From Candidatus Omnitrophota bacterium (GTDB taxonomy: Bacteria > Omnitrophota > Gorgyraeia > JABMRG01 > JAFGKX01): a stretch of DNA of 64,000 bases. The notes beneath the pieces were generated by a model. The model was not told the DNA's origin and ran no database searches. It saw nothing but the letters and a program-made list of their open reading frames with translations. Where the stretch lies: assembly GCA_043797125.1 (NCBI GenBank), contig JAZDPX010000045.1, forward strand, positions 8,338 to 72,337. Direction: 5' to 3'. This document shows, one piece after another, positions 1 to 64,000 of this stretch. The position numbers and the translations under genes were made by a program. The stretch's first letter is position 1, and every line of letters begins with the position of its first letter.

Positions 1-3000
1 CAATATCAGAGATGCTGTTGCCGCGTAAAGAAAGCACGCCTGCAGTAATAGTCAGGGTGCCGTCTATGGCTAAAGCATTACCTAAACGGAATTCATCTGT
101 GGCGTTAGCAGCATTAATAGTTAAATGATAGTAGTCGCTGGCCCCGAAGTCCTTTATAACATATGGCCCGCTGCCTGCGCCCTTATACTCCCAGATACCG
201 GAATCAATGTCATTGCTATCCCAGGGAATATTTTCGCTACCCACTAGTTTTAAGGTACCATTATTGGTAATAGAAAGGCTGTTAGAATTAGTAACGCTCT
301 GGCCATTAAGGTCTAATGTCCCGGCAGTAATGGTTAAGCCAGCGTCAATTTCTAAGGCGTTACCGCTTAATTGTAAACTGCCTCCGGCTTTATTAATTTC
401 AATGTTTTGGAAATCCCGGCTGTCTCCTGTACCTCCACTATTAATGGTGGCAGCGCTTGCGGTAGTAAAAGTTACTGTCCCGGAAGAAGTAAAACTTCCA
501 TCAGCATTATCCCAGCTGCCGCGCACCGTTACGGCATTTGCTTCTGTGTTAAATGTGCCGTTATTTTCTATGCTATCTAAGCTCACTGCTGCGCCAGGAG
601 TGTAAGTTTTCCCTGAGTCAATCCAAACTTCATAACCCGTATCAAAAGTAAGTAGGCCTCCGGGAAAAGTATAATGTATATCGTCATCCCCAGAGTTATC
701 CGCTGTGGCTAAGAGATTATTAGTCAGTGGCCCGGCTGACTCATGGCGTAGGACAATTTTGCTAGTATACATTTCCAAGCCGGTAATTGAAGCAGCCGTA
801 GAAGCAGACAATGCTTGAGAAATCAGATTCGCCTCATAAGAGCCACTATCATCAATAAATAAAAGAATGGTATCATCTGCGTTGATACTTGCATAAAACC
901 AGAAAAATTTTCCATCTGAATTAGTCACGGCTGTAGTTTTAGCTGCGCCATTTACTGAAAGCCCCACAGTGACATCTGCTCCCACAGTGGCGCTCTTGGC
1001 TTCATCAGTATAAATAGTGCCGGAAATTGTTGGATTAAACTTAGTCACAAAAACATCGTAGTTTCCATTTTGCGTCTCATCATAAGCCCCGGCGGTAGTG
1101 GGATAATTGGTAGCCGCATTATAGGTATAACCGGTGATATAGACATTGCCAGCAGAATCTATGGCAATGCCACGGCCATAGTCATTATCGCTTCCTCCGA
1201 GAAAAGTAGAATAAGTAAGGCTTGCGCCCGTAGAGCTTAATTCACTTAAGAAAGCATCATCAACACCATTGTGTGTAGTGTCGTAGGCGCCGCCAGTAGT
1301 AGGATAATCAATGCCAGCATCAGCAGTATATCCGGTGATATAAGCATTGCCTGAAGAGTCTATGGCAATAGCATAGCCATAGTCGGCACCGCTTCCTCCG
1401 ATAAAAGTAGAATAAGTAAGGGCAGTACCGGTAGAATTAAGCTTGGTCACAAAGACATCATTACTGCCATTATGGATCTCATCATAAGCGCCGCCAGTAG
1501 TAGGATAATCAATGCCAGCATCAGCAGTATATCCGGTGATATAGGCATTACCTGAAGAGTCTATGGCAATAGCATAGCCATAGTCATCGCCACCTCCGCC
1601 GAGAAAAGTCGAATAGACAAGAGTGGTACCAGTAGAATTAATTTTAGTCACAAAGGCATCAACGTTACCATTCTGCCACTGATCATAGGCTCCGCCAGTG
1701 ATGGGATAATCAGTGGCTGCGTCAGCAGTGCGTCCGGTAATATAGGCGCATCCTGAAGAGTCTACAGCGATAGCTAAACCATAATCTTGACCGCTTCCGC
1801 CGAGATAAGTAGAATAAGTTAAAGCGCTACCAGCAGCATTAAGTTTAGTAATAAAGGCATCGACGCTGCCATTATAGACGGTATCATAGGCTCCGGCGGT
1901 AGTAGGATAACCGCCTGTACCGTATCCGGTAATATAGGCACAGCCAGAAGTATCTACGGCAATAGCATAGCCGCGATCAGTACCACCGCTGCCTCCGATA
2001 TAAGTAGAATAGACTAAGGCGGTACCGGTAGAATTAAGCTTGGTCACAAAAACATCTATCCAGCCATTCACTGTAGGATCATAAGCTCCGCTAGTGGTGG
2101 GAAAATCGTCGCTGAATGTATCTCCGGTGATGTAAGCATTGCCCGAAGAATCTATGGCAATGCCGCGTCCGCGGTCAGTATAGCTTCCACCAATAAAGGT
2201 AGAGTAAATAATGGCTGTGCCGGTAGCATTAAGTTTAGTCACAAAAGCGTCGTGGAAATTATTATGTGTCTGATCATAGGCTCCGGCGGTAGTAGGATAA
2301 TCGCTACTTGACGTATATCCGGTAATATATATATTACCGGATGAATCTACTCTCATAGCAAATCCATAGTCACCATTGCCTCCGCCAAGGAGAGTAGAAT
2401 AAGTCAGCGCAGTACCGGTAGAATTGAGCTTGGTTACAAAGACATCATTGCCGCCATTATGCGTCCGGTCATAAGCTCCGACAGTGGTGGGGTAATCTGT
2501 TGCCGCGTCAGCGGTGTAACCGGTGATATAGGCATTGCCGCCCGGGGAATCTATTACTATGCCATAGCCATAGTCATCACCACTTCCTCCGATAAAAGTA
2601 GAATAAGTCAGCGCAGTGCCGGTAGAATTAAACTTGGTCACAAAGACATCATAACCGCCGCCATTATTTGCCTGATAAGGATTCAGGGTGGGAAAGTTTG
2701 TTGAGCCTGTGTATCCTGTTACATAGGCATTCCCTGCGGCATCTATGGCAATGCCACGTCCGTAATCATTACCACTCCCGCCGATAAGAGTAGAATAGGT
2801 AAGCGCAGTGCCGGTAGAATTAAACTTGGTCACAAAGACATCCTCGCCGCCATTATGCGTGGTATCATAAGCGCCTCCGGTAGTGGGATAATCAGTCTCT
2901 GTATCAGCAGTATATCCGGTAATATAGGCATTGCCTGAAGAATCTACGACGATAGCCCTACCATAGTCACCAACAGTTCCAAGCTGACCACGCCCTCCTA

Positions 3001-5902
3001 TAAAAGTAGAGTAAGATAAACTGCTTGCGTCAGCGCTAAACTTAGTTACAACAGCAGTATCGCCATAGCCAAAAGTATCATAGGCTCCACTAGTGGTGGG
3101 ATAATCATAGCTATGCGCATATCCGCTGATATAAGCATTGCCTGCGGAATCTATGGCTAAAGCATATACTTCATCTTGCGCAGAGCTATAACTCCCTCCG
3201 ATAAAAGTAGAGTAGCCTAACGTAGGATCAATCACAAGAGGGTAATTCGTGTCATAATTATTTACACTAAATCCATAGCTATTATCCGAAAGCAGGATGA
3301 ATCCAGCGCTAACTTCCTGCTTTATCCCGGCAATATTCTGATAAGCATAGGGCTTGGCTTCTTTTAACTGGCCAAACTCAGTATCAATGATGAGGTTGCC
3401 GGATTCGTCAATGATTAAACTATTTACTCCTTCATAACCTAACTTTATATTTGCGTAATCTGCTCCGGAAGCTACTACAAATTCTGATTCTAAGTTTCCG
3501 TTTTTAGAGCTATAACTTAAATCCACTCCCTCATAGAGCCCCTGATAGATAATCTTATAATAGGAAGCGATATTGGTTTGGTGCTGACTAGAGTCATTAC
3601 CGATGAGGTAGTTAAAGATGGTGTTGGTAGATAGGCCGGGGGTTATCGAACTAGAGGAACTTGCGCCAAGGAAGCTCAGCCGGATATTTAATATATTGTA
3701 AGATTCTACGCTATTCTGTTGAGAGAGGCTATAAAGGATAAATTGATTTGTAAAGTAAATACGGCTCTCTTTAAAATAAATATAGAACTTAACTTGGGAA
3801 TCAGAGATCTGGCCCTGATTAGCAATAAAGTAAAGCGGGATGGAGCCAAGGTTAAGCTCGCCGTAACTTACTTCGCCAGAAGGTTTATCAACATCTATGT
3901 TGCCATAGATAGTGCCTGCGGAGTAATCAATGCGCTGGTTGCCCTCGCCCGCTAAACTGATATCTGCGTATATCCAGGAATTGGGATTCTGTAAAATGAG
4001 ATCACCTTTTAAAAAAACCTTGGAGGCTAAATCAGCGCTGCTGCCAAAAGAAGTATAGCTTTCGCCTTTAATAGTTAAATCTCCGCTAATAGTAAGGCTG
4101 CGCCTTAAGGTAATGGTACCTGTGTAGCCATCTATGGTAAATTGAGCGACTGTGCCTTGGAATGTCGCGTCAATTATTGAGTCTTTGTTTGTTTGAGGGT
4201 ATTGAGAGGTATTACCGTTAAATGTAACTATTGAATATTGGGTGGGGATTGTGCCTGTGTCCCAGTTGTTTGGGTCTGACCAGTTTTGCGTTTGGCCTTG
4301 GCCTGTCCAGATGGGGTCTAGATCCCAGTTGGTATTATTGCCAAGAGAGTCAGAATGTATTGCTTTAATAGGTGGAGCTCTGTTGTCTATACCGGGAGCT
4401 CTTGCGTTGTAACAATCCTGTATTAATATGTATGCTATATCAGTCTCGCCTTCCGGAATAATGCTATATTGCTTACCCGGTATTAAGGATTTTAACTTAA
4501 GGAGTTCGGCATATTTACCTTTTAAGGTTAATATGCCTTTTATGGTCTGGGTTGTGTCCGGGTCAAACTTAACTTCTTTGTTGGGTTCTTGGATGGTCAG
4601 GTTATTGAATGTGTTTGAACCTTTTATTATTGTTGGTTTAGCTGATATAAAGAAGAAGTTTGAGCTTTGTGGGATAAAGTTACCAAAGCCGTTTAAGTCT
4701 TTAGATACTTCATAGATGGCGTTATTGGCATTTATTGTTACGCCGTAATCTATTGTTAATGAGCCTTGGGTTATTATTGCAGAGTTTGGATATTGATTAT
4801 AAACAGCTGGAGCGCCTGCCGGCTTAAAGGTAATATCGCCTGCTGATACAATATTGGCAATATGGCTTTCGCCTGAAGATTGTAAGGTAATATCGCCGTA
4901 TGTGGTGGTTTTAATGGTGGCGTTAGGTGCTTGTTGTATCGAGCCTTCGCCGTTAAGATCGTTATCAGCAAGGATGTTGAGGTCGCCGGAGTCTACTGTT
5001 AAATCATCATTGATGTGTATGTCTTTATCTGATGCTATGGTTGTATCGCCGCTAAATTCGCCTGAGGCTTGAATGTCCTGGTTTGCTACTAACTTAATTA
5101 CGCCGTCTTCTTCTACTAGCTTAGTTGCCTTAACTATACCTGTGTTATTTACCGCATATTCAAAGATATCGTCCGCGGTTTTGGCGGACATAAATACCTG
5201 ATGGCCAACAAGCTCGCCTGAGTTCTTTATTTGATCTTTTACTGTGTTGCCTTCGGAATCGATTATTTTTTCAGTTACTTCTTCATTTACCTCAACTGAC
5301 ATCAGGGCTTGCGCATCAATGCTAACAGTTACCCTAACTCCGCATGATAGAGTCACTACTCCTAATTTAGCTGTAATTATGCCTGAATTATCAACCGCTC
5401 CTGCTAATAAAGCTGCGTTGCTTTCAGTTTCTATTCGGCCTTGATTTTTAATTAAAGCTGGGGCTACGCTCTTTTCTTGATCAAATATATAATTTGCTTC
5501 TATAAAGTTATTTGTTGATATATCCAGCGTCGAGGCTACAAGGGAGCCTGCATTAACACTGGCTGTGTCATGGAAATTAATGCCATTGGGGTTTGTTAAA
5601 AAAAGAATCCCGTTAGCATTGAGTGAGCCGTATATGTTTGTAGGATCTGAATCTAATATTCTGCTTAAAAGGGTTGCGTCCTGGGAAGGTTGGATAAAGT
5701 TTACTGTTTCATTGGTTTGAATATCAAAGGAATTAAAATTAATAACTGTCTTATCGTCTGCTGTTATATTAAGGGTAGTTTGATCCTGCTGGAAAGTCGC
5801 GCTGCCTTCTTCTATATTCCAGCCCTGCGGGAGGGCATATAATAGGCTAACAGAATGAAAACTAAATAAATATATAAGTATAAATATTATTTTATTTTTC
5901 AT
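1..5902 (-). CDS. Large TpsA-like (filamentous-haemagglutinin-type) secreted exoprotein, partial (C-terminus beyond left window edge); signal peptide + TPS secretion domain + beta-helix region + ~20 SBBP beta-propeller repeats
   Basis: Minus-strand ATG at 5902 (revcomp of cat 5900-5902). Translation starts MKNKIIFILIYLFSFHSVSLLYALPQGWNIEEGSATFQQDQTTLNITADDKTVINFNSFDIQTNETVNFIQPS...LNANGILFLTNPNGINF, a classic TPS/haemagg_act domain with NPNG motif. Sampled downstream segments stay open in the same frame. The ORF track lists no minus ORF starting at 5902, which implies no in-frame stop down to position 1. Region ~600-3250 encodes repeated units such as YDEIHNGSNDVFVTKLNSTGTALTYSTFIGGSGADYGYAIAIDSSGNAYITGYTADAGIDYPTTGGA (SBBP repeat signature). 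Confidence 0.8.
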   Translation of the reverse strand, partial: MKNKIIFILIYLFSFHSVSLLYALPQGWNIEEGSATFQQDQTTLNITADDKTVINFNSFDIQTNETVNFIQPSQDATLLSRILDSDPTNIYGSLNANGILFLTNPNGINFHDTASVNAGSLVASTLDISTNNFIEANYIFDQEKSVAPALIKNQGRIETESNAALLAGAVDNSGIITAKLGVVTLSCGVRVTVSIDAQALMSVEVNEEVTEKIIDSEGNTVKDQIKNSGELVGHQVFMSAKTADDIFEYAVNNTGIVKATKLVEEDGVIKLVANQDIQASGEFSGDTTIASDKDIHINDDLTVDSGDLNILADNDLNGEGSIQQAPNATIKTTTYGDITLQSSGESHIANIVSAGDITFKPAGAPAVYNQYPNSAIITQGSLTIDYGVTINANNAIYEVSKDLNGFGNFIPQSSNFFFISAKPTIIKGSNTFNNLTIQEPNKEVKFDPDTTQTIKGILTLKGKYAELLKLKSLIPGKQYSIIPEGETDIAYILIQDCYNARAPGIDNRAPPIKAIHSDSLGNNTNWDLDPIWTGQGQTQNWSDPNNWDTGTIPTQYSIVTFNGNTSQYPQTNKDSIIDATFQGTVAQFTIDGYTGTITLRRSLTISGDLTIKGESYTSFGSSADLASKVFLKGDLILQNPNSWIYADISLAGEGNQRIDYSAGTIYGNIDVDKPSGEVSYGELNLGSIPLYFIANQGQISDSQVKFYIYFKESRIYFTNQFILYSLSQQNSVESYNILNIRLSFLGASSSSSITPGLSTNTIFNYLIGNDSSQHQTNIASYYKIIYQGLYEGVDLSYSSKNGNLESEFVVASGADYANIKLGYEGVNSLIIDESGNLIIDTEFGQLKEAKPYAYQNIAGIKQEVSAGFILLSDNSYGFSVNNYDTNYPLVIDPTLGYSTFIGGSYSSAQDEVYALAIDSAGNAYISGYAHSYDYPTTSGAYDTFGYGDTAVVTKFSADASSLSYSTFIGGRGQLGTVGDYGRAIVVDSSGNAYITGYTADTETDYPTTGGAYDTTHNGGEDVFVTKFNSTGTALTYSTLIGGSGNDYGRGIAIDAAGNAYVTGYTGSTNFPTLNPYQANNGGGYDVFVTKFNSTGTALTYSTFIGGSGDDYGYGIVIDSPGGNAYITGYTADAATDYPTTVGAYDRTHNGGNDVFVTKLNSTGTALTYSTLLGGGNGDYGFAMRVDSSGNIYITGYTSSSDYPTTAGAYDQTHNNFHDAFVTKLNATGTAIIYSTFIGGSYTDRGRGIAIDSSGNAYITGDTFSDDFPTTSGAYDPTVNGWIDVFVTKLNSTGTALVYSTYIGGSGGTDRGYAIAVDTSGCAYITGYGTGGYPTTAGAYDTVYNGSVDAFITKLNAAGSALTYSTYLGGSGQDYGLAIAVDSSGCAYITGRTADAATDYPITGGAYDQWQNGNVDAFVTKINSTGTTLVYSTFLGGGGDDYGYAIAIDSSGNAYITGYTADAGIDYPTTGGAYDEIHNGSNDVFVTKLNSTGTALTYSTFIGGSGADYGYAIAIDSSGNAYITGYTADAGIDYPTTGGAYDTTHNGVDDAFLSELSSTGASLTYSTFLGGSDNDYGRGIAIDSAGNVYITGYTYNAATNYPTTAGAYDETQNGNYDVFVTKFNPTISGTIYTDEAKSATVGADVTVGLSVNGAAKTTAVTNSDGKFFWFYASINADDTILLFIDDSGSYEANLISQALSASTAASITGLEMYTSKIVLRHESAGPLTNNLLATADNSGDDDIHYTFPGGLLTFDTGYEVWIDSGKTYTPGAAVSLDSIENNGTFNTEANAVTVRGSWDNADGSFTSSGTVTFTTASAATINSGGTGDSRDFQNIEINKAGGSLQLSGNALEIDAGLTITAGTLDLNGQSVTNSNSLSITNNGTLKLVGSENIPWDSNDIDSGIWEYKGAGSGPYVIKDFGASDYYHLTINAANATDEFRLGNALAIDGTLTITAGVLSLRGNSISDI
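600..3250 (-). repeat. Tandem ~120-123 nt coding repeats (about 20 units) encoding SBBP-type beta-propeller repeats inside the TpsA-like gene
   Basis: Near-identical nucleotide units recur directly in the sequence, e.g. ...ggctccgccagtagtaggataatc...gcagtatatccggtgatata(a/g)gcattgcc...gaatctatggcaat...gtagaataagt.... Each unit translates on the minus strand to the Asp/Gly/Tyr-rich SBBP motif. Confidence 0.85.
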
Positions 5903-5949
5903 GCCACTATATACACCATTATATATATTAAAACGCGCAAAATCAATGT

Positions 5950-7173
5950 TTAAAGCATTGAAAAATGGCAATTGCTTACATTTTTAGCAACAGCGCCTGT
6001 GCGCTTTGATTGAGAAATTATAAGCCCTTTTCTGCTAAGCTTGCCTGATAGTTTTTGCCAGGTTTTTAGCGAGGCAGCGTGTTGTGTTGAAATTGTAGAG
6101 GATAACTTAATCTCTATGGGGAAAATCCCCTTTGCCGTCTCGATTAAAAGATCTACTTCAAAACCATCCACGCTCCTCCAAAAATACAGTGAGCAGGGAT
6201 CCTGAAAAGCGGAAAAACGTTTTACAAATTCGGTTATGCATGCTGTCTCGAATAACGCGCCTGCCATTGGGCCCTGCAACAGGTGGTCTTCGTTCTGCAG
6301 GCCAACCAAATAGGCCACAAGCCCGGTATCTAAAAAATAGCATTTTGGAGCTTTTATAATCCTTTTGCCGAAATTCTTATGATACGGGTACAACAGATAA
6401 ATAATAGAGCTTGCCTCTAAAAACGACACCCATGATTTTATTGTGGGAACCGTTACCCCTATTTCACGCGATAAAACAGAATAATTAAGTTCTTGCGCTG
6501 TTCGCGCAGCCAAAAGCCTTAGAAATCTTTCAAATTCATTAAGATTAGCTGTTTTTATGTTGCCCCTTACATCTCTATCAATATATGTCTGCACATAACT
6601 TGAAAACCATGTTTTTCTGGATATCTTTTTATTAACAAAAAGTTCGGGGTACCCACCCTGTAAAAGCCATTTACCTGCGCTGGGGTATTTCGCCGGAGGT
6701 TTTGTAGGGTTAATTAAAAAATTAATAAAATCCAAAGCATCTGATTTGTTTAATTTTAGGTCTTTTCTCATCTCAAACAGCGCAAAAGGATAAAGCGGTA
6801 ATACCGCAATTCTGCCTGCTAATGATTCGCTTACATTTCGCATCACCGGAAACTGCTGCGAGCCTGTTAAAACATAGCTGCCGGGTTTTCTGTTTTTGTC
6901 AATTTTTGCTTTAACATAAGGCAGTATTTGCGCGGCATTTTGAATCTCGTCGATTACGAGCGGCTGCTGGTACCTCTCCAGAAAACCTCTCGGATCTTCA
7001 ATGGCAAATGACCTGATATCTAACTCGTCCAATGAAACATAATTGTACTTTTTGCCTAAAACGTGTTTTACAAGAGTTGTTTTCCCTGATTGGCGGGGCC
7101 CCGTTACAAGGGCGGCGGGAAAGGTTTTTATGGAGTCCTTTAATGCCTTTTCTAGTAATCTGGTAATATACAT
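5950..7173 (-). CDS. AAA+ ATPase with DUF4143-type C-terminal domain (COG1373-like predicted ATPase), copy 1
   Basis: 407 aa. Walker A is GPRQSGKTTL near the N-terminus, followed by Walker B-like LVIDEIQ. Overall architecture matches the archaeal-type AAA_14/DUF4143 ATPases. It sits between the tpsB-like and tpsA-like genes. Confidence 0.75.
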   Translation of the reverse strand: MYITRLLEKALKDSIKTFPAALVTGPRQSGKTTLVKHVLGKKYNYVSLDELDIRSFAIEDPRGFLERYQQPLVIDEIQNAAQILPYVKAKIDKNRKPGSYVLTGSQQFPVMRNVSESLAGRIAVLPLYPFALFEMRKDLKLNKSDALDFINFLINPTKPPAKYPSAGKWLLQGGYPELFVNKKISRKTWFSSYVQTYIDRDVRGNIKTANLNEFERFLRLLAARTAQELNYSVLSREIGVTVPTIKSWVSFLEASSIIYLLYPYHKNFGKRIIKAPKCYFLDTGLVAYLVGLQNEDHLLQGPMAGALFETACITEFVKRFSAFQDPCSLYFWRSVDGFEVDLLIETAKGIFPIEIKLSSTISTQHAASLKTWQKLSGKLSRKGLIISQSKRTGAVAKNVSNCHFSML

Positions 7174-7180
7174 ATCTACT

Positions 7181-7208
7181 ATTTTAAAGTATTACTTTAA
7201 AATGTCAA
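7181..7208 (-). promoter_or_regulatory. Candidate sigma70-like promoter for AAA+ ATPase copy 1 (TTGACA-N16-TAAAAT), -10 ends 7 nt before the ATG, so the transcript may be leaderless
   Basis: Minus-strand reading is aaaacacTTGACAttttaaagtaatacttTAAAATagtagatATG. No Shine-Dalgarno sequence lies between the -10 and the ATG. Confidence 0.3.
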
Positions 7209-7247
7209 GTGTTTTTTCCTTTTCAAAATTTTTCCCTGTACCTGGCA

Positions 7248-8987
7248 CTACACTTCTATCTGCAGCGCAAACGTAAAAGTGCTCGCCCCGGCTCCGGAGA
7301 TAGGCTTATTATCATCCATTTTTATCGCGTCTGCCCATTCGAGGCGAAGATAAAAATTGTCCGAAAAGCGGCACCTTACGCCGCCGCCTAAACCCATTAA
7401 AAACTTTTCTTTTTTAGTCTCACTTACTGTTGGATTTATAATCCCGGCATAGCCAAAATCGGCAAAAAGCACAGGCTGTATCTGTTTCTGCAAAGGCGCG
7501 TCTTGGCCTCTTACCTTCCATTGCTTGGGAATAAGATACATTGGAAATATCCAATCAATATTTAAATTTGCCCCGTAATCTCCGAGGAAGTCGCCTTCGG
7601 GAAAGCCCCTTACAGAATTTGCGCCGCCTAACTGAAATTGCTCCGCGGACGCAAGCGTGTGCGATGCAAGCTGAAGCCTTGAGCGCATTGCAATATAGCT
7701 GTCAAAAGGCATTAATTGAATGCGCCTTATAGAGTGTTCGTATTTAACAAAGGCCTTACCCGAGCCGTCCCTGCTTAATGTATTCTCATTGCGATTAGAC
7801 GCCCCTAAAAAATGCTCCGTGCCAAAGGTAAGCCTCGGAGCAAATACGGTCTGGCCTCCGAGGAAATCGTTTGCCGTAAAATCAAAACCAATATACGGCG
7901 AGCGCATCTCATCGTTAGTCGTAAGGTTATCCGCCATATATTTTTTTATGCTTTTTATTTCCAACCCTGCGTCTATATAGGCTTGAAATTTCTCTGACAA
8001 ATAAAGTTCTTTTGTAATATGCGGAGTAAGCATTTTTGTATTGCCTGTGATATCAAGGTATTTATATTCTTTCCCCACTCTCATAAAAAAATATACGGCA
8101 TCAAGCCCGAATTTTGTGCCGTAGGTATCAATCGGCAAAGAATAGCTTAAAGACTCGCCTAAAGAATCTTTAGTTGCAAGACTGCTTATGTATACGGAAT
8201 CCATTCGATTCAGCATATTTGAACTGCGCACGGAAACCGAATCTCTCCATCTTCCCACAAGCCTCGTTCCCTGGTTATCGCAGGAATTGCCGATATGGTG
8301 CGGGACGCTATCCGCAACCTTTAATGTAACATCTGATGTGCCTGGTTCCTTGCCGGCAGAAAGCATCGCCCTTATCGCGAGGTCGGGATTTTGGTTTAGA
8401 CTTAATATGTCTTTCTGGACCTTGTTGATATTTAAAATTTTATTTTTTGCCGTGTGAAAATACTTTTTAAGCAGGCCCACTGTAAACCATTTGTTGCCGT
8501 CTATAATTAACTCGCCCATCTTGCCTTCAGCCGCCGCGATTTCTATGTTACCGTCTTTTATCTCCTGCTCCGGTATATACGCGGTGCTGGTGATATAACC
8601 TTCCTGTTTATATTTTAATTTTATCTTATCAATTATAACCTGGAGGCCTTGAAAGGTTACCTGCTTATCAATATAGGGTTTATAGAGCGGAGCGAGGTCT
8701 TTTTCGCTAAAAATGGTGGAGCCCGTTATCTTAACCGATTTTAGGACAAAGGACGGGCCTTCCTGGGGAGGCTGCGGCTTTTCTTCTTCTACTTGTATTT
8801 CCGGGGTTTCGGCCTTTTCTTTCTCGAGTTGCTGTTTTTTCTGCTGCTGTTCTTCGTCAAAGCGCTCGGCCTGCGCGCCTATATCCTGGCCCGGGGGCTC
8901 TTGAGCAAAAGAAGGGCTAAGAAAAGAAAAAAACAAAGAAACTATAAACAATAAGATAAATATGCTTATGTGTTGAAGCTTAGTCAT
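7248..8987 (-). CDS. Two-partner secretion outer-membrane transporter TpsB (ShlB/FhaC/HecB family, POTRA + beta-barrel)
   Basis: 579 aa with an N-terminal signal peptide. POTRA-like segment: SFVLKSVKITGSTIFSEKDLAPLYKPYIDKQVTFQGLQVIIDKIKLKYKQEGYITSTAYIPEQ. C-terminal beta-barrel region ends in an aromatic residue pattern (...TFTFALQIEV). Same orientation as and upstream of the TpsA-like gene. Confidence 0.85.
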   Translation of the reverse strand: MTKLQHISIFILLFIVSLFFSFLSPSFAQEPPGQDIGAQAERFDEEQQQKKQQLEKEKAETPEIQVEEEKPQPPQEGPSFVLKSVKITGSTIFSEKDLAPLYKPYIDKQVTFQGLQVIIDKIKLKYKQEGYITSTAYIPEQEIKDGNIEIAAAEGKMGELIIDGNKWFTVGLLKKYFHTAKNKILNINKVQKDILSLNQNPDLAIRAMLSAGKEPGTSDVTLKVADSVPHHIGNSCDNQGTRLVGRWRDSVSVRSSNMLNRMDSVYISSLATKDSLGESLSYSLPIDTYGTKFGLDAVYFFMRVGKEYKYLDITGNTKMLTPHITKELYLSEKFQAYIDAGLEIKSIKKYMADNLTTNDEMRSPYIGFDFTANDFLGGQTVFAPRLTFGTEHFLGASNRNENTLSRDGSGKAFVKYEHSIRRIQLMPFDSYIAMRSRLQLASHTLASAEQFQLGGANSVRGFPEGDFLGDYGANLNIDWIFPMYLIPKQWKVRGQDAPLQKQIQPVLFADFGYAGIINPTVSETKKEKFLMGLGGGVRCRFSDNFYLRLEWADAIKMDDNKPISGAGASTFTFALQIEV

Positions 8988-9595
8988 ATATTATATATTA
9001 AAGCAATTTGCTTTCTTGTCAAGTATTTTGTCCTGCGCTTAAGCAGCCTTGAGGCAAGGATTATTTTCGCCTCTCTTTCCGCCATTATAGCCCTCAAACC
9101 GGCCTCTTTTAAGCTTGCGCCGACCGTCACCAGGCCGTGGTTTTTCAAAATAATACCGTTGTGTTTTTTCGCGGCGCAAGCGGCTATTGCCGCTAATTTT
9201 TTGCTGCCAGGCTGCGCAAACCCGACTTGCCTAATTCCGCTTTTGAAATATATTACGCAATCTATTGTTACGGGATTTAGCTTCTCGCCCATAGCCGCAA
9301 GCGCAAGAATCGCAACAGGATGCGTGTGCACAACCGCTTTTATATCAGGCCTTGCTTTGTAGCAGGCGCTGTGCAATTTCCACTCAATACTTACTTGTTT
9401 TATCTTTTTTATATCAACAAAATCCCGCGGCTTTGCATTCTTAAAGCTTGTCCCGCTTTTTTTAATATAGATAGCGCTTGCGCAGCGCGCGCTTATATTG
9501 CCGCTTACCGCGGCAACCAGACCCTCTCCTGCAAGCTCTCTTGCGCACTTCGCCAGCTGCTTTTTTATATCTTGCGCTTTCGTGTTCATGTTCAT
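8984..9595 (-). CDS. Class II aldolase/adducin-family protein
   Basis: 203 aa. Has the HTHPVAILALA motif and the overall similarity pattern of L-fuculose-phosphate aldolase / methylthioribulose-phosphate dehydratase-like enzymes. Its stop overlaps the tpsB-like start by 4 nt. An upstream TGgTAAAAT extended -10 lies 7 nt before the ATG. Confidence 0.7.
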   Translation of the reverse strand: MNMNTKAQDIKKQLAKCARELAGEGLVAAVSGNISARCASAIYIKKSGTSFKNAKPRDFVDIKKIKQVSIEWKLHSACYKARPDIKAVVHTHPVAILALAAMGEKLNPVTIDCVIYFKSGIRQVGFAQPGSKKLAAIAACAAKKHNGIILKNHGLVTVGASLKEAGLRAIMAEREAKIILASRLLKRRTKYLTRKQIALIYNI

Positions 9596-9638
9596 GGTCT
9601 AAATTTTACCACACATCCCTCCCTCCCGCAACATAAAT

Positions 9639-9697
9639 GGGGACGGTTCACCCCTGAGCGTGGGGACAGTTCACCCTCGTGCTTGGAAACTGTCCCC
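9639..9697. repeat. Upstream REP-like doublet flanking the transposase: GGGGACGGTTCACCCC (9639-9654), GGGGACAGTTCACCC (9662-9676), plus partner AACTGTCCCC (9688-9697) forming a hairpin followed by a T-run
   Basis: Read directly from the sequence. These are inverted relative to the two downstream copies (GGGGTGAACCGTCCCC). Confidence 0.8.
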
Positions 9698-9787
9698 TGC
9701 AAAATTTAGTGTCTTTTTTTAAAATTATTTGCCTAAAAAAATCGTCTATTATAGTGAGGGGTAAAATAAAAAAGGAGGGATATAGCC

Positions 9788-10357
9788 ATGCCACGAATAC
9801 CAAGATTCTGCTATGAAACCGGAATATTTCATGTTATGAAACGAGGCAATAATAGACAGGTTATCTTTAAGGCCAATGCCGATTTTAGAAGATATCTATA
9901 CCTTCTAAAAAAATATAAACATAGGTATAAATTTAAATTATATGCATATTGCCTGCTGCCAAACCATATCCATCTTTTGCTAGAATGCCAGACGATAAAA
10001 ACACTGTCTAAGGCAATGCAGGGCATAGGCCTTTCCTACTGCCATTGGCACAAAAAACAATATGAGTTTACTGGGCATTTGTTCCAGGGTAGATTCAAAA
10101 GCTCGCCCATAGGCAAAGAGAGCTATCTGTTAGGGTGCGCTAGATATATTGAGCTTAACCCTGTTCGCTCTGGCCTTGTATTTGACCCTAGCGATTACCC
10201 CTGGAGCAGCTATAATGCCTATGCATTTGGCAAGGCGGATTATCTGGTAGACGTTCTACCAGAATATTTGGGGTTTGGTCATAACGATTGCGAACGACAA
10301 AAACAATATCGTGAGTTTGTGCTCGCAGAAAGGCCTGGGGACACTTTACAAGCGTAG
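9788..10357 (+). CDS. IS200/IS605-family Y1 (HUH) transposase, REP-associated tyrosine transposase (RAYT)-like
   Basis: 189 aa. HUH motif LPNHIHLLLE. Catalytic Tyr region YIELNPVRSGLV. Typical N-terminus ...GIFHVMKRGNNRQVIF. SD aaggaggg precedes the ATG at 9788. Flanked by inverted REP-like doublets. Confidence 0.85.
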   Translation: MPRIPRFCYETGIFHVMKRGNNRQVIFKANADFRRYLYLLKKYKHRYKFKLYAYCLLPNHIHLLLECQTIKTLSKAMQGIGLSYCHWHKKQYEFTGHLFQGRFKSSPIGKESYLLGCARYIELNPVRSGLVFDPSDYPWSSYNAYAFGKADYLVDVLPEYLGFGHNDCERQKQYREFVLAERPGDTLQA

Positions 10358-10395
10358 GGGTGAACCGTCCCCAAGCGTAGGGGTGAACCGTCCCC
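10357..10395. repeat. Downstream REP-like doublet: GTAGGGGTGAACCGTCCCC x2 (10357-10372 and 10380-10395), inverted relative to the upstream copies
   Basis: Sequence reads ...agcGTAGGGGTGAACCGTCCCCaagcGTAGGGGTGAACCGTCCCCat. Each copy begins with the GTAG tetranucleotide typical of REPs. The first copy overlaps the transposase stop codon. Confidence 0.8.
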
Positions 10396-10405
10396 ATATT
10401 TTTAC

Positions 10406-10434
10406 TTGCTAAAGGGGAAGATATATCCTATAAT
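10406..10434 (+). promoter_or_regulatory. Candidate promoter TTGCTA-N17-TATAAT for the downstream chaperone gene
   Basis: ttgcta at 10406-10411 and tataat at 10429-10434. Followed by aggag (10446-10450) and ATG at 10456. Confidence 0.35.
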
Positions 10435-10455
10435 ATGCGAAACATAGGAGATTAT

Positions 10456-11892
10456 ATGCTTAATCCGTTGCGGAAAAAGGCAGTTATAAAATTTACAATG
10501 TGGGCGCTGATTGCCACTTTTGTTCTTTGGGGAGTAGGAAGCGCAACCATGACAACGCGCAATTACGCCGGTATAATATACGGCAGAAAAGTATACCCGC
10601 AGGAATACCAAAGTGCTTATTCCGCAGTTTTAACCCGCGCTAAGATACGTTATGGAGATAAGCTGCCTCAGGTAAGCAAATACATAGACCTTGGAGAGCA
10701 GGCATGGGACAGGCTGCTTCTTTTGCAATATGCCAAAAGAAGGCGCCTTAATGCGTCTAATAGGGATGTTATAGAAAGAATCGCCCAGATGCAGCTTTTC
10801 CAGCGCGGCGGTTACTTTGACAAAAGCGGCTATGATTATATTGTGGAGAATATATTCGGCATATCAGAAAGGCAATTTGAGGAATCGGTAAGAGAAGATA
10901 TTATAATCTCGAAGCTTGTTGAAGCCATGCAAAACGAAGTAACTGTTTCTGATGAAGAAATCCTGGAGGGCTACAGAATAAAAAATGAAAAGGCAGACAT
11001 AAGTTATATTTTAATAAATGCCGATTCGTTCAAGAATGAGGTTGTCATTGACGACAAAGAGCTTGAGCCTTTTTATAATGCCAATACAGAGCAATTCCGC
11101 AGCCCGGAAAAAATAAATGCTTACTATGTAAAAGCTCCATTTGCTGCGGGCGAGGCTGAAAGCTCTGCCGGTGACAAGGCCAAGAAAGAGGCCGAGCGCT
11201 TGGCTCACGAAATAAACGATTATTTAAATACCGGAGAGGATTTTAGCGCGCTGGCTCAAAAATATAACTTAGAGCTCAAAGAAACAGGCCCGTTTGCGCT
11301 TAGCGAGGAAATACCCGAAATAGGGCTCTCTTATCCTTTCTCCATAACAACCGCTTCGCTGGGTGATGAAAAGACAAATGATGTAGTAGAGGAAAAAGAC
11401 GCGTTTTACGTAATAAAATTAAAAGAAAAAACTCCTTCCAGTATCCGTTCTTTCCAGGAAGCGCAGGCTGATGTGCGCTTGGCGCTTATAGCCGATAAGG
11501 CTGACAAGCTCGCCCTGGCTTCTGCGCAAAATTATGCGGATATCCTAAAATCCGGAAAAGACACCCTAGAAAATATATCTCAGCAACTCGGTGTTGAATT
11601 AAACAAAAGGCAGGATATCGCAAGGCAGTCTTCTGTAGACGGGGTAGGAAACAACCCTGAATTTAACAGCGCCTGTTTTTCAATTAATGAGCAGGGGTCT
11701 GTCGGCCCTGTTAAGGTAGAAAACGGCTACGCCATTATCAGGCTTGACAAATTAAAGCCCCCTGATCAGGCGGCTTTCGAAAAAGAAAAACAGGAATTCT
11801 CAAAAGAGCTGCTTGATAAAAAGAGGGGTAAGTTTTTTGAGGATTGGTTCGTTGATTTTAAAAAACACGCAAATCTTAAGAAAAACATTTAA
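10456..11892 (+). CDS. Membrane-anchored periplasmic chaperone / peptidyl-prolyl isomerase, PpiD/SurA-like
   Basis: N-terminal TM helix (AVIKFTMWALIATFVLWGVGS), a SurA-N-like region and a C-terminal parvulin-like segment. The ORF-track start at 10435 lies inside the predicted -10 element, so the ATG at 10456 with SD aggag is preferred. Confidence 0.55.
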   Translation: MLNPLRKKAVIKFTMWALIATFVLWGVGSATMTTRNYAGIIYGRKVYPQEYQSAYSAVLTRAKIRYGDKLPQVSKYIDLGEQAWDRLLLLQYAKRRRLNASNRDVIERIAQMQLFQRGGYFDKSGYDYIVENIFGISERQFEESVREDIIISKLVEAMQNEVTVSDEEILEGYRIKNEKADISYILINADSFKNEVVIDDKELEPFYNANTEQFRSPEKINAYYVKAPFAAGEAESSAGDKAKKEAERLAHEINDYLNTGEDFSALAQKYNLELKETGPFALSEEIPEIGLSYPFSITTASLGDEKTNDVVEEKDAFYVIKLKEKTPSSIRSFQEAQADVRLALIADKADKLALASAQNYADILKSGKDTLENISQQLGVELNKRQDIARQSSVDGVGNNPEFNSACFSINEQGSVGPVKVENGYAIIRLDKLKPPDQAAFEKEKQEFSKELLDKKRGKFFEDWFVDFKKHANLKKNI

Positions 11893-12674
11893 GCGTTTTT
11901 AATCGCAACTTCATCAACAAATTCCCGAGCAATTTTTCCCATTTCCTCTAGGACATTTTTTGGGTAGGGCTTAATTTTTAAAAAGGCGGAGTCCAGTGTA
12001 TCTTTTGGAGAAAACTGCTGAAGCGAAAGTTTCCTCGCGCCTTTTATTAATCGGGCGATTTCCTTTATATCCTTAACATTAATTATTCCAGGCACAACTG
12101 TTGTGCGAAACTCATAATCTATGCCCGATGACATAATAATTTGTATGGATTTGGCAATGTCTTGCGTATTAATATCTGTGGCTGTTGCAGTTTTATATTT
12201 AGCAAGCGGCGCCTTTATGTCCATTGCTATATAATCTAACTTTTTAGCGTCGAGCAGGGCTTTTATTTTATCGGGGTGTGTGCCGTTGGTTTCTAACATT
12301 ACCTTAAGCTTGTATTTTTTTATCTCGTCGATTAAAAGGGTGAGCCACTCATGCATGGTGGGTTCGCCTCCTGATATAACCACCGCGTCAAGCCAGAGCC
12401 TTTTTGTTTTCAGGTAAGCTGTTATTTTTTCGAATGGCACAGTTTCCTTTATTCTGTCCAAAACAAGGGCCTTTGCGTGGCAAAACCCGCAGCGCAGGTT
12501 GCAGCCGGGTAAAAATAAAATGGAGGTTAGCTTGCCTTCCCACTCCAGCAAGCTAACCTCCTGAAAACCTTTTATATTAAACCTTTTGCAGGGCTGTTTC
12601 GAAATGAGTTTTGAGCTCGTCTGAGTTTGGGACTTCCCCATCCCATCTTGCGATTGTTTCATTGTCTTTTTCAA
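11889..12674 (-). CDS. nrdG: Anaerobic ribonucleoside-triphosphate reductase activating protein NrdG (radical SAM)
   Basis: CNLRCGFCH radical-SAM cluster motif. Lies downstream of nrdD. The true start is probably further 3' (for example TTG at about 12566, preceded by caggagg), because the listed start overlaps the upstream glutaredoxin-like ORF by about 100 nt. Confidence 0.8.
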   Translation of the reverse strand: MKKTMKQSQDGMGKSQTQTSSKLISKQPCKRFNIKGFQEVSLLEWEGKLTSILFLPGCNLRCGFCHAKALVLDRIKETVPFEKITAYLKTKRLWLDAVVISGGEPTMHEWLTLLIDEIKKYKLKVMLETNGTHPDKIKALLDAKKLDYIAMDIKAPLAKYKTATATDINTQDIAKSIQIIMSSGIDYEFRTTVVPGIINVKDIKEIARLIKGARKLSLQQFSPKDTLDSAFLKIKPYPKNVLEEMGKIAREFVDEVAIKNA

Positions 12675-12861
12675 TAACCGTGGTCGGTATTTTTAATACG
12701 TCGTAATAGGCGCCTTCCGCTACCCCGTCAATTGTGTCCATATCCATAAAATCCAGTGATACAATATCATTATAATTCCATTTTTCAATAAAATGCGAAA
12801 GTTTATTTCTTGTCGTCTCGCATTTTGCGCAGCCTTTTTTCCCGAATATCTTTATTTTCAT
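12577..12861 (-). CDS. Glutaredoxin/thioredoxin-fold protein (NrdH-like redoxin) in the nrd operon
   Basis: Begins MKIKIFGKKGCAKCETTRNKL with a CxxC motif. SD gaggaaatt precedes the ATG. The longer ORF-track version (start 12885) is an alternative-start artefact. Confidence 0.65.
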   Translation of the reverse strand: MKIKIFGKKGCAKCETTRNKLSHFIEKWNYNDIVSLDFMDMDTIDGVAEGAYYDVLKIPTTVIEKDNETIARWDGEVPNSDELKTHFETALQKV

Positions 12862-12909
12862 AATTTCCTCGAATTTACACCTCAAACTTTACACTTTACA
12901 CTTAACACT

Positions 12910-15351
12910 TTACGCTTCTAAAGCCACTTGATAATTATGCGGGCTTTTCCTCCTGTCTCTTAATTCGCCCAGCTTTGACTTGTTCCAATTATCAATCCTT
13001 GAATAATAACCCACAATCCTTGTTACTCCGTATATATTATCCGAGCCGCAGTGCGAACAGCTGTTTTTAAGCCCGAGTTCATTTTTGTGGCACGTGTTGC
13101 ATATTGTAAACTCGGGAGATATTGTAAGCTGCGCTGCCTGCGTATTATAATAGGTCTTCTGGACTAAATTCATAATTGATTTTGCCGACGGCAGTTTCTC
13201 GCCTACAAAGGCGTGAATAATAGCGCCTGATTCTATCATCGTATGGAATTTGGATTGCTTTTGTATTCTGGTTATTATATCTATCGGCGCATCCGGGGCA
13301 AAGTGGATGGAATTAGTATAATAGTACGCGTCGTTCTCGATGTCTCCCTTCATAACGGTTTCGGATTCCGGGAAATTTCTCAAATCAACTTTTGCCAGGC
13401 GCCTTGCCGCTGATTCGGCCGGGGATTCTTCCAGGGAGAATTTTAACCCAAGCTTTTCTCCGTCCTTTTTTGCCTTAATATACATAGATGATATTATCTT
13501 AAGCCCCAGCTTGTAAATCTCCTCGTCTTCGTGCAGCTGCTTGCCTGTTAAAAACTGCACGCATTCATCAAGCCCGAGTATTCCTATTATATATGTGGCC
13601 GTGCTTAAATCCACGTATTTTCTTCCGTCCAACGCTATCTTGCCTATTTCCCATAAAGGCAGACCAGGCTCCTGCATGATTCTGGCGATAAATTCCTTTT
13701 TCTGCAAATGCGCCTTGACAGCCAAATCCATGCACTTTTCTATTTCATTAAGTAACCCGTCTATATTACCTTTTCCTGCGCGGTACGCTGCCTGAGGCAA
13801 ATTTATGGTTATGTTCTGGAAGCCGCAGAAACGCATGCTCTCCGGATGCTCGATCATATAATTATCTTTTATCTGTGTTCGCAGCCTGCAGCAGGCGGAT
13901 AGTGTAACTTCATCCCTGTCAAAAACAAAATACGGAGCCCCGTTTTCGCTGGCCACCAAACAGGCATGTTCCAGGAGTTCTTTCTGTGCCGGGTCTTTAA
14001 ATGTTTCTTCGTTTATGTGGAAATCGCATTTAGGGAATGCGAACGGCTTACCGTTCTCATCGCCGTAGCGCCAGACCTCAAGCATTGCCTTTGCAAACTT
14101 CTGGGCTGTTTTCTCATAATAATCGTAGGTCTTGCCGGTATACTGGCCTTTCGGCCCGATAGCAGGTATCTTTTTAAGATATGTCGGTGTTCCTGTGTGG
14201 ACGTTGTGGTCTATAAAAAGGCTCTGGCCCCCTCTTGAAAATGCGTTCTGGGAACCGGAAAATATAAGATACTGCGCCTCCTGCTTTAGCTCGTCGTCCG
14301 ACATTCCCTCTAAATAAGGCGCGTACATTATATTTATATAGCCTATTCCCAGGGCGCCGGCGTAAAACGCCTGCATGCTTGCCAAAAATGTATTAAGGTG
14401 CCCTGTCAGGGTCCTGGCGTATTTGGCGGGGGCGCTTTGCGTGTCTAGGCCGCCTAATTTTAATCCGTATTTTTTAATATATTCCAAAGAGTGCGAACTG
14501 CAATACACTCTCGTGGGGTATCCTAAATCATGCAGGTGGATCATGCCCTTCATGTGCGCGTCTGCCACATCTTCGGAAAATATCCTGTGCAGGGCGTATT
14601 GTTTAAGGGTTGTTTCCGCTATGGATAAATTAACAGCCTCGGGATTATTGGTCGAGATATTAGAATTTTCATTGCTCTTTGTGAGGATAAGTCTGTCTAA
14701 ATCATAGGTCGGCATTCCTATTATAGCCTGCTTTCTTAATGTTGCGTTTAAACCGCGCTCAAATAATTCATTGTCAACCAATTCCCTTATAAGTGTTGTG
14801 GAAAGAAGCCTGTGTTCTGAAGCGATTATTTTATTTTCAACCGCTGAAGCTATTTTAGCAGCTAGCTCCTCATCAAGCCCTGCCTCTTTTTTCAGTGCCT
14901 GCGTAATCTTTGTCTTACTCCACGGCACTATCTCGTCTTTCGCCATTGGTGTAACTAAAAGCGACATGTCCGTAGTGTTGTTGGACGCTGTTACGGTCTT
15001 TCTTACGCGTAACGTCCTTCTGCTTAGCGTTCTTTTTTCGCGGTATAATATATATGACTTGGCGGTCTTGGCATGGCCTGTCTCTATCAACACCTTTTCG
15101 ACTATGTCCTGTATCTCTTCTATAGACGGAGTGGCCGGGCCGTATGTTTTATGCAAGAAAAGCTCGACTGCCGATGCCAGCTCCTCGGCAAGAATCCTAT
15201 CTTCTCCGCCCACCGAAACAGCTGCTTTATATATAGCGTCTATTATCTTACTTTTATCAAACGGGACAACAGAGCCGTCTCTCTTTTTTACTGAGGTAAA
15301 ATAATGCCCGCGTTCTCTTTTATCCTTTGTTATTAACTTTTCAGTAAACAT
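12910..15351 (-). CDS. nrdD: Anaerobic (class III) ribonucleoside-triphosphate reductase NrdD
   Basis: 813 aa. N-terminal ATP-cone-like segment. C-terminal Cys cluster (CNTCHKNELGLKNSCSHCGS). Glycyl-radical motif TRIVGYYSR near the C-terminus. Confidence 0.9.
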   Translation of the reverse strand: MFTEKLITKDKRERGHYFTSVKKRDGSVVPFDKSKIIDAIYKAAVSVGGEDRILAEELASAVELFLHKTYGPATPSIEEIQDIVEKVLIETGHAKTAKSYILYREKRTLSRRTLRVRKTVTASNNTTDMSLLVTPMAKDEIVPWSKTKITQALKKEAGLDEELAAKIASAVENKIIASEHRLLSTTLIRELVDNELFERGLNATLRKQAIIGMPTYDLDRLILTKSNENSNISTNNPEAVNLSIAETTLKQYALHRIFSEDVADAHMKGMIHLHDLGYPTRVYCSSHSLEYIKKYGLKLGGLDTQSAPAKYARTLTGHLNTFLASMQAFYAGALGIGYINIMYAPYLEGMSDDELKQEAQYLIFSGSQNAFSRGGQSLFIDHNVHTGTPTYLKKIPAIGPKGQYTGKTYDYYEKTAQKFAKAMLEVWRYGDENGKPFAFPKCDFHINEETFKDPAQKELLEHACLVASENGAPYFVFDRDEVTLSACCRLRTQIKDNYMIEHPESMRFCGFQNITINLPQAAYRAGKGNIDGLLNEIEKCMDLAVKAHLQKKEFIARIMQEPGLPLWEIGKIALDGRKYVDLSTATYIIGILGLDECVQFLTGKQLHEDEEIYKLGLKIISSMYIKAKKDGEKLGLKFSLEESPAESAARRLAKVDLRNFPESETVMKGDIENDAYYYTNSIHFAPDAPIDIITRIQKQSKFHTMIESGAIIHAFVGEKLPSAKSIMNLVQKTYYNTQAAQLTISPEFTICNTCHKNELGLKNSCSHCGSDNIYGVTRIVGYYSRIDNWNKSKLGELRDRRKSPHNYQVALEA

Positions 15352-15353
15352 CT

Positions 15354-15815
15354 TTACTTCCTCTCTAGTTTAATGATATCTTTTAGCTCTTTCATAAATT
15401 CGCTTATATCTTTAAATTCTCTATATACGGAGGCAAACCTTACATAAGCCACCTGGTCTATAGAATGGAGTTTTTTCATTATTAGTTCGCCTATTTGGGA
15501 TGATTTAACTTCCTTGTCGTGGCGTTTTAAAAGTGTCCTTTCAACATTATCCAGAAGGGTCTCTATCTGCTTGGCGCTTATAGGCCTTTTCTCGCAAGCC
15601 TTTAGCAGGCCTGACATAATCTTGTTTCTGTCAAACGGCTGTCGCTGCCCGCTTTTTTTAACAACCATAAGCGGTATCTCTTCAATGTGCTCATAGGTAG
15701 TAAATCTTCTCTGGCATTTTAAACATTCGCGCCTTCTCCTTGTAGAATCGTTTTCGCCGCTTGCGCGCGAGTCTACTACCTTATCTTCCGGGTGTCCGCA
15801 GTATGGGCATCTCAT
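15354..15815 (-). CDS. nrdR: Transcriptional repressor NrdR (zinc ribbon + ATP-cone)
   Basis: MRCPYCGHPEDKVVDSRASGENDSTRRRRECLKCQRRFTTYE is diagnostic for NrdR. Confidence 0.95.
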   Translation of the reverse strand: MRCPYCGHPEDKVVDSRASGENDSTRRRRECLKCQRRFTTYEHIEEIPLMVVKKSGQRQPFDRNKIMSGLLKACEKRPISAKQIETLLDNVERTLLKRHDKEVKSSQIGELIMKKLHSIDQVAYVRFASVYREFKDISEFMKELKDIIKLERK

Positions 15816-15870
15816 GGAAAGTTACTATAATACATTGTAAAAAGAATGTCAATGATAAAATTTCGCAAAA

Positions 15871-15916
15871 ATACATTATATTGTGGTTGTCGTCGTGATT
15901 TGGGCCTATATATAGG
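15871..15916 (-). promoter_or_regulatory. Two candidate NrdR boxes upstream of nrdR-nrdD (box1 15871-15886 CCACAATATAATGTAT on minus strand; box2 15905-15916 CCTATATATAGG), centres about 32 bp apart
   Basis: Box 1 matches 13 of 16 positions of the consensus acaCwAtATaTwGtgt. Centre-to-centre spacing of about 31-32 bp is typical of tandem NrdR boxes. Lies between nrdR and the upstream dCMP deaminase gene. Confidence 0.4.
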
Positions 15917-15926
15917 TGGGGGGGGG

Positions 15927-16394
15927 TTATGCCTCTATTACCTTTACGCGGGCTTTTTTGAAAAATTTCATTGCCATTTTATCGGGGTAGCTGCCTCTTA
16001 CAACAATCCTTTTTATGCCCGCGTTTATTATCATCTTGGCGCATATAAAACAAGGCTGGTTTGTACAGTATAGGGTCGCGTCATCTAAACTTACCCCGTA
16101 AACAGCTGCCTGGATTATCGCGTTTTGTTCTGCATGCAACCCGCGGCATAATTCATGCCTCTGGCCTGAAGGAATATTTAACTCTTCCCTGAGGCAGCCT
16201 GCAAACTCGCAGTGCGGAATGCCTTTTGGCGCGCCGTTATACCCTGTGGATAAGATGTGTTTATCCTTTACAAGCACCGCGCCGACCTTTCTTCTTAAGC
16301 AGGTAGACCTTTCGCAGACAAGCTGGGCGACTTTCAGGAAATATTCATCCCAACCCGGCCTTTTAATTATTTTTTTTATTTTAGCCTTTTTCAT
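15927..16394 (-). CDS. dCMP (deoxycytidylate) deaminase, cytidine/deoxycytidylate deaminase family
   Basis: Zinc-binding motifs HAEQNAI and [10 protein letters not shown]. Confidence 0.85.
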
Positions 16395-17652
16395 TTTTCA
16401 TCTTTCTGATACGTTCCGTGTATAGAGGAAACTTTTTTACAAGCAACGCCACGTCATTAGCAACCTTTTTTATTTTCTTCTTATCGTTTACATCGGTAAC
16501 TACTTCGTCTATAAAAGAGACGATCTTGCGCATCTGGGGCTCTTTCATTCCCCTTGTTGTAACCGCGGGGGTGCCAATCCTTATGCCGCTTGTAACAAAC
16601 GGCGAGTTCGCATCATAAGGAATTAAATTTTTATTTACAGTTATGCTCGCCTCATCTAGCGCAGCTGCCGCTTCCTTGCCTGTTACGTTTCTGGATTTGA
16701 CAAGATTGACCAGCAAAAGATGATTATCCGTCCCGCCTGACACTATATAGAACTTTCGTTTTTTAAATTCCTCACAAATTGTTTTCGCGTTTTGTATAGT
16801 CTGAAGCTGCTTCTGTTTAAACTCCGCGGTCGCGGCATTTTTAAAAGCAACCGCCTTGGCAGCGATTATATGCATAAGCGGCCCGCCCTGTAAACCCGGA
16901 AAAACCATCGTATCTATCGCTTTCGCGTATTTTTCTTTGCAAAGTATGAAACCGCTTCTTGGGCCGCGCAAGGTCTTGTGCGTTGTGCTTGTAACAAAAT
17001 CCGCGTAAGGAGTCGGGTTGGGGTGTAAGCCTGCTGCCACAAGGCCCGCGATATGCGCCATATCGACCATAAGTAAAGCCCCTACATCGTCGCAAATCTC
17101 TCTGAACTTCTTAAAATCAAGGGTTCTCGGATAAGCGCTGGCGCCCGCTAAAATAAGCTTTGGCTTATGTTCTCTGGCTAAGCGCAGGACTTCATTATAA
17201 TCAATGGTTTCCGTGTTTTTATCAACCCCGTAAAATACCATATTGAAATATTTGCCCGAGTAATTAAGTTTGTGGCCGTGCGTAAGATGCCCGCCGCAGG
17301 ATAAATCCATGGCAAGCGCGGTATCGCCCATGTTAAGCTGGCTGAAAAACACAGCCATATTAGCGCTTGAGCCTGAATGCGGCTGGACATTAGCGTGCTC
17401 CGCGTTGAAAAGTTTTTTTACTCTTTCAATCGCCAGGGCTTCGGCAATATCGACATATTGACACCCGCTATACCAGCGTTTAGCTGGATAGCCTTCGGCA
17501 TACTTGTTTGTCATTACAGAGCCTTGAGCCTCCAACACCGCCTCGTCCACGAAATTCTCGCTGGCGATAAGCTCTATTTTATCGTTCTGCCTTTTTGTCT
17601 CATCTAAAATAGCCTTGTATATTGCCGGGTCTTTCTTTTTAAGCAAACTCAT
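16381..17652 (-). CDS. glyA: Serine hydroxymethyltransferase
   Basis: PLP-site motif [14 protein letters not shown]. Length 423 aa. Confidence 0.95.
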
Positions 17653-17686
17653 GGCTTAATTTTCTCCTTTTAGGTAATAATTCGCG

Positions 17687-17726
17687 CCCCTACGTAGCGG
17701 AGCCTTAAGGCTCCGCTACGTAGGGG
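17687..17726. repeat. Palindromic element copy A (extended 40-nt perfect palindrome CCCCTACGTAGCGGAGCCTTAAGGCTCCGCTACGTAGGGG) between sua5-ptp and glyA
   Basis: Read from the sequence. The core GTAGCGGAGCCTTAAGGCTCCGCTAC is shared with seven other copies. Confidence 0.9.
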
Positions 17727-17752
17727 TCTAGATGCTTACAATGGCTAAATTA

Positions 17753-18823
17753 TTACCCTCTTAGTTTCTTCGCTATAGATTTTACAGCTTCTTCAATCTG
17801 CCTAAAGCTTTCCTCGTACGCGAGAAACGCGTGGCCTATCGGGTCAGGGACATCAATGCTGTCTTTTGTAGTGCCCGCGAATTCCTTAAAAACATAGGTC
17901 TTATTTTTTGCGTTTGGTATTTTAGCGATAATAAGATTTTTCTGCAAAAGCTCCATAACAAAAATAATGTCTGCCCAATCCGCCAGCTCGCCTGTGAATC
18001 TGTGCGTTTTAAAATCAGACATATCAATATTTGCGTACCTTTTCATTGCTTCCTGCATCTCTTCTGAAGGCAGTAATCCGTCTATCGCTATTATGCCTGC
18101 TGATTTTATATCAAATCCGTATTTTGTCAACTCCCTTTTTAAAAGCGCCTCTGCCATTGGAGAGCGGCAACTGTTGCCTGCGCAAACCACAAGTATGTTT
18201 TTAATTTCCCCGCTTTTTTGGCTAAGAATAGCTTTTATCCTGTCTATATTGCTGCCCTCTCTTAGGATCTTTGGCTCCTGCGAGCTTATGTCTATTACTG
18301 TCGATGATATGCCCATTTCCGTGGGCCCTGAGTCTATAACCATATCTATGAGCCCGTCAAAGGCCTGGACCACGCTGAATGGCTCGACCGGATCCGGCCT
18401 GCCTGATATGTTGGCGCTCGGCACAGCTATATCAAGGCCGCCTTCTTTTATCAATTCGATTGCTATTTTATTCGCGGGTATTCTAAAGCCTATTTTTTCG
18501 CTGTCTTTTGATTTTAATATTATTGTCAAAGGCCCGGGCCAAAATTCATCCATAAGCTTTTTTGCGAGAGGCGTTACCTCGTGCGCATAATGCAAAACCC
18601 TTGTCTTATCAGCTATCTGTATTGTAAATGGTTTATCTTTAGGGCGCTTTTTTATATTATACAGCCTGTCAATGGCCTTTTTATTGTTGTAATCTGCCCC
18701 AAGGCCGTACACGGTCTCTGTAGGAAAGGCGACAATGCCGCCTTTTTTTAAGATATCCGCCGCTTGTTTTATTATGTTCGGGTCAGGGTTGTCTGGATCG
18801 ACTTTTACTATCTTTGTCTGCAT
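17753..18823 (-). CDS. Fusion protein: L-threonylcarbamoyladenylate synthase (Sua5/YrdC/YwlC domain) + low-molecular-weight protein tyrosine/arginine phosphatase (YwlE-like)
   Basis: N-terminal half has GIVAFPTETVYGLGAD and SANISG (YrdC fold). C-terminal half has the P-loop VVCAGNSCRSPMAEAL (CX5R) and a DP general-acid region. Confidence 0.8.
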   Translation of the reverse strand: MQTKIVKVDPDNPDPNIIKQAADILKKGGIVAFPTETVYGLGADYNNKKAIDRLYNIKKRPKDKPFTIQIADKTRVLHYAHEVTPLAKKLMDEFWPGPLTIILKSKDSEKIGFRIPANKIAIELIKEGGLDIAVPSANISGRPDPVEPFSVVQAFDGLIDMVIDSGPTEMGISSTVIDISSQEPKILREGSNIDRIKAILSQKSGEIKNILVVCAGNSCRSPMAEALLKRELTKYGFDIKSAGIIAIDGLLPSEEMQEAMKRYANIDMSDFKTHRFTGELADWADIIFVMELLQKNLIIAKIPNAKNKTYVFKEFAGTTKDSIDVPDPIGHAFLAYEESFRQIEEAVKSIAKKLRG

Positions 18824-18838
18824 AGGTTTCCCATGAAG

Positions 18839-18878
18839 CCGTAGCGGAGCCTTAAGGCTCCGCTACGGTTGTGGATAA
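18839..18878. repeat. Palindromic element copy B (core 18841-18866 + flank GGTTGTGGATAA) between purE and sua5-ptp
   Basis: Sequence is ccGTAGCGGAGCCTTAAGGCTCCGCTACggttgtggataa. Confidence 0.9.
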
Positions 18879-18881
18879 GTG

Positions 18882-19352
18882 CTATTTCCTCAAAACCGCT
18901 TTTGCTAGTTTCTTCTTATGCGCAGCTAATTTTTTCTGCAAACCCTTATCGTTTCCAGCCAAGATCTGCGCCGCGAAAATGCCTGAGTTTTTAGCGCCTG
19001 CTGTTCCTATCGCCATGCACGCGACAGGAACTCCTCCGGGCATCTGCACTGTGGAAAACAACGCGTCTATGCCTGCTAACGACTTATTTTCTATGGGTAT
19101 GCCGATTACCGGCAATGTTGTATGCGCGGCAACAACGCCTGCTAAATGAGCGGCATAGCCGGCTGCGCAAATTATAACCTTTATGCCTTTTTCTTTAGCT
19201 CCTTCTGCAAATTTTGCCGTTTCTTTAGGTGTTCTGTGCGCCGATAAAACCTTTACAACATATTCTATGCCAAATTCGTTTAATATATCCAAACCATGCT
19301 GCACAGTAGGCATGTCTGATTCGCTGCCCATGATTATTGCGACTTTTATCAT
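18882..19352 (-). CDS. purE: N5-carboxyaminoimidazole ribonucleotide mutase
   Basis: MIKVAIIMGSESDMPTV... Length 156 aa. Confidence 0.9.
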   Translation of the reverse strand: MIKVAIIMGSESDMPTVQHGLDILNEFGIEYVVKVLSAHRTPKETAKFAEGAKEKGIKVIICAAGYAAHLAGVVAAHTTLPVIGIPIENKSLAGIDALFSTVQMPGGVPVACMAIGTAGAKNSGIFAAQILAGNDKGLQKKLAAHKKKLAKAVLRK

Positions 19353-19362
19353 CGTATGCTCC

Positions 19363-20661
19363 TCATTTTAATTTCTCGCGGCCTAACGCTCTGTATCCGA
19401 TGTCCTTCCTATAATGCATGCCCTCAAAATTTATTTTGCTGCAAGCCTCATACGCTTTATCTATCGCCTGTTTTATGTCAATGCCAAGCGCGGTCACTCC
19501 GAGAACGCGGCCGCCGGTTGTTTTGTATTGAGTATTGAGTCGTGAGTCGTGAGCAACATTAGTGCCGGCGTGGAAAACTACTACGCTATCGAGCTTGTCT
19601 GCTTCATCCAGGCCATTTATATTCGTGCCTTTTTTATAATTTCCCGGATAGCCCCCTGCGGCGCAAACAACGCATACGCAAGGCCTTTTGTCCCATTCTA
19701 ATTTTACATTTTCCATATTGCCGTCTATTGACGCTTCGATTGCATCCATAAGATCGCTTTTAAGCCTGGGTAATATCGCCTGCGTCTCCGGGTCTCCAAA
19801 ACGGACATTAAACTCCAATACCTTTGGCCCGTCGGCGGTTATCATTAGGCCGGCGTAAAGAACGCCTTTAAAGGGCGTACCTGCTTTATACAGTCCGGAT
19901 ATAATTGGTTTTATGATTTCGTCTTGTATTTTTTCGTCTAATTTTTCACTTATAACAGGCGCGGGAGAATAAGCTCCCATGCCTCCGGTATTCGGGCCTT
20001 TGTCATTATCATATATGCGCTTATGGTCCTGGCTCGATGCCAAGGAAGCAAAGCGTTTACCATCGCTTATTACTATTATTGATGCCTCTTCTCCCTCTAA
20101 ACAATCTTCTATGATTATTCTGCTTCCTGCCTGGCCAAAAATTTTGTCTATCATGGTCTGTTTTACTGCGTCAAGGGCCTCGCTTTTATTTTTGCATATA
20201 ATTACGCCTTTTCCTGCTGCTAAGCCGTCTGCCTTGACCACCATGGGCGTTTTTCGTTGGTTTATATGTTCTTTAGCGTCGTCGGGGTTATCAAAAATCA
20301 TAAAATCTGCTGTCGGGACCCTGAATCTTGACATTATTTCCTTAGCAAATACCTTGCTGCTTTCAAGCCGTGCCGTTTTTTTATCCGGGCCGAATATTCT
20401 CAAGCCTTTCTCGTTAAATTTATCCACTATGCCTTCCGCTAAAGGCGCTTCAGGGCCTACAATAGTTACATCTATTTTATTTTGGTTGGCGAAATTAAGT
20501 ATCTTAGGTATATCATCGGCTTTTATATCAACGCATTGCGCTTCTTTCTGCATCCCGCCGTTTCCCGGGGCTGCAAAAATTTTATCTACTCGCCTGCTTT
20601 GCGCTATTTTCCAGCAGAGCGCGTGTTCCCTTGCGCCTGAGCCGATTACGAGAACCTTCAT
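19363..20661 (-). CDS. purD: Phosphoribosylamine--glycine ligase
   Basis: MKVLVIGSGAREHAL... with an ATP-grasp architecture. Length 432 aa. Confidence 0.9.
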   Translation of the reverse strand: MKVLVIGSGAREHALCWKIAQSRRVDKIFAAPGNGGMQKEAQCVDIKADDIPKILNFANQNKIDVTIVGPEAPLAEGIVDKFNEKGLRIFGPDKKTARLESSKVFAKEIMSRFRVPTADFMIFDNPDDAKEHINQRKTPMVVKADGLAAGKGVIICKNKSEALDAVKQTMIDKIFGQAGSRIIIEDCLEGEEASIIVISDGKRFASLASSQDHKRIYDNDKGPNTGGMGAYSPAPVISEKLDEKIQDEIIKPIISGLYKAGTPFKGVLYAGLMITADGPKVLEFNVRFGDPETQAILPRLKSDLMDAIEASIDGNMENVKLEWDKRPCVCVVCAAGGYPGNYKKGTNINGLDEADKLDSVVVFHAGTNVAHDSRLNTQYKTTGGRVLGVTALGIDIKQAIDKAYEACSKINFEGMHYRKDIGYRALGREKLK

Positions 20662-20670
20662 AGTTTATAG

Positions 20671-20734
20671 TCATCCACAACCGTAGTCATCCACAACCGT
20701 AGCGGAGCCTTAAGGCTCCGCTACGGTTGTACAA
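20671..20734. repeat. Palindromic element copy C with both flank arms (ATCCACAACC-core-GGTTGTacaa) and a 16-nt tandem duplication of the left arm (tcatccacaaccgtag x2), between purM and purD
   Basis: Sequence is tagtcatccacaaccgtagtcatccacaaccGTAGCGGAGCCTTAAGGCTCCGCTACggttgtacaa. Core at 20699-20724. Confidence 0.9.
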
Positions 20735-21739
20735 TTAAATAAGTTTTACTTCTCTTTTCCCTCTCACAACCTCACCAATTACCCAAGACTCCATCTTAAA
20801 TTTCACCAATAGCTGCTGCGCCTTCCTAATATCCTTTTTCGGCAACACAACCACCATGCCAATACCCATGTTAAATACTTTATACATCTCTTGCTCGCTA
20901 ACATTGCCTTTTTTCTGTATCAGCTTAAATATTTCCGGCACAGGCCATGAATTTTTGTTTATAACAATAGATAGTCCTTCGGGAATAACCCGGACTACCT
21001 TGCTTTGGAACGAGCCGCCTGTTATGTGGGCCAGGGCTTTTACGTTTACGCGCTTTTGCAGGTGTAATAATTCTGTTGTGTAGAGCCTTGTCGGCGTAAG
21101 CAATTGTTTTGCCAATTTCTTTTGTTCGTTTTTGCTGAATACTTTTCTTACTAAAGAAAATCCGTTTGAATGCAGCCCGCTTGATGCAATACCTAAAACA
21201 GCGTCGCCTTTTTTTAAAGAGCTTCCGTCAATAATATCATTTTTATCTACAATGCCAACGCAAAAACCCGCTAAGTCATATTCGTTGGCAGCATACATAT
21301 CAGGCATCTCTGCTGTTTCCCCGCCCACAAGAGCGTAGCCGGTTTTGCGGCACGCAAAAGATATGCCTTTTATCACATCCTGTAAAACCTTTGGATGAAT
21401 TTTGCCCGTTGATATGTAATCAAGAAAAAATAAAGGCTTTGCGCCGGTTGTTGCAACGTCATTTACGCACATAGCAACAAGGTCTATGCCCACAGTATCG
21501 TGCTTGTTGCACATTTGCGCAATCATAAGTTTTGTGCCTACGCCGTCAGTGCTTGAGACAAGAACAGGCTCTTTAAACCGGCGCTTGTCAATCCCGAATA
21601 AACCGCCGAAAGAGCCTATGTCTGATATGGCGCCTTGGGTCTTGGTCTTTTTTACTAAGCCCTTTATGGCGTCGACAAACTTATCGCCTTTTTCAATATC
21701 CACTCCGGAGAATTTGTATGTAAGTTTTTTAACCTTCAT
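20735..21739 (-). CDS. purM: Phosphoribosylformylglycinamidine cyclo-ligase (AIR synthase)
   Basis: AIRS N- and C-terminal domain signature (GGLFGIDK..., HITGGSF...). Length 334 aa. Confidence 0.9.
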   Translation of the reverse strand: MKVKKLTYKFSGVDIEKGDKFVDAIKGLVKKTKTQGAISDIGSFGGLFGIDKRRFKEPVLVSSTDGVGTKLMIAQMCNKHDTVGIDLVAMCVNDVATTGAKPLFFLDYISTGKIHPKVLQDVIKGISFACRKTGYALVGGETAEMPDMYAANEYDLAGFCVGIVDKNDIIDGSSLKKGDAVLGIASSGLHSNGFSLVRKVFSKNEQKKLAKQLLTPTRLYTTELLHLQKRVNVKALAHITGGSFQSKVVRVIPEGLSIVINKNSWPVPEIFKLIQKKGNVSEQEMYKVFNMGIGMVVVLPKKDIRKAQQLLVKFKMESWVIGEVVRGKREVKLI

Positions 21740-23031
21740 AACCTTATCCTTTTAAAAATTGCGTCTATGTTTCTTAAGTAGTACTTCAAATCAAAACACG
21801 CTGTTATCTTGTTCGACTTAAGAATTTTTAGCACCTCTTTATCATTCAGTAAATTATTTTTAAAATCATTCTCCGGGTTTTCCCAGGTCTTCATCGCGTT
21901 TCTCTGCACCAAGACATACGCCTTGTCTCTTAATAAGCCTTCGCTTACAAGCGTATTTAAAACCCTTTGAGAATATATGAGCCCGCCTGTTTTATCAAGG
22001 TTCTGCAGCATCCTTTTCGGATATACAATCAAATGCGTTATTACATCTGCCATCTTATCAAGCATATAATCTATCAATATAGTCGAATCCGGGATTATAA
22101 CCCTTTCAACGGAGGAATGAGAAATATCCCTTTCATGCCACAGGGCTATATTCTCCAATGCCGCGTGCGCGTTTGAGCGCAAAATCCTCGCTAAGCCGGT
22201 GATTCTCTCGCATGTTATTGGGTTTCGTTTATGCGGCATGGCTGAAGAGCCTTTTTGCGTCGGAGAAAAATATTCTTCCGCTTCATAGACCTCTGTTCTT
22301 TGAAGGCCTCTTAAATCCACCGCTAATTTTTCCAGCGTAGCGCCGATAATTGCTATTGTAGCCATGTACTCTGCGTGAGCGTCGCGCTGCACAACCTGGT
22401 TTGAAACGGTAGCGCTCTTTAAGCCTAATTTTTTACAGACATAGTCTTCGATTGCAGGCTCTATATTTGAAAACGTGCCAACTGCGCCTGAAACTTTTCC
22501 CACGCTTATTGTTTCTTTTGCGCGGATCATTCTTTCTATATTGCGTTTGTTTTCTTCGTAATACAGCGCCATTTTAAGCCCAAACGTCGTAGGCTCCGCG
22601 TGCACGCCGTGGGTGCGGCCTATCATAGGGGTATTCTTGTATCTTTTTGCTTTTTGCGACAATGCTTCGCCAAACTGGTCTAAGTCTTTTAAAATAATAT
22701 CTGCTGCGTCTCTCATCTGAAGCGCCAGCGCCGTATCGGTAACGTCGTTGGATGTAAGCCCCATATGAATAAATCGGCCGTCAGGGCCTACGGATTCCTG
22801 CACGCAGGATACAAACGCGGCAACATCGTGGCTTGTCTTTTCCTCTATCTTTTTTATTTTATCGATGTTGAATTTTGCCTTAGCTTTAATATTGCTGAAT
22901 GCGGATTTTGGGATCTTTCCTTTTTTAGAAAGCGCCTCGCATGCCGCTATTTCAACATCCAGCATCCTCTGAAACTTGTTTTTTTCCTGCCATACGGCTT
23001 CCATGCCGGGCAGGGTGTATCGTGGTATCAT
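21736..23031 (-). CDS. purB: Adenylosuccinate lyase
   Basis: Lyase_1 family with the C-terminal ADSL domain. Motif GSSAMPHKRNP. Confidence 0.9.
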   Translation of the reverse strand: MIPRYTLPGMEAVWQEKNKFQRMLDVEIAACEALSKKGKIPKSAFSNIKAKAKFNIDKIKKIEEKTSHDVAAFVSCVQESVGPDGRFIHMGLTSNDVTDTALALQMRDAADIILKDLDQFGEALSQKAKRYKNTPMIGRTHGVHAEPTTFGLKMALYYEENKRNIERMIRAKETISVGKVSGAVGTFSNIEPAIEDYVCKKLGLKSATVSNQVVQRDAHAEYMATIAIIGATLEKLAVDLRGLQRTEVYEAEEYFSPTQKGSSAMPHKRNPITCERITGLARILRSNAHAALENIALWHERDISHSSVERVIIPDSTILIDYMLDKMADVITHLIVYPKRMLQNLDKTGGLIYSQRVLNTLVSEGLLRDKAYVLVQRNAMKTWENPENDFKNNLLNDKEVLKILKSNKITACFDLKYYLRNIDAIFKRIRL

Positions 23032-23043
23032 AACAGCTCCTTT

Positions 23044-23484
23044 TTATATTTTCGGCAATGCCATCTTCACAAACGCCAGAACAAATAATGCGACTGTCTC
23101 GATAATACCGAGCACCATCATATATTGGGCAAAGCCTTTGCCGCTTTCAACAAGCGCGTCCGAAGCCTTTGCCGCGGCAGCACCCTGCATCCATGCTGAA
23201 ACTCCTATGGCCAAACCCGCAGCAGCACCTAGCGCCATTTGGAAAGGGTAGCTTTCGGGAGGAAGCTTTGCATCCAAAATCGAGTTTCTCACAATCATTC
23301 CGTATAGCGTCTGTGTTAAAGGCGCCCCGACAAAAATAAGCACCATAAATGGCGCCGCTTTATTCTGCATGAAGACTTTTTTCCACGCGCCAATCGCTGC
23401 CATGCCGGCAATGCCGGCCCCTAAGCCGGAACCTACGGCTGATAACGCCAAAGAAAACCCCATGTCGCCTAAACCTTGTATCAT
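23044..23484 (-). CDS. ntpK: V/A-type ATP synthase proteolipid subunit K (c-ring)
   Basis: Two hydrophobic hairpins, Gly/Ala-rich (GSGLGAGIAGMAAIGAW...). Last gene of the V-ATPase cluster. Confidence 0.85.
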   Translation of the reverse strand: MIQGLGDMGFSLALSAVGSGLGAGIAGMAAIGAWKKVFMQNKAAPFMVLIFVGAPLTQTLYGMIVRNSILDAKLPPESYPFQMALGAAAGLAIGVSAWMQGAAAAKASDALVESGKGFAQYMMVLGIIETVALFVLAFVKMALPKI

Positions 23485-23547
23485 TTATATACCTCCTGTG
23501 TTAAAAAATTATACTTCTTTAACGCAGATTAGCGCAGATTAGAAGAA

Positions 23548-23580
23548 ACAGATAATCGCAGATAAACATCTGCGATTATC
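23548..23580 (-). other. Perfect 14-bp-stem hairpin (AGATAATCGCAGAT-gttt-ATCTGCGATTATCT on coding strand) within a cluster of five copies of the motif TAATCGCAGAT / ATCTGCG between ntpI and ntpK
   Basis: Read directly from the sequence. Flanking direct repeats are gcagattagcgcagattag and taatctgcgataatctg. Confidence 0.6.
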
Positions 23581-23612
23581 TCGCATCTTTTAATCTGCGA
23601 TAATCTGTGTAA

Positions 23613-25412
23613 TCATTTTATCTCTTTCCTAAACGGCTCATAAGGCCTGCCTGTCCATTGCATTCCCAGATGCCCGGAAAATTCAAGCATGTTTAGCCTT
23701 ATGCCGTGTACGGCGACCGCCATTAATCCCATTGCTACATTAAGCAAATGCCCAAAAAACAAAATAAACGCCGCAAACAACCCAGCCATAAAGCTCCCCT
23801 TTGCCATACCAAACGACATTTCGTTAAAGATGCCCGACATTATGGTGGATGCATAACCTATTACGAATAACCTAAGGTATGAAACAATATCCGCGAATGC
23901 GCTTACGATCTTTAACGGCAGATCCGCCAGGGTGACAAGCGTACTTTTAAAAATATTCTTACCCGGATTTTGAAATAACGCTATCAAAAGCGCGCCAACG
24001 ATAAACATGTATTTCGCCTGCTGCGGAAAATTAAATTTTAGAATAAGACTGCCCGCCGTAAAAAAAAGGCCCCATATTATCAAAATCCAGCCAGCTTCTG
24101 CCAGCGCGCGCAATGAATTAATAATCCTAAAACCCGCTATTAAATGCGCTATTGTTAAATGCACAGCGCCTATCAAAAAGCAGATAAAAATCATGAAATT
24201 TTGATTCGCGTCGACAAAGCTGTTTAACTTGCCTATCACAAGCGCGTTAAAAAAAGGCAGCTGCGCTATTTTTTCAAAGCCAAACCAGGCGCCTGTGACA
24301 GCGCCCCATATTGTTGTCGCTATGGCAAGCACAAAGCTAAGCCGGAAAAACTGTTTCGGCGCTTTTTTAAATTTTTTCTGCAAAAGCAGCGTAATCAAAA
24401 TAAACAACACACCGTAACCGGCGTCGGCAATAAGCATGGCGAAAAACAAGCTGAAAAATATAAGAAAAAACGGCGTTATGTCGTATTCGTCATATCCGGG
24501 GGTTATATTCATAAAATCGAACACCGGTTTTATTATGCTCGCCCACTTCGGCATTTTTATTAACGTCGGGGCCTGTTGGGTATCGTCTATTTCCTCTATC
24601 AGGTATCCTGCGCCTTGTGACTTTGCCATGGAAATGACTTTGGCGATTTCACCGACAGGGCAAAACCCTTCCATGTATAAAAACCCCTCTTCGTCTTGCG
24701 CGCAAGAGCTGACATTTAAAAAATTATATCTGTTCTTAATATACAAGGCGCATTCTTTAATCCCGGGCAGAAGATATGCCTTTTCTTTAAAAAACTCGCC
24801 CAACCGCTGTTTTCTTTGCTCATATTGCGCAAGCTGATTTTGCAGCGCCTCGAAACTTTCCTTTGGCAGACTTACTTCTTCATAATTTATCTTTTCCTGC
24901 GCGTCATGAGAGATTACAGCTATATACGCGTAAAGCTTATCCTCGGATATAAGATATATGTTTTGCTCATTCTTAACTTTTCTGAAATCTTTTTTTCTCA
25001 CCCTGCATAATTTTATGAATATTCCTTGGGTTTTTAATTCTTCTATACCGGCCGGGTCAAATCCTCCCCACGCAGTAAAATACTCGATTTTATTGCGTAT
25101 ATCCTGCATATCCTTTTGCAGCTGTTCTGCCTCAAAATAAAAAGACGTTATTTCTTTTGCCTGGTTTAAAATTGCCGCGTAGCCTAAATGCCGGTTTTGA
25201 ATTTCTTCCTTGCGCTCGCTTGCATATAAAGAGAGGGCGCTTTGTGCCTTTTCCAGCGCCTGCTTGTTTTCATTCACGTCTTTCAGGCTTTCGGAAGGCC
25301 TTATATATTTTTCTTTTACATGCAGCGCTCCCAAAGCGCGCAATTTAAAAAGAAACCTTTCCTTTTCTTTTTGCGCGACAAAAAGCGTGAGTTTCTTCAT
25401 CCTGACAATCAT
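23613..25412 (-). CDS. ntpI: V/A-type ATP synthase subunit I (membrane a-subunit)
   Basis: 599 aa, hydrophilic N-terminal half plus a multi-TM C-terminal half. Confidence 0.85.
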   Translation of the reverse strand: MIVRMKKLTLFVAQKEKERFLFKLRALGALHVKEKYIRPSESLKDVNENKQALEKAQSALSLYASERKEEIQNRHLGYAAILNQAKEITSFYFEAEQLQKDMQDIRNKIEYFTAWGGFDPAGIEELKTQGIFIKLCRVRKKDFRKVKNEQNIYLISEDKLYAYIAVISHDAQEKINYEEVSLPKESFEALQNQLAQYEQRKQRLGEFFKEKAYLLPGIKECALYIKNRYNFLNVSSCAQDEEGFLYMEGFCPVGEIAKVISMAKSQGAGYLIEEIDDTQQAPTLIKMPKWASIIKPVFDFMNITPGYDEYDITPFFLIFFSLFFAMLIADAGYGVLFILITLLLQKKFKKAPKQFFRLSFVLAIATTIWGAVTGAWFGFEKIAQLPFFNALVIGKLNSFVDANQNFMIFICFLIGAVHLTIAHLIAGFRIINSLRALAEAGWILIIWGLFFTAGSLILKFNFPQQAKYMFIVGALLIALFQNPGKNIFKSTLVTLADLPLKIVSAFADIVSYLRLFVIGYASTIMSGIFNEMSFGMAKGSFMAGLFAAFILFFGHLLNVAMGLMAVAVHGIRLNMLEFSGHLGMQWTGRPYEPFRKEIK

Positions 25413-26023
25413 ATTAACGCGATGGCCTCTTGTTTTTTGTGTATTTTTTCTTTTGCTATCTTGCCCCGAACTACAGCGGCTGTCTGTAGATCGGCCAATG
25501 CTATCTGTATCTTTCTTATGCTTTCCAGAGCATTTGGTATTTTTATCTTCTCAAAAAGGTTGACCCTCTGACTTGTTATCCTGAGCTCTTCTCTTATTGC
25601 CTCAAGCTGCCTTTGTAAAATACCGCACTCAACATTGAATTGCACAAGCTCTCTTATTGCTAAAATCGCGTAATCAACCCACAAAGGGGTTTCAAGGACA
25701 TTGTAATCTTTTTGAATAAAATCTATTTTTTCTAAAACAGGTATATCAACGCCGGCGATGCTGCTTGTTGAAATATGCACTTTTTGCGCTCTTATTAATT
25801 GCGAAAGCCCTACGTCCTCTGCAAAAACGTCAACCCACACGCCAACAGAATCGGCAAATTCCTGCCTTCTTGTATCCGCTTCTTTCAACTTGTGCTGTGT
25901 CTTGTTTCTTTCAAGCTGAAGCTGCTGCTTTTTTAACTGCAATGTCGGCAGATACCTGTAAAAGATCTTTAACGCAGCCTTTTGTTTTCTTAATTCAGTT
26001 TTTGTGAGGCTTATCTTTGCCAT
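25409..26023 (-). CDS. ntpD: V/A-type ATP synthase subunit D
   Basis: MAKISLTKTELRKQKAALKIFYRYLPTLQLKKQQLQ... Confidence 0.85.
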   Translation of the reverse strand: MAKISLTKTELRKQKAALKIFYRYLPTLQLKKQQLQLERNKTQHKLKEADTRRQEFADSVGVWVDVFAEDVGLSQLIRAQKVHISTSSIAGVDIPVLEKIDFIQKDYNVLETPLWVDYAILAIRELVQFNVECGILQRQLEAIREELRITSQRVNLFEKIKIPNALESIRKIQIALADLQTAAVVRGKIAKEKIHKKQEAIALI

Positions 26024-26028
26024 AGGAT

Positions 26029-27321
26029 TTACGCCGGCCAGAATTCCTTTATAAGCTCTGTGCGGAAATTGGTTTCCTCCGGCTTAAAACATTGGGCTAG
26101 CATATTCCATCCGTTATCCAAAGCCTCTTCAAGAGGAATATTAACCTTTAAATCCATCATCTGTTTTTCAAATAGTATGCCGTATTTTAAAAGCTTACTA
26201 TCCCACTCACTCATTCTAAAACCCATTGCCCTTTTTTCCATAGTCTCTACATATTCGGCGTAAAGCTGTATCATTGTATCCATAATTGGCCTGTGGTCTT
26301 CGCGGGTATCTTTATTGACAAGCTGTTTTAGCCTGCTTAAAGATCCGAAAGGCTCAATTCTCGCGTTTCTTAAATAAAATTGCCCTTCTGTAATATAACC
26401 TGTGTTATCCGGCACAGGATGAGTTATATCATCTCCGGGCATTGTGGTGACAGCCAGAATCGTAACAGAGCCTGCCCCTTCAAAATCCACTGCCTTTTCA
26501 TATCTTGCGGCAAGCTTGCTGTATAAATCCCCGGGATATCCCCTGTTTGAAGGCACCTGCTCCATGGTAATTGCTATTTCCTTTAACCCGTCGGCAAAAT
26601 TTGTCATATCCGTAAGAAGCACAAGCACCCTTTTGCCCTGTAACGCGAATTTTTCAGCCACTGCCAAAGATAAATCCGGCACCATAAGCCCTTCAACTAA
26701 CGGGTCGCTTGCTGTATGCACAAAAAATATTGCCTTAGTCAGCGCCCCTCCTTCTTCGAGGGTGTTTTTAAAATACATGTACTGGTCGTACCTTAAGCCT
26801 ATCCCTCCCAAAACAATCATATCAACCTGCGCCTGAAGCGCGATGCGCGCAAGCAATTCATTATAAGGCTCGCCTGAAACAGAAAATATCGGAAGTTTCT
26901 GCGACTCTACAAGAGAATTAAATAAATCTATCATCGGAATGTTTGTCCTTATCATCCTGCGCGGGATAATTCTTTTAGCCGGGTTTACCGCCGGAGTCGA
27001 TATTTCAATTAAATTATCTGTTATCGCCGGGCCGTTGTCCCTGGGATTGCCGCTTCCGTTAAAAATTCTTCCCAGCATATTTTGGGAAAACCCGACTTTC
27101 ATCGGATGGCCTAAAAATTTTACCTCTGCTTCTGTTGAAATTCCTTTCGCCCCAGCGAAGACCTGCAGATAAACGGTATCGCCTTCAAGGCGGATAACCT
27201 GGGCGAGAGATTTCGCGTTATGCGTAGAAACTTCAGCCAGCTCCTGGTACGCAATTGCGTCTGCCTTTACGGTAATAACATTGCCTGACATGCTCAGTAT
27301 TCTTGTCGCAACCTTTCTCAT
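26029..27321 (-). CDS. ntpB: V/A-type ATP synthase subunit B (regulatory)
   Basis: alpha/beta ATPase fold lacking a canonical P-loop lysine context. Length 430 aa. Confidence 0.9.
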
Positions 27322-27324
27322 AGA

Positions 27325-29100
27325 TTAACCTTTAAGCCCTTCCTGCTCCGCGCAGCAGCTTAGCATATCGTCTATTACGCGCTCCTGCTCTTTAAATTCC
27401 TGCGACTGCCATGGTTTATAATTCCAGTCTATAAAACAGTGCCGCAGCTGGTAAAAAAACCCTCTTGCCTGCGCCTTGTCCTTAAAAGGAAATTTTATAT
27501 TTAATATTTCGACTATTTTCTTAAAAACATATTCCTGTCTTTCGGCGTTAGTTGCAGCGTCAACCGGGTCAAAACCGTTTTGCTGCAGATAAACAGAATC
27601 CAGGAGGTCGCCTTTCAGGAAAACTATAAAATCCTCTATCGGCGTGCCTTCTTCGCCTACAACCTTCATCATCTGGTCAACTTCGTCCGCCTTAAATAAA
27701 ATATTTCGCGCCGCGTCAACCAGGTCTTTTGCTATAAATGTGTCGTATTTAGACCAGCTTTCCAACGGGTCAACAGCGGGAAACTTGCGCGCATTTGAGC
27801 GCTCGCGCGAAAGCCCGTGAAAAGCTCCGACTACTTTTAATGTCCCCTGCGTTACCGGCTCTTCAAAATTTCCGCCTGCAGGGCTTACAGAGCCGCCGAT
27901 GGTAAGGCTGCCCTCGCCGCCGTCGTATAACTGCACTCTTCCCGAGCGCTCGTAAAAAGACGCTATGCGCGATTCAAGATACGCTGGGTACGCCTCTTCC
28001 CCCGGGATTTCCTCGAGCCTGCCTGAAATTTCCCTCATTGCTTGCGCCCAGCGCGACGTAGAATCCGCCAAAAGCAGGACATCAAGCCCCATCTGCCTGT
28101 AGTATTCAGCTATTGTCGTTGCGGTGTAAACCGAAGATTCGCGCGCTGCAACAGGCATGGACGAGGTATTGCATATAATTATTGTTCTTTCCATAAGAGT
28201 CTTTCCTGTGCGCGGATCCTGAATATGCGGAAATTCCCGCAATGTCTCGACTACTTCGCCTGCCCTTTCTCCGCAGGCAGCGACAATTACTATATCCACC
28301 TCGGCATAACGCGCGGTCAATTGCTGTAATACGGTCTTGCCCGCGCCAAAAGGGCCCGGTATGCAGTATGTCCCGCCTTTAGCAACAGGGAAAAATGTAT
28401 CAATAATTCTGCTTTTTGTTATAAGCGTTTCCTTGGGTGTAAGTTTTTGTTTATACGCTGTAATGGGAATTTTTACAGGCCAGTTAAAAATCATTGTAAC
28501 TTCTATCAGCTTGCCGTTTTCATCTTTTAATTTTGCGATTTTTTCTGTTACCTTGTAATCCGCTTTCGGAGCTATTGTCTCAATTGAGTATTCGCCCTGA
28601 AGATAAAACGGCACCATTATCTTATGCTTAAAAATACCTTCAGGCACAACTCCCAATACGTCCCCTGCCCTTACCGTATCCTTTGGTTTGGCTAGCGGCG
28701 TAAACGCCCACTTCTTCTCAAGCGAGACGGCGTTACGCTCTACGCCGACGGGGAGGAAAAATCCGAATTCTTTTGCAAGTTCAGGAAGCGGGTTCTGCAG
28801 GCCGTCGTAGATCTGGCTTAATATGCCCGGGCCTAATTGAACGGAAAGCATTTCCGATGCAAATTCTATTCTTTCCCCGACTTTTATGCCTTTTGTGTAT
28901 TCAAAAACCTGCAGAAAGGCAAGTTCGCCGTCTATCCTTATCACCTCCGACTTAAGCCTTTTATCCCCAGAAAGCACATAGGCAACTTCGTTTTGCATGA
29001 TATTGCCGGAAAACCGCGCGGTTATCATGTTGCCGCTTACCATTGTGATTACGCCTGTGGTTTTTGCCATTTTATTCCTTTTTAATAATTTATCGCGCAA
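27325..29100 (-). CDS. ntpA: V/A-type ATP synthase catalytic subunit A
   Basis: P-loop GPFGAGKTV. Length 591 aa. Confidence 0.9.
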   Translation of the reverse strand: MRDKLLKRNKMAKTTGVITMVSGNMITARFSGNIMQNEVAYVLSGDKRLKSEVIRIDGELAFLQVFEYTKGIKVGERIEFASEMLSVQLGPGILSQIYDGLQNPLPELAKEFGFFLPVGVERNAVSLEKKWAFTPLAKPKDTVRAGDVLGVVPEGIFKHKIMVPFYLQGEYSIETIAPKADYKVTEKIAKLKDENGKLIEVTMIFNWPVKIPITAYKQKLTPKETLITKSRIIDTFFPVAKGGTYCIPGPFGAGKTVLQQLTARYAEVDIVIVAACGERAGEVVETLREFPHIQDPRTGKTLMERTIIICNTSSMPVAARESSVYTATTIAEYYRQMGLDVLLLADSTSRWAQAMREISGRLEEIPGEEAYPAYLESRIASFYERSGRVQLYDGGEGSLTIGGSVSPAGGNFEEPVTQGTLKVVGAFHGLSRERSNARKFPAVDPLESWSKYDTFIAKDLVDAARNILFKADEVDQMMKVVGEEGTPIEDFIVFLKGDLLDSVYLQQNGFDPVDAATNAERQEYVFKKIVEILNIKFPFKDKAQARGFFYQLRHCFIDWNYKPWQSQEFKEQERVIDDMLSCCAEQEGLKG

Positions 29101-29561
29101 AGCTCTTTGAGCGCGGCTTTGCCTTTTTCCTTGTTAAATGTATCTAGCCTTAAAAGTATCCGCAGTTTAAGAAAATAGATTATTATTTTTGTTATATCAA
29201 AATGATGCGTCGCTTCCTCGTCTTCCAAAAACTGCCAGCGTATCCGCTCAAACGCTATTTCTTTTTCAAGCGGGTTATCCTGCTTAAAGACACCGTTTAA
29301 TATCTGCGGTATTGTTTTTCCGTGCGTGTTTTTTCTGAACCAGCCGAGCGCTTCGCGCAGACCGTTGTCAAACTCTCGCCAGCACGCTAAAAAAGCTCTG
29401 GGCTCTGGGCTGTGGGCGTTACTAGCTTCAAGAAGCCCAAGTTCTTTCTCGCTTAACCACTTCCCGCATTCTGCGAGAAATTCCTCTTTGCCAATCGGCG
29501 CCTTTTTACCAAACTCGAGATACGGCAAAGACGCGACAAGATAATAATATTTATCTGACAT
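29082..29561 (-). CDS. Hypothetical protein of the V-ATPase operon, DUF2764-like (position equivalent to the conserved hypothetical between E and A in chlamydial/treponemal operons)
   Basis: N-terminus is MSDKYYYLVASLPYLEF. The assignment rests on its position between E and A and on a recalled N-terminal signature, so it is uncertain. Confidence 0.45.
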   Translation of the reverse strand: MSDKYYYLVASLPYLEFGKKAPIGKEEFLAECGKWLSEKELGLLEASNAHSPEPRAFLACWREFDNGLREALGWFRKNTHGKTIPQILNGVFKQDNPLEKEIAFERIRWQFLEDEEATHHFDITKIIIYFLKLRILLRLDTFNKEKGKAALKELCAINY

Positions 29562-29565
29562 TTGT

Positions 29566-30165
29566 CTATTTGGAGTCCAACAGGCTCGCTAGTTTCGGGT
29601 TTAAGTGCGCCTTAAGCGCGTAAAGAACAGCTTCCTGCGTAAAATCATAATAATAATCTTTCCCCTTTTCGCCTATTCTAAAACCGCTGTCTATGCCGGC
29701 GGCTGCTTTAAAGCTTACGCCCTTTCGCATTTCAGCAGAAAGCTCGCTAAGCAAGGCCTTTTCAATACCGGATTTGTCTTTTTCATTTAACAGGACTTCT
29801 ATATCCGCGATGCCCTGTTTGCTAAAACCCTTCACAGCTTCCAATAACAGATTTTTTAAATCCGCGTCAAGGTGCTTAGCGATATGGTTTTTCAGCACCT
29901 TGTCAAAAAGCTCTGTTATCTGCGACTTCAAAGAAAGTACCGTGTCCCTGGCCGCGTGTTTTAGCGCCTCTTGCGAGGCCTTTTGAAAATCATTGGCCTG
30001 ATTTTGGGCCTGTTTTAAAATAGCGTCTTTTTGCTGGTTTGCCTCTTTGGCAATCTGGCTTGCCTGCGCCTTTGCCTGCTTAATTATTTCATCAGCCTGC
30101 TTTTGCGCTTCTTTTACGCCGTCCTGCTTTATTTTATCGATTAAATTTTGAAGCTGCGCCTGCAT
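29566..30165 (-). CDS. ntpE: V/A-type ATP synthase subunit E (peripheral stalk)
   Basis: Lys/Ala/Gln-rich N-terminal coiled coil (...AKQKAEEIIKQAKAQASQIAKEA...). Length 199 aa. First gene of the cluster. Confidence 0.75.
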   Translation of the reverse strand: MQAQLQNLIDKIKQDGVKEAQKQADEIIKQAKAQASQIAKEANQQKDAILKQAQNQANDFQKASQEALKHAARDTVLSLKSQITELFDKVLKNHIAKHLDADLKNLLLEAVKGFSKQGIADIEVLLNEKDKSGIEKALLSELSAEMRKGVSFKAAAGIDSGFRIGEKGKDYYYDFTQEAVLYALKAHLNPKLASLLDSK

Positions 30166-30197
30166 TTGAAAGCTCCTTAGGTAAAATCTGCTTTTAA

Positions 30198-30234
30198 GTA
30201 GCGGAGCCTTAAGGCTCCGCTACTTTGTGGATAA
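30198..30234. repeat. Palindromic element copy D (core 30198-30223 + tttgtggataa) in the 5' leader of the V-ATPase operon
   Basis: Read from the sequence. Confidence 0.9.
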
Positions 30235-30281
30235 TTATGTTACAGACAGCTAATTTATAGAATAGACTAAAATACAGTAGT

Positions 30282-30310
30282 AAAATAACATTTATTCTTA
30301 TAATTGTCAA
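30282..30310 (-). promoter_or_regulatory. Candidate promoter of the V-ATPase operon: TTGACA-N17-TATTTT (minus strand)
   Basis: tgtcaa at 30305-30310 on the plus strand is TTGACA on the minus strand. It is followed by a leader containing the 26-nt palindromic element and SD aaggag before ntpE. Confidence 0.3.
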
Positions 30311-30334
30311 GGGGGGAAATGGGGACTATTCTGA

Positions 30335-31534
30335 CTATTCTAACCTGGTTAGATTTCTAGAAAAAACTTCGTTAATGTGTTGCCATGGCAGCGCGAAGAC
30401 TCTTTCGCTTAACTTTATTTTGCGCGGGACATGGCAAATAAGAAATCCTGTTTTCGCCGACTTATACTCGGAAAGAAAGACTTCTAAATGGCGTATATCG
30501 CTTGACGCGGGGTTCCCCGTTAATTTAACTTCAATCGGGGTGTAAACACCGTCCTCGTCAACAACCCAATCAACTTCAGGGCCGTCGGGATCTCTCCAAA
30601 ACCTAATTTTGGTTCCCCGGCCTTTTATACGCGTGCCCCTTAAGAGCTCGAGGCCGATGAACTGCTCAAACAGCAGCCCCATCGTATCCCTGGCCAACTT
30701 TACCCCTTCATGCGCCGCAAGGCGCCTTACTCCAAGATCAAAAAATAAATACTTCTCGGACTTGGTAAGTTTTTTTCTCGTCTTGCTTTGAGTCAAAGGT
30801 TCAATTCGTTCTGCAATAAGGCAGTCCTCTAATATCTGGTAGTAAGCGGCTATCGTGGTGTGGGAAACTCCTATTTCCTGCGATAATTTTCTTAAGTTGA
30901 TGATGCCGCCTGATTCGGAAGCCCCTAATTCCAGAAATCTTGCAAAATTTCCGAGATTGCGCACGGCGGCTTCAGCGCGGATTTCTTCTTCCAAATAAGT
31001 TGTTACATACGATTCTAAGTCAGCCTCTCTGTCAGAGTAATTTCCAATGGTAAGGATGCCCGGCAATGAACCGTATAAAAGTCGTTCGTTTAAATCCTTT
31101 GCCGGCACCTCCCGCAGGCTAAATGGATCCATGCGAAACGCAACAATACGCCCTGGAAGGAGATTAACCTGTGTTCCCCTGCGAAGTTTTCGGGCGCTTG
31201 AACCCGTAAGGATAAAATTTGCCTTTTTGTGATCGATTAAATCCTGAACGACATCGAGAATAGACGGCACTTTCTGAACTTCGTCCAAAATAACAAGCAA
31301 TCTTTTGCCTGATTTTGGGGCTTTCAACGATTCGACCTCTCCTTTGAGTAAATGCGGCGATTTTTCATATCTTTGCCGCACGTCCGGCTGGACAAATGAA
31401 ATTAATAAATCATGATCGAATCTGTTAATCAGTGTTGTCTTGCCTGTTTGCCGAGCTCCGAGCAAAAGAACGCTTTTGCTCCTATTCAATGTGTGTCTGA
31501 TTCTGTCTTCTATAAGCCTGTTTATGTATTTCAT
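30335..31534 (-). CDS. AAA+ ATPase with DUF4143-type C-terminal domain, copy 2 (paralogue of 5950..7173)
   Basis: Walker A LLGARQTGKTTL and Walker B LVILDEVQ. Same architecture as copy 1. Confidence 0.75.
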   Translation of the reverse strand: MKYINRLIEDRIRHTLNRSKSVLLLGARQTGKTTLINRFDHDLLISFVQPDVRQRYEKSPHLLKGEVESLKAPKSGKRLLVILDEVQKVPSILDVVQDLIDHKKANFILTGSSARKLRRGTQVNLLPGRIVAFRMDPFSLREVPAKDLNERLLYGSLPGILTIGNYSDREADLESYVTTYLEEEIRAEAAVRNLGNFARFLELGASESGGIINLRKLSQEIGVSHTTIAAYYQILEDCLIAERIEPLTQSKTRKKLTKSEKYLFFDLGVRRLAAHEGVKLARDTMGLLFEQFIGLELLRGTRIKGRGTKIRFWRDPDGPEVDWVVDEDGVYTPIEVKLTGNPASSDIRHLEVFLSEYKSAKTGFLICHVPRKIKLSERVFALPWQHINEVFSRNLTRLE

Positions 31535-31541
31535 AGTTTAC

Positions 31542-31570
31542 ATTATCGCCGAAAATGGATTACTTGTCAA
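31542..31570 (-). promoter_or_regulatory. Candidate promoter TTGACA-N17-GATAAT for AAA+ ATPase copy 2, -10 ends 7 nt before the ATG (possible leaderless mRNA)
   Basis: Minus strand reads TTGACAagtaatccattttcggcGATAATgtaaactATG. No SD is present. Confidence 0.3.
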
Positions 31571-31624
31571 CAAAATTCTGTATATTATAAAGTAGCCCGA
31601 GTCTCTAACGGCAGAAAAGAGGTA

Positions 31625-34093
31625 CTACGCCGCGGACCGGATTGCTGCTTCTGTATTGTGGATTTCGACTGAGATGCTTTTGAATTGGGCTTCTATGCTG
31701 GCCTCTATGCGAGAGATTGCTTTTTCGACATTTTCGGCAAAATCGGTTTGGTTTTTCATCTCTATATAATACGCCCCGAGTATAACCGCCGGTACGCCAT
31801 CCTGATCCGGCATATCGCCTATGGAAATACACTGCTTCGCGGTAATGCCGAACTTTTTTAATGCATCCAGCCCTTTCTGATAAATTCCCGTATCCGGTTT
31901 TTTGACGCCTGCTCTATCCTGCGTAATTATGTACTCATCCTCGAAAAAGTCATTCAGCTCGGCGAGCTTTATCCAAAGCATTGTGGTCTCATAGTCATCG
32001 TTGGTCACGATGACAAAACGATATTTCTTTTGCAGCCTTCTTAACGTTTCTATAACTTGATAGTTTGGCTTTAGGTGTTTTTTAAGTTCTTTCTCTCCAA
32101 GCGCTTTCTTGCCTTCCCGCTGCTGTTCTGGGGTAATTTTAAGCCTATCTCTAATGTCAGATACCGGCACCTGCTGCTTGTTTGTTTCTTTAATATAATT
32201 TTGCTTTTCCTCTTCTATTTTTTTTATTGCTTGGCTAAAAGCATCCGGATTGGTGTCGGGATCAGCCTCCATTACATATTTGCAATAACTCCATGCGAGG
32301 GCCTTAAAAGAAAAAACAGCCCGTAAATCCGGGACAAGCGTCCCCTGAAAATCAAGCAGCAGGGCTTTTATCGGACTATATGAGCCGGCCGAAACAACCA
32401 TGCCTACCTTTCCTTCGAAAAAGGCCTTCGGGCCCGCGTTTAATGCCTTGAGCAGCCTTTCTTTTTTGGTGCCGACTAAACAAACTTCGCTTTTAGTCGC
32501 TCTTAATATAACTACATGCCCGAGCCAGGAAGGAATAACCTGCGAAATATCAACCTCGAAAAGATATTCTCTGTCCGATGTAATTACGCGATAATAAACA
32601 TCGCCTACAAAAATATTTGAAAGATTGCTCGTTAATTCGGTTTTTATTGGGTCGCCTTCCCGCAAATCCGCAGGATACATGCCGCTTGCGGTAAATATAT
32701 TATCTGAAATAACCTGAATCTGCCCGGAGTTTCGCAGTTTAGTAAATTCTTCGGCTAGTTTTTGCAGGGTTTTAAATTCGCTTTGTTCCAGCGCTTTTGC
32801 CGTAGCATCTATATCGGAAAGTGTAACGTCACTTACAAATGTCGGAAAAGGTTTGGTGTATAATTTTACCACCGGGGCGTTAAGCTTATCTGTTTGCCGC
32901 GCCCTTGCCAACAGCACCGATAATGCCAAAACATTTAAAAGTTCGGGGCCGGTATTGTCCATAAAAATGCCTATGGGCCTATCTAATGGCTCGTTTACAT
33001 AAAATTGAGCGATTTCCTCGGAGTCGTCCGCAACTATAATCTCCGGCTTATAAAGCTTGTGCGCCCAGTTCAAATCAACGGAATTGCCAAACATAACCCC
33101 TCTCAAAGAATTGGCTATTTGCTCAATTGTTGGTTTGGCATCAAAATCAACATCTGCTAAGTTGGCATTCAGTTCTTCAAGGGCCTCTGATGATAAGTTA
33201 TCCGCTTTCTTACCAGAAAAAGGATCGAATCTTTTGCCTTGCGGGTCGTCAAAATATCCGGCAGCCACCATTTTCAGGTATTCAAAATAAGAGGCCGCGT
33301 GCATCAGGGGAAATTTATCATTAACCCAGCTTTGCCCGAAAAACTTACTTACTTGCTTAGCCCAGGACTCGGCATAAGGAATTTGATCAATGGGCTTTTC
33401 TGAAACTTCATCCGGCCTAGGAATCAACCCCGAGTTCATTACCGAGTCTCTTAATTTTTCTAAATTGCTTTTTCTTTCCGGCGTCAGGCGGTTTGCCTTA
33501 TTTAATATTTCTAATAGCCCTTCTCCTTTAAATGCTGCGCCAATCCCGTCGATTTTTCCTATGGCTTTTGCCTTGCCTGGTAAATCTTTTTCTCTGGCTA
33601 AGGTCCCTTCCGCGTCACCTGGGGTTCGCTGCCTTGGCAAAAATTCCATCGGCACAGGCGTTCCATCGGCTTTAAAAACAATGCCTTTGGGGTTTATTAT
33701 CCATGTTTCTTCAATGCCCTTGCTAAGGCAGTCTCCCAGCGTACTATGTTCGACTATAATATAAACAAGCCGCTCCTGGGCAACAATATCGGGTTTTTTC
33801 GAATCAGTAATTCGAAACGTCTTTGTCCGAACTACAAACCCATGGCGTTCTGCATCAGAAGATTCATACGCGATATGAGATTCCCAGCCCGGTTCGGGTA
33901 AGGAAAAATTGAGAACCTTTTTGCTGTCCCCGGTAAGTTGGCTTAACAAAGTATTAAATATTTCTTCTCGTTTTTGGCTTCCAAGCGGAATATTTTTTGG
34001 TATGGAAATTTCATAAGACATCGGGCGCAAACCTAATGCCTGTTGCGGACAAACTAATATTATGATAAGAATAATTATTATTGTATTTCGCAT
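31625..34093 (-). CDS. Secreted 822-aa protein: N-terminal signal peptide, large N-terminal region with possible DUF89/ARMT1-like metal-dependent phosphatase motifs, C-terminal HAD-superfamily hydrolase domain
   Basis: Signal peptide MRNTIIIILIIILVCPQQALG. HAD-like motif I is LLLDFQGTLV (Asp nucleophile present, Asp+2 replaced by Gln), with a downstream FVIVTNDD...GDMPDQD segment. The region FMDNTGPELL ... VGDVYYRV is reminiscent of DUF89 DNxGxE / GDxxYR signatures, with low certainty. Confidence 0.5.
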   Translation of the reverse strand: MRNTIIIILIIILVCPQQALGLRPMSYEISIPKNIPLGSQKREEIFNTLLSQLTGDSKKVLNFSLPEPGWESHIAYESSDAERHGFVVRTKTFRITDSKKPDIVAQERLVYIIVEHSTLGDCLSKGIEETWIINPKGIVFKADGTPVPMEFLPRQRTPGDAEGTLAREKDLPGKAKAIGKIDGIGAAFKGEGLLEILNKANRLTPERKSNLEKLRDSVMNSGLIPRPDEVSEKPIDQIPYAESWAKQVSKFFGQSWVNDKFPLMHAASYFEYLKMVAAGYFDDPQGKRFDPFSGKKADNLSSEALEELNANLADVDFDAKPTIEQIANSLRGVMFGNSVDLNWAHKLYKPEIIVADDSEEIAQFYVNEPLDRPIGIFMDNTGPELLNVLALSVLLARARQTDKLNAPVVKLYTKPFPTFVSDVTLSDIDATAKALEQSEFKTLQKLAEEFTKLRNSGQIQVISDNIFTASGMYPADLREGDPIKTELTSNLSNIFVGDVYYRVITSDREYLFEVDISQVIPSWLGHVVILRATKSEVCLVGTKKERLLKALNAGPKAFFEGKVGMVVSAGSYSPIKALLLDFQGTLVPDLRAVFSFKALAWSYCKYVMEADPDTNPDAFSQAIKKIEEEKQNYIKETNKQQVPVSDIRDRLKITPEQQREGKKALGEKELKKHLKPNYQVIETLRRLQKKYRFVIVTNDDYETTMLWIKLAELNDFFEDEYIITQDRAGVKKPDTGIYQKGLDALKKFGITAKQCISIGDMPDQDGVPAVILGAYYIEMKNQTDFAENVEKAISRIEASIEAQFKSISVEIHNTEAAIRSAA

Positions 34094-34178
34094 TTTGGTA
34101 TTTTTGGATAAGATATTTATAAAAGTATATCACAAGTTGGTTAAAAAAGCAAGTTTTTTCTTATTCCTAACCTGGTTA

Positions 34179-34198
34179 CCTGCCTGCCGGCAGGCAGG
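34179..34198. repeat. 20-nt perfect GC-rich palindrome CCTGCCTGCCGGCAGGCAGG in the pyrE-downstream / secreted-protein-upstream intergenic region
   Basis: Read from the sequence. No U-tract follows on either strand. Confidence 0.7.
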
Positions 34199-34270
34199 GA
34201 TTTGTCAGATTAGACACACGACTCACGACTCAATACGCACTACGAACCGCGAGAAATTAGTTGCTGGGTT

Positions 34271-34837
34271 TTATTTCTGCTTAGAGCCGGGTTTATCCAC
34301 TGGTATGCCCTGTTTGCATAAGGGGCATTTATCGGGAGGGTAAGTTACTACTGTAATTTTTTGCAGGCTTTTAAGCGGTATTTTGCCGAATATGTTTTTC
34401 TTACCACAGCGGTCTATTATGCAGCCAACACCGACAACTTCACCTCCGCAAGAGTTTACTACATCTATTACTTCCTTTGTCGAGCCGCCTGTTGTTATGA
34501 CATCTTCAACCACTAAAAGGCGCTCGCCTTTTGCTATTTTAAAATTTCTTCTAAGCAGCATCTGGCCGTCTTTTCTTTCTGTAAAAAGCGACGGCACGCC
34601 AAGAGCCCTTGCAAGCTCATATGAAACTAGAATGCCGCCTATCGCAGGGGCGATAACCGCGTCTACTTTTACACCTTTGAATTTTTTCGCAAGTTCTTTG
34701 CAAAGTTTTTCAGCGTATTTGGGATATTTAAGCACAGAGGCACATTGAATATATTTTGCGCTGTGCAGGCCGCTTGACAGAACGAAGTGGCCTTGAAGCA
34801 ACGCATTAGTTTCTTTAAGTAAATTTAATACATTCAT
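34271..34837 (-). CDS. pyrE: Orotate phosphoribosyltransferase
   Basis: MNVLNLLKETNALLQGHFVLSSGLHSAKYIQ... with PRTase motif VVEDVITTGGS. Confidence 0.9.
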   Translation of the reverse strand: MNVLNLLKETNALLQGHFVLSSGLHSAKYIQCASVLKYPKYAEKLCKELAKKFKGVKVDAVIAPAIGGILVSYELARALGVPSLFTERKDGQMLLRRNFKIAKGERLLVVEDVITTGGSTKEVIDVVNSCGGEVVGVGCIIDRCGKKNIFGKIPLKSLQKITVVTYPPDKCPLCKQGIPVDKPGSKQK

Positions 34838-34849
34838 ACAAAAATATAA

Positions 34850-34887
34850 GTAGCGGAGCCTTAAGGCTCCGCTACGGTTGTGGATAA
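34850..34887. repeat. Palindromic element copy E (core 34850-34875 + GGTTGTGGATAA); pyrF reads into it and stops at the central TTAA
   Basis: On the coding strand, TTA TCC ACA ACC GTA GCG GAG CCT TAA translates to L S T T V A E P stop. Confidence 0.9.
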
Positions 34888-35562
34888 CTCCCTTGCAGCT
34901 TTTGCCGGGTCAATAGCTTCAGTTATCGGCCGTCCTATAACAATAAAATCCGCGCCCTTTTTTAAGGCCCACTGCGGGGTAGCGATTCTTTTCTGGTCAA
35001 ACGCCGCGCTTGTTGCGGGCCGAACCCCGGGGGTTACAATTACAAAATTCCTGCCGCACGCAGCTCTTACCGCGCTTATTTCCTGCGGCGAGCACACAAC
35101 GCCGTCTGCGCCTGATTGCTTCGCTAACTTCGCCAAATACATAACCTGCCTTATTGGCGGACGACTTATGCCCAATTTGTTTAAAGCGCTTTTATCCATG
35201 CTTGTCAATACTGTTACAGCCAAAAGAACAGGCCTTCTGTCTTTTGGTAATGATTTTATCGCGCCTGCAGCTGCCTTAATCATCTCGCTGCCGCCTGATG
35301 CGTGTATATTAAGCATAATAGGATGCAGTTTGCAGGCAGCTTTAATCGCTTTTGCGACGGTGTTTGGTATGTCGTGGAATTTTAAATCTAAAAATACATC
35401 TGCGCCGGCGGCCTTTACCATTTTCACCGCTTCAGGCCCCGCAGCTGTAAATAGCTCGCTTCCGATTTTGAAGATTTTTATGGTCGGATAGAGTTTATCG
35501 ACGAGCTCTTTTGCCTTCTCTAGGGAATCTACGTCAAGCGCTACAATAATTTTGTTATTCAT
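34861..35562 (-). CDS. pyrF: Orotidine 5'-phosphate decarboxylase
   Basis: MNNKIIVALDVDSLEKAKELVDKL...KIFKIG. The C-terminal 8 residues (LSTTVAEP) and the stop codon are supplied by the palindromic repeat element. Confidence 0.9.
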   Translation of the reverse strand: MNNKIIVALDVDSLEKAKELVDKLYPTIKIFKIGSELFTAAGPEAVKMVKAAGADVFLDLKFHDIPNTVAKAIKAACKLHPIMLNIHASGGSEMIKAAAGAIKSLPKDRRPVLLAVTVLTSMDKSALNKLGISRPPIRQVMYLAKLAKQSGADGVVCSPQEISAVRAACGRNFVIVTPGVRPATSAAFDQKRIATPQWALKKGADFIVIGRPITEAIDPAKAARELSTTVAEP

Positions 35563-35570
35563 AATCTTAA

Positions 35571-35608
35571 GTAGCGGAGCCTTAAGGCTCCGCTACGGTT
35601 GTGGATAA
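35571..35608. repeat. Palindromic element copy F (core 35571-35596 + GGTTGTGGATAA); pyrD reads into it and stops at the central TTAA; pyrF ATG 9 nt downstream
   Basis: PyrD and PyrF share an identical C-terminus STTVAEP encoded by the element. Confidence 0.9.
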
Positions 35609-36520
35609 TTTCCCTACTATATCCCTTACCCTGGTAAACCCTTTTCTCTGCAAATATCTCTCGATGCCCTCCGCTGCCGCTATTGCTGCCCGCGGATTCA
35701 CAAAATTCGCAGTGCCTATCTGAACAGCTTGCGCGCCGCACAATAAAAATTCAATGGCATCCTGGCCTGTCATTATACCGCCTATTCCTATTACCGGTAT
35801 TTCGACGGCTTTTGCCGTTTCCCAGACAATGCGCAGCGCTATCGGCTTTATCGCCGGGCCGCTTAATCCGCCTGTTATATTGCCCAGGCGCGGCTTTTGC
35901 GTTTCTATATCAACTGCCATGCCTCTGATTGTGTTTATAACTGAAATCGCGTCAGCTCCTGCTTTTTCAACAGCCTTTGCTATTTCGCAAATATCTGCTA
36001 CGTCGGGGGAAAGCTTGACTATAACTGTCTTTTTTGTGTTTTTCTTAACCACCTTTGTAACAGCGGCAGCTGCTTTCGCATCCTGCGCAAACAACTTGTG
36101 ACTTGTGACTTGGTGACGTGGTGACCCTACATTTGGGCACGATATATTCACTTCAACCCCCGCCACCCCCGCAATATCTAACAACCCCGCCAACCTGCCA
36201 TATTCCTCTATTTTCTCGCCTGCGATGCTTACAACAACAGGGATGCCTATGTTTTTCAAGTATGGCAGTTTAGTCCTTATAAAATCCTCAACGCCCTCGT
36301 TTTGCAAGCCTATGGCATTGAGCATTCCTGCTGTTGTCTCCCAAATCCGAGGCGGGATATTGCCCTGCCTCGGGTTTAATGTAACGGACTTGGTTATAAC
36401 AGCGCCTAATTTTTTTAAATCTATTAAATCCTTAAATTCCTCGGCATAACCAAATGTGCCTGAGGCAACCATTACGGGATTTTGTAATTTTATTTTTCCG
36501 ATTTTAACCGATGTGTCCAC
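35582..36520 (-). CDS. pyrD: Dihydroorotate dehydrogenase (class 1B) catalytic subunit
   Basis: MDTSVKIGKIKLQNPVMVASGTFGY... Same repeat-derived LSTTVAEP C-terminus. Confidence 0.9.
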   Translation of the reverse strand: MDTSVKIGKIKLQNPVMVASGTFGYAEEFKDLIDLKKLGAVITKSVTLNPRQGNIPPRIWETTAGMLNAIGLQNEGVEDFIRTKLPYLKNIGIPVVVSIAGEKIEEYGRLAGLLDIAGVAGVEVNISCPNVGSPRHQVTSHKLFAQDAKAAAAVTKVVKKNTKKTVIVKLSPDVADICEIAKAVEKAGADAISVINTIRGMAVDIETQKPRLGNITGGLSGPAIKPIALRIVWETAKAVEIPVIGIGGIMTGQDAIEFLLCGAQAVQIGTANFVNPRAAIAAAEGIERYLQRKGFTRVRDIVGKLSTTVAEP

Positions 36521-37362
36521 TAAAATACTACCTCCGCCAAATCAAACACCGGACCATCCTTGCAGACCTTTTTATACCCACCGGTAGTGTTAATAACGCA
36601 GCCCAAGCAGGCGCCTAAACCGCAGCCCATTCTTTCCTCAAAAGACCCTTGCGCTTTTAATTTATAGTACCTGCAAATCTTGGCTACTTCTTTAAGCATG
36701 GGCTTGCATCCGCACGTGTAAAGGCCGACTTGCGGATGATAGCTCGCTATCGTAACTTCAGAAGCATCTTTTTCAGCCAAAGAGCCGGAGTTGTTTCTTA
36801 AGTCAAATCTTTTTATGACACCAACCAAGGCATCTGTTACCAGGCCGCGCTCGCCCCTTGAGCCATCCTCTGTAACAACAACGACATTTGCCTTTAAACT
36901 TCTGAATTCTCTTTCACATATAATATAATCCGCTGTCTTTGCGCCTAAAATAACTGTTATATGCTTCTTTCTGAATTTTACCAGCTCATCGCACAAAGCC
37001 ATTAAGGGTGCAGCGCCCATGCCGCCGGCAACTATTATAAAATTTGTCTGCGTCTTTTCAATTTTAAACCCGTTTCCCAGCGGGCCGATAACATCCAAAT
37101 ACGTGCCCTTTGAGCGCCGGCACATAAGCTGCGTTCCCCTGCCAACGACCTTGTATAAAAGCTCGATGATATTAGGCCTGTTCCCGGCGCGGTAAATGCT
37201 TAAGGGCCGCCTTAATAACGGATCGTAGTCGCTGCCCGCGCGAATATGAAAAAACTGGCCCGGCTTGATTGCGCCTTTAAAACTCTCGAGGCGCAGGACC
37301 ATGTTAAAATAATCCGGGGCAATTCTCTGGTTTACTAATATCTCTGCTTTTGTGTGGATCAT
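36520..37362 (-). CDS. pyrK: Dihydroorotate dehydrogenase electron-transfer subunit (FAD / 2Fe-2S)
   Basis: C-terminal Cys cluster CGCK...CGLGACLGC. Length 280 aa. Confidence 0.85.
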   Translation of the reverse strand: MIHTKAEILVNQRIAPDYFNMVLRLESFKGAIKPGQFFHIRAGSDYDPLLRRPLSIYRAGNRPNIIELLYKVVGRGTQLMCRRSKGTYLDVIGPLGNGFKIEKTQTNFIIVAGGMGAAPLMALCDELVKFRKKHITVILGAKTADYIICEREFRSLKANVVVVTEDGSRGERGLVTDALVGVIKRFDLRNNSGSLAEKDASEVTIASYHPQVGLYTCGCKPMLKEVAKICRYYKLKAQGSFEERMGCGLGACLGCVINTTGGYKKVCKDGPVFDLAEVVF

Positions 37363-37457
37363 AAAAGTTTAAAATGCAAAATGCAAAATTTCAATTCAAA
37401 ATTAAAAAAATTGAATTTTTGAATTTTTAATTGCAATTTTACATTTTTAATTTTTAA

Positions 37458-38696
37458 TTAAAATAACTCCAGCTGCTTCTCCCTAATCTGCTCCAATTCC
37501 CCTTCCTTAAAAATCTTCACAGTGCCGTAGACGCCGTCGTATCCCGGCTCTATATTAAGTTCGCCGTTACGTGCCTTAATAATAGCTCTCGCAGTAGATT
37601 CCGGCAGTTTCTCTTCAATGTCTTTTTCATCAGCATCCAGCAATATGGCGAACTCGCTTCCGAAATGCGCCACCGCAGACATATATTCCTGCTCAACTGC
37701 CTTTGTGTTAACGCCTTTTTGCTGCGCCTCCGCTATTATCTCAACCAGCGGCACAAGGTTCTTATAGGGTATCGCGTTCTTCGGGATAAAACCTTCTTCT
37801 CTATCCGCAAGCTCATCAACCCTGTTCATTACCCCGACCGTAAGAGGCTTACCGCACTTGGGGCATCTTTGATTATGCTGCTTTGTTTCCTTGGGCGTTA
37901 ATCTTACATCACACATCCTGTGCCCATCAAGGTGATATTTACCTTCTTCGGGATAAAACTCGACTGTAAATAAAAATTTGGATTTATCTTTTTTCTTCAG
38001 CGCGTCCGTAATTGCATTATAGCTTAATTCGCAGCCAAAAACATTCACTTCCCTGCCTAATTTTATCGGCGAATGCGCGTCCGAATTTGATATAAGCGCG
38101 TATTTATCCAAAGAGCTCAAGCGCCAGTTCATCGCGGGGTCCGAGCTTAAACCTGTTTCCAGGGCAAAAATATTTTTTGCCTCCTCCTCAAAACATTCCT
38201 CAACCGAATCAAAACCCGAATTAGAACCAAACACGGAAAACCACGGAGTCCACGCGTGCGCCGGTATAACCATACATTTATCCGAAGCGTCAAGGCAGAT
38301 CTTCACTATATCCTTTACATCAAATCCGAATATCGGCCTGCCATCGGAGGTGATATTGCCTCTGTTTGACAGCTTTTTGTTTATCTTTTCCGCTGTTTCG
38401 AAATCCGGCGCAAATATGATTGTGTGTATTCTTCTGCCTTCGTTGTTTTTAGAATACATGTTGCTTACTTCAGCGGTAAGCATAAACTTTACGCCGTTAT
38501 ATTCGTAAAATCCTCCGGATGTTGGTTTTAATTTGCTCTTTAATTCCTCAAGCCACAAATGGTGGGTGAAATCGCCCGTGCCTATTAAGTCGATGCCTTT
38601 TAATTTGGCCCACCGGGCAATATGCTCGACATCCATATCTTTGCTCGTTGCCCGGCTGCATTTTGAGTGAATGTGCAGGTCTGCTATGGTTCTCAA
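37458..38696 (-). CDS. PHP-domain phosphoesterase with C-terminal zinc-finger, endonuclease Q (EndoQ)-like
   Basis: N-terminal PHP motif IADLHIHSKCSRATS. C-terminal HRMC...CPKCGKPL zinc-ribbon-like segment. Size (about 410 aa) and architecture match EndoQ/TIGR00375-type proteins. The functional call is tentative. Confidence 0.5.
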   Translation of the reverse strand: MRTIADLHIHSKCSRATSKDMDVEHIARWAKLKGIDLIGTGDFTHHLWLEELKSKLKPTSGGFYEYNGVKFMLTAEVSNMYSKNNEGRRIHTIIFAPDFETAEKINKKLSNRGNITSDGRPIFGFDVKDIVKICLDASDKCMVIPAHAWTPWFSVFGSNSGFDSVEECFEEEAKNIFALETGLSSDPAMNWRLSSLDKYALISNSDAHSPIKLGREVNVFGCELSYNAITDALKKKDKSKFLFTVEFYPEEGKYHLDGHRMCDVRLTPKETKQHNQRCPKCGKPLTVGVMNRVDELADREEGFIPKNAIPYKNLVPLVEIIAEAQQKGVNTKAVEQEYMSAVAHFGSEFAILLDADEKDIEEKLPESTARAIIKARNGELNIEPGYDGVYGTVKIFKEGELEQIREKQLELF

Positions 38697-39184
38697 ATAT
38701 TAATGCCTTCTAAGGCTTTTCTAATCGCTGCCTCAACAAAGCTTGCGTTATCCACCTTGCCTTGCTGTATATTAAAGTTGGATATTTTAAACGCTTTTCT
38801 TTGCTTAAAGGCGTCTACCATCGTATTTACACACTTTTTCACACCTGTGCCAGAGCCGTAAGTTGTAAAACATATTGCGTCTTTGCCGTCAAGGCCTCCT
38901 AATTTATCCAAAAAAGTATTTACCGCCGGGGCCGGGGCAAATGCCCAGACAGGGGTGCCTACACAGATTACATCATAATCTGTTATATTAACCCCTTCAT
39001 CCGGCAAGGACGCTCTTTTTCTTCTAAATGCGCGCACGCATTGGGCAAAGAAGTTTACGGATTCGTCTGTCGGCTCAAGCCGCCACGTAGCGACTTCGCA
39101 CTTTACGCTTAATATATCTTCCAAAGCTTTAGCTATCTTTTGGGTATTACCTGTGTATGAGTAATATGCTATTAGGGCTTTCAT
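38693..39184 (-). CDS. Flavodoxin
   Basis: MKALIAYYSYTGNTQKIAKALE... (FMN-binding T/SxTGxT loop). Length 163 aa. Confidence 0.8.
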   Translation of the reverse strand: MKALIAYYSYTGNTQKIAKALEDILSVKCEVATWRLEPTDESVNFFAQCVRAFRRKRASLPDEGVNITDYDVICVGTPVWAFAPAPAVNTFLDKLGGLDGKDAICFTTYGSGTGVKKCVNTMVDAFKQRKAFKISNFNIQQGKVDNASFVEAAIRKALEGINI

Positions 39185-39199
39185 ATTAATCCGTTCTAT

Positions 39200-39225
39200 G
39201 TAGCGGAGCCTTAAGGCTCCGCTAC
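39200..39225. repeat. Palindromic element copy G (core only) between pyrC and flavodoxin gene
   Basis: GTAGCGGAGCCTTAAGGCTCCGCTAC followed by tgttttcattg, a divergent flank. Confidence 0.9.
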
Positions 39226-39230
39226 TGTTT

Positions 39231-40511
39231 TCATTGCTTATAGAGTATTTTTCCGTTACAGATTGTCATTACAACGCAGCCTTTAAATTCTCTGCCGATA
39301 AAGGGCGAGTTTTTTGATTTGGAAAGTATGCTATCTTTGGTAAATTTCCATTCTTTTTCAGGATCTATTATAACAATGTCGGCATCGGCGCCTGGCGATA
39401 ACCTTCCTTTGTTTTTGAGCCCCAAAATCTCTGCGGGCGCAAAAGACATCTTTTTAATCACGTCTTCCCATTTGAGAAATTTTTTATCTATTAACTCTGC
39501 CGCAGCCAGACCAAGCGCTGTCTCAAGCCCTATCATTCCGAAGGCAGCGATATCAAACTCAACATCCTTATCTGCCTCTGTATGCGGGGCATGGTCTGTT
39601 GCAATAACATCTATTGTCCCGTCTTTTAAACCTTGTATTATGGCGCTTCGGTCTTGTTCTGCGCGCAGCGGCGGGTTTACCTTTGTGTTTGTGTTAAAAT
39701 CTTTTACTTCTTCGTCGGTAAGCGTAAAATAATGAGGGCATGTTTCAGCTGTTACATTTATGCCTTTTTCTTTGGCCTGCCTTATAATCTGGACCGATTC
39801 CCTGGTGGATACGTGCGCAATGTGAATTTTCGCCTTTGCAAAATCCGCCAGCGCAATATCCCTTGCCACGATGCTGTATTCCGAAATATTCGGTATCCCG
39901 CGCAAGCCAAGCAGGGTCGATGTGAAGCTTTCGTTCATAACGCCTGCCTGCGACAATCTAAGGTCCTCGCAATGCGATATAACAAGCATACCAAACATCT
40001 TTGAATACTCAAGCGCCTTTCTCATAAGCTGCGCGTCTTTTACGGAAAAACCGTCGTCTGAAATCGCCACAGCGCCCGCTTCTTTCATGTCAGCTATCTC
40101 TGCTAAATCCTCGCCAAGGCGAGCCTTTGTTATTGCCCCGATAGGGAATATATTCACGCTCGCGTTTCGTTTTGACTCGGATATAATATATTCAATCGCC
40201 CCCCTGTTATCGCATGCGGGCTCGGTGTTGGGCATCGCGGCTACGCTTGTAAAGCCTCCTTTTGCCGCGGCCCTTGACGCGCTTAAAAAATCTTCCGCAT
40301 CTTCCCTGCCCGGCTGCCTTAAGTGCGTGTGCATATCAAAAAACCCCGGGCCGGCAATCTTGCCGTCGGCATCTATAAGCTGTGCCTCCTTGTCTTTTAT
40401 ATCCTTGTCTACCTTTAGTATCTTGCCGTCTTCTATTAGTATATCCGAGAGCCTGTTTATTTTATTGGCAGGGTCTATAACCTTAGCGTTTTTTATTAAT
40501 AGCTTCGTCAT
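39231..40511 (-). CDS. pyrC: Dihydroorotase
   Basis: [12 protein letters not shown] metal-binding motif. Amidohydrolase fold. Length 426 aa. Confidence 0.9.
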
Positions 40512-41431
40512 GGTTTTGTACCTAAAAGCAAAAACAACACAGCCATGCGCACGGCAATGCCGTTTGTCACCTGATTTAATATAACGGAATATTCTCCGTC
40601 AGCAACCTCGGGAGATAATTCAAGCCCGCGGTTTATGGGCCCGGGATGCATAATCAGAACATCCCTTTTCGCGTATTTTAATTTTTCAGCGTCAATGCCG
40701 AATTTCATCATATACTCTCTTGTTGACGGGAAAAATTTATCTTTCTGCCTTTCCAGTTGTATGCGCAATATGTTTATGGCGTCCGCGCTTGCTATGGCGT
40801 CCTTAATATTTGTGGTAACATTAACGCCCATCTTTTCTATTTCCGCCGGCATAAGCGTGGACGGGCCGCAGACAGTAACCTTTGCGCCTAATTTGGTCAG
40901 GCCCCATATATTGGAGCGCGCTACTCTTGAATGCATGATGTCGCCTATAATAGAGACGTTCAAACCCGCTATGCGTCCTTTCTTTTCCTTAATGGTAAAA
41001 ATATCCAGAAGCCCCTGCGTAGGATGTTCGTGCGAACCATCGCCTGCGTTTATTACGCTGGGCACAAGCACTTTTGATAAAACGCTGGCAACGCCTGACG
41101 ATGAATGCCTTATGACAATAGCGTCTATCTTCATTGCCTCTATGTTTTTAACTGTATCTTTTATTGTTTCGCCTTTTTTAAGGCTGCTTGTGTTCGCTGC
41201 CACAGATAGCGTATCTGCGGAAAGCCTTTTTGCCGCAAGCTCAAATGACGTGCGCGTGCGCGTGCTCGGCTCGAAAAACAGCATGACCACGGTTTTGCCT
41301 CTTAGGGTGGGCACCTTTTTAATGGGGCGTTCGGATATTTCCTTGAAGGAGGTAGCGGTGTTTAATATGAGATTGATTTCATCTACGCTTAAGTCTTCTA
41401 ATCCTAATAAGTCTTTTCTCTGCCATTTCAT
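40508..41431 (-). CDS. pyrB: Aspartate carbamoyltransferase catalytic subunit
   Basis: [15 protein letters not shown] and HPGP motifs. Confidence 0.9.
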
Positions 41432-41973
41432 TGCTTCTCACCTAACACAACTTCGTCTTTACCGTCGCATTCTTCTAATCTTACTTCCACCGCTTCTTTT
41501 TCAGATGTTGGGATATTTTTCCCGACATAATCAGGCCTTACGGGAAGCTCCCTGTGGCCCCTGTCTATAAGCACCGCCAGCTGTATGGACTTCGGCCTTC
41601 CAAAATCTATAATTTCATCAAGGGCGCAGCGTATGGTCCTTCCCGTATAAAGCACGTCATCTACAAGAACAATGTGCTTGGCGGTTACATCAAAATCTAT
41701 CTTGGTCTGGCGCACAATAGGTTGCTGCGCGACCGTGGTTAAATCATCTCTATATAATGTAATGTCCAGCACGCCAAAAGCTATTTTCTCTTTTTGTTTT
41801 TCCTCGATAACCGTTGCTATCCTTTTACCCAGATGCTCTCCCCTGTTTCTTATGCCTATAATAGCGACGTCTGTTGTCTTTTTATTATGCTCTATTATCT
41901 CGCAGGCTATGCGCACAAGCGCCTTGGATATGGCTTCTTTATCCATAATCTTTGATTTTTCTTTGATGGTCAT
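41428..41973 (-). CDS. pyrR: Bifunctional pyrimidine operon regulator / uracil phosphoribosyltransferase PyrR
   Basis: PRTase motif [12 protein letters not shown]. Length 181 aa. First gene of the pyr cluster. Confidence 0.9.
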
Positions 41974-42105
41974 TGTAGAGATCCCTCGTCGCGGAGTTTA
42001 CCCCGAACCTTTATGGTTCGGGGCTCCTCGGGATTTAATTCGCAGACGGCCCCGAGGTATCGGGGCCTATGTTTTACATAGCTTACGCTATGTAAAACAT
42101 CTGCT
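41974..42105 (-). promoter_or_regulatory. Structured pyr-operon leader with candidate PyrR-binding element
   Basis: Minus strand contains three consecutive hairpins: ATGTTTTACATAGC-gtaa-GCTATGTAAAACAT, GGCCCCGA-tacc-TCGGGGCC, and CCCCGAACC-ataaa-GGTTCGGGG. The segment aaaUCCCGAGGAGCC between them resembles the PyrR-box core UCCnGnGAGG. SD gaggga precedes pyrR. Confidence 0.4.
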
Positions 42106-42107
42106 CA

Positions 42108-42150
42108 TTAAAAAAATACCCACCTTTGAATCGTGGTGGGTCTGTTTGTT
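42108..42150 (-). terminator. Rho-independent terminator downstream of lpxA (hairpin CCCACC(ACG)-attcaaa-GGTGGG followed by a U-run on the minus strand); also terminator-like on the plus strand
   Basis: Plus strand reads aaaaaaataCCCACCtttgaatcgtGGTGGGtctgtttgttt. The reverse complement gives the stem plus tattttttt. Confidence 0.6.
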
Positions 42151-42249
42151 TACGCTACTGCTCATTTTTCCCTTTCCCAGCCTCTCTGGACCGAGTTAAA
42201 AGGTTTAAGTTTAATTGTCTTCATAATATATCATATGCCGTCGATTTTG

Positions 42250-43056
42250 TCAAGCGGAACCTACCCTTTGGTTCCGGCCAAGGGTGTTTTTTGGGGCGAT
42301 ACCGCGTTTTGACGCTTTTATAAACTCGACTACAGAAATTATTTCTTTCGAATCAAACCGAGCCTCCAACTCTTTTAATGCGTTGGTGGTGTTAAGCCCA
42401 GATGTATATATTATTTTATATGCCTGCCTTATCTGATTTTTTATGTCTTGCGAAAACCCAGCCCGTTTTATGCCTACGACATTATATGAATCCACAACAT
42501 CGGTTGTCTGCGTCAGCATAAAGGGGGGTATGTCCTGTTTTACTCTTATGCCGCCGCCTATCATTGCAAGGGAGCCTATCCTTACAAACTGGTGTATTAC
42601 ACAGCCGCCTGATATAAATGCCCTGTCCCCTACTTCAACATGCCCTGCTAAAAGCGTGTTGTTGCAGACAACTACATTATTGCGGATATTGCAATCATGC
42701 GCTATGTGCGAAAGCGCCATAAAATAATTATCATTACCTATAATTGTGGCTGCGCCCGGCTTTGCTGCGCGGTGGGCTGTCGCATATTCCCTGAATGTAT
42801 TCCTGTCGCCGACTTTTAAGAAACCTTCGGTGCCTTTTTTATACGAGAGGTCCTGCGGCTCACCGCCCAAACTGACGTTATTGTATATGCGGCAGTCCTC
42901 ACCTATCGTAGTGCCCGTATATATGAAACTTGAAGCGCCTATTTTTGTGCCCTTGCCTATATTCACCCCGTCTTCAACAACCACGTACGGGCCTATTTCA
43001 ACGGTTTGGGCTATTTTCGCTTTTTTTGATACTATTGCGGTTTTGTGAATGCTCAT
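42250..43056 (-). CDS. lpxA: Acyl-ACP--UDP-N-acetylglucosamine O-acyltransferase
   Basis: Hexapeptide-repeat left-handed beta-helix of LpxA length (268 aa). N-terminus is MSIHKTAIVS...AKIAQTVEIGPYVVVEDGVNIGKGTKIG. Confidence 0.8.
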   Translation of the reverse strand: MSIHKTAIVSKKAKIAQTVEIGPYVVVEDGVNIGKGTKIGASSFIYTGTTIGEDCRIYNNVSLGGEPQDLSYKKGTEGFLKVGDRNTFREYATAHRAAKPGAATIIGNDNYFMALSHIAHDCNIRNNVVVCNNTLLAGHVEVGDRAFISGGCVIHQFVRIGSLAMIGGGIRVKQDIPPFMLTQTTDVVDSYNVVGIKRAGFSQDIKNQIRQAYKIIYTSGLNTTNALKELEARFDSKEIISVVEFIKASKRGIAPKNTLGRNQRVGSA

Positions 43057-43082
43057 GGTTCGTATTGCCTATCTGCTGGTAG

Positions 43083-43120
43083 GTAGCGGAGCCTTAAGGC
43101 TCCGCTACTTGTGTGGATAA
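43083..43120. repeat. Palindromic element copy H (core 43083-43108 + ttgtgtggataa) between rsmI and lpxA
   Basis: Read from the sequence. Confidence 0.9.
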
Positions 43121-43795
43121 CTATGCCTTTAAGTTTACAAGTATTACAAATTCTCCGCGAGGCTTATTGTGCGTAAAATGCTCAAGCGCTTCTTTTACCC
43201 TGCCGCGCTTTATTTCCTCAAATTTTTTCGTAAGCTCGCGCGCGCATACTATATTTATATCGCCGAATATATCCAGCATGTCGGCGAGGCATTTTAATAT
43301 TCTGTGCGGCGATTCGTAAAAAATCATTGTGCGCTTTTCGTCCCTCAGGGCATTGAGCCTTTTTCTTCTCGCCGCGGACTTGTTGGGTAAAAATCCCTCA
43401 AAAGTGAACCTATCTGTCGCGAGGCCCGAAACAACCAGCGCGGATATTATCGCGCTCGCGCCCGGGATAACGGTTACATTGATATTGTTCTCTATCGCGT
43501 CCTTTACTACTTTATAACCGGGGTCGTTTATCCCCGGGGTACCCGCGTCCGAAACCAAAGCGACAGACTTTCCAGTTTTCAGAAGATCGATTATGTATTG
43601 CGTCTTCTTGGCCTGGTTATATTCGAAATAGCTGGTCGTCGCGGTTTTAATATCAAAGTGCGCCGTAAGTTTTTTTGTGTGCCTTGTATCCTCGCAGGCG
43701 ATTAAATCGACTTGTTTAAGCGTGTCTATGGCCCTTAGCGTGATATCTTTTAGATTGCCTATCGGCGTTGCTACTATAAAAAGCGTGCCTGTCAT
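43121..43795 (-). CDS. rsmI: 16S rRNA (cytidine1402-2'-O)-methyltransferase RsmI (tetrapyrrole-methylase fold)
   Basis: MTGTLFIVATPIGNLKDITLRAIDTLKQVDLIACEDTRHTKKL. Confidence 0.85.
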   Translation of the reverse strand: MTGTLFIVATPIGNLKDITLRAIDTLKQVDLIACEDTRHTKKLTAHFDIKTATTSYFEYNQAKKTQYIIDLLKTGKSVALVSDAGTPGINDPGYKVVKDAIENNINVTVIPGASAIISALVVSGLATDRFTFEGFLPNKSAARRKRLNALRDEKRTMIFYESPHRILKCLADMLDIFGDINIVCARELTKKFEEIKRGRVKEALEHFTHNKPRGEFVILVNLKA

Positions 43796-45621
43796 TCTAC
43801 TGTGACCGATTTCGCCAGATTTCGCGGCTGGTCAACGTCGCGTTTATTTTTTACGGCAATATAATAAGCCAGAAGCTGCAGGCACAAAGCCACGGGGACA
43901 GGCGAAAACAGCTCGTCTATCTGCGGCGTGTATATTGTATAATCGGAGTGGTCTTTTATCCTCTGGTCGCCTTCCGTGGCAATGGCTATCACTATGCCGC
44001 CTCTTGCCTTTATCTCCTGAATATTTGAAACCATTTTATCGTAAACAGGCGAAGCTGTCGCGATGCATACAACAGGCATGTCCTTGTCAATAAGTGCTAT
44101 TGGCCCGTGCTTCATTTCTCCTGCGCCGTAACCTTCCGCGTGGATATAAGAAATCTCTTTAAGTTTAAGCGCACCTTCCAGCGCATTGGGAAAATTGAGG
44201 TTTCTGCCCAAATACAGAAAGCAGTTTTTGCCGTGATGGTCTTTGCTTACTTTTAAAATAACTTTCTGGTTGTTTAAAATATCCGTCAGAATTTTCGGCA
44301 AAAGGCTCATCTTCTTAAGCATCTCTTTTGCCCTTTGTTGGGTTAAAGTCTTTTTTAATACGCCCAGATATATCGCAAAAAGATATAAAACGCAAAGCTG
44401 CGCCGTATACGCCTTGGTGGAGGCTACTCCTATCTCCGGGCCTGCGTGGGTATATATAACCCCGTCCGATTCTCTCGTTAGTGTAGAGCCCAGGACATTC
44501 ACCATGGAAAGCACGCTTGCGCCCAATTTTTTCGCTTCTCTTATTCCCGCTATTGTGTCGGCGGTCTCGCCGGACTGGCTTATGGAAATTACGAGAGTGT
44601 TTTTTGCAAGAACCGGATTTCGGTACCTGAACTCGCTTGATACATCGGCTGACACCGGTATCTTTACCAGTTTTTCGAGAATATATTTGCCGCATAGGCC
44701 CGCATGGTATGCCGTGCCGCAGGCAACAATGGAAATGTTTTCTATCTTGCGTAATTTGCTGTCGGGGATGTTTAACTGCTCAAAATACACCGACTCTTTG
44801 CCCTGCGAAACCCTGTGATTCAGTATGCCCTCGATAACGGCGGGCTGCTCGTTTATCTCTTTTAGCATAAAATGGGGATAGCCCCCCTTTTGCGCCTGCG
44901 AAACATCCCAGTTTATTTTTGCCGGCGCTCTTTTTACCGGGCGGCCGCCTATAGTGGTTATTTTCACTTTATCTTTATCGAGCACCACCAGTTCGTTGTC
45001 CTCCAGAAAGATGACGTCCTTTGTGTGATTTAATATCGCGGTAACATCGCTTGCGATAAAATTTGCGCCTTCCGATATCCCCACGACAAGAGGGCTCTGG
45101 TATCTTGCGCCTATCAGTTTTTCAGGCGAACGCGCTGATATCACCCCGAGGGCGAAAGACCCTCTAATTTCTCTTAACGCCGCGCGGACAGCCGCCTCTA
45201 AATCATCCTGATAAAACTTCTCTATCAGGTGCACTATGACCTCCGTGTCCGTCTGGGAGGTAAATCTATGCCCTTCTTTTAGAAGAGCGTCTTTTAAGGC
45301 CTCATAATTTTCTATTATGCCGTTGTGCACAACCGCTATTTCGCCACTGCAGTCTGTGTGGGGATGCGCGTTATTCTGGTTTGGGGCTCCGTGCGTAGCC
45401 CAACGGGTATGGCTTAAGCCGATATTTCCTTTAAGAGGTTTTCTTTTAAGAAGCGCTTCGAGAACGGATATCTTGCCCTTTTGTTTGCGCAGGGATACCT
45501 TACCCTTAATAATGGTAGCCATGCCCGCGGAATCATAACCGCGGTATTCAAGCTGTTTGAGGCCTTCCAAAAGAATAGGTTGGGCCGCATCTGTTCCTAT
45601 GTATCCGATTATTCCGCACAT
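43792..45621 (-). CDS. glmS: Glutamine--fructose-6-phosphate aminotransferase
   Basis: N-terminal MCGIIGYIG (Ntn Cys) and two SIS domains. Length 609 aa. Confidence 0.95.
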   Translation of the reverse strand: MCGIIGYIGTDAAQPILLEGLKQLEYRGYDSAGMATIIKGKVSLRKQKGKISVLEALLKRKPLKGNIGLSHTRWATHGAPNQNNAHPHTDCSGEIAVVHNGIIENYEALKDALLKEGHRFTSQTDTEVIVHLIEKFYQDDLEAAVRAALREIRGSFALGVISARSPEKLIGARYQSPLVVGISEGANFIASDVTAILNHTKDVIFLEDNELVVLDKDKVKITTIGGRPVKRAPAKINWDVSQAQKGGYPHFMLKEINEQPAVIEGILNHRVSQGKESVYFEQLNIPDSKLRKIENISIVACGTAYHAGLCGKYILEKLVKIPVSADVSSEFRYRNPVLAKNTLVISISQSGETADTIAGIREAKKLGASVLSMVNVLGSTLTRESDGVIYTHAGPEIGVASTKAYTAQLCVLYLFAIYLGVLKKTLTQQRAKEMLKKMSLLPKILTDILNNQKVILKVSKDHHGKNCFLYLGRNLNFPNALEGALKLKEISYIHAEGYGAGEMKHGPIALIDKDMPVVCIATASPVYDKMVSNIQEIKARGGIVIAIATEGDQRIKDHSDYTIYTPQIDELFSPVPVALCLQLLAYYIAVKNKRDVDQPRNLAKSVTVE

Positions 45622-45638
45622 GTTTCGGTTATCAGTTA

Positions 45639-47234
45639 TCAGTTATCAGTTTTCCCTGACTTATACTCCAAAATGTATCTATATAGCTCAGGATCTGTTT
45701 CTTCCGTGGTTTTGGGGGCTACTATTACGTAAGAGATGCCCTGCTCCTTAAACATCTTTGTAAGATTCGGGGTATGAAACCCTCCCGCGATTAATACCGC
45801 TATGCTTTGGCCTTTTTCAGTCATAAGAGCTATTGTCTTTTGCAGAAAAATCTCGTCTCTTTTGTTCGCTATGTCATAAAAATCAACAAGCGTGGCGAGA
45901 TTACTATCCAGGATAGAAATATCTGCGGACAGGGATTCCTTTATATTATATTTATCCGCCATTTCTTTTAAAAACGGCATAGATGCCGATATCAAAAAGT
46001 CGTTTTTGCGCTCTTTGTAATATGTGAAGTCATCCGGAATCAGTTTCAGGTTCAGGAAATTCTCGAGAATCTTAAGCACCCTGGATATAACGAGCAGCTT
46101 TTTCTGCTCATCGGTTTTCGCCAATGCCTCTTTCAGGCTGTTTTCCAGAAGGTCGGCCTCTTTAAAGAGGGTGTTTGTGTTAATCTCTTCGTGGCTGGTC
46201 ACGTATTCCACATACTGAATGAGGCTTTTGTAGTCTTTCATATCGATATTTGCCTCTTTTGCCGCTTCCGTTAAATAGTTATGATATTCCGCGGGGCTCA
46301 CCTTGTTTAACCTGAATTCCAAAGACTTCGTAACAAGCGGGGTGAGCTTTTCCTTGCTAAGGAGCTTGGATAGTTTTTCAATAAGCTTTGCCCTCTCCGT
46401 CTCCACCTGCGCGAAATCTATTTTTTCCTCGAGCCTGGCGAGGGCGTTAAACTGGTTAAAATTGCCGTAGCCCGACGCGTCCAAGCGTATGGCCTTGGCC
46501 TGTTTTTCAAGATGGGTGTAAAATTCCGACAGGGTTATCTCTTCATCTTCGTATTCGGCGTGCTTTTTCTCAAGTTCTATCAAAGCGGCCGGGTATATCT
46601 TTAGTTTCAAGGCGTCCGCGGCGGCCTGGAGCTGGTTTGCTGTCTCTGTTCCTTTTTCCCTGAATTCCTCTATCTTAAAAAACGTATCTAAGTTCTGCCT
46701 GTATAAGGCCTCTTCCTCTATGCCCTGTATTTCCATGTCGTAATCCGAGATGATATTCAAATATTCTTCACCTGATATCTTACCTTCTTTTAAATACTCT
46801 TCCGCGACTTCTAAGCGGCGCTCCTTATCAGCGTAGCTGCGTAAATACGTAAGGCTTACATCGCCCCAGCCGCCCTCAACCATGATAAGCTTAAGGCCTT
46901 TGTCTTTAATAAGCCCTTCTATTATTTTGGAGGCGTTTTTTTGCGCTTCGTAATTCGTGTGTATATCCTGGATATGTATTACCACCTTTTCGGGATTTTC
47001 AACCGCCTTATACCCCTCGACTATATGCCCGTATCCCTCGGATATGTCCAGCAATATTGGCATGACATTTTTGGGGGGCGTGATAAGCGCGCCTGATTTT
47101 TCCTGCTGCTGTTTTGTTTCTTGGGCGGGTTTGGGCTTAAGAGGGCATGGTATTTTCCCTGTTAAGCACAGAAATGCCAATACGCAGACTGCCGATAACA
47201 AAAATACGACAATAATGGTCTTTTTCTTCAGCAT
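45639..47234 (-). CDS. Hypothetical membrane-anchored protein (N-terminal TM helix, no recognised domain)
   Basis: 531 aa. N-terminus is MLKKKTIIVVFLLSAVCVLAFLCLTG. Preceded by SD aggag and a candidate TTTACA-N16-TATAAT promoter at 47269-47296. Confidence 0.5.
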   Translation of the reverse strand: MLKKKTIIVVFLLSAVCVLAFLCLTGKIPCPLKPKPAQETKQQQEKSGALITPPKNVMPILLDISEGYGHIVEGYKAVENPEKVVIHIQDIHTNYEAQKNASKIIEGLIKDKGLKLIMVEGGWGDVSLTYLRSYADKERRLEVAEEYLKEGKISGEEYLNIISDYDMEIQGIEEEALYRQNLDTFFKIEEFREKGTETANQLQAAADALKLKIYPAALIELEKKHAEYEDEEITLSEFYTHLEKQAKAIRLDASGYGNFNQFNALARLEEKIDFAQVETERAKLIEKLSKLLSKEKLTPLVTKSLEFRLNKVSPAEYHNYLTEAAKEANIDMKDYKSLIQYVEYVTSHEEINTNTLFKEADLLENSLKEALAKTDEQKKLLVISRVLKILENFLNLKLIPDDFTYYKERKNDFLISASMPFLKEMADKYNIKESLSADISILDSNLATLVDFYDIANKRDEIFLQKTIALMTEKGQSIAVLIAGGFHTPNLTKMFKEQGISYVIVAPKTTEETDPELYRYILEYKSGKTDN

Positions 47235-47268
47235 GGGTTTCTCCTAAGAATAGTGTTGACGTTCGGTT

Positions 47269-47296
47269 ATTATACCAAATATTATACTTATGTAAA
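47269..47296 (-). promoter_or_regulatory. Candidate promoter TTTACA-N16-TATAAT for the 45639..47234 gene
   Basis: Minus strand reads TTTACAtaagtataatatttggTATAATaaccgaacgtcaacactattcttAGGAGaaacccATG. Confidence 0.35.
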
Positions 47297-47315
47297 GAAT
47301 TTTCTACTATTTGTC

Positions 47316-47335
47316 ATCCCCGCGGAAGCGGGGAT
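47316..47335 (-). terminator. Stem-loop ATCCCCGC-ggaa-GCGGGGAT immediately 3' of the giant gene stop, a possible weak terminator
   Basis: Read from the sequence. Only a weak U-tract follows. Confidence 0.3.
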
Positions 47336-47338
47336 CTA

Positions 47339-50300
47339 TTACGCCTGCGCCTCTATCGCTTCTGTTGCCTGCTTTATCTCATCAAGGACCTTGCCGATTT
47401 CCGCTGAGGTAATCGGCGGCAGCATCTTAGCGATAACCTGGGCAACGCTCGGCTGGCTGGAGTGCAGCTTGCTTAAAGTATAAGCCAGCATAGCTTCAAA
47501 ACTTACCACGCCTTTATCCGGCTGCTGCGAAGTGATGAAAAACGATATGTTTCTGCCGGACCTGGCCTGGTTTCCTTCGTTAACAACTTCCGCTATGCGT
47601 TTTAAACCATTTTCTCCATAGCCCGGGTCGCAGATTACCCCGATTGCCGCGTAGTTGTTGTTTTCTTTCTGCTGCAGAAGCTCTTTTAATTTCTTTAGCT
47701 TGAGCGCGTCTTTTTCAACATCGTCCATCGTGTCGAACTCCGACTGGATATAACCCTTAACCTTGCCTCTTAGGAAATCATCTAGCTCAAGTACGTCGTG
47801 CCTGTCTAAGCGCTCGTTCAGCTCAACGACAAGCGATTCTTTCCTGTTTTTATCAGGGACTATTAATATGTTGAACTTGCCCCCGCTTCTCGCTGTTTGC
47901 ATGCGGGCAAGTTCGGCAATCCTATCTTTATCTTTTTCTGTTACAACAGACTCATATATCACCAGCGTATAAATATTTCGCGAGTTCTGGCTGAATTCAT
48001 CAACGCTGTATTGCTCGTTCGCTCTTTCGAGCATCTCGTCGCAGGCTTCCCTGAAAAGCTGCTCGTAACTTTTTGCTTCCGGCCCTGGCTTTGCCTCGGT
48101 GGGCGGCGGAGTTTCGTCGCTTAAAAAGCGCTCCGGATCGTTTTTAAAATATGTATTTTGTATCGTTTCTACCTCTTCTTTGGTAAGAATTCGCATTACC
48201 TTTTTATTTGCTGCATGATCAAATTCATACCTTGCCACCTCGCCGTTTCCGACAGGCACGACAAAAAGCGCGTCTTTAAGTATGTTCGCGATTTTAGAAA
48301 ATTTGGTGTAGCCGCTAAGTATGGCTTTGGAGTTCTGTAGATACTTTGTGCCCGCGATTGCCACAGCCTCAAGCGGGTCTATCAGGGCGTATTCTTCTTC
48401 GTTCGGATTTTCTAATTTTATTAAAGTTATCTTATTTTTTTCATAAACAGAACGCAGTTTTTTAAACTCATCCAATTCGCTGTCCATTATTGCCTGATCC
48501 ATGTTAGACGGCAGATAACAATACTTTTCGCCTCCTACTTCACGCAGCCATTGCCCATTCCAAATTTCGCGGAATTTTTTGTAGTCGTAATCATCGGGAA
48601 TATCGTCGATTTTTTTAATCTCGCCGCCGATTATAGCCCCGTAAAATCCCGCGGCCTTCGCCGCTTCTTTCCAGGCCCTGACTGACATTATCGGCTTTCC
48701 CGCGCGGTAGCTTGACATGGAAAACTTATGCACAAACTCATGCTCGATGGTAAGGAAATCTGCCGAGGCTAAATCCCACTGCACATTATCCATGCTTTCA
48801 AGGCCCGTTTGCCCTTTCACGCCATACGGAAGCTTTGTAGCTTCTGACCCTACTGGAACGCTGATAAACTGCCTTAGTCTCTTTGGGAACCAAGTAATGG
48901 CCTCTCTGGCCATATCAAGTTTTTCCTCGGGGATATATCTCATAATCTCCACGTTTTCTTCCTGCTTTGTCTGCTTAACAAAATTAAAATGCCTTATAAA
49001 TTCAACGACAGGCGCGTCTTTTTCGGGCACCTGGCTTATTACCTCGTCTAAAAGTTCGCTGAGCTTCTCGATATTTATTCTGCCGTTTTCTTTTTGAGCG
49101 CCTTGTGGATTGGATATATAGTCTTGCGCTAATTTTATCGCTGTATCAATAAGCCTGATCTTTTTAAGCAGCACTAATTTTACAAAATCGCGCGCGTTAA
49201 GGCCTGATAGCTTATTTATTAATACGCCGTCTTTTTCAAGGCCTATTCTTCGGGCTATTACTTTTGCCGCCTCAAAAGCGTCTCTTCTGTGGGCGTGCAT
49301 CTGGGGCATTTTTTGTTTTGCGTCCTCGCTAAGGCCGCAATACACAAGATAGCCGCTTTCAGCATGCCTTATCAGGCCTATTGTTTTATAAAAGTTATGA
49401 AGCGCCATCTCTTCTCTTAAAAGTTCTTTTGGCTTGGCGCTTTGCCTGCGCAGCCTAACGCTATCTGTGCCGGTAATACTCCTTAAAATAATAGCTGCGC
49501 CTCTTTTCTCTATTGCTAATATATAATTAAACCTGACCTCCCATGTTGAGTGCTCCGGATCATAGTTATCATAGCCGCCGAAGAAATAAGGCAGCCCGTC
49601 TTCCAGCGGGTGGATTGAAATAGTTTCTCCGGTTTTTAGGTTTATCTCTTTAAGCGCCAGTCCGCTTGCGTTTAACCGGTCTTTTTCTAAAACATACTGA
49701 TTATCTCCGGCAAAAATTATTATTGGCTCGCTATACGAGAATCTTATTTCATTTTTGCCCGTTAAAACAATTTCTTCGTCCGACAGCGGCGGGAACGCCG
49801 CCTTCCAGTATTCCGCCGCTTTTCTATTTTTCGCAAAATCCGCCCAGTTTTTAAGCATCCTTTCTATCTTTCCTCTGTTAGGCAAAAACTTTTGGTCTTT
49901 GTTTGCCGCCATCTCAAGCGCCAATTCGTATATAAAACCTAATATCTTAAAAGCTTCCCTGGCGTCATCTTTGTTGTTAATTGTCACGTCCTCGTGAACT
50001 TTTCCGGCTTTTTGTTTATATTTTTTCTTTATCGCGGCTTCTGTCAGTTCGCTGATTCCAAGCGCCTTAATTACAAAAGCCTCCAATGAATCCCAGTTTG
50101 CGTCGTTAACATTCGCGATTTGCTCTAATATAAATTCCCTCGCCGCCATTCTAATTTTACTTAACATTACGCCATAGTCTGCCTTAAGAGCGCCTGCCGC
50201 GTTTCTGGCGGCATCCATAAATACTTCGTTCTCGCCTAATGCAACGAGAACTTCCGCGTCTTTCTTAAGTGCGTCATCTGGAGTATTTATTATCCAGAGC

Positions 50301-53300
50301 ATCACAGCTTCGTGCGCATTCGCTTCAAGCGCGCCTGTTTTTACGAAGTTTCCGACAGCTTCCCTGGCCTTATCTTGTATGCCGGGGGTATCCCAGCGTA
50401 CGCCCCCCATGCCAGTCGGCAGCGGCGGGGCGGTGGGCGTTATCCGCGCTGCTATAAAGCAACTATCAATAGAATATTTCGGCTCATAACTGAATGGATG
50501 CGTTTTGCTTAAGGGAAGTATTTCGTAATTTTTTGAGGCAATCACGGTCTGAATTAGGCCAAGATTTGAGTAAATTGCGGCGCTCGTAGGTATAAGCACT
50601 GCCTCGCAGTTTAAGGCCTTGGCTAATTCCTTGGCGTAATCAATAAGCTTGTTATATATATCATCCGCGGCAACCCCGGTTAACAGGCTCGTGCTTGGGT
50701 TAATGCCGGGAAGAACAAGGTATTTTTTGTTGTTATCTTCTATAATTAACACATACATGCCGCCTTGGGCAATACCATTCGAATCAAATATGATTATATT
50801 GATAAAGTTGGGATTATTCCAAAGCCTTTCATCTTCTGCGGTGCATGCGCCCATATTCAGGCCTGCTACGCCGTGGGCTTTTCTCTTTGAGGCAACGAAT
50901 CTTAACGCAATTTTTTCTTGCGATTCCTGGAATTCATATTTCCTCTCCACTTCAGCCTGCATGTGTTCATATTCACTTCCCTGCAAGAGCTTGGTTATGA
51001 TGGCTGCTTCTTTGCCTTGCTGCATCTTAAAGGTTGTGGATTTTAATTCGTTTTGTATTGATTGCTCGTCTGTTTTATCTTTTACTTTTTCCCATATCGC
51101 ATCAGCCGTATAATCGTCATCTATTCTTAGCGCCTTCTTGATTAATTGTATCAGCTGACGCTCATCCTTCTTTTCGCGAGCTTTAAGTATGTTAAATACT
51201 GTTTTAGCGGCGCCTTCTGGTCTTTCTATTCTGACGCTGAGCATCTTGTCATACGACTCTTGATTTTGCTTTTTATACGCAGCAATACATTCACCGGCTA
51301 GATCTCGCAAGGTGTCCCCCATAAATACATTTATATCGATAATATTCCCAATTATTGCCAATGATTCTGGCAGCATCCTGTTGCCGGAACTCCTGTAGTA
51401 GCGATATAGTTGTTCCAATAAATCTTCCCTGACATTGTGTAGGCCCCCCATTTTCCACTGCTCAAGAAGCTGTCCGCCTAAACTGGCTGCTTTTTCTTTG
51501 TCCGGCGCTAACAAGGCTTCCCCGTTTACCTTGGCAATAACCTGCCGGATAGTTCGCCACGGACTAGCATCTAATGGCATGGACGGGTCCTTTAAGATAT
51601 ATTGGCCGACAGATATATCGATCGGTTTTGTTTCTTGCAAATGCGCTGGTATCTCCTTTGTGTCTTGCGGCCTGTCGGCTCTATTTTTGTACATCGCAAA
51701 ATAACTTCCCCTTTGGACGGTTACTGCGGGCGGGAATATATATAATAGCATTGTGCTGAACAACGGGTCTTTGTCTGCTTTGGCTGTGTCGCCTTCTAAT
51801 ATCTCATTATGTATGCGCTTGCACCTTTCTATGAGCTCATTTAGCTTCCTTGGATTGTTCTTATATGCTTCATATACGCTAACTATGGCATAGGGGTTTT
51901 CTTTTAGGAAAGCGTTGATTTGGTCTTTTTCTTTTGATATTGGTTTTGAGATTACGCCTTGTTTAACGCCCAAAAGGAGGAAGTTTTCCAATAAATCATA
52001 TGCCCTTATGCCGTGTGTTTGTATAAATTCTTTAATAAAAGCCAGGTCAGCCTCTGATTCTATCGCGCCAGCAGCAAACAGCTTTTTCGTAACTCCGAGA
52101 CAAAGGAACGCGCCCTGGCGCTGCTTAAAGAATATGGGTTTGAAAAATATTTTCCAGGATTGGGGCCATTTCCTCAATATGGGTTCTGCTTCATGTATCT
52201 GCTCTATTAGTTGATATTCAACGCCTGCGGATAATGTTAGCGCTTGTATTAAATCGTATCCTATTTTAATAAAGTCGTCTTTTGTATTAATAGCCGAGTC
52301 AAAAAGATAAAACATTCTGGCAAAATGTTCTGTATTTGCTGCTGTCTCTTTAAGGAATCCCGTTAGCTTTGCAAAAAAGGTTGGCTCTGCTATATCATCA
52401 AGCCCTGTCTTTGTTATTACAAAAAGGCCTATAAGAATACTGACAAGCCGTTCCTGTTTTAGGCCTGTGGCGGTTTTAAGTGCTTCTGTTACGCTGGCTA
52501 TCTCGTCCTGCGCTTTGGCAAATAACCGCTTATCAAATATTCCTACTCTTGCGTGCTCTGCGGTTATGGCTGCTAAGGCTTCGGCTCTATCAAGCTTATT
52601 GGTTATTTTTTCTGCTGTGGTTATCGCATCTTTAAACTTTCCTGCCTTTGTCTGCTCTGCTGCTACGCCTTTAAGGGCTAATGATTTATTATCGGTATCG
52701 GTGATGATGCTTGCTGTAGCGAGGGCGTCATTAAACATCCCTGCCTTTGCCTGTTCTATTGCCAGCTCCTTAAGGATGGCTGGTTTAAGATGAGCGCCAT
52801 CTATGGTTTTTGCTGTAGCGAAGGCATCATTAAACGTATTTTTTGCTTCATCAAGCATGCCTGCTTTTGCCTGCTCTGCTGCTATGCCTTGAAGGGCTTC
52901 TGCTTTATGTTTGGTATCGGTGATGGTGCTTGCTGTGGCGAGGGCGTCATTAAACGTATTCTTTGCTTCATCAAGCATGCCTGCTTTTGCCTGCTCTGCT
53001 GCTATCTCTTTAAGAGCTAATGATTTATAATAGGCGTTGGTTATGATGCTTGCTGTGGCGATGGCGTCATCCAGCTTGCCTATCTTTGCAAACCATTTTG
53101 CAATAACGATGAGGGCTTCTGGTTTGTCATCGGTATAGGTGCTGGTTTTTGCTGTGGCGAGGGCATCTATTAATGCTTTGTTTGCGTCATCCATCCTGCC
53201 TGCTTCTGTAAACCCTTCTGCGACAGCGGCGAGGGCTTTTGCTTTGTCAACGGCTTCGGTAATGGTGTTTGCTGTGGCGAGGGCATCTTCAAACATCCCA

Positions 53301-56300
53301 ACCCTTGCCTGCTCTGCTGCTATGCCTTGAAGGGCTTCTGCTTTATGTTTGGTATCGGTGATGGTGCTTGCTGTGGCGAGGGCATCATCAAACATCCCCA
53401 CCTTTGCCTGTTCTATTGATATCTTCTTAAGGGCTAATGTTTTATAATAAGCATTGGTGATGGTATTTGCTTTGGCGATGGCATCATTAAACGTATTCTT
53501 TGCTTCATCAAACATGCCTAGCTTTGCCTGCTCTATTGCTATCTCCTTAAGGACGGCTGGTCCACGATAAACGCCATCTATGGTTTTTGCTGTGGCGAGG
53601 GCATCTATTAATGCTTTGTTTGCGTCATCCACCCTGCCTATCTTTGCAAACCATTTTGCAATAACGATGAGGGCCTTTAGTTTGTCATCGTCATGGGTGA
53701 TGGTTTTTGCTGTGGCGAGGGCATCTATTAATGCTTTGTTTGCGTCATCCACCCTGCCTATTTCTGTAAACATTTCTGCGGCAGCGGCAAGGGCTTTTAC
53801 TTTATCAGCGGCATTGGCAATGGTTTTTGCTGTGGCGAGGGCGTCTATTGATGCCAAACAAAATATCTGCAGTAAAGAGCGCACGGTATCTGTAGCATTT
53901 TTAATTTTCTCTAATATCTTCTCCCTGCCCTGCTGAATTGCCCCTTGTGAATTTTCAATATCTTTTAAGAATGCCTCATTCTGCCCAAGCTTAACCAGCA
54001 CTTCATCGTCAATAAAGGGCTGCTCGTGTATTATCGCGAGAGCAAGCGCCTCGAATTCGCCGCGGCCTATTTCCTGGCCGGCTTTAAGTTTTGCTACTGC
54101 TTCTTTTGCCCTTTTAAAGGTGCGCTCATCCGGCACCATCCCGCCGTTGCCCAGCGGTATAATTTTACCCGCCATGTAAATCTGCTGCGCCAGTTCAACC
54201 GGTATGCCGGCTTTGCCGTTTTCATCAAGTTTGTCGTCTTCCAGGTAAGGCTTAACCTTTGTTTCATAATAATTAAGCCATTCCCGGAATAGCATCTTAG
54301 CGACTTTGTCTTCTTCCGGTTCGCCTTCTCTCTGCTTTGTAAGCGTTTGCTGGAAATCTCCTATTATAACCATACGTTCCTGAACCCTTGAAATCGCGAC
54401 ATTTAAACGCCGTATGTCTTTTAAGAATCCTATTTCCGGCTTCCCGGGGTTGCTTCTTACAAAATCGATTATAACAACCTTTTTCTCCTGGCCTTGTATG
54501 CTGTCAATGGTGGTAATTTCAAATTTTTTGTGGAATATTTTCTCAAGCTTTTTGTCAATGTAAGCCTGTTGTGCTTTATATGGAGTAACAATTATGAAGT
54601 CTTCTGGTTTGTAGTTATATTTCTGCATAAGCTTGGTTATTTCATTTACCACTTCTTCCGCGTTGCCTTTGTTCCAGAGAGACTTTCCGTATTCTGTATT
54701 TCGCCAGCCGCGCCTTTCTCTGTATTTATCCGCGTACCAGCGGTTGCCATCCTTGCCGTTTTGATTGTTTCGCAGCGTTGAGGTGTCTATTATTTTAAGC
54801 GTATCTTTGTCGAACGGCTCCCAGCCTCTTTTCTGAAGTTTCGCCTGCCACCACTTATGCTGTTTCCACCATTCTTTTTTCAGCTGCCTTTCGCATTTTT
54901 TCTGAAACTCTTCACCGTAAGAAATGGCCACCAGGCCGGTGTGTATGGGGTGTGAACGCCAGCAGGTAGACAAGGTGATGTGGTCGGCATATGCCGGGTC
55001 GATTATATTTATTAAGCCCGTGTTGTATAGGCCTGTCTGCTCTTTTGTTAAGCCGTATTTTTCCCCGATTACATCATGATCCGCCGGGAAAGGCCCGAGT
55101 TGGTTGGGGTCTCCTATTATAATGACTTTTTTCGCCAGCCTAAGCGCTATAAGCACCTCTGGTAAGGTTGGTTTACTTGCCTCATCAATTATAAGGACAT
55201 CGAACATCGCTTTATCAAAATTAATCGTTTTGTCCATATAAAATCCGACCGATGTTCCCGCCGCGATAAACGCGTCATTGTTTTCTCTGCGCTTTTCCTC
55301 AAAAGACAACAGATTTTCCTTGATTTGCGTAGAAAACTTTCTGACTTCGTCTATTGTGATATCGCCCATCTTGTTGCCAAGCCTTAAGATTGGAATGCTG
55401 CCGTCTTTCACCAGCTCTTCCAGGGCCTTATCCACGGCTACGTGAGTCTGGGCGGTAATAAGCACTCTCTCGCCGCGCTTAACAAACTGTTTTGCTATTT
55501 CAGTAACGACCTTTGTCTTGCCGGGGCCGGGCGGGCCTATCACAACCGTCAAATCCTGCTTGGAATTAAGGCATAGCTCGACAGCCTTTTGCTGGGATTC
55601 ATCGCCTTCGATTTCCTCGTCTATAAAAGCAAAGTCCGCGCCTAAGTCTAAGTCGTTGCTGTCTGTATCCTGCGGCCATTCCGCGGCCGGCATAAGCCCA
55701 AGCATTCTTTTTATTACGCTGTTGTAGTTTCTGCCGTTATTCTTTTTTATGTCCTCTATCAGGCCGTCTAATACTTTAAACTGCAGTTCGTAGGCTGCGA
55801 CGTTAGGATTTTCCTTGTTTTCAGCGGATGCCTTCTTTTCTGTGTCTATCAAAGCATCCAGCACTTTTATGTATGTCTCCAGCTCATCGAGCGCTTGTTT
55901 TTTGCTTTTTGGCTGAACTTTATTCTTTTTATACAGTTTTACGTTAGATGGCGGAAGTTTCCCGACGCCTGGGAAAATTTCGGCGGCGGTTTGCATCCAT
56001 TCGATTACGGAGAGCAAGCGCTGTTTTTTCTTTTGCGGCGTATCTTCTTTCTTTGCCAGGTCAATTATCATCTTCTGGCCTTGCGGCAATATACCCAACG
56101 GCGCCAACGATGCCATTTCCCAGGATGCCTTAATCAATGCTTGCTCGCCTATGTCTTGCGAAACTTCTTCCAGCAATTCCACCGCCGGCTTTAAAAATGC
56201 CTCTATATCTTTTGCAAACACGTTGTATGCGCAAATAAGCAATTCTCTTTTTGTTTCTACGCTTACTTCGGCATTGGTTTTAAGGTCTGCCGGCGGATAA

Positions 56301-59300
56301 AAAATTGTAAACACCCTTTCTATATCTTTTATGCTTAAGCCCTTTTCCGCGGCGAATAAAGAAAGCTTATCAAGAATGCCGTTGTAACCCCGCGTAGTGC
56401 CTGTTATTCCAAGCATGTTACAAAGCCCTGTGTGTATATTTTTCTTTTTTTGCTGTACTGACCGCTCAAGCAGTATGTTGTTTAGCATCATGGAATATGT
56501 TATGTTGGAATCTCCAAAAATATACTGTTGCAAAGGCAGAATGTCAAATTTTTGTTCTTCCGCTTGCGGCATCGCGGAGCGAACCACTTTTTCGTCGGTG
56601 GCATAAGTCTTAAACTCATAAAAAGTTTCGCCTAGTATTGTCCTAAGTTTAATGTCGCCGTATATGTCTGCTGCGCCCTCTTCAAAAACCAATAAGTGGT
56701 TTTTGATAAGAAAGCGGGCCAAAAGATTAAACACAGCTATGTGTTTTTCCATACCTTTATCTTCCGGCCCCGGCAAAAGCCCTGAATGCAAAGCAAAGAT
56801 TTTGTTGTCTTTTGATGAGAAGTTGAGAAAATCTCCAACGTTGCGGTCAAATGTACAAAAATTCAGCCTCTGGGCGTTTATAAGGCTCCTGAAATCGGCC
56901 AAAAAGACTTTTTGCCTCTCTCCTTGTACGCTGTTTTCTAATTTTGCAAGAATGCCGTCTAACGACAGTGGGGCCTGGCCCGTCAATGCCGCCTTGCCCA
57001 GAGCAGAGCCGCTTGCTTTGCCTTCTATGTTTAATAAAATATCGCCGTTTATCTTGATGATTTCCGTTACTTTTGTGTCTTTGCCCAGCTGGTCGGAATT
57101 TTCTTGTTCGGGATCCAATATGTTGATGATTGTTTCCTCGGGCGGCCTTTTATCCTGCGGAATGTCTTGTTTTGTAGCGTTGTTGGGCTTAGGAGGCTGT
57201 AGCTGCGATATATCAGCCTTTAGCTTTTTAATTTCCTCGTTTATCTTGTTTACCTTCGCAAGAAGCTCATCAACAAGAAGCTTCTTCTCAAGGCCTTTTT
57301 TCGCCGCTTTATCATCCGTAAGTAAATCAATAATTTTTCTTTTGGCCTTTATCGCTTTGTTCAAATGGCCGATGGCGAGTTCAAGCCTGCTGATTTTATC
57401 TTGCGTTTTCTTTTGTGTCTGGGATGAGTTTTGCGGTATTGTTGTTTTAGCCGCTATTTCCTCGTCGCGCTTTGCTTTATCCAATTCATCTTTGCACTCT
57501 TTCTCAAGGGCCTCAACCTTACCCCTTCTCACACATTCCTCTTGCGTTTCATAAATTCTGATTTCAAGCGCCTCGTCTTCCTTATCAAGCTCAAAGGCCT
57601 TGTTAAGAAGCTTAAACGCCTCTTGAATGTCTTGCGCCGTTTTGTTTTCCCTGCTTAAAAATTCTTCCGCCTTTTCCAAATACGCCTGTTTAAGGGTTGT
57701 TTTTACCGCGGTATCATCCGGGACAAGCGCGCTCGCTTTCTCGAGCAGCTCTATTGCCTTTTCATAATTTTTCTCTTCTATAAGCTGTTTGGACCGCGTC
57801 AGGTAGGCTTTTTTAAGCATGGCGATTAATGTTGCGTCGCCCGGGACCAACTGAAGCCCTTTTTCCAGAGAAGCTATTGTGTTGTCAAGATTTGATTCGG
57901 TTTCGTGTTGCTTTGCTCTCTTCTCATACGCTTCGCTAAGCGCTTTTGAAATATCTGTGTCATCCGCAGCAAGTTTGTGGGCATCCGTAAGCACATCTAT
58001 CGCTTTTTCATAATTTTTCTCTTCCATGAGCTTTTTTGCGTATTTTAAGCTCGCTTCTTTACGCAACTGCAGTATGCGGGCCCTGTTTGAATCAAACTTA
58101 TGCGCTTTTTCAAGCAAGGCTACCGCGCCTGCATAATCCCCTTTATCGATAAGCTGCCTACCATAATCTGAAGACACTGCTGTGAGCCTTTTGCTTAAAA
58201 GTTCTATGCCGTAACCGCTTAATTCATGCTTGATGGCAATCACAAGATAGTTTATTTCTTCGTCGGGCCTTTGCTCTTGCAGCGTAGAGCCTATTTTTTC
58301 TTTTAATTCTTTAATAAATTCATTATTCGGCTCTGCTTTGTGCAGGGCCTCTATTACACAGGAGCGCTGCTGTGCCGGCATTTGTCTGTCCATAAAGATT
58401 TCATCGATTAAAACGCTTCTTAGTTCGCTGGAGAAAGCATTCCTGTATAAATCGCGGAGAAAATCTGTTGTTTTTTCCGGGAATAGCCCTGAAAGATGCT
58501 TTAGCGCCTTCTTAATATCTACCGCTCCTTCTTTGTCATTGTTTAATATTTCTTTTACTCCGCCGTAAAAAAGCATTTTCGATTCAAAGGCTAATACAGC
58601 GTAAAATTCTTCCTCGCCGCATTTTTCTATATCGAGATCGCTGCTGGAAAATTCGTTAAGGGCCTCGAAAATACGCGACTGCACGAAGGTTGCCCTTGTC
58701 AGCGGCGCATCATCCCATAGCGGCTTTATCAGGTGGCTTATTTTGCTTATATCCCCTTCTCTCATTCTAAGTGAAGCTCCTATCATTTCTTCGTAAGCTT
58801 CGCGTCTATATTGTTTATTAAGTTCGATATGCAAAATATCTATGGCGTCTTTTATAATTTGTACCTCTGTTCCGCTGAATCTTTTGTAGGTTCGTATTTT
58901 ATCTAGCAACAATTTTGCGGTAACGCCGATTTTCTTAATTACGTCGCTAAAATTCTTTTCTATTTTTGAAAAATCATTGCACTTGGCAATAATATCTAAA
59001 AGGTTGACATGCAAAAAGGGTTCATCCGGATAAAGCTTAATGGCTTTTCTTGCATATTTTTCCGCTTCGTTAAGATTACCCGCAGTTGCTAAACCTGCTG
59101 ATGTTGCAAAATAACTATATGCATCTTCAATACTTTTAATATCTTTGCCTTGCGTCATTTGGGACAAAAGCCTGGCGCTTGGCTTAAATGTTCTGTTCTT
59201 GATATCACCTTGTTTGCCAGCGGTTTTGATAATCTCTTGTACCTTAAAATGCAATTGCGTAAAAGCTTTTTTGTCCATGACCATCTTAATGTCGCTTGTC

Positions 59301-62300
59301 AGGCCCATATCCGCTCTGCCGAACCACACCCTGGATACAAGCCTACTTAGGTAATGGCTGTCTTGTTCCCATCCTTCGGGCCACTGTTTTTGATCTTCTT
59401 CTTGCAAAGAATTTTTTGCTTCATCGCTTATATATACTCTCCCCAGGGATTTAAATGCCGAAGATATGTTTTTTCTGATAAAGATTTCTATTGTACGGTC
59501 ATCGATAAGTTGGAACTTCAAGTATCTTGGATTTTGTCGGTCATCGCCAACAAGATAATGGCTTATCTCGTGCAATATGGCTAATGGGTTATCTATTAGG
59601 AATTTCTCAAGAGCTATAAGGTTGTGTTCTGCGCAGGTAAAACCAAAAAGGTCTTTATTTATTTTGTCAAAACTGTAAAGCCGCAGTCCTAATGGTATAG
59701 CTGTATCCAGAACAGAAAAAAGCATATTTTTATAGTCGGGGTTGGGGAATCGCAGCCCTTCAAAAACATCTTTAACTGCGCTCGCCGGGTCTGCGTCTAC
59801 TTTGTTAATAACAAGCTCTTCAAATATTTCTTCTGGTTCGAATTTGCTTGGTAATATACAAACGGGCACAACCGCCCGGCTCTCATCGGCTTCGGTAAAT
59901 TTCAGCTTGTCTGTTTGCGCGTATGCCTCGTTTCCGCCTATGCCCTGGTGTTCGCTAAGTTCTAGGTGTACGCCAGCATGCCCCGCCGTATCGGCTTCTT
60001 CATAATTGACCTTAAAATAACCTTCGTCATCCAGGCGCATCAGCACACTATAGATAGCTTTATTTATGGTTTGGCCGTATTTTTCCTTTATGCTTGCCCA
60101 TATCTTTTTTAGGGTTTCTTTTGAGCCGTTGGCATTGTATTCCCTTGTCTTGTCGCGGGCTGCGTCAACGGAATCCGCTACTTTTACTATGCTGTCAATT
60201 TTTTTAAGCAGCGGTTTTTTGCCATATATGCTCTTGTCGGCTGAATGATGATTTACAATCAGTTCAAATACGCCATCTTCTAGGTATTCAGTAACTCCAT
60301 ATGCTTTTAATATTGTTTCTGCATTAGCCGCGTGTTCAGTTTTTCTTGTTTCCTCATTTTCATCCAGGCTGCCGTTTTTAATTGTCAGGGCAAAAGTCTC
60401 ATTATCATAAAGTTTGCCGATATCATGCCACAAGCCTGCCTGGCGCGCCTTTTGTATGGCCCTGGAACCTTTGTCAGAACCCATGCCCATTTCTTGCGCG
60501 ATTTTTGCCGCAAGCCTGCTGGTGCGCCTGGCGTGCTCAAACAGCGCTTGTATCTGTTCAGCGCTGGCATTTATCTTATTATCTTTGGCAACCTGCTTAT
60601 ATACGGCGAATGCCTGCTCTTCTTTTATTCTATTTGTAAGATCTTCGTCCGCTTCGCCCAGCGTGGCTTTCCCAAGAGCGCGTAAATAATAATGGGTTCC
60701 CCTGCCCGGGTTTTCTTTTAATTTTGTGTTGAGCCAGGACAGGATTTCGTCGTTTAATCGCACCTTGCCTATTCCCGTATGGAGCAACATACCTTTTTTT
60801 CTTATGACTAAATCGTTTCCTTCGGTATGGAATTTGATTTTGTTCTGCGCGCAAATATATTCTTGCAGTTCGTGCAATAGGGCGGCGGGGTCTTGAGAAA
60901 ACTTTTCGTATATAGCAATGAGTTTGTCCTTTGGCAGGGCTTTGCCGAAGCAGTCTTCGATAAGCAGGTCGAATGTATGCAAATCCGGAGGAGATTTTTC
61001 GCGCAAGGCCAAAAGGCTTAAAATCACATCTTTATGGGAATTCTTTATGCGTTGGTTGGTTTTAACCCAGCTTATTATGGTATCTATATCCATTTTGCCC
61101 TGATGGAAAAGTTTTCCCGCATGTTCTCGGCCGGCTCTGTCTGTTATTATTATTTTCTCTTCTTTCGGGTTTACGCTTACAATCCCGCCGCGCTTGCCCA
61201 TTTGCGCGGGGCCGCTGCCGACATTAACCAGCTCGCTTAAATTCGCATCCAGCACCACATCCTGATACGCTAACACGTCGTGTTTGTAGTACTGCTGCCA
61301 GCTGCTCAAAAGGCCGGCCATCTTCCTTGCCTCTTTGGAAGCGCCGGCTTTGCTTAATTTCACGAAATCTCCGATAATGATTAAGTGCTCTTCTGCCATT
61401 GAAATTGCTAAAGTCAGCCGCTGGTGAAGTCCTTGTAATTGGCCTGGCTTGCTTCCTCTGAGGTCTAACACAACCACCTTGTTTTTCTCAGGCAAGCCAA
61501 ACCCTTCATGCCTGTACTCGGTGACAATTGTGGTGATGTCTTTATTGGCATAATCGTATTTGTCTATAAGCCTGTCTATTTCATCTGAGAGCCCTAATGG
61601 TTTGTCTGCGACATCAATTATTTTCAATACATCCTCACCAAAAGGTTCCCAATCTCTTGGGGCGAGTTCTTTGTCGCCGTATGAGAGCGACACAAGGCCC
61701 GCGTGAATCGGGTGCAGCTGGTGGGCTGTGGATAGCCTGATTATATCAGCTCTTTCATATATTTTATCTATGGGCAGGCCCTGATTATAGTAGTCTATTT
61801 GTTCTTGCGTTGTTTTCTTCACGGTTTTGGCCTCATTGGGTAAAATGCCGCGCGGCGGCATTTGCTGGCTGTCATATATGATGATAACTCTTCTTGCGCG
61901 CGTCATTGCCTGGAGTATCTCAGGGTAGGTTGCTTCCTCCGCGTGTATAAACGCAACATCAAAAGCTTGTGGTACATCCCTAAAAAGAAGTTTATCATCA
62001 AACCGCCTTTTTAACGCTTCGCCCTCTTTATACTCTTTAATCTCGCGATCCGTATCCATGCTTTGAAATTTTCCGAAAAGCGCGTAGCCTTTTCTGCGCT
62101 CACCCACCTCAAGTCTTTCATTAAATAAATCAAGGTTTTTATCCGGTATGCGATTATTGGCTGTAGCAACTATTTTGGCTGTATTACTGAATTCATCCGG
62201 GTTGTTTCCCAATCTTAAAACCGGCGCTTTTTTATCTTTGGGTGCCTTTTCATCGTTTACCAATTTTTCCAAATATCTATCCACAAGCCTGTGCGTTGCT

Positions 62301-64000
62301 CCGTAGAAAAATACCTTCTCGCCTCTATTAACCAGCTGCCTTATGGATTCCGCAACAACTTCTTCGCTGTCGCAGCCGCGCGGCGCCTCTAAAAGGAGTA
62401 AATTACTTACAAGCGAGAGCGCTACTGCCGTCTGGCAGGAGGCGTCTTTTGCAATGTCCTGGTTCATAAGTTTAAGGTTTTTAACGGCATCGGATAAATT
62501 GCTTTTACTAATATTTCCTTTTTCTGTTTCTAAACCGAGTATTCGGTTTATTGCCCAATGCTTGGTTGAATTTTTCTTTTTATCTGTAATATCCTTGTGC
62601 AGTGACTTCAGAGCTTCATAACATATTTTGCCGTTATCGCCTAAAGCCTTGAGTATTGCTTCAAAACTGTTAAGCTCCGCGTAAAGCTTGGGCCTGTCCT
62701 CTTTTTTAAGCTGGCCCTGGCCTTTTTCGTGAAGATGCAGTGCTTCTTCCGGCAATTTGTTTGTGTTTTTGGTTTTTTCAATGCCTTTTTTAATCCAGGC
62801 TATCTTTTTATTTATAACATCCAGGGGCTTATCCTGCTGGGCAGAGTCGATTACTATCTTTTGCAATCCCTTGTCGCTTAGATTCAGGCCTATCAGATCC
62901 CAGGAAAGCGGAATTAAATCGTTAATTCCTATTGCTTCTTTGAGCTGCCCCAGCGCTTCTAACGCAGGGGTTAAAGAGGCTTCTTTTTTGCTGCTTAACG
63001 CCTTATGGATAATGCCTATTAGCTGGCCTTTGTGTTTTGTATCCAGGGTTTTTGTGTCCAGGTTTAGGCTTTTCTTAAAATTGTTTAACACGCCTGTGGC
63101 GTCATCTGTTTTCAGGCCTTTGTTAATGATATAGGTGCATAGCTTAATAAGCTCATATTCAACCTGGTTGTTTGCTTCGGGGATGCTGAATGCCTGGCAT
63201 AATTTCTTATATGCCCTGCTATATTCAAGAAGAAGCTGCTGCCCCATAATTTCTAAATTGTCATGGTCGTCTTTGCCTTCTTCAGCTTTTAGCTGTGGGT
63301 CGATGGGGATTTCGATATCCTTGGTAATGCCCTCGCCTGTGATAAACAGCGTGCCTCCTATATAGAGGGTTTCCATCTGGCCTTTTTTAATGCGGCATTT
63401 TATTGCCTCTATAACTGTGTTTATGTCTTTTTGCGGGTCCGGGTAATGCGGGCTGGAAATGAGCTTTTTATCTAAGCAAAACATGTTTTGCTCTCCTGAT
63501 GAGAAGCGCGACAGACCTAATGCGGGGCCGGTGAAGACATACATTGCCGGAGGCGAGGCCTCAAAAAGCGCAAGGAATGCCTCCAGCGCCTCTTTATGCT
63601 GCGGGTTAATCTCTATTATTGTGTTTAACGCGGCGGTCAGCTCGCCGGGTTTTTTATTAATAAGCGCTATTTTTTCTTCGGAATTATTACTGGTATCCGC
63701 TATTTTAAGATAGCGGTCGCTCCCCTTTATAATAAGTTCTTTTACAGCAAGGTTAGTCCCGTCAATAGCTTCTTGTATGGGTATTATTTCTTCTTCCTGT
63801 GCTTTGTCCTGCTTTTCTTCCTTTGCTGGTTTTGACTGCAGCGGTTTGCTTTTCTCTTTGGGTATTAGCGGCAAGATGCGGCTAATTGAGGTCTTTGATT
63901 CTTCTAAGCCTTCTTTTGCCTTTTTCAAATCTTCTGCCGCTATGGTGCCTTGCGGGTATTTCTCTGTGATTTCCTCGTATTTTTTCTTTGCTCTTTTAAA
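47339..64000 (-). CDS. Giant multidomain protein (>=~5550 aa, N-terminus beyond right window edge): degenerate SF1 helicase-like module + HD phosphohydrolase domain + intact Upf1/DNA2-like SF1B helicase + coiled coil + TPR repeats + tandem 35-36 aa helical repeat array + HExxH-containing C-terminal region
   Basis: Single uninterrupted minus-strand frame. Stop is at 47339-47341. The ORF-track M at 63928 is a TTG, and the frame stays open to the window end (FKRAKKKYEEITEKYPQGTIAAEDLKKAKEG...). Motifs by approximate location. Degenerate helicase (~61360-62400): HPIHAGLVSLSYGD and LIIIGDF, but a P-loop-less FFYGATHRLVD. HD motif GLWHDIGK (~60425). Walker A VVIGPPGPGKTKV (~55510-55540), DEAS-box VLIIDEASKP, GDPNQLGPF, CWRSHP, TIDSIQGQE, and motif VI RRLNVAISRVQERM (~54360-54415). 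TPR-like NYEKAID...LYPDEPFLHVN (~57650-59100). HExxH in TIEHEFVHKF (~48728-48742). Confidence 0.85.
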   Translation of the reverse strand, partial: FKRAKKKYEEITEKYPQGTIAAEDLKKAKEGLEESKTSISRILPLIPKEKSKPLQSKPAKEEKQDKAQEEEIIPIQEAIDGTNLAVKELIIKGSDRYLKIADTSNNSEEKIALINKKPGELTAALNTIIEINPQHKEALEAFLALFEASPPAMYVFTGPALGLSRFSSGEQNMFCLDKKLISSPHYPDPQKDINTVIEAIKCRIKKGQMETLYIGGTLFITGEGITKDIEIPIDPQLKAEEGKDDHDNLEIMGQQLLLEYSRAYKKLCQAFSIPEANNQVEYELIKLCTYIINKGLKTDDATGVLNNFKKSLNLDTKTLDTKHKGQLIGIIHKALSSKKEASLTPALEALGQLKEAIGINDLIPLSWDLIGLNLSDKGLQKIVIDSAQQDKPLDVINKKIAWIKKGIEKTKNTNKLPEEALHLHEKGQGQLKKEDRPKLYAELNSFEAILKALGDNGKICYEALKSLHKDITDKKKNSTKHWAINRILGLETEKGNISKSNLSDAVKNLKLMNQDIAKDASCQTAVALSLVSNLLLLEAPRGCDSEEVVAESIRQLVNRGEKVFFYGATHRLVDRYLEKLVNDEKAPKDKKAPVLRLGNNPDEFSNTAKIVATANNRIPDKNLDLFNERLEVGERRKGYALFGKFQSMDTDREIKEYKEGEALKRRFDDKLLFRDVPQAFDVAFIHAEEATYPEILQAMTRARRVIIIYDSQQMPPRGILPNEAKTVKKTTQEQIDYYNQGLPIDKIYERADIIRLSTAHQLHPIHAGLVSLSYGDKELAPRDWEPFGEDVLKIIDVADKPLGLSDEIDRLIDKYDYANKDITTIVTEYRHEGFGLPEKNKVVVLDLRGSKPGQLQGLHQRLTLAISMAEEHLIIIGDFVKLSKAGASKEARKMAGLLSSWQQYYKHDVLAYQDVVLDANLSELVNVGSGPAQMGKRGGIVSVNPKEEKIIITDRAGREHAGKLFHQGKMDIDTIISWVKTNQRIKNSHKDVILSLLALREKSPPDLHTFDLLIEDCFGKALPKDKLIAIYEKFSQDPAALLHELQEYICAQNKIKFHTEGNDLVIRKKGMLLHTGIGKVRLNDEILSWLNTKLKENPGRGTHYYLRALGKATLGEADEDLTNRIKEEQAFAVYKQVAKDNKINASAEQIQALFEHARRTSRLAAKIAQEMGMGSDKGSRAIQKARQAGLWHDIGKLYDNETFALTIKNGSLDENEETRKTEHAANAETILKAYGVTEYLEDGVFELIVNHHSADKSIYGKKPLLKKIDSIVKVADSVDAARDKTREYNANGSKETLKKIWASIKEKYGQTINKAIYSVLMRLDDEGYFKVNYEEADTAGHAGVHLELSEHQGIGGNEAYAQTDKLKFTEADESRAVVPVCILPSKFEPEEIFEELVINKVDADPASAVKDVFEGLRFPNPDYKNMLFSVLDTAIPLGLRLYSFDKINKDLFGFTCAEHNLIALEKFLIDNPLAILHEISHYLVGDDRQNPRYLKFQLIDDRTIEIFIRKNISSAFKSLGRVYISDEAKNSLQEEDQKQWPEGWEQDSHYLSRLVSRVWFGRADMGLTSDIKMVMDKKAFTQLHFKVQEIIKTAGKQGDIKNRTFKPSARLLSQMTQGKDIKSIEDAYSYFATSAGLATAGNLNEAEKYARKAIKLYPDEPFLHVNLLDIIAKCNDFSKIEKNFSDVIKKIGVTAKLLLDKIRTYKRFSGTEVQIIKDAIDILHIELNKQYRREAYEEMIGASLRMREGDISKISHLIKPLWDDAPLTRATFVQSRIFEALNEFSSSDLDIEKCGEEEFYAVLAFESKMLFYGGVKEILNNDKEGAVDIKKALKHLSGLFPEKTTDFLRDLYRNAFSSELRSVLIDEIFMDRQMPAQQRSCVIEALHKAEPNNEFIKELKEKIGSTLQEQRPDEEINYLVIAIKHELSGYGIELLSKRLTAVSSDYGRQLIDKGDYAGAVALLEKAHKFDSNRARILQLRKEASLKYAKKLMEEKNYEKAIDVLTDAHKLAADDTDISKALSEAYEKRAKQHETESNLDNTIASLEKGLQLVPGDATLIAMLKKAYLTRSKQLIEEKNYEKAIELLEKASALVPDDTAVKTTLKQAYLEKAEEFLSRENKTAQDIQEAFKLLNKAFELDKEDEALEIRIYETQEECVRRGKVEALEKECKDELDKAKRDEEIAAKTTIPQNSSQTQKKTQDKISRLELAIGHLNKAIKAKRKIIDLLTDDKAAKKGLEKKLLVDELLAKVNKINEEIKKLKADISQLQPPKPNNATKQDIPQDKRPPEETIINILDPEQENSDQLGKDTKVTEIIKINGDILLNIEGKASGSALGKAALTGQAPLSLDGILAKLENSVQGERQKVFLADFRSLINAQRLNFCTFDRNVGDFLNFSSKDNKIFALHSGLLPGPEDKGMEKHIAVFNLLARFLIKNHLLVFEEGAADIYGDIKLRTILGETFYEFKTYATDEKVVRSAMPQAEEQKFDILPLQQYIFGDSNITYSMMLNNILLERSVQQKKKNIHTGLCNMLGITGTTRGYNGILDKLSLFAAEKGLSIKDIERVFTIFYPPADLKTNAEVSVETKRELLICAYNVFAKDIEAFLKPAVELLEEVSQDIGEQALIKASWEMASLAPLGILPQGQKMIIDLAKKEDTPQKKKQRLLSVIEWMQTAAEIFPGVGKLPPSNVKLYKKNKVQPKSKKQALDELETYIKVLDALIDTEKKASAENKENPNVAAYELQFKVLDGLIEDIKKNNGRNYNSVIKRMLGLMPAAEWPQDTDSNDLDLGADFAFIDEEIEGDESQQKAVELCLNSKQDLTVVIGPPGPGKTKVVTEIAKQFVKRGERVLITAQTHVAVDKALEELVKDGSIPILRLGNKMGDITIDEVRKFSTQIKENLLSFEEKRRENNDAFIAAGTSVGFYMDKTINFDKAMFDVLIIDEASKPTLPEVLIALRLAKKVIIIGDPNQLGPFPADHDVIGEKYGLTKEQTGLYNTGLINIIDPAYADHITLSTCWRSHPIHTGLVAISYGEEFQKKCERQLKKEWWKQHKWWQAKLQKRGWEPFDKDTLKIIDTSTLRNNQNGKDGNRWYADKYRERRGWRNTEYGKSLWNKGNAEEVVNEITKLMQKYNYKPEDFIIVTPYKAQQAYIDKKLEKIFHKKFEITTIDSIQGQEKKVVIIDFVRSNPGKPEIGFLKDIRRLNVAISRVQERMVIIGDFQQTLTKQREGEPEEDKVAKMLFREWLNYYETKVKPYLEDDKLDENGKAGIPVELAQQIYMAGKIIPLGNGGMVPDERTFKRAKEAVAKLKAGQEIGRGEFEALALAIIHEQPFIDDEVLVKLGQNEAFLKDIENSQGAIQQGREKILEKIKNATDTVRSLLQIFCLASIDALATAKTIANAADKVKALAAAAEMFTEIGRVDDANKALIDALATAKTITHDDDKLKALIVIAKWFAKIGRVDDANKALIDALATAKTIDGVYRGPAVLKEIAIEQAKLGMFDEAKNTFNDAIAKANTITNAYYKTLALKKISIEQAKVGMFDDALATASTITDTKHKAEALQGIAAEQARVGMFEDALATANTITEAVDKAKALAAVAEGFTEAGRMDDANKALIDALATAKTSTYTDDKPEALIVIAKWFAKIGKLDDAIATASIITNAYYKSLALKEIAAEQAKAGMLDEAKNTFNDALATASTITDTKHKAEALQGIAAEQAKAGMLDEAKNTFNDAFATAKTIDGAHLKPAILKELAIEQAKAGMFNDALATASIITDTDNKSLALKGVAAEQTKAGKFKDAITTAEKITNKLDRAEALAAITAEHARVGIFDKRLFAKAQDEIASVTEALKTATGLKQERLVSILIGLFVITKTGLDDIAEPTFFAKLTGFLKETAANTEHFARMFYLFDSAINTKDDFIKIGYDLIQALTLSAGVEYQLIEQIHEAEPILRKWPQSWKIFFKPIFFKQRQGAFLCLGVTKKLFAAGAIESEADLAFIKEFIQTHGIRAYDLLENFLLLGVKQGVISKPISKEKDQINAFLKENPYAIVSVYEAYKNNPRKLNELIERCKRIHNEILEGDTAKADKDPLFSTMLLYIFPPAVTVQRGSYFAMYKNRADRPQDTKEIPAHLQETKPIDISVGQYILKDPSMPLDASPWRTIRQVIAKVNGEALLAPDKEKAASLGGQLLEQWKMGGLHNVREDLLEQLYRYYRSSGNRMLPESLAIIGNIIDINVFMGDTLRDLAGECIAAYKKQNQESYDKMLSVRIERPEGAAKTVFNILKAREKKDERQLIQLIKKALRIDDDYTADAIWEKVKDKTDEQSIQNELKSTTFKMQQGKEAAIITKLLQGSEYEHMQAEVERKYEFQESQEKIALRFVASKRKAHGVAGLNMGACTAEDERLWNNPNFINIIIFDSNGIAQGGMYVLIIEDNNKKYLVLPGINPSTSLLTGVAADDIYNKLIDYAKELAKALNCEAVLIPTSAAIYSNLGLIQTVIASKNYEILPLSKTHPFSYEPKYSIDSCFIAARITPTAPPLPTGMGGVRWDTPGIQDKAREAVGNFVKTGALEANAHEAVMLWIINTPDDALKKDAEVLVALGENEVFMDAARNAAGALKADYGVMLSKIRMAAREFILEQIANVNDANWDSLEAFVIKALGISELTEAAIKKKYKQKAGKVHEDVTINNKDDAREAFKILGFIYELALEMAANKDQKFLPNRGKIERMLKNWADFAKNRKAAEYWKAAFPPLSDEEIVLTGKNEIRFSYSEPIIIFAGDNQYVLEKDRLNASGLALKEINLKTGETISIHPLEDGLPYFFGGYDNYDPEHSTWEVRFNYILAIEKRGAAIILRSITGTDSVRLRRQSAKPKELLREEMALHNFYKTIGLIRHAESGYLVYCGLSEDAKQKMPQMHAHRRDAFEAAKVIARRIGLEKDGVLINKLSGLNARDFVKLVLLKKIRLIDTAIKLAQDYISNPQGAQKENGRINIEKLSELLDEVISQVPEKDAPVVEFIRHFNFVKQTKQEENVEIMRYIPEEKLDMAREAITWFPKRLRQFISVPVGSEATKLPYGVKGQTGLESMDNVQWDLASADFLTIEHEFVHKFSMSSYRAGKPIMSVRAWKEAAKAAGFYGAIIGGEIKKIDDIPDDYDYKKFREIWNGQWLREVGGEKYCYLPSNMDQAIMDSELDEFKKLRSVYEKNKITLIKLENPNEEEYALIDPLEAVAIAGTKYLQNSKAILSGYTKFSKIANILKDALFVVPVGNGEVARYEFDHAANKKVMRILTKEEVETIQNTYFKNDPERFLSDETPPPTEAKPGPEAKSYEQLFREACDEMLERANEQYSVDEFSQNSRNIYTLVIYESVVTEKDKDRIAELARMQTARSGGKFNILIVPDKNRKESLVVELNERLDRHDVLELDDFLRGKVKGYIQSEFDTMDDVEKDALKLKKLKELLQQKENNNYAAIGVICDPGYGENGLKRIAEVVNEGNQARSGRNISFFITSQQPDKGVVSFEAMLAYTLSKLHSSQPSVAQVIAKMLPPITSAEIGKVLDEIKQATEAIEAQA
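52440..53880 (-). repeat. Tandem array of ~14 in-frame ~105-108 nt repeats inside the giant gene, encoding a 35-36 aa helical unit (consensus approx. ALATAKTITxxxxKxxALxxIAxEQAKxGMxDEAKNTFNDAL)
   Basis: The nucleotide-level repeat is directly visible: gcttgctgtggcgagggcatcattaaacgtattctttgcttcatcaagcatgcctgcttttgcctgctctgctgctat... recurs with small variations. Confidence 0.85.

Follow-up and report, generated by a model that had tools for sequence, protein, structure and literature searches.

A two-partner secretion exoprotein gene of an Omnitrophota bacterium with a DUF7948-SBBP beta-propeller module in its passenger

Introduction

What might a predicted beta-propeller be doing in the passenger of a two-partner secretion protein? 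The question is raised by a gene on the minus strand at the edge of a 64,000-nucleotide stretch of an Omnitrophota contig, referred to here as the window. An initial annotation had described it as a TpsA-like exoprotein gene with a passenger atypical for a two-partner substrate, and a beta-propeller module is indeed present there. Like the TpsA exoproteins FHA/FhaB, HMW1, EtpA, HxuA and ShlA/HpmA, the protein has a signal peptide, an N-terminal TPS domain with an NPNGI motif, a predicted beta-helix beyond that domain, and an adjacent gene for an Omp85-family TpsB with POTRA_2 and ShlB domains. Unlike them, it has a passenger that is not purely beta-helical, interrupted by a 940-residue cassette of DUF7948 and 11 SBBP units, its first motif reads DPTNI in place of NPNL, and a candidate defence gene lies between tpsB and tpsA. 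DUF7948-SBBP modules are widespread among environmental bacteria, and neither DUF7948 nor the SBBP repeat as such is known to have an established function. In the literature that we searched, nothing linked TPS domains with SBBP repeats, and nothing relevant turned up on Omnitrophota and two-partner secretion.

We consider it probable that positions 2 to 5902 (minus strand) encode the first 1,967 residues of a type Vb TpsA protein of an Omnitrophota bacterium, exported by TpsB and serving as a surface adhesin or ligand-binding protein. The features on which the argument draws are as follows.

5834..5902, minus strand: ATG start at 5902 with a predicted Sec signal peptide, residues 1-23 (MKNKIIFILIYLFSFHSVSLLYA), from translation, inspection and an AF2 helix
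5054..5797, minus strand: TPS secretion domain, residues 36-283 (PF05860, TIGR01901, PDB sequence and fold matches)
5579-5593, minus strand: NPNGI motif, residues 104-108, from a motif position search
3830..5053, minus strand: family-specific beta-helix "linker", residues 284-691 (AF2, blastp segment coverage, representatives search)
3221..3829, minus strand: DUF7948 domain, residues 692-894 (PF25778, 193 bits; AF2)
1022..3214, minus strand: 11 SBBP beta-propeller repeats, residues 897-1627 (regular expression and unit table, PF06739, Tandem Repeats Finder, AF2, Foldseek)
2..1021, minus strand: post-propeller beta-rich repeat region, residues 1628-1967 (no stop codon, no Pfam match, partial similarity to relatives)
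5950..7173, minus strand: gene for an AAA_14 + DUF4143 ATP-binding protein, MFH0732788.1 (Pfam, PADLOC)
7248..8987, minus strand: gene for a TpsB outer-membrane transporter of 579 residues with POTRA_2 and ShlB barrel, MFH0732789.1 (Pfam PF08479, PF03865)

The secretion domain and its transporter

Translation of the minus strand from the ATG at 5902 gives 1,967 codons to base 2 with no stop, which agrees with the uninterrupted frame described initially. The gene runs past the window edge, and the window covers only the N-terminal 1,967 residues. Its reported absence from the list of open reading frames is also correct: the program that made the list skips frames running off the window, and no minus-strand frame is listed in 1-5902. 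Promoter-like hexamers occur 5' of tpsB, the ATPase gene and tpsA, their total count being no higher than in shuffled sequence, and no Rfam family matched anywhere in the window.

The protein begins as the initial annotation had proposed, with a signal peptide followed by an FHA-type TPS domain containing NPNGI. Residues 1-23 run from a basic to a hydrophobic stretch and finish with LYA, and AF2 models residues 2-16 of this short segment as a helix; a Sec signal peptide is predicted, its cleavage site being inferred. The Pfam TPS profile PF05860 matches residues 36-283 (81 bits, cutoff 33.5), the NCBIfam adhes_NPXG profile TIGR01901 matches residues 54-129 (68.9 bits, cutoff 29.1), and NPNGI occupies residues 104-108. 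When the TPS domain was searched against PDB sequences, EtpA (4.5e-31), HMW1 (1e-22) and HxuA were found, and fold comparison matched it to EtpA, HMW1, HxuA, FHA and HpmA. The stretch that follows is all-beta in the AF2 model, with high pLDDT to about residue 610, and superposes on the beta-helices of EtpA, HMW1, HxuA and FHA; within the linker, the motif NWSDPNNWDTG is found at residues 540-550. Residues 1-700 are TpsA-like in sequence and fold. The long beta-helix-like region of the initial annotation is borne out in so far as the prediction is all-beta and matches TpsA beta-helices, but it had taken in a distinct DUF7948 domain at residues 692-894, which was missed. The passenger is mixed, with residues 284 to about 610 predicted to be beta-helical and residues 692-1627 consisting of DUF7948 and the propeller.

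The tpsB gene lies 1.3 kb upstream of tpsA on the same strand. Its product is 49% identical to the TpsB adjoining the ortholog P0001, and in another 19 related Omnitrophota loci a TpsB ortholog of 43-52% identity is encoded upstream of TpsA. Assignment of the window protein as a TpsA-type two-partner secretion substrate is supported by its TPS domain, by its TpsA-like fold and by the adjacent tpsB.

The DUF7948-SBBP module

DUF7948 (PF25778) matches residues 692-894 with 193.3 bits (cutoff 27), and AF2 models it with a pLDDT of about 80-95 throughout. SBBP (PF06739) matches 10 stretches with 230.7 bits (cutoff 20.5); matches to the TPS and SBBP profiles had been suggested as a check of the initial annotation, and both lie above their cutoffs, at 81 and 231 bits. 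Using a regular expression and a unit table, we count 11 SBBP units of 64-72 residues each in residues 897-1627, about 2.2 kb of DNA, and Tandem Repeats Finder reports a 201-nt period with 9.8 copies at 1034-2969. The initial count of about 20 repeats, placed in about 2.6 kb, was about twofold too high.

The AF2 model of the module segment is confident for its residues 275-736 and arranges SBBP units 2-8 as a seven-bladed propeller, with pLDDT below 50-60 for unit 1 and units 9-11. The seven-bladed head is a tentative model, because 11 repeats exceed one such propeller and because AF2 is unconfident for the outer units, and this is a point against the reading that we favour. Foldseek places the propeller closest, among solved structures, to that of CylK, a Friedel-Crafts alkylating enzyme (PDB 7RON/7FH6), with seven blades, about 480 aligned columns, E-values of about 1e-21 to 1e-22 and 20-22% identity. 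A search of PDB sequences with the DUF7948-SBBP module found no match, CylK having surfaced by fold comparison only. CylK is not a TPS substrate; it functions in cyanobacterial natural-product biosynthesis, and its active site is located between the N-terminal domain, a Ca2+-binding beta-roll that provides Arg105, and the propeller (PMC8916777). Assignment of the window protein as a CylK-like alkylating enzyme was rejected, the domain before the propeller being DUF7948 and Pfam finding no beta-roll family.

Could the protein be an enzyme exported by TpsB, in which DUF7948 sits atop the SBBP propeller to form an active site in the fashion of CylK and acts on surface molecules of prey or host, or on polymers? 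The fold match and the interdomain position of the CylK active site speak for it, as do the loci of two relatives, P0150 and P0172, which adjoin genes for glycoside hydrolases and carbohydrate-binding modules. However, the catalytic beta-roll of CylK with Arg105 is missing here, DUF7948 belongs to a different family, identity to CylK is low, and no catalytic family in Pfam or NCBIfam matches the protein. Most beta-propellers are binding scaffolds. We therefore think a secreted enzyme unlikely, although the identity of the closest solved fold as an enzyme is a point against an adhesin.

Generic DUF7948-SBBP extracellular proteins of Acidobacteriota, Bacteroidota and other bacteria contain the same two-part module at 30-49% identity. 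Unlike the window protein, they and the Leptospira protein LipL53 have a lipoprotein signal, T9SS sorting, or PKD or Ig domains, and have no TPS domain. LipL53, an SBBP lipoprotein, is reported to bind extracellular matrix (Oliveira 2010, as cited in PMC11350617). Membership of the LipL53 family itself (NF047494) was rejected, the score of 128 bits lying below the equivalog cutoff of 400.

Is the gene intact?

A repeat-rich gene that ends at a window edge might be decaying or disrupted, or might be mis-assembled, and encode no functional protein. In two very large protein collections, no protein is at least 50% identical to the TpsA over the whole of a 900-residue query, although NrdD (100% identical to MFH0732795.1 of a Candidatus Omnitrophota MAG), TpsB, the ATPase and a SurA-like protein of the same contig are all present. 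A pseudogene label in the source annotation would lead one to expect such a missing record, and an inserted, unrelated gene separates tpsB from tpsA. Against this, the frame is open for 1,967 codons with all domains intact and in the order of the ortholog, the cognate TpsB, too, is intact, with 49% identity to the partner of the ortholog, and the absence of a record may stem from the extreme length of the protein or from a gap in the index. The 11 SBBP units are 66-82% identical to one another in DNA. With identity no higher than 82%, the array is no artefact of assembling identical units; this divergence also argues against assembly collapse. A pseudogene or mis-assembly is, in our judgment, quite unlikely. 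The lack of a protein record is still a point against the functional reading, and the gene may be flagged as a pseudogene or disrupted downstream of the window.

The region after the propeller

Beyond the SBBP array, the window encodes 340 more residues (1628-1967, positions 2-1021) of beta-rich repeats. A Pfam search with this region found no match, and in blastp it showed partial similarity to beta-rich repeats in P0003, P0004, P0011 and P0025. The C-terminal part resembles other members of the Omnitrophota TpsA family. The rest of the gene was sought in other assemblies: genome contigs scanned with residues 1535-1967 gave no relative, metagenome contigs scanned with residues 1628-1967 gave only fragments of 33-42% identity, and an exact 44-mer from the gene had no match in metagenome contigs.

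What might lie beyond the window edge? The initial annotation had placed a C-terminal effector part there and suggested a search for a toxin domain and an immunity gene. CdiA proteins are of the TpsA type, bind their receptor through a region in the middle of the chain and end in a variable toxin, and the present protein, with its C-terminus outside the window, could be drawn the same way, as a contact-dependent-inhibition or polymorphic toxin in which the propeller would be the receptor-binding domain. The relatives do not support this. In P0150 (1,079 residues) and P0172 (1,151 residues), both complete, the chain terminates directly after the propeller. No toxin domain is present in the complete ortholog P0001 (2,366 residues), whose C-terminal end is made up of beta-rich repeats and a Pro/Ala-rich tail, and the genes that follow it encode a 262-residue protein without assigned function and AbiEii, with no small immunity gene. 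The C-terminal module is conserved and non-polymorphic among family members, and a VENN or similar pre-toxin motif was found in none of nine proteins (the window fragment, P0001, P0150, P0172, P0177, P0003, P0004, P0011 and P0025). A toxin with its immunity gene past the window edge is accordingly very improbable.

Relatives and exchange of the central cassette

Sequence comparison indicates that the combination of TPS, DUF7948 and SBBP is rare but not unique, since it is found also in a few other uncultured bacteria. It occurs in five other 90%-identity clusters (P0001, P0150, P0172/P0257, P0177 and P0190), and the N-terminally truncated fragment P0225 shares it as well. Among 24 related loci from GTDB species-representative genomes, P0001 alone has it. 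The architecture had been called unusual, which holds for its rarity and not for its being one of a kind. The order of domains is the same in P0001, P0150, P0172 (NCBI MDD5644105.1, "SBBP repeat-containing protein"), P0177 and P0190, whereas the dimensions differ: P0150, P0172 and P0177 have about 80-110 residues between TPS and DUF7948 compared with 400 in the window protein, and SBBP motif counts are 4-7 in these three and 7 in P0001, compared with 11. In P0150 and P0172 nothing comes after the propeller, and P0177 has thrombospondin type 3 repeats in addition. Four sharers of the architecture were looked up, and each has a tpsB gene next to it: P0001 (L001/L006), P0177 (L002), P0150 (L003/L004) and P0172 (L005). 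Because the complete short relatives consist of TPS, DUF7948 and SBBP and nothing else, the propeller itself is the cargo, and we infer that it is exported via TpsB in the window protein and its relatives.

In a tree of DUF7948 domains, from which the truncated domain of P0190 was left out, the TPS-linked domains form one clade of 7 tips among 99, and they are mutual top BLAST matches. The DUF7948-SBBP modules of these proteins thus appear to be a small lineage that is always linked to TPS. Cargo that needs to stay unfolded in the periplasm might be expected to be poor in cysteine, and the window module has 2.1 Cys per 1,000 residues, the median for 109 other modules being 4.1; this is no signal of depletion, as 34 of the 109 are equally low and the other TPS-linked modules are not low.

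The remainder of the protein has a wider family. By blastp, some 20 TpsA proteins of Omnitrophota match the window protein over its N-terminal ~600 residues (1 to about 620), and a search of representatives gave its best stretches at about residues 265-615. Members of this family (for example P0002-P0016, L007-L030), annotated as [quoted passage not shown], are 45-51% identical to the window protein from residue 1 to about 615, and have a tpsB ortholog upstream and similar beta-rich repeats after the cargo. Many share C-terminal modules and differ in the central cargo, which, unlike that of the window protein, comprises, for example, PATR repeats, YDG/MBG domains or an RCC1-like propeller (P0011), or has no recognised domain; among the GTDB representative loci, the DUF7948-SBBP cassette is shared by P0001 only. 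Other TpsA proteins with RCC1-type or YncE-type propellers exist.

Proposed function of the window protein

In the adhesin or ligand-binding reading that we favour, the protein would be taken across the inner membrane by Sec and dock with its TPS domain onto the POTRA domains of TpsB, and the unfolded chain would thread the TpsB barrel and fold outside the cell. The beta-helix may then serve as a stalk for display of the DUF7948-propeller module, which would be the ligand-binding head, and by that head the bacterium, very small and probably dependent on a host, may attach to other cells or polymers. By analogy, an adhesin or binding function is plausible. The DUF7948-SBBP cassette is one of the variable central cargoes on the conserved ~600-residue N-terminal module of the Omnitrophota TpsA family. 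To our knowledge, few factors of cell-to-cell attachment have been described in Omnitrophota, and the proteins described here nominate a tractable candidate adhesin family with swappable heads. It has been proposed that Omnitrophota are nanobacteria dependent on hosts and that they adhere by means of large surface proteins (PMC10066038).

A broader possibility, which we put forward tentatively and regard as somewhat doubtful, is that the TpsA scaffold is an exchangeable display system of Omnitrophota and a few other uncultured lineages, with a conserved N-terminal module of TPS domain and stalk, C-terminal modules shared by many members, swapped central cassettes, a DUF7948-SBBP lineage dedicated to TpsB export and, in the 11-unit array, a non-canonical head. 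If so, the type Vb pathway would routinely thread closed multi-blade beta-propellers and fold them outside the cell. The 11 units, compared with seven in the ortholog, could build an extra, incomplete propeller or a ring with over seven blades, and such a head could tune nanobacterial attachment to particular host or prey cells. In models of two-partner secretion, stepwise extracellular folding of the beta-helix helps to drive export; a recurrent TpsA lineage with a closed, embedded beta-propeller would provide a test substrate for folding-driven export and would show that other folds are tolerated. At about 1,100 residues, the short relatives (TPS, DUF7948 and SBBP) are small enough for secretion and ligand-binding experiments, and their study could yield a first function for DUF7948-SBBP modules.

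One gene of the locus stands apart from this scheme. The AAA_14 + DUF4143 gene between tpsB and tpsA is absent from all related loci compared and matches the PADLOC model PDC-S01 (E = 3.5e-107); it is a candidate phage-defence ATPase, and probably not part of the secretion system.

Architecture of the window TpsA

Why does the ORF track show no minus-strand gene in 1-5902? Translation of the minus strand from the ATG at 5902 gives a frame of 1,967 codons without a stop, and the ORF lister drops ORFs that leave the window. The initial annotation, made from the sequence alone, had proposed such an unlisted open frame, encoding a two-partner secretion (TPS) domain with an NPNGI motif joined to SBBP repeats, and the profile searches agree with it:

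aa 36-283, minus strand: TPS secretion domain (Pfam, 81 bits, cutoff 33.5)
aa 54-129, minus strand: adhes_NPXG (NCBIfam), in the TPS domain
aa 104-108, window 5579-5593, minus strand: NPNGI motif
aa 692-894, minus strand: DUF7948 domain (Pfam/NCBIfam search, 193 bits)
aa 897-1627, window 1022-3214, minus strand: SBBP repeats, 11 units (231 bits in 10 stretches)

The usual first motif of TpsA proteins is NPNL, whereas DPTNI stands in its place here. The N-terminal 700 residues match solved TpsA secretion domains by sequence (EtpA, 4.5e-31; HMW1, 1e-22; also HxuA), and an AlphaFold2 model based on an alignment of 20 sequences of the family (mean pLDDT 82.4, pTM 0.77) is all-beta, its confidence reaching to about aa 610, with EtpA, HMW1, HxuA, FHA and HpmA as its top PDB fold matches. 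Support for the proposed succession of a TPS domain and a long beta-helix-like region therefore extends to about aa 690, where DUF7948 starts.

The SBBP repeats are present, but as 11 units of 64-72 aa and not the roughly 20 first estimated; at 1034-2969, Tandem Repeats Finder detects a period of 201 nt repeated 9.8 times. The units share 44-82% protein identity and at most 82% DNA identity, so they are diverged copies rather than an assembly artefact. The closest pair is units 9 and 10 (79% in protein, 82% in DNA), an indication of relatively recent tandem duplication inside the array. The 340 residues after the propeller (window 2-1021) have no Pfam match and are akin to beta-rich repeats of other family members.

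No PDB entry matched the cargo module (aa 690-1627) by sequence. In its structural model (mean pLDDT 76.7), DUF7948 and units 2-8 are confident, and unit 1 and units 9-11 are without confidence. Among solved structures, its fold comes closest to the seven-bladed CylK propeller (E about 1e-21 to 1e-22 over about 480 columns, 20-22% identity). The closest ortholog, P0001, has exactly seven SBBP units; the window protein thus has four extra. Because CylK is an enzyme, an enzymatic role of the module is a less likely alternative by analogy, but the catalytic N-terminal beta-roll of CylK is not present in the window protein.

The Omnitrophota TpsA family

P0001 (2,366 aa) is the best full-length match, 46% identical over aa 5-1357, with the same order of TPS, DUF7948 and SBBP; the TpsB gene directly upstream of it encodes a protein 49% identical to the window TpsB. 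Some 20 further proteins, most of them labelled Candidatus Omnitrophota, have only aa 1 to about 620 in common with the window TpsA. With each GTDB species represented by a single genome, a scan gave 25 family loci, nearly all in Omnitrophota MAGs, and the DUF7948-SBBP cassette was confined to the locus of P0001. Different propellers occur in other members or in other TpsA proteins, RCC1-like in P0011 and YncE/lactonase-type in P0072, and at least 10 members with different cargo carry the P0001 C-terminal modules close to their own C-termini. By sequence comparison, the family is therefore modular, with a conserved N-terminal module, C-terminal modules common to many members and a central part that varies. 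The protein is unlikely to be a CDI-type toxin, because the window fragment and eight relatives lack a VENN motif, the complete relatives show neither a toxin domain nor an immunity-like neighbour, and the family C-terminal module is conserved, not polymorphic.

The same architecture occurs outside this family, with a TpsB gene adjoining in each of these three cases:

P0150: 1,079 aa, TPS + DUF7948 + SBBP
P0172 (NCBI MDD5644105.1): 1,151 aa, TPS + DUF7948 + SBBP
P0177: 2,421 aa, TPS + DUF7948 + SBBP

P0190 and P0225 are truncated examples. The seven TPS-linked DUF7948 domains are mutual best BLAST matches and form one neighbour-joining clade (no bootstrap) among 99 domains, a sample seeded by the same queries, which points to a single putative TPS/DUF7948 fusion event followed by divergence.

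Neither of two large protein collections contains a counterpart of the window TpsA (best match 46% identical), while NrdD, TpsB, the ATPase and the contig's SurA-like protein are all in the NCBI-derived one, NrdD matching MFH0732795.1 at 100% identity, a protein from a 142,845-bp contig of a Candidatus Omnitrophota MAG. This suggests that the source record carries tpsA without a translation (pseudo-flagged), or that it was left out for another reason. As the gene end lies outside the window and there is no protein record, tpsA could, with low probability, be a pseudogene. No protein above 3,417 aa was among those listed by the word-indexed homology search, whereas the exhaustive representative search found numerous relatives of 3,500-7,160 aa that scored as well or better, so the former may under-report very long proteins.

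In L001 (17287-24978), the locus of P0001, a putative AbiEi/AbiEii-type pair (a 262 aa protein and AbiEii) comes after the TpsA with the SBBP repeats. Next comes a second TpsA (1,907 aa, MBG_2 and YDG domains), with no second TpsB between.

Secretion and candidate function

In the established type Vb route, Sec exports the substrate, POTRA domains recognise its TPS domain, and the chain passes unfolded through the barrel and folds outside the cell. The analysis shows the order of the domains, how they are predicted to fold, the partner gene, and that these are conserved. On this route, the window TpsA would cross the inner membrane by Sec, its TPS domain would be recognised by the TpsB POTRA domains, and the unfolded chain would be threaded through the TpsB barrel to fold outside the cell, the beta-helix perhaps serving as a stalk and the DUF7948-propeller as a binding head. 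A binding head fits the complete short relatives, which consist of TPS, DUF7948 and SBBP and nothing else. It also fits the view of Omnitrophota as host-dependent nanobacteria thought to attach via large surface proteins (PMC10066038), and the extracellular-matrix binding reported for the SBBP lipoprotein LipL53, in work cited in PMC11350617.

Every component of the window TpsA is already known. A 2012 survey describes TPS-exported toxins with filamentous-haemagglutinin repeats only (PMC3482391), and the literature searched does not discuss TPS combined with SBBP, in keeping with the initial description of an unusual cargo architecture. It is less exceptional than that description implied, as TPS + DUF7948 + SBBP is already in public databases under uninformative names (P0172 is just 'SBBP repeat-containing protein'). 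The window TpsA is no new kind of system, but a candidate Omnitrophota adhesin and a useful natural test case for the secretion of non-helical cargo.

Genomic neighbourhood

Domain searches assign other genes of the window as follows:

5950-7173, minus strand: AAA_14 + DUF4143 ATP-binding protein (MFH0732788.1), between tpsB and tpsA
7248-8987, minus strand: TpsB, 579 aa, POTRA_2 + ShlB (MFH0732789.1)
10435-11892, plus strand: SurA-like periplasmic chaperone/PPIase, SurA_N_3 + rotamase domains (MFH0732792.1)
47339-63928, minus strand: giant ORF, 5,529 aa, with HD phosphohydrolase, SF1 helicase (AAA_11/AAA_12/AAA_30) and several TPR

TpsB orthologs of 43-52% identity lie upstream of TpsA in related loci. 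The intervening ATPase gene is in none of 24 related TPS loci; its product hits PDC-S01, a candidate anti-phage family in PADLOC (E=3.5e-107). Promoter-like hexamers precede tpsB, the ATPase gene and tpsA, in numbers not above chance. A class II aldolase gene (8984-9595, minus strand) overlaps the tpsB start by 4 nt (8984-8987), which suggests that the two are co-transcribed. The longest-ORF version of the aldolase was not found in the NCBI-derived collection, so its annotated start may differ. The SurA-like gene sits 1.4 kb from tpsB, and its product could help outer-membrane or TPS proteins through the periplasm, or the gene could lie there by chance. The 5,529-aa ORF, which also has a weak, sub-threshold DnaJ match, contained no secretion domain in the domain search, and its product therefore looks like a cytoplasmic multi-domain protein, not an adhesin.

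Follow-up and report, generated by a model that had tools for sequence, protein, structure and literature searches.

[quoted passage not shown] In these loci the left arm is found some tens of nucleotides ahead of the gene, the right arm is located at or over its 3' end, and the units of the repeats sometimes form dimers or clusters (PMC3733652). The enzymes, TIRYTs, belong to TnpAY1 subclass 2.1 (Quentin et al. 2018, PMC6006769), which is the same group as the Group 1 RAYTs of Bertels et al. 2017 (PMC5581495). Subclass 2.1 proteins have NH[V/I]H, W[EQ]/FQ and YIELNP motifs and end in an HTH-like domain, their median length being 238 aa; they occur at low copy number with no abundant REP and no REP-like secondary structures (PMC6006769). 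TIRYTs represent the largest branch of RAYT-like enzymes, the literature holds no biochemical work on any of them, and the term TIRYT itself occurs in just two papers. Two other groups of HUH enzymes are close enough for comparison: the E. coli REPtron (TnpAREP, PDB 4ER8, REP/BIME; Ton-Hoang 2012; Messing 2012; Corneloup 2021, PMC8266576) and the TnpA proteins of IS200/IS605 elements (IS608, ISDra2).

The window analysed here, a 64-kb stretch of DNA from an uncultured Omnitrophota genome, carries a 761-bp element with four copies of GGGGTGAACCGTCCCC around one HUH/Y1 gene, inverted with respect to each other on the two sides (> > gene < <), which is the layout given in an earlier note on this DNA. 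This locus is very likely a TIRtron, composed of a TIRYT gene (TnpAY1 subclass 2.1; Group 1 'RAYT' of Bertels) and its cognate TIRs. Since TIRtrons are a described type, it represents a new example rather than a new kind of system, from a host phylum absent from the published survey (PMC3733652). The element has the following features (positions in the window).

9637-9697, no strand: left arm of the 61-nt inverted repeat, in which a 7-nt spacer separates the outer from the inner unit and a partial inverted unit follows
9639-9654, minus strand: outer-left TIR unit; the plus strand reads GGGGACGGTTCACCCC, an exact match to the 16-mer
9662-9677, minus strand: inner-left TIR unit; the plus strand reads GGGGACAGTTCACCCT, with two mismatches to the 16-mer and an exact GGGGWSAS
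9685-9697, plus strand: partial third unit, inverted, GGAAACTGTCCCC; GGGGACAG at 9690-9697 on the minus strand
9729-9755, plus strand: putative promoter-like region (TTGCCT, about 15 nt, TATAGT; conserved CGTC-TATTATA box)
9774-9778, plus strand: Shine-Dalgarno sequence GGAGG, 9 nt 5' of the ATG; AAAGGAGG is conserved among relatives
9788-10357, plus strand: probable TIRYT gene, encoding an intact 189-aa HUH/Y1 nuclease of the short form
10337-10397, no strand: right arm of the 61-nt inverted repeat, covering the last seven codons (PGDTLQA) and the stop codon
10337-10349, plus strand: partial inverted unit within the ORF, GGGGACACTTTAC, mirror of 9685-9697
10354-10372, plus strand: inner-right unit with GTAG head, GTAGGGGTGAACCGTCCCC; 16-mer at 10357-10372, TAG stop codon at 10355-10357
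10377-10395, plus strand: outer-right unit with GTAG head, 23 nt past the inner-right unit; 16-mer at 10380-10395

A search of the 64-kb window for GGGGTGAACCGTCCCC with up to three mismatches gave four matches, all at the transposase locus; shuffled sequence predicts 0.13 matches, and none of 100 shuffles attained four. The copies repeat with a period of 23 nt on the left as on the right, and only one of the four full units differs from the other three, which are identical. Exact GGGGWSAS is present in GGGGACAG at 9662 and (as reverse complement) at 9690 and in GGGGACAC at 10337, while GGGGACGG, one position off this motif, occurs three times. For GGGGWSRS, 6 of the 16 matches in the window fall within the 761-bp element. 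The inverted symmetry is longer than the earlier note gave, extending over 61 nt per arm (9637-9697 and 10337-10397, 84% complementary), and each arm includes an additional third, incomplete unit that points the other way (9685-9697 and 10337-10349).

The left and right units have different heads. GTAG is found only in the downstream copies (10354-10357 and 10377-10380), the inner of which includes the TAG stop codon of the ORF; the left-end heads are degenerate (CTCAG, ACGA), with ACGCTCAG in the outer-left unit against AAGCGTAG in the right units. The right-hand units (AAGCGTAGGGGTGAACCGTCCCC) look REP-like in their GTAG head and their small stem-loop, although the stem next to GTAG has only 4 bp. 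The outer-left unit forms a mini stem-loop of GGGG/CCCC with an 8-nt loop, seen as a 4-bp hairpin in the minimum-energy fold. The gene type, the long TIRs with GGGGWSAS, the positions of both arms and the doubled units are those of described TIRtrons (PMC3733652). In contrast to these, each arm here is a composite of 2.5 units, the right-hand units have a GTAG head that doubles as stop codon, and the protein has no distal tail (…RGRPRK). That GTAG is kept by the right-end units only counts against the TIRtron reading.

The 189-aa ORF product matches Pfam Y1_Tnp (E = 3e-14) and contains the catalytic motifs N59-H60-I61-H62, F99-Q100 and Y120-IELNP. In alignment, Y120 falls on Y115, the catalytic residue of E. 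coli TnpAREP (PDB 4ER8), and isoleucine occupies the u position of HuH, for which Table 1 of PMC6006769 lists V. All 11 invariant residues of the family are kept, including H60, H62 and Y120, and only two near-invariant positions depart, both conservatively (M57L, W99F). BLASTP against eight published TIRYTs gave 34-40% identity (104-146 bits) versus 22-26% (33-53 bits) against three canonical RAYTs, and the family HMM scored TIRYTs at 177-274 bits and RAYTs at 45-69 bits; the protein belongs to the TIRYT family. The motif signatures and the BLAST comparison with published sequences, rather than a full phylogeny (the neighbour-joining tree comprised TIRYT and RAYT references only), fit an assignment of the protein to subclass 2.1.

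The protein lacks the C-terminal tail of about 40 aa (ending RGRPRK) present in most homologues, its alignment stopping at …YREFV. At 189 aa it is shorter than the subclass median (238 aa), and it has none of the HTH-like domain reported for the C-terminus in that subclass (PMC6006769). Because this tail is absent, the enzyme could be less active than most TIRYTs. A Pfam scan of the homologues' C-terminal tails gave no HTH and no DnaA_C match; at the sensitivity of a Pfam scan, the HTH reported in the literature for the tail was not reproduced.

The gene had been described earlier as RAYT-like rather than as an ordinary IS200/IS605 tnpA, and this distinction holds. Both enzyme types are HUH/Y1 proteins from loci with small subterminal hairpins at the ends, but the protein has the class 2 Y---NP motif (YIELNP) in place of Y---Q, exceeds at 189 aa the core of about 150 aa that makes up subclass 1.1 TnpA, and is encoded by a gene that is single-copy in the window and has no adjacent tnpB (the neighbours are aldolase and ppiD genes). 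The family profile also favours TnpAREP (8e-11) over ISDra2 TnpA (2e-5), and an NCBIfam scan at E <= 0.01 returned the RAYT model only and no IS200 model. The gene is best annotated as a TIR-associated Y1 nuclease and not as an IS200 transposase.

The further proposal of a REPIN/RAYT system survives in part, as the enzyme comes from a RAYT-related branch but is no canonical RAYT. A canonical REPtron (Nunvar 2010; Bertels and Rainey 2011), in which a domesticated RAYT maintains an abundant genome-wide REP/REPIN population that includes the flanking doublets, would explain the inverted layout, the right-end units, whose small stem-loop has a 5' GTAG at its foot, and the best NCBIfam and PDB matches, which are RAYT/TnpAREP. 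It would also be in line with the ends of the short-form relatives L094, L017 and L021, where an imperfect palindrome comes after GT[AG]G, and with the dispersed units of some relatives. This reading is nevertheless distinctly unlikely. The score to NCBIfam REP_Tyr_transpos (NF047646) is 69.4 bits, below the cut-off of 80, and the protein is much nearer to TIRYTs than to RAYTs. Beyond the locus, the 64-kb window contains no extra copy of GGGGTGAACCGTCCCC at up to three mismatches, while another repeat has eight copies there. Unlike host-specific REPs, the motif is conserved between genomes whose proteins share 40-50% identity, and published surveys did not find REP-like sequences for subclass 2.1. 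The flanking sequence, previously taken for REPs, is the family-conserved TIR core GGGGWSAS, and within the 64 kb nothing marks it as a dispersed REP specific to the host. The E. coli REPtron shares with this locus an HUH enzyme with its tyrosine on a Y---NP helix, a gene bracketed by inverted substrate copies and a 5' GTAG beside the (here right-end) stem-loop. It differs in protein sequence (identity only about 25%, in keeping with the score under the NCBIfam cut-off); here the stem has 4 bp without a bulge, the window shows no dispersal of the units, and the repeat core is conserved across phyla instead of being host-specific.

The repeats are built from a 16-nt stem-loop unit with a GGGGWSAS core, present as two direct copies and one partial inverted copy per end. 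If E. coli TnpAREP and IS608 TnpA are a guide, the HUH/Tyr enzyme would bind these units as folded single-stranded DNA and would nick and rejoin them via a 5'-phosphotyrosine link, which may have yielded the local unit duplications and the dispersed copies in other genomes. A mode of action like that of the E. coli REPtron, in which folded single-stranded DNA is cut and joined in a strand-specific manner, is likely, with catalytic steps borrowed from the sister family. Also against the TIRtron reading, the two ends show the unit on opposite strands, which does not fit the single-strand excision of IS200/IS605 elements, whose ends lie on one strand.

The element is located between an aldolase gene (Aldolase_II) and ppiD (PpiD), both transcribed away from it. 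In the related loci L096 and L097 the gene order aldolase(-), ppiD(+), radical-SAM(-) is kept, the gap measures 155 nt and a Y1 gene is missing; the flanks align at about 65% after removal of the element. Since a related genome keeps the aldolase-ppiD neighbourhood without it, the element is accessory DNA. An autonomous IS, in which the entire 761-bp unit (TIRs and gene) would be active and copy itself as IS200-family elements do, would account for its absence from this syntenic site. Second paralogues close to the genes of L011, L035, L032, L067, L074 and L077, the element's own promoter-like box and ribosome-binding site, and the near-identical duplicates in Group 1 (6.3%, with some plasmid copies; Bertels, PMC5581495) agree with such an element. 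However, it is present as a single copy in the window, its ends lie on opposite strands unlike those of IS200/IS605, and the paralogues of the relatives are divergent, not identical copies. At 90% identity the protein forms a cluster of one member from one contig, its nearest homologue being 53% identical, and therefore there is no sign of recent spread. The G+C content of the element (0.426) equals that of its host (0.438 in the 64-kb window), giving no compositional sign of recent acquisition. Overall, an autonomous IS is unlikely here.

The family HMM found no further Y1 gene in a six-frame translation of the window. A scan for AGGGGTGAACCGTCCCCA in a genome-contig collection without the source genome gave 10 single matches in unrelated taxa, which is chance level. 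With a G+C content that matches its surroundings and no sign of dispersal in the 64 kb, the element resembles a long-standing resident of the source genome that is present once.

The putative promoter at 9729-9755 received no call in a simple promoter scan because its spacer is under 16 nt; in alignment, six of eight short-form relatives carry a comparable box equally far from the ATG. The hairpins could in principle be ordinary terminators or insulators of the neighbouring genes, their inverted symmetry being incidental, and a terminator scan did find the outer units terminator-like when read outward; in addition, a ppiD promoter-like site (10406-10434) abuts the right end. Yet with both neighbours transcribed away from the element such hairpins would have nothing to terminate, and the stems are just 4-6 bp long. 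The motif is also found on both sides of homologous genes in dozens of settings that are unrelated to one another, and this family-wide conservation already contradicts a role as transcription signals, which is extremely improbable.

A hairpin with a T-run had been noticed upstream of the gene. The hairpin itself is real, having a 10-bp stem (9662-9671 with 9688-9697) in DNA folds of both strands, and it results from pairing of the inner-left unit with the partial inverted unit, with a mirror image at the right end. The T-run is about 16 nt past the stem and the terminator scan gave no call, so the 9662-9697 hairpin is not a terminator but part of the inverted repeat; its mirroring at the other end and the outward transcription of both neighbours also led us to reject it as one.

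Among 66 related loci, a GGGGWSAS-type motif was found upstream on the plus strand in 41, near the stop codon on the minus strand in 40, and in both places in 31, with chance expectations of about 8% (upstream) and 6% (near the stop). Stems of at least 5 bp enclose the motif in 35% of arms versus 11% in shuffles, and stems of at least 6 bp in 21% versus 3%, while the stem sequences vary from locus to locus. Two or more units in the same orientation on one or both sides are present in 25 of 59 loci. Family-wide conservation thus covers the repeat core, where it lies and which way it points, and the unit is frequently a small hairpin and frequently doubled. In some relatives the units are also dispersed, singly and as REPIN-like inverted dimers: L045 has nine extra copies, among them three such dimers at 42 nt, L083 has six and L059 five. 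Given that the core often lies in a small hairpin both here and in relatives, the published view that subclass 2.1 has no REP-like structures (PMC6006769) may be too strong. Together with roughly 80 relatives, this locus provides a compact substrate definition (a 16-23-nt unit, a conserved core and a short stem, plus a GTAG head in one clade), which is directly usable in cleavage and strand-transfer assays.

An ORF about 40 aa shorter than most homologues, whose last seven codons are repeat-encoded, could also be a decaying remnant, in which insertion of a TIR unit or a deletion at the right end removed the C-terminus and left an inactive protein with fossil repeats. The degenerate left-end heads and the impaired activity of E. 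coli TnpAREP after larger C-terminal deletions point in this direction. Against it, the reading frame is unbroken, it keeps every invariant residue and departs at near-invariant positions only by M57L and W99F, and the identity of three of the four full units speaks against long neglect. Short forms (186-199 aa) moreover constitute a clade of several independent intact genes with their own well-kept inverted repeats, for example L094 (33-nt repeat, 97% complementary) and L093. Decay is thus a very unlikely explanation. Two features are modestly new: the protein's place in this short-form sub-lineage without a C-terminal tail, and the REP-like GT[AG]G heads on its repeat units. In the wider family, the GGGGWSAS-type core lies in the loop of hairpins with variable stems, and it is a tentative possibility that the short-form clade links TIRYT terminal repeats to classical REPs, its end units being GT[AG]G-tagged small or imperfect palindromes with such a core. 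Subclass 2.1 enzymes would then be hairpin-processing enzymes like RAYTs, with TIRs and REPs as homologous substrates, and the lack of the element at the syntenic site of the related genome would point to true mobility of the whole unit.

The abundance of a second repeat in the window, the 26-nt palindrome GTAGCGGAGCCTTAAGGCTCCGCTAC, was confirmed, with eight perfect copies from 17694 to 43108. The palindrome forms a GTAG "double-foot" REP family of its own, for which the window contains no cognate gene; the absence of another Y1 gene there leaves no enzyme to be named for it. Viral contigs and 94 retrieved loci gave no matches to the palindrome. The earlier note had seen a GTAG head common to the flanking repeats and the palindrome, and proposed either two REP classes or a diverged relationship. 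The shared head is true of the two downstream copies and not of the degenerate left ones. We rejected kinship of the two repeats, as GTAG was judged a generic REP tag, and two classes are the better of these options because the repeats are otherwise unrelated. The palindrome is to be annotated as part of a different system, having in common with the TIR unit GTAG alone, plus GTAGGGGT at one copy.

In the window, which comes from a Candidatus Omnitrophota MAG, the ORF at 9788-10357 (plus strand) encodes a 189-aa protein with the N-terminus MPRIPR, which matches the Pfam family Y1_Tnp (E = 3e-14). The closest solved structure is E. coli TnpAREP (4ER8), with the catalytic Y115 aligned to Y120. 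The key motifs of the protein are NHIH (the HUH motif, N59-H60-I61-H62), FQ and YIELNP. It is the only member of its 90%-identity cluster (n=1), and its nearest homologue is 53% identical. All eleven residues invariant in an alignment of 40 homologues (H15, R19, H60, H62, G96, R102, K104, Y120, E122, N124 and P125) are retained, and the protein departs from only two near-invariant positions, both conservatively (M57L and W99F). Homologues are typically 220-240 aa long, most having a C-terminal tail with RGRPRK, which is absent from this protein and from a minority of homologues (186-199 aa); loss of the tail may lower or alter activity. The sole NCBIfam match, REP_Tyr_transpos, scored 69.4 bits, below the cut-off of 80, and the family profile matched TnpAREP at 8e-11 and ISDra2 TnpA at 2e-5. 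Thus, the protein lies on the RAYT (REP-associated tyrosine transposase) side of the Y1 superfamily, but is not a canonical-RAYT equivalog.

Among the 12 TnpAY1 subclasses into which Quentin et al. (2018, PMC6006769) divided the superfamily, subclass 2.1 (Bertels Group 1) has no associated REP, carries NHVH, W[EQ]/FQ and YIELNP motifs, and has a median length of 238 aa with an HTH-like tail. These authors treat it as equivalent to the TIRYTs described by Di Nocera et al. (2013, PMC3733652), RAYT-like genes bracketed by terminal inverted repeats (TIRs) rather than REPs. GGGGWSAS is common to many TIRYT terminal repeats, whose spacing from the gene is similar, and some of the repeats are members of moderately abundant families found as singles, dimers or groups (PMC3733652). 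The window protein shares FQ and YIELNP with subclass 2.1, but has NHIH instead of NHVH and, at 189 aa, is tail-less. In a direct comparison with reference proteins from Additional file 5 of Di Nocera et al., it was 34-40% identical to eight TIRYTs (over residues 1-150 to 1-189; BLASTP 104-146 bits), versus 22-26% to three canonical RAYTs from E. coli, P. fluorescens and S. maltophilia (33-53 bits). The family HMM scored 177-274 bits on the TIRYTs and 45-69 bits on the RAYTs. Together with the motifs and the GGGGWSAS-type units, this comparison makes it highly probable that the locus is a TIRtron (a TIRYT gene with its TIRs). The RAYT-like gene with inverted REP doublets of the earlier note was soundly observed and in part rightly interpreted, the protein being closer to TIRYTs than to RAYTs and scoring below the RAYT cut-off. 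The locus is a further example of an already described kind, with the tail-less short form and GTAG-headed arms of 2.5 units as minor distinctive features.

The 16-nt unit GGGGTGAACCGTCCCC (up to 3 mismatches) occurs four times in 64 kb, every copy at the TIRYT locus, against 0.13 matches expected from shuffling; no extra copies were found elsewhere in the 64-kb window. With two copies on the minus strand upstream and two on the plus strand downstream, the coordinates and the layout > > gene < < reported in the earlier note are correct.

Repeat units flanking the transposase gene
9639-9654, minus strand, outer-left unit, match to GGGGTGAACCGTCCCC, upstream of the gene
9662-9677, minus strand, inner-left unit, 2 mismatches to GGGGTGAACCGTCCCC, upstream of the gene
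9685-9697, partial unit of the left arm, opposite in orientation to the full units
10337-10349, partial unit of the right arm, opposite in orientation to the full units
10357-10372, plus strand, inner-right unit, match to GGGGTGAACCGTCCCC, downstream of the gene
10380-10395, plus strand, outer-right unit, match to GGGGTGAACCGTCCCC, downstream of the gene

The symmetry is longer than previously reported, forming a 61-nt inverted repeat (9637-9697 and 10337-10397, 84% complementary) whose arms each contain two direct units with a 23-nt period plus a partial third unit oriented the other way. The inner unit pairs with the partial unit in a 10-bp stem (9662-9697), which accounts for the hairpin of the earlier note; the T-run assigned to it begins about 16 nt past the stem, and a terminator scan made no call there. 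Since the hairpin has a mirror-image counterpart at the right end and the genes on both sides are transcribed outward from the element, it is part of the terminal repeat rather than a terminator. The right arm overlaps the final seven codons of the ORF (PGDTLQA), and the stop codon TAG is that of the first GTAG head. The head AAGCGTAG is present on the two right-hand units only, the left-hand heads being degenerate (AAGCACGA and ACGCTCAG, read outward). The units GGGGACAG and GGGGACAC contain exact GGGGWSAS, GGGGACGG is one position off, and six of the 16 GGGGWSRS matches in the window fall within the 761-bp element. The unit is a minimal stem-loop, GGGG-ACGGTTCA-CCCC.

One metagenome scan with the homologue alignment yielded 80 related loci (38-51% identity), 73 of which could be tested with a script that picked the best inverted repeat having one arm in the 300 nt upstream and the other around the stop codon. 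In about 50 of these 73 there is an inverted repeat of 15-35 nt, with the left arm 40-100 nt (occasionally to ~220 nt) before the ATG and the right arm at the stop codon or just past it. The repeats have GGGGTCAGA…, GGGGACAGA… or GGGGACGGTTC… as their core, and the third of these (L011, L013, L015, L041 and L059) is exactly the window core. Among 66 loci with enough flank, which also supplied the background rates, the relaxed motif GGG[GT]WS[AG]S was found upstream on the plus strand in 41 (~8% expected), its complement near the stop in 40 (~6% expected), and both in 31. This enrichment by position and orientation argues that the flanking motif, taken for a REP in the earlier note, is a conserved terminal repeat of the TIRYT family and not a host-specific repeat.

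Folding of the units was analyzed in 123 motif-anchored arms with shuffled flanks as control. Perfect stems of at least 5 bp around the motif core were present in 35% of arms (11% in shuffled flanks) and of at least 6 bp in 21% (3%), and no shuffle set reached the observed mean. Stem sequences vary by locus (for example, CAGAATCAATGG / CCATTGATTCTG; AATAAATGGG / CCCATTTATT; CGAAAATCGG / CCGATTTTCG; AGAAACCG / CGGTTTCT), whereas the loop, G(G)TCAGA or GGACAGA, is kept, as would be expected if the site is recognized in folded, single-stranded form. In 25 of 59 loci one side carries two or more units of the same orientation, and in L036, L038, L086 and the window both sides do. Extra unit copies were detected in L045 (nine in 5 kb, including three inverted dimers with a separation of 42 nt), L083 (six), L059 (five) and, one apiece, five other loci; six loci have a second, divergent TIRYT paralogue nearby. 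The L045 dimers are REPIN-like elements of a subclass 2.1 enzyme.

Inverted dimers of the local TIR unit in L045, GGGGTCAGAGAGCAAT…ATTGCTCTCTGACC (~60 nt, intergenic, near the TIRYT gene)
5727-5790
7294-7357
7528-7591

In L011 the second paralogue lies ~3.5 kb downstream with its own AAAGGGGACGGTTCTA unit ahead of it. The TIRYT gene adjoins RHS/YD-repeat (TEN_YD-shell) toxin-like genes in L011 (1001-4909, 7654-9375, 10131-10295) and L012 (3347-5530).

Enzymes of the HUH family cut and rejoin via a catalytic Tyr, and the TnpAREP enzymes of E. coli and relatives are described as binding REPs strand-specifically as folded single strands, recognizing the GTAG motif, the loop or a bulge. The locus and its family have an intact HUH/Tyr protein, conserved stem-loop units of fixed position and orientation, and duplication and dispersal of these units. 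By analogy with TnpAREP, its relatives and IS608/ISDra2, a TIRYT would act on its own units as TnpAREP does. IS608 excises as a whole-element single-stranded circle, but the ends of the window element present their units on opposite strands, so this is not the route one would first expect; an enzyme working on single units or on inverted dimers, as proposed for REPINs, would fit better. We consider the chances of this mechanism to be about even.

A rough NJ tree joins the window protein and L093 (186 aa) as a pair within a 13-leaf clade that includes most short forms (L012, L017, L021, L026, L055, L094 and the protein P0007).

Ends of short-form relatives (read outward)
L093: 23-nt-period doublet as in the window, with nine bases CAAGCGTAG before the unit identical to the window; stem TTGAGAA/TTCTCAA replacing GGGG/CCCC of the window around the core AACG(T)
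L094: both ends CGTAG-GGTGTCC-ATCCGCA-GGACGCC; 33-nt repeat, 97% complementary; stop codon within GTAG
L017: GTAG-headed unit
L021: GTGG-headed unit
L026: ATAG/GTGG-headed unit

In this small sample of eight loci the short-form ends look like small REPs, with GT[AG]G and an imperfect palindrome, and to this extent the REP idea survives, slightly beyond the description of subclass 2.1 in both papers (PMC6006769, PMC3733652). Short-form genes of this clade also have in common a promoter-like box, TT[GAC]CCT … CGTC-TATTATA with a T-rich spacer, which follows the left arm and lies 30-45 nt before the ATG (9729-9755 in the window; L017, L021, L026, L076 and L020 in alignment A3); it could be a promoter with an operator. 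From this box and a strong Shine-Dalgarno sequence, the element appears to bring its own expression signals.

Eight perfect copies of the 26-nt palindrome GTAGCGGAGCCTTAAGGCTCCGCTAC are spread over 17.6-43.1 kb, each in a short gap separating minus-strand housekeeping genes, which include pyrF, pyrD, purE and a Sua5-family gene.

Copies of GTAGCGGAGCCTTAAGGCTCCGCTAC (zero mismatches)
17694-17719
18841-18866
20699-20724
30198-30223
34850-34875
35571-35596
39200-39225
43083-43108

It starts with GTAG and ends with CTAC, a "double foot" REP type tied to subclass 2.4 (PMC6006769), and has nothing in common with the TIR unit except GTAG, which favours the two REP classes suggested earlier over a diverged relationship. 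No second Y1 gene was found in the window, so its enzyme, if any, is encoded elsewhere. A perfect DnaA-box 9-mer, TTATCCACA (TGTGGATAA on the plus strand), lies 3-4 nt from the palindrome in five of the eight copies, and these make up five of the window's six TGTGGATAA sites (0.37 expected by chance); a sixth palindrome copy has TCATCCACA instead, and the consensus is TTATCCACAACC-GTAG…CTAC. As DnaA_C-like tails were noted in subclass 2.1 (PMC6006769), a candidate partner would be a Y1 enzyme bearing a tail of this type and encoded elsewhere in the genome. The ORFs of pyrF (34861-35562) and pyrD (35582-36520), both on the minus strand, read through the DnaA-box-like segment into the palindrome and stop halfway along it, at the TAA of its TTAA loop (34861-34863 and 35582-35584); their last residues (…LSTTVAEP) are thus repeat-encoded, and their Pfam domains end ahead of them. 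At 17687-17726 the palindrome extends to a perfect 40-nt palindrome, CCCCTACGTAGCGG…CCGCTACGTAGGGG, with a flank, GTAGGGGT, identical to the head of the TIR unit, and TCATCCACAACCGTAG is tandemly duplicated at 20685-20715.

The element lies between a divergent class II aldolase gene upstream and a PpiD/SurA-like isomerase gene downstream. Loci L096 and L097 of a related Omnitrophota genome (PpiD 55% identical) have the same order, aldolase (minus), ppiD (plus) and radical-SAM activase (minus), with a 155-nt aldolase-ppiD gap containing no Y1 gene. Without the 761 bp, the window flanks align to this gap at ~65% identity, in an alignment that takes in the -10 box, the ribosome-binding site and the DNA adjoining the aldolase start. 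In L095, another relative, three unrelated genes occupy this position. Thus, the element is accessory DNA with presence/absence polymorphism, and its ordinary G+C content (0.426; window 0.438) points to gain here, or loss elsewhere, long ago. The right arm abuts a promoter-like site of ppiD.

Promoter-like site of ppiD
10406-10434, sigma-70-like, TTGCTA-17-TATAAT, rated good, starting 9 nt past the right arm

This site and AGGAG at 10446-10450 suggest ATG 10456, not 10435, as the ppiD start; the -10 box and ribosome-binding site are kept in the element-free relative. A ShlB/FhaC-type two-partner-secretion transporter gene (7248-8987, minus strand) overlaps the aldolase gene by 4 nt. Repeat arrays with ~201-nt (and 195-nt) periods at 1-3.2 kb (1029-3216) and 120-nt repeats at 52.6-53.8 kb (52569-53846) probably encode repetitive surface proteins.

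Follow-up and report, generated by a model that had tools for sequence, protein, structure and literature searches.

The DNA analysed here, called the window below, is a 64-kb stretch (64,000 nucleotides) from a Candidatus Omnitrophota bacterium. The 26-nt sequence GTAGCGGAGCCTTAAGGCTCCGCTAC has eight exact matches in it (starting at 17694, 18841, 20699, 30198, 34850, 35571, 39200 and 43083), while shuffled sequence is expected to give 0.00. The copies lie within 26 kb and every one of them is at a junction of co-directional genes, so the original prediction of eight copies between co-directional genes holds for the window both in placement and against shuffled expectation. Between 15.3 and 47.3 kb, the ORF coordinates give 15 gaps of 19 nt or more that separate minus-strand genes, and the 26-mer fills 8 of them. 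A search of the window at one to three mismatches gave no extra matches of GTAGCGGAGCCTTAAGGCTCCGCTAC, and searches of the window with up to six substitutions or with half-sites gave no decayed copies beyond chance. The 26-mer is a perfect palindrome, whose 5' GTAG is complementary to the 3' CTAC and which can fold into a hairpin of 11 bp; as RNA the hairpin has a folding energy of -21.3 kcal/mol (z = -7). In the design of the family, a GTAG tag of 4 nt and a variable stem of 7 bp are followed by the loop, which is always TTAA, and then by the complement of the stem and CTAC. The GTAG is present in 8/8 window copies and in most relatives, and it is replaced by GTAA and GCAG in two lineages, each with a complementary 3' end. 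Of the three reading frames through the 26-mer, one is open and two meet a stop codon, either TAG within GTAG or TAA within the loop.

The copies differ in what surrounds the core. Copy 1 (core 17694-17719) lies in the sua5/glyA gap, where CCCCTAC and GTAGGGG on its two sides extend it to a perfect palindrome of 17687-17726; the copy reported earlier at 17691-17722 is thus real, but that span is a part of the longer palindrome and not the core. Copy 2 (18841-18878) is located in the purE/sua5 gap and consists of the core (18841-18866) and the tail GGTTGTGGATAA (18867-18878), with the purE stop 3 nt past the tail. Copy 3 (20671-20730, core 20699-20724) is in the purM/purD gap and differs in the side of its tail, which consists of the 16-nt unit TCATCCACAACC repeated in tandem (20671 and 20687), while the opposite side carries a partial mirror, GGTTGT, at 20725-20730. 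Copy 4 (30198-30234, core and tail TTTGTGGATAA) precedes the first V-ATPase gene (start codon at 30165) by 32 nt. Copies 5 (34850-34887) and 6 (35571-35608) both combine the core with the tail GGTTGTGGATAA; they supply the last eight codons and the TAA stop of pyrF and pyrD, respectively, and the hairpin is followed by the pyrE start after 12 nt in copy 5 and by the pyrF start after 8 nt in copy 6. Copy 7 (39200-39225) is a core only, placed in the 46-nt pyrC/flavodoxin gap 5 nt after the pyrC stop and 15 nt before the next start. Copy 8 (43083-43120, core and tail TTGTGTGGATAA) is in the rsmI/lpxA gap, and the TAG stop of rsmI abuts its tail.

The reading of two genes into the repeat, claimed in the original prediction, was confirmed. 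In both pyrF (OMP decarboxylase, minus strand, 34861-35562) and pyrD (dihydroorotate dehydrogenase, minus strand, 35582-36520) the C-terminus is replaced by the element-encoded residues LSTTVAEP and the stop codon sits in the central TTAA. The pyrD and pyrF orthologues compared lack this tail: they end in ...EIIKQI[CM] in the case of pyrF and in ...IIGK-IKIT or -LKVNNG in the case of pyrD. Therefore, the shared ending is derived from the repeat and is not ancestral. Both genes end in the loop and the next ATG follows 19-23 nt later, so a terminating ribosome would be expected to melt the hairpin. Copies 5, 6 and 7 are inside one operon led by a PyrR leader (46 bits, E = 2e-5), where 8-15 nt separate the hairpin from the next start codon. 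The strong G+C-rich stem and the T-rich tail that follows copy 5 in gene sense, TTATATTTTT, could be taken to mean that the copies are intrinsic (Rho-independent) terminators. However, a gene-sense T-run after the hairpin is found at copy 5 only, and the PyrR-led operon encloses copies 5-7 and leaves no space for promoters there. Such a role is highly improbable, and the copies are not terminators. This upholds the earlier rejection of classical intrinsic terminators, although the accompanying statement that no U-tract follows the hairpin is true for seven of the eight copies and incorrect for copy 5.

The relation of the repeat to transposases was seen in other genomes. An identical 26-mer occurs in a MAG locus (L001), in which stem-compensated copies directly flank the gene of a REP-associated tyrosine transposase (RAYT, a Y1 HUH enzyme; here P0001), 8 and 11 nt from the ends of its ORF. 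Seven homologues of P0001, each on a different contig (P0014, P0004, P0019, P0002, P0009, P0007 and P0015), have 26-28-nt TTAA-centred perfect palindromes within ~60 nt of the ORF, overlapping it or inside it; these are built as tag-N7-TTAA-N7'-tag' with lineage-specific stems, and the same design directly flanks the P0001 clade in eight independent contigs. The clade is found in Omnitrophota MAGs. Its members reach 120-130 bits on NCBIfam NF047646 (RAYT equivalog, cut-off 80) compared to 32-47 on IS200, their best PDB match is 4ER8 (E. coli TnpAREP), and the HUH motif and Y-x3-NP are invariant (H59, H61, Y120, N124, P125). The closest database relative of P0001 is just 58% identical. When the stem variants of L001 and L002 were gathered by core similarity and not by palindromy, 4 of 11 pairs were changed on both sides and no internal mispairs were present; their covariation score was 0.277 versus 0.077 in shuffles, and 0/500 shuffles scored as high. 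The stem of the 26-mer is maintained by compensatory substitutions. No RAYT of the P0001 clade is encoded in the 64-kb window, and by analogy the partner enzyme of the 26-mer in the source organism would be a RAYT of this clade encoded elsewhere.

The window has a Y1 transposase (Y1_Tnp, plus strand, 9788-10357), which is outside the 26-mer family and lies in a region with its own repeats (9639-10395). The repeat GTAGGGGTGAACCGTCCCC is found at 10354 and 10377 on the plus strand and as an inverted copy at 9639-9657, and the TAG stop of the transposase is inside the first downstream copy. One could propose that this enzyme mobilises the 26-mers: its HUH motif and catalytic Tyr are intact, the 26-mer and GTAGGGGTGAACCGTCCCC both begin with GTAG, the guide or recognition tetranucleotide (PMC8266576), and copy 1 is bracketed by CCCCTAC/GTAGGGG, of which GTAGGGG equals the first 7 nt of the Y1-flanking repeat. 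However, the flanks of the gene carry three copies of GTAGGGGTGAACCGTCCCC and no 26-mer, the closest 26-mer being 7.3 kb away. The protein is 24% identical to the RAYT flanked by the 26-mer elsewhere (P0001), and it scores 69 bits against the NCBIfam RAYT cut-off of 80. Additionally, the motif GGGGACAG in its flanks agrees with the TIR consensus of TIRYT, GGGG[AT][CG]A[CG] (PMC3733652, PMC6006769). Thus mobilisation of the 26-mers by this enzyme is unlikely, and it is probably not their partner. Of the RAYT gene previously noted in the window, the Y1_Tnp itself is confirmed, but its link to the 26-mer fails, since the protein is below the RAYT cut-off and has its own repeat. It belongs to a TIRYT-like group, a different clade from the 26-mer-associated RAYT. 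Like TIRYT (TnpAREP subclass 2.1; PMC3733652, PMC6006769), it has inverted repeats with GGGGACAG; it differs in that an HTH domain is missing from its 189 aa, and the repeats beside it are distinct from the 26-mer. Homologues of the window's Y1 at ~45% identity have a C-terminal Bac_DnaA_C HTH domain.

The one-sided tail proved to be less uniform than the original prediction had it. The flank GGTTGTGGATAA is exact at three copies only (18867, 34876 and 35597), variants are found at two (30224, TTTGTGGATAA; 43109, TTGTGTGGATAA), and copies 1 and 7 have no tail. Its orientation is 5:1 in the window and thus largely consistent, but copy 3 is reversed and the tail is opposite in L003, L006 and L016. 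The conserved block is 9 nt long, TGTGGATAA or, on the other strand, TTATCCACA, and it is joined to the core by a varying linker of 2-3 nt (GGT, TT, TTG). The block TTATCCACA is exact at five copies and fits the DnaA-box consensus TT[AT]TNCACA, which may not be the consensus of Omnitrophota. This raises the notion that the element is mainly a double-stranded protein-binding site: either the tail contains a true DnaA box, which the family disperses, or the dyad serves as operator or uptake sequence. The constancy of the block next to a varying linker is in line with it, as are the location of 5 of the 6 exact 9-mers of the window at elements, when ~0.5 would be expected by chance, and the related tails in L006 (TTATCCACA), L003 (TTATTCACA) and L016 (TTGTCCACA). 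On the other hand, several stem variants with preserved pairing exist in one genome, which favours a hairpin over a dyad read by its sequence. The tail is also missing from copies 1 and 7 and from most copies of L001, L002, L004 and L005, and the ACGGC-stem subfamilies have a different, AAAGTGTA-like flank, which tracks RAYT lineage. We therefore consider a binding site as the main function to be improbable, and the match of the tail to the DnaA-box consensus may be a coincidence. In an equally doubtful variant, the element would be bipartite, a hairpin joined to a genuine DnaA-type box in the tail, and would be read by DnaA or by a TIRYT-group Y1 transposase with the DnaA C-terminal HTH. If DnaA were the reader, the repeat, being mobile, would spread DnaA boxes of high affinity, or DnaA would open the DNA for hairpin extrusion. 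If an HTH-bearing Y1 were the reader, the orphan HTH domain would gain a target and a REP family would be tied to the recognition of a replication initiator; Quentin et al. (2018) found no DnaA-box-like target for the TIRYT HTH domain (PMC6006769).

Related loci show both turnover and conservation of the repeat. The syntenic relative L006 is without copies 1 and 2 and has no gap at purE/sua5, while its purM/purD copy has the same junction and tail orientation as copy 3; the two are identical at 26/26 core and 10/11 tail positions, although 4-fold sites are only 33-50% identical. In L016, the pyrF/pyrE junction is occupied by a covarying variant in the opposite orientation, which gives pyrF the repeat-encoded residues SKALRLCY, and nothing is present at pyrD/pyrF. 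The close relative L018 has none of the 26-mer family; the same junctions of its pyr genes carry a GTAG repeat unrelated to it. The pyrD/pyrF/pyrE junctions thus hold three different repeats or orientations in three lineages, and the RAYT genes themselves carry repeat-derived inserts.

The 26-mer is a new family within the known bacterial REP repeats. The GTAG tag, the stable hairpin, the compensatory stem variation and the association with RAYT in other genomes bear out the REP-like reading that was originally proposed. A point against this assignment is that the tag of the 26-mer is paired and present at both ends, while in the definition of GTAG REPs it is unpaired and at one end only (Di Nocera et al., 2013, PMC3733652); the GTAG REP super-family in that sense was rejected as a class for the 26-mer, as its CTAC pairs with GTAG. 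Our preferred explanation, which we hold to be likely, is that the eight copies are short hairpin repeats of a REP-type, non-autonomous family. A RAYT whose gene lies elsewhere in the genome would make or maintain them in trans, and they would survive at gene junctions. The substrate of this enzyme would be the single-stranded hairpin. GTAG would serve for recognition and as a guide, and the cuts would fall at CT or CA dinucleotides close by, as they do with other RAYTs in vitro (PMC8266576). Since the tag is at both ends, both DNA strands would present the same substrate. In such a compact genome only the insertions at gene junctions would survive, and they would be tolerated because two of the three frames stop inside the element. 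The copies would be transcribed within operons and act at most as RNA hairpins tuning mRNA decay or translational coupling.

It is also possible, though we rather doubt it, that the hairpins are kept mainly for host use and that the RAYT link concerns their origin only, which is compatible with the REP explanation. As intercistronic hairpins of RNA or DNA, they would then tune the expression of operons, for instance by blocking 3'-exonucleases or by preserving translational coupling. All eight copies are perfect and none is decayed, and the purM/purD core is fully preserved in a relative with near-saturated synonymous sites; these two facts are explained better by selection or homogenisation than by a simple selfish spread followed by decay. 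The filling of the pyr junctions by different repeats and the pyrD and pyrF stops in the loop close to the next ATG point in the same direction as host use. However, L018 uses an unrelated repeat there, L016 is empty at pyrD/pyrF and L006 at two junctions, and repeated occupancy could equally result from insertion bias and few insertion-tolerant sites.

With the REP assignment, the REP/RAYT partnership now also includes Omnitrophota and uncultivated lineages close to it. The family is unusually symmetrical: the TTAA loop is fixed and the two strands carry the same tag, so that each copy could be a substrate on either strand. It has rewritten gene ends in a very compact genome, where two essential enzymes share eight repeat-encoded C-terminal residues. 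The junctions re-occupied by different repeats in relatives offer a clean natural system for insertion bias versus host benefit. In annotation, short C-terminal tails that are identical, and stops that fall inside palindromes, signal repeat insertion and not homology.

Compared to the known systems, the 26-mer shares with GTAG REPs and REPtrons (PMC3733652; E. coli REP/TnpAREP, 4ER8) a palindromic repeat of 20-40 nt with 5' GTAG and compensatory stems, the placement between co-directional ORFs and the stop codons supplied by the ends of the repeat; a RAYT gene with its own repeats on its flanks is a further shared feature, seen in other genomes. It differs in that GTAG is matched by CTAC, so the whole unit is a perfect palindrome whose strands read alike, with an 11-bp stem and an invariant TTAA loop; its units are single and do not form dimers or clusters, and the cognate REPtron is not in the window. 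The Group 3 RAYT systems (S. maltophilia REPSm and Marinomonas REPMb; Corneloup et al., 2021, PMC8266576) resemble it at the level of the repeat in their perfect stem and in a short A/T loop whose sequence matters (TTTA in REPMb, TTAA in the 26-mer). In those systems GTAG guides cleavage at CT/CA sites near the hairpin, which by analogy may apply to the 26-mer, and the reverse-complement strand (iREP) is inactive, whereas the strands of the 26-mer are identical. With REPINs (Bertels and Rainey, 2011, PMC3116915) the family has in common inverted symmetry, RAYT association and persistence in a lineage, one 26-mer junction being shared with a relative at ~70% nucleotide identity. A REPIN consists of two inverted REP hairpins and a spacer (~100 nt), and this class was rejected for the 26-mer: each copy is one 26-nt hairpin with no second unit within 100 nt. 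The BIMEs of E. coli carry sites for host factors, combining REP with an IHF site. The likeness is a hairpin joined to a short conserved motif resembling a host site; the motif is a different one, in the 26-mer a putative DnaA-box look-alike. Finally, the insertion in a tolerated frame that adds residues (LSTTVAEP, SKALRLCY and the RAYT inserts) is shared with Rickettsia palindromic elements and intragenic REPs (PMC3733652). The Rickettsia elements are 100-150 nt long and have no known transposase, whereas the copies of the 26-mer are found mostly at the extreme 3' ends of genes.

The 26-nt perfect palindrome GTAGCGGAGCCTTAAGGCTCCGCTAC is present in eight exact copies in the window and does not occur once in 100 shuffles, which confirms the eight-member family described in the original prediction. 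No further match appears in the window when up to three mismatches are allowed, and searches with up to six substitutions or with half-sites found no decayed copies above chance there. Numbered by rising coordinate, the copies lie between sua5 and glyA (copy 1, 17694), purE and sua5 (copy 2, 18841), purM and purD (copy 3, 20699), an AAA_14/DUF4143 gene and the first V-ATPase gene (copy 4, 30198), pyrF and pyrE (copy 5, 34850), pyrD and pyrF (copy 6, 35571), pyrC and a flavodoxin gene (copy 7, 39200), and rsmI and lpxA (copy 8, 43083). All eight are bordered by co-directional minus-strand genes; by the ORF coordinates, the stretch from 15.3 to 47.3 kb has 15 gaps of 19 nt or more, of which 8 hold a copy. 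The common one-sided flank that had been proposed holds only in part: three copies carry GGTTGTGGATAA exactly and two carry a variant of it, copies 1 and 7 have none, and at copy 3 it stands on the opposite side and is duplicated in tandem. Target-site duplications follow no consistent pattern, with TTA after the core at three of the five tailed copies.

Several copies are enclosed by longer perfect palindromes, more than chance allows, whose outer arms are mutually unrelated: CCCCTAC/GTAGGGG around copy 1 (17687-17726), ACAACC/GGTTGT at 20693-20730, ATTTCCATA/TATGGAAAT at 1428-1471 of L002 and TAAACA/TGTTTA at 2344-2381 of L001, the last two being contigs of a Spirochaetes-labelled MAG. These longer palindromes may have existed first and received the element at their centre, or may have grown by template switching. 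The GTAGGGG arm of copy 1 is also the start of a second repeat family (GTAGGGGTGAACCGTCCCC). The last 16.6 kb of the window is devoid of copies because it is filled by one 5,529-codon ORF (47339-63928, minus strand); giant ORFs also stand next to genes of REP-associated tyrosine transposases (RAYTs) in contigs L009 and L015. At approximately 1030-3220, about 11 units of 195-204 nt, with a 67-aa periodicity and 60-100% identity, are repeated in tandem and presumably encode the repetitive domains of a large surface protein. The AAA_14/DUF4143 ATPase gene adjoining copy 4 (30335-31534) breaks an otherwise housekeeping gene string; it has a paralogue at 5950-7173, and an orthologue lies beside pyrE in L018, a contig of a related Omnitrophota genome.

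Folded as RNA, the core forms a hairpin of 11 bp around a TTAA loop (-21.3 kcal/mol, z = -7). Public genomes and metagenomes, scanned once each for the repeat pattern, hold the identical 26-mer in the Spirochaetes-labelled MAG (L001 and L002, JAFGFC01, 38% G+C) and in four contigs of one metagenome (L003-L006). L001 has six copies within 5.3 kb; picked by similarity to the core and not by palindromy, they carry paired substitutions relative to it: 4 of the 11 stem pairs are changed on both sides, none is broken internally, and the covariation score was unmatched in 500 shuffles. The stem has thus undergone compensatory evolution. Since several stem variants coexist in one genome with pairing kept, it is the hairpin that is conserved, rather than a dyad whose sequence one protein reads. 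The identical core under different phylum labels, Spirochaetes for L001/L002 and Omnitrophota (44% G+C) for the window, points to horizontal transfer of the RAYT-REP pair, mis-binning or an incorrect label on the MAG; RAYT inheritance is reported to be mainly vertical (PMC5581495). A variant with the stem of the window element and a different loop, GTAGCGGAGCC-GGGC-GGCTCCGCTAC (L007 4521-4546; L008 1924-1949), occurs once, in a 54% G+C organism represented in two metagenomes, and may be a chance match or a distant relative; we treat it as unrelated or due to chance. Rfam gave no match at the gathering threshold over the whole window, the 50-nt full palindrome had no match in plasmids or phages, and the degenerate core pattern none in viral contigs. 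Literature searches returned only unrelated primers for the repeat sequence, and no paper linking Omnitrophota with REPs, the short palindromic repeats of bacteria.

The repeats find their probable enzyme in L001, where P0001, a 164-aa Y1 transposase, has copies 8 nt off its stop side and 11 nt off its start side. We examined the contigs of seven homologues with 46-58% identity to it (P0014, P0004, P0019, P0002, P0009, P0007 and P0015), and all seven carry perfect palindromes of 26-28 nt that share one plan with the 26-mer and lie inside the ORF, across its stop codon, or at most about 60 nt away from the gene. The plan consists of a 4-nt tag, 7 variable bp, TTAA and the complement; the tag is GTAG, or GTAA or GCAG in two lineages, and the stems are lineage-specific (for example ACGGCAC, ACGGCCC, ACGGCAA, ACCGATG and ACCGAGC). 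The palindrome architecture goes with one RAYT clade in eight contigs, and a RAYT flanked in this manner corresponds to the REPtron arrangement described for these transposases (PMC3733652). Members of the clade score 120-130 bits on the NCBIfam RAYT equivalog (cut-off 80) versus 32-47 bits on IS200, their closest solved structure is E. coli TnpAREP (4ER8), and the HUH and Y-x3-N-P motifs are invariant; judged by sequence, this is a RAYT clade. A profile search places it in Elusimicrobiota/Endomicrobiia, WOR-3, Chlamydiota, some Firmicutes and Omnitrophota MAGs, including Candidatus Gorgyraea atricola. We infer a cognate enzyme in the window's organism, a RAYT that would mobilise the 26-mer by a single-strand mechanism; tblastn found no P0001-like RAYT pseudogene in the window.

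One would argue that the partner is the window's own Y1_Tnp gene (9788-10357), as the original prediction implied. The presence of a RAYT in the window is true, and the implied link to the 26-mer is probably wrong, for the gene belongs to a different clade with a different repeat. It differs in nature from the P0001 clade: its protein has 24% identity to P0001, scores 69 bits against the RAYT cut-off of 80, and its gene is flanked in inverted orientation by its own repeat GTAGGGGTGAACCGTCCCC (9639-9700 and 10354-10395). Downstream there are two GTAGGGGTGAACCGTCCCC copies, the first of which contains the TAG stop codon of the gene; upstream lie an inverted copy and related GGGGACAG pieces. This family is not dispersed elsewhere in the window, and even the nearest 26-mer is more than 7 kb away from the gene. 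The motif agrees with the terminal-repeat consensus GGGG[AT][CG]A[CG] of TIRYTs, the Y1 group with terminal inverted repeats, which is TnpAREP subclass 2.1 (PMC3733652; PMC6006769). Thus it is unlikely that this gene serves the 26-mer.

Within the flank the conserved block is precisely TGTGGATAA, and a variable linker of 2-3 nt sets it apart from the core. Its reading on the gene-sense strand, TTATCCACA, is the consensus of the classical DnaA box and agrees with the form TT[AT]TNCACA given in PMC6006769; the window has six exact 9-mers, five of them at elements. Related tails occur in L006 (TTATCCACA), L003 (TTATTCACA) and L016 (TTGTCCACA), weaker ones in L001, L002 and L014. The subfamilies with ACGGC stems have a different, AAAGTGTA-like flank, and many copies are tail-less. 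The identity with a DnaA box may be a coincidence. RAYTs cleave close to the hairpin, at a CT or CA dinucleotide (PMC8266576), and in our preferred reading the tail would be the stretch from the RAYT cleavage site to the hairpin. A curious observation beside this tail is that homologues of the window Y1 protein at about 45% identity include forms of 315-330 aa with a C-terminal Bac_DnaA_C HTH domain (P0313, P0316, P0319 and P0341; 49 bits for P0313 against a cut-off of 31.5), a domain that the window protein itself does not have.

The repeats also shape the ends of proteins. Both pyrF (34861-35562; its product is identical to NCBI protein MFH0732814.1) and pyrD (35582-36520), on the minus strand, continue across the flank and on through the 5' arm, TTA TCC ACA ACC GTA GCG GAG CCT TAA, and therefore both end in LSTTVAEP*. 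Orthologues end otherwise, PyrF in ...AAEEIIKQI[CM] and PyrD in ...IIGK followed by IKIT or LKVNNG, so that LSTTVAEP is not an ancestral ending but stands in place of 4-7 native terminal residues; the predicted repeat origin of the two identical tails is borne out. The core can be entered in three frames: one meets a stop in the tag (the TAG of GTAG), another in the loop (its TAA), and the third stays open and encodes x-S/R-x-x-L-x-x-x-Y. Read from the sequence, this would account for the tolerance of insertions at the ends of genes. Each outcome was observed among the genes read: the loop stop in the window pyrD and pyrF, the tag stop in the RAYT genes of L014 and L015, and read-through in the pyrF of the relative L016, which ends ...SKALRLCYSVDK, encoded by the variant GTAGCAAAGCCTTAAGGCTTTGCTAC. 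A stop supplied by the TAG of the tag is a common property of GTAG REPs (Di Nocera et al., PMC3733652). Four RAYT genes of the P0001 clade carry one of their own 26/28-nt palindromes within the ORF, at a shared site immediately ahead of the WQEGYY motif, in the stop-free readings GRRQLIAAY (L009 4609-4634), CSWSLSSDY (L015 1872-1897), VDRHLSAGLR (L013 6818-6845) and GNRCLSIGY (L021 3512-3537). This internal palindrome tracks the external repeat of the lineage and in L021 is identical to the downstream copy, which suggests concerted evolution or autoregulation.

We reject intrinsic termination as the role of these hairpins, in agreement with the original prediction. A T-run in gene sense follows only copy 5 of the eight, and copies 7, 6 and 5 are internal to one pyr operon, pyrR-pyrB-pyrC-(copy 7)-flavodoxin-...-pyrD-(copy 6)-pyrF-(copy 5)-pyrE. 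Upstream of pyrR, at the head of this operon, lies a PyrR-binding leader (42109-42207, minus strand; RF00515, 46.2 bits against a gathering score of 54, E = 2.4e-5); the leader is conserved in L005, L016 and L018, with the UCCAGAGAGG loop in common. From the hairpin to the next start codon there are 8, 12 and 15 nt at copies 6, 5 and 7, which leaves no room for a promoter, so the gene arrangement would require read-through transcription across all three. Any role of the hairpins at the RNA level is putative. Loss of Shine-Dalgarno sequences downstream of the copies is uninformative, as about half of all genes here lack one.

The element has been gained or lost between relatives. L006 is syntenic with 17-28 kb of the window (proteins 67-76% identical, 4-fold sites 33-50% identical) and lacks copies 1 and 2, with purE and sua5 abutting directly, and its purM-purD junction holds an element in the same orientation as in the window with 26/26 core and 10/11 tail positions identical. 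This conserved orthologous copy, together with eight perfect copies and no decayed ones, argues for selection or ongoing homogenisation over a simple burst and decay. In the pyr region of L016 one covarying variant lies between pyrF and pyrE in the orientation opposite to the window, and that of L018 has no member of the 26-mer family. An unrelated GTAG repeat, GTAGGAGCGGCCTCCTGGCCGCGAATGAA, stands there at both the pyrD-pyrF and pyrF-pyrE junctions (about 9968-10000 and 10688-10720, duplicated in L019), its TAG being the stop codon of both genes. Therefore, the same junctions have been occupied repeatedly by different repeats. This could result from insertion preference combined with a scarcity of tolerated sites, and it could equally be that the host benefits from a hairpin at those positions.

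The element is best filed with the GTAG REPs and their RAYTs, and it works like them. However, its tag is complementary and stands at both ends, in contrast to the unpaired tag at one end of the published GTAG REP definition (PMC3733652), and as a result its two strands are identical, whereas the reverse-complement strand has no activity in the systems of E. coli and S. maltophilia (PMC8266576). Its copies are single hairpins, unlike the doublets of REPINs, and its loop is invariantly TTAA, unlike those of described families.
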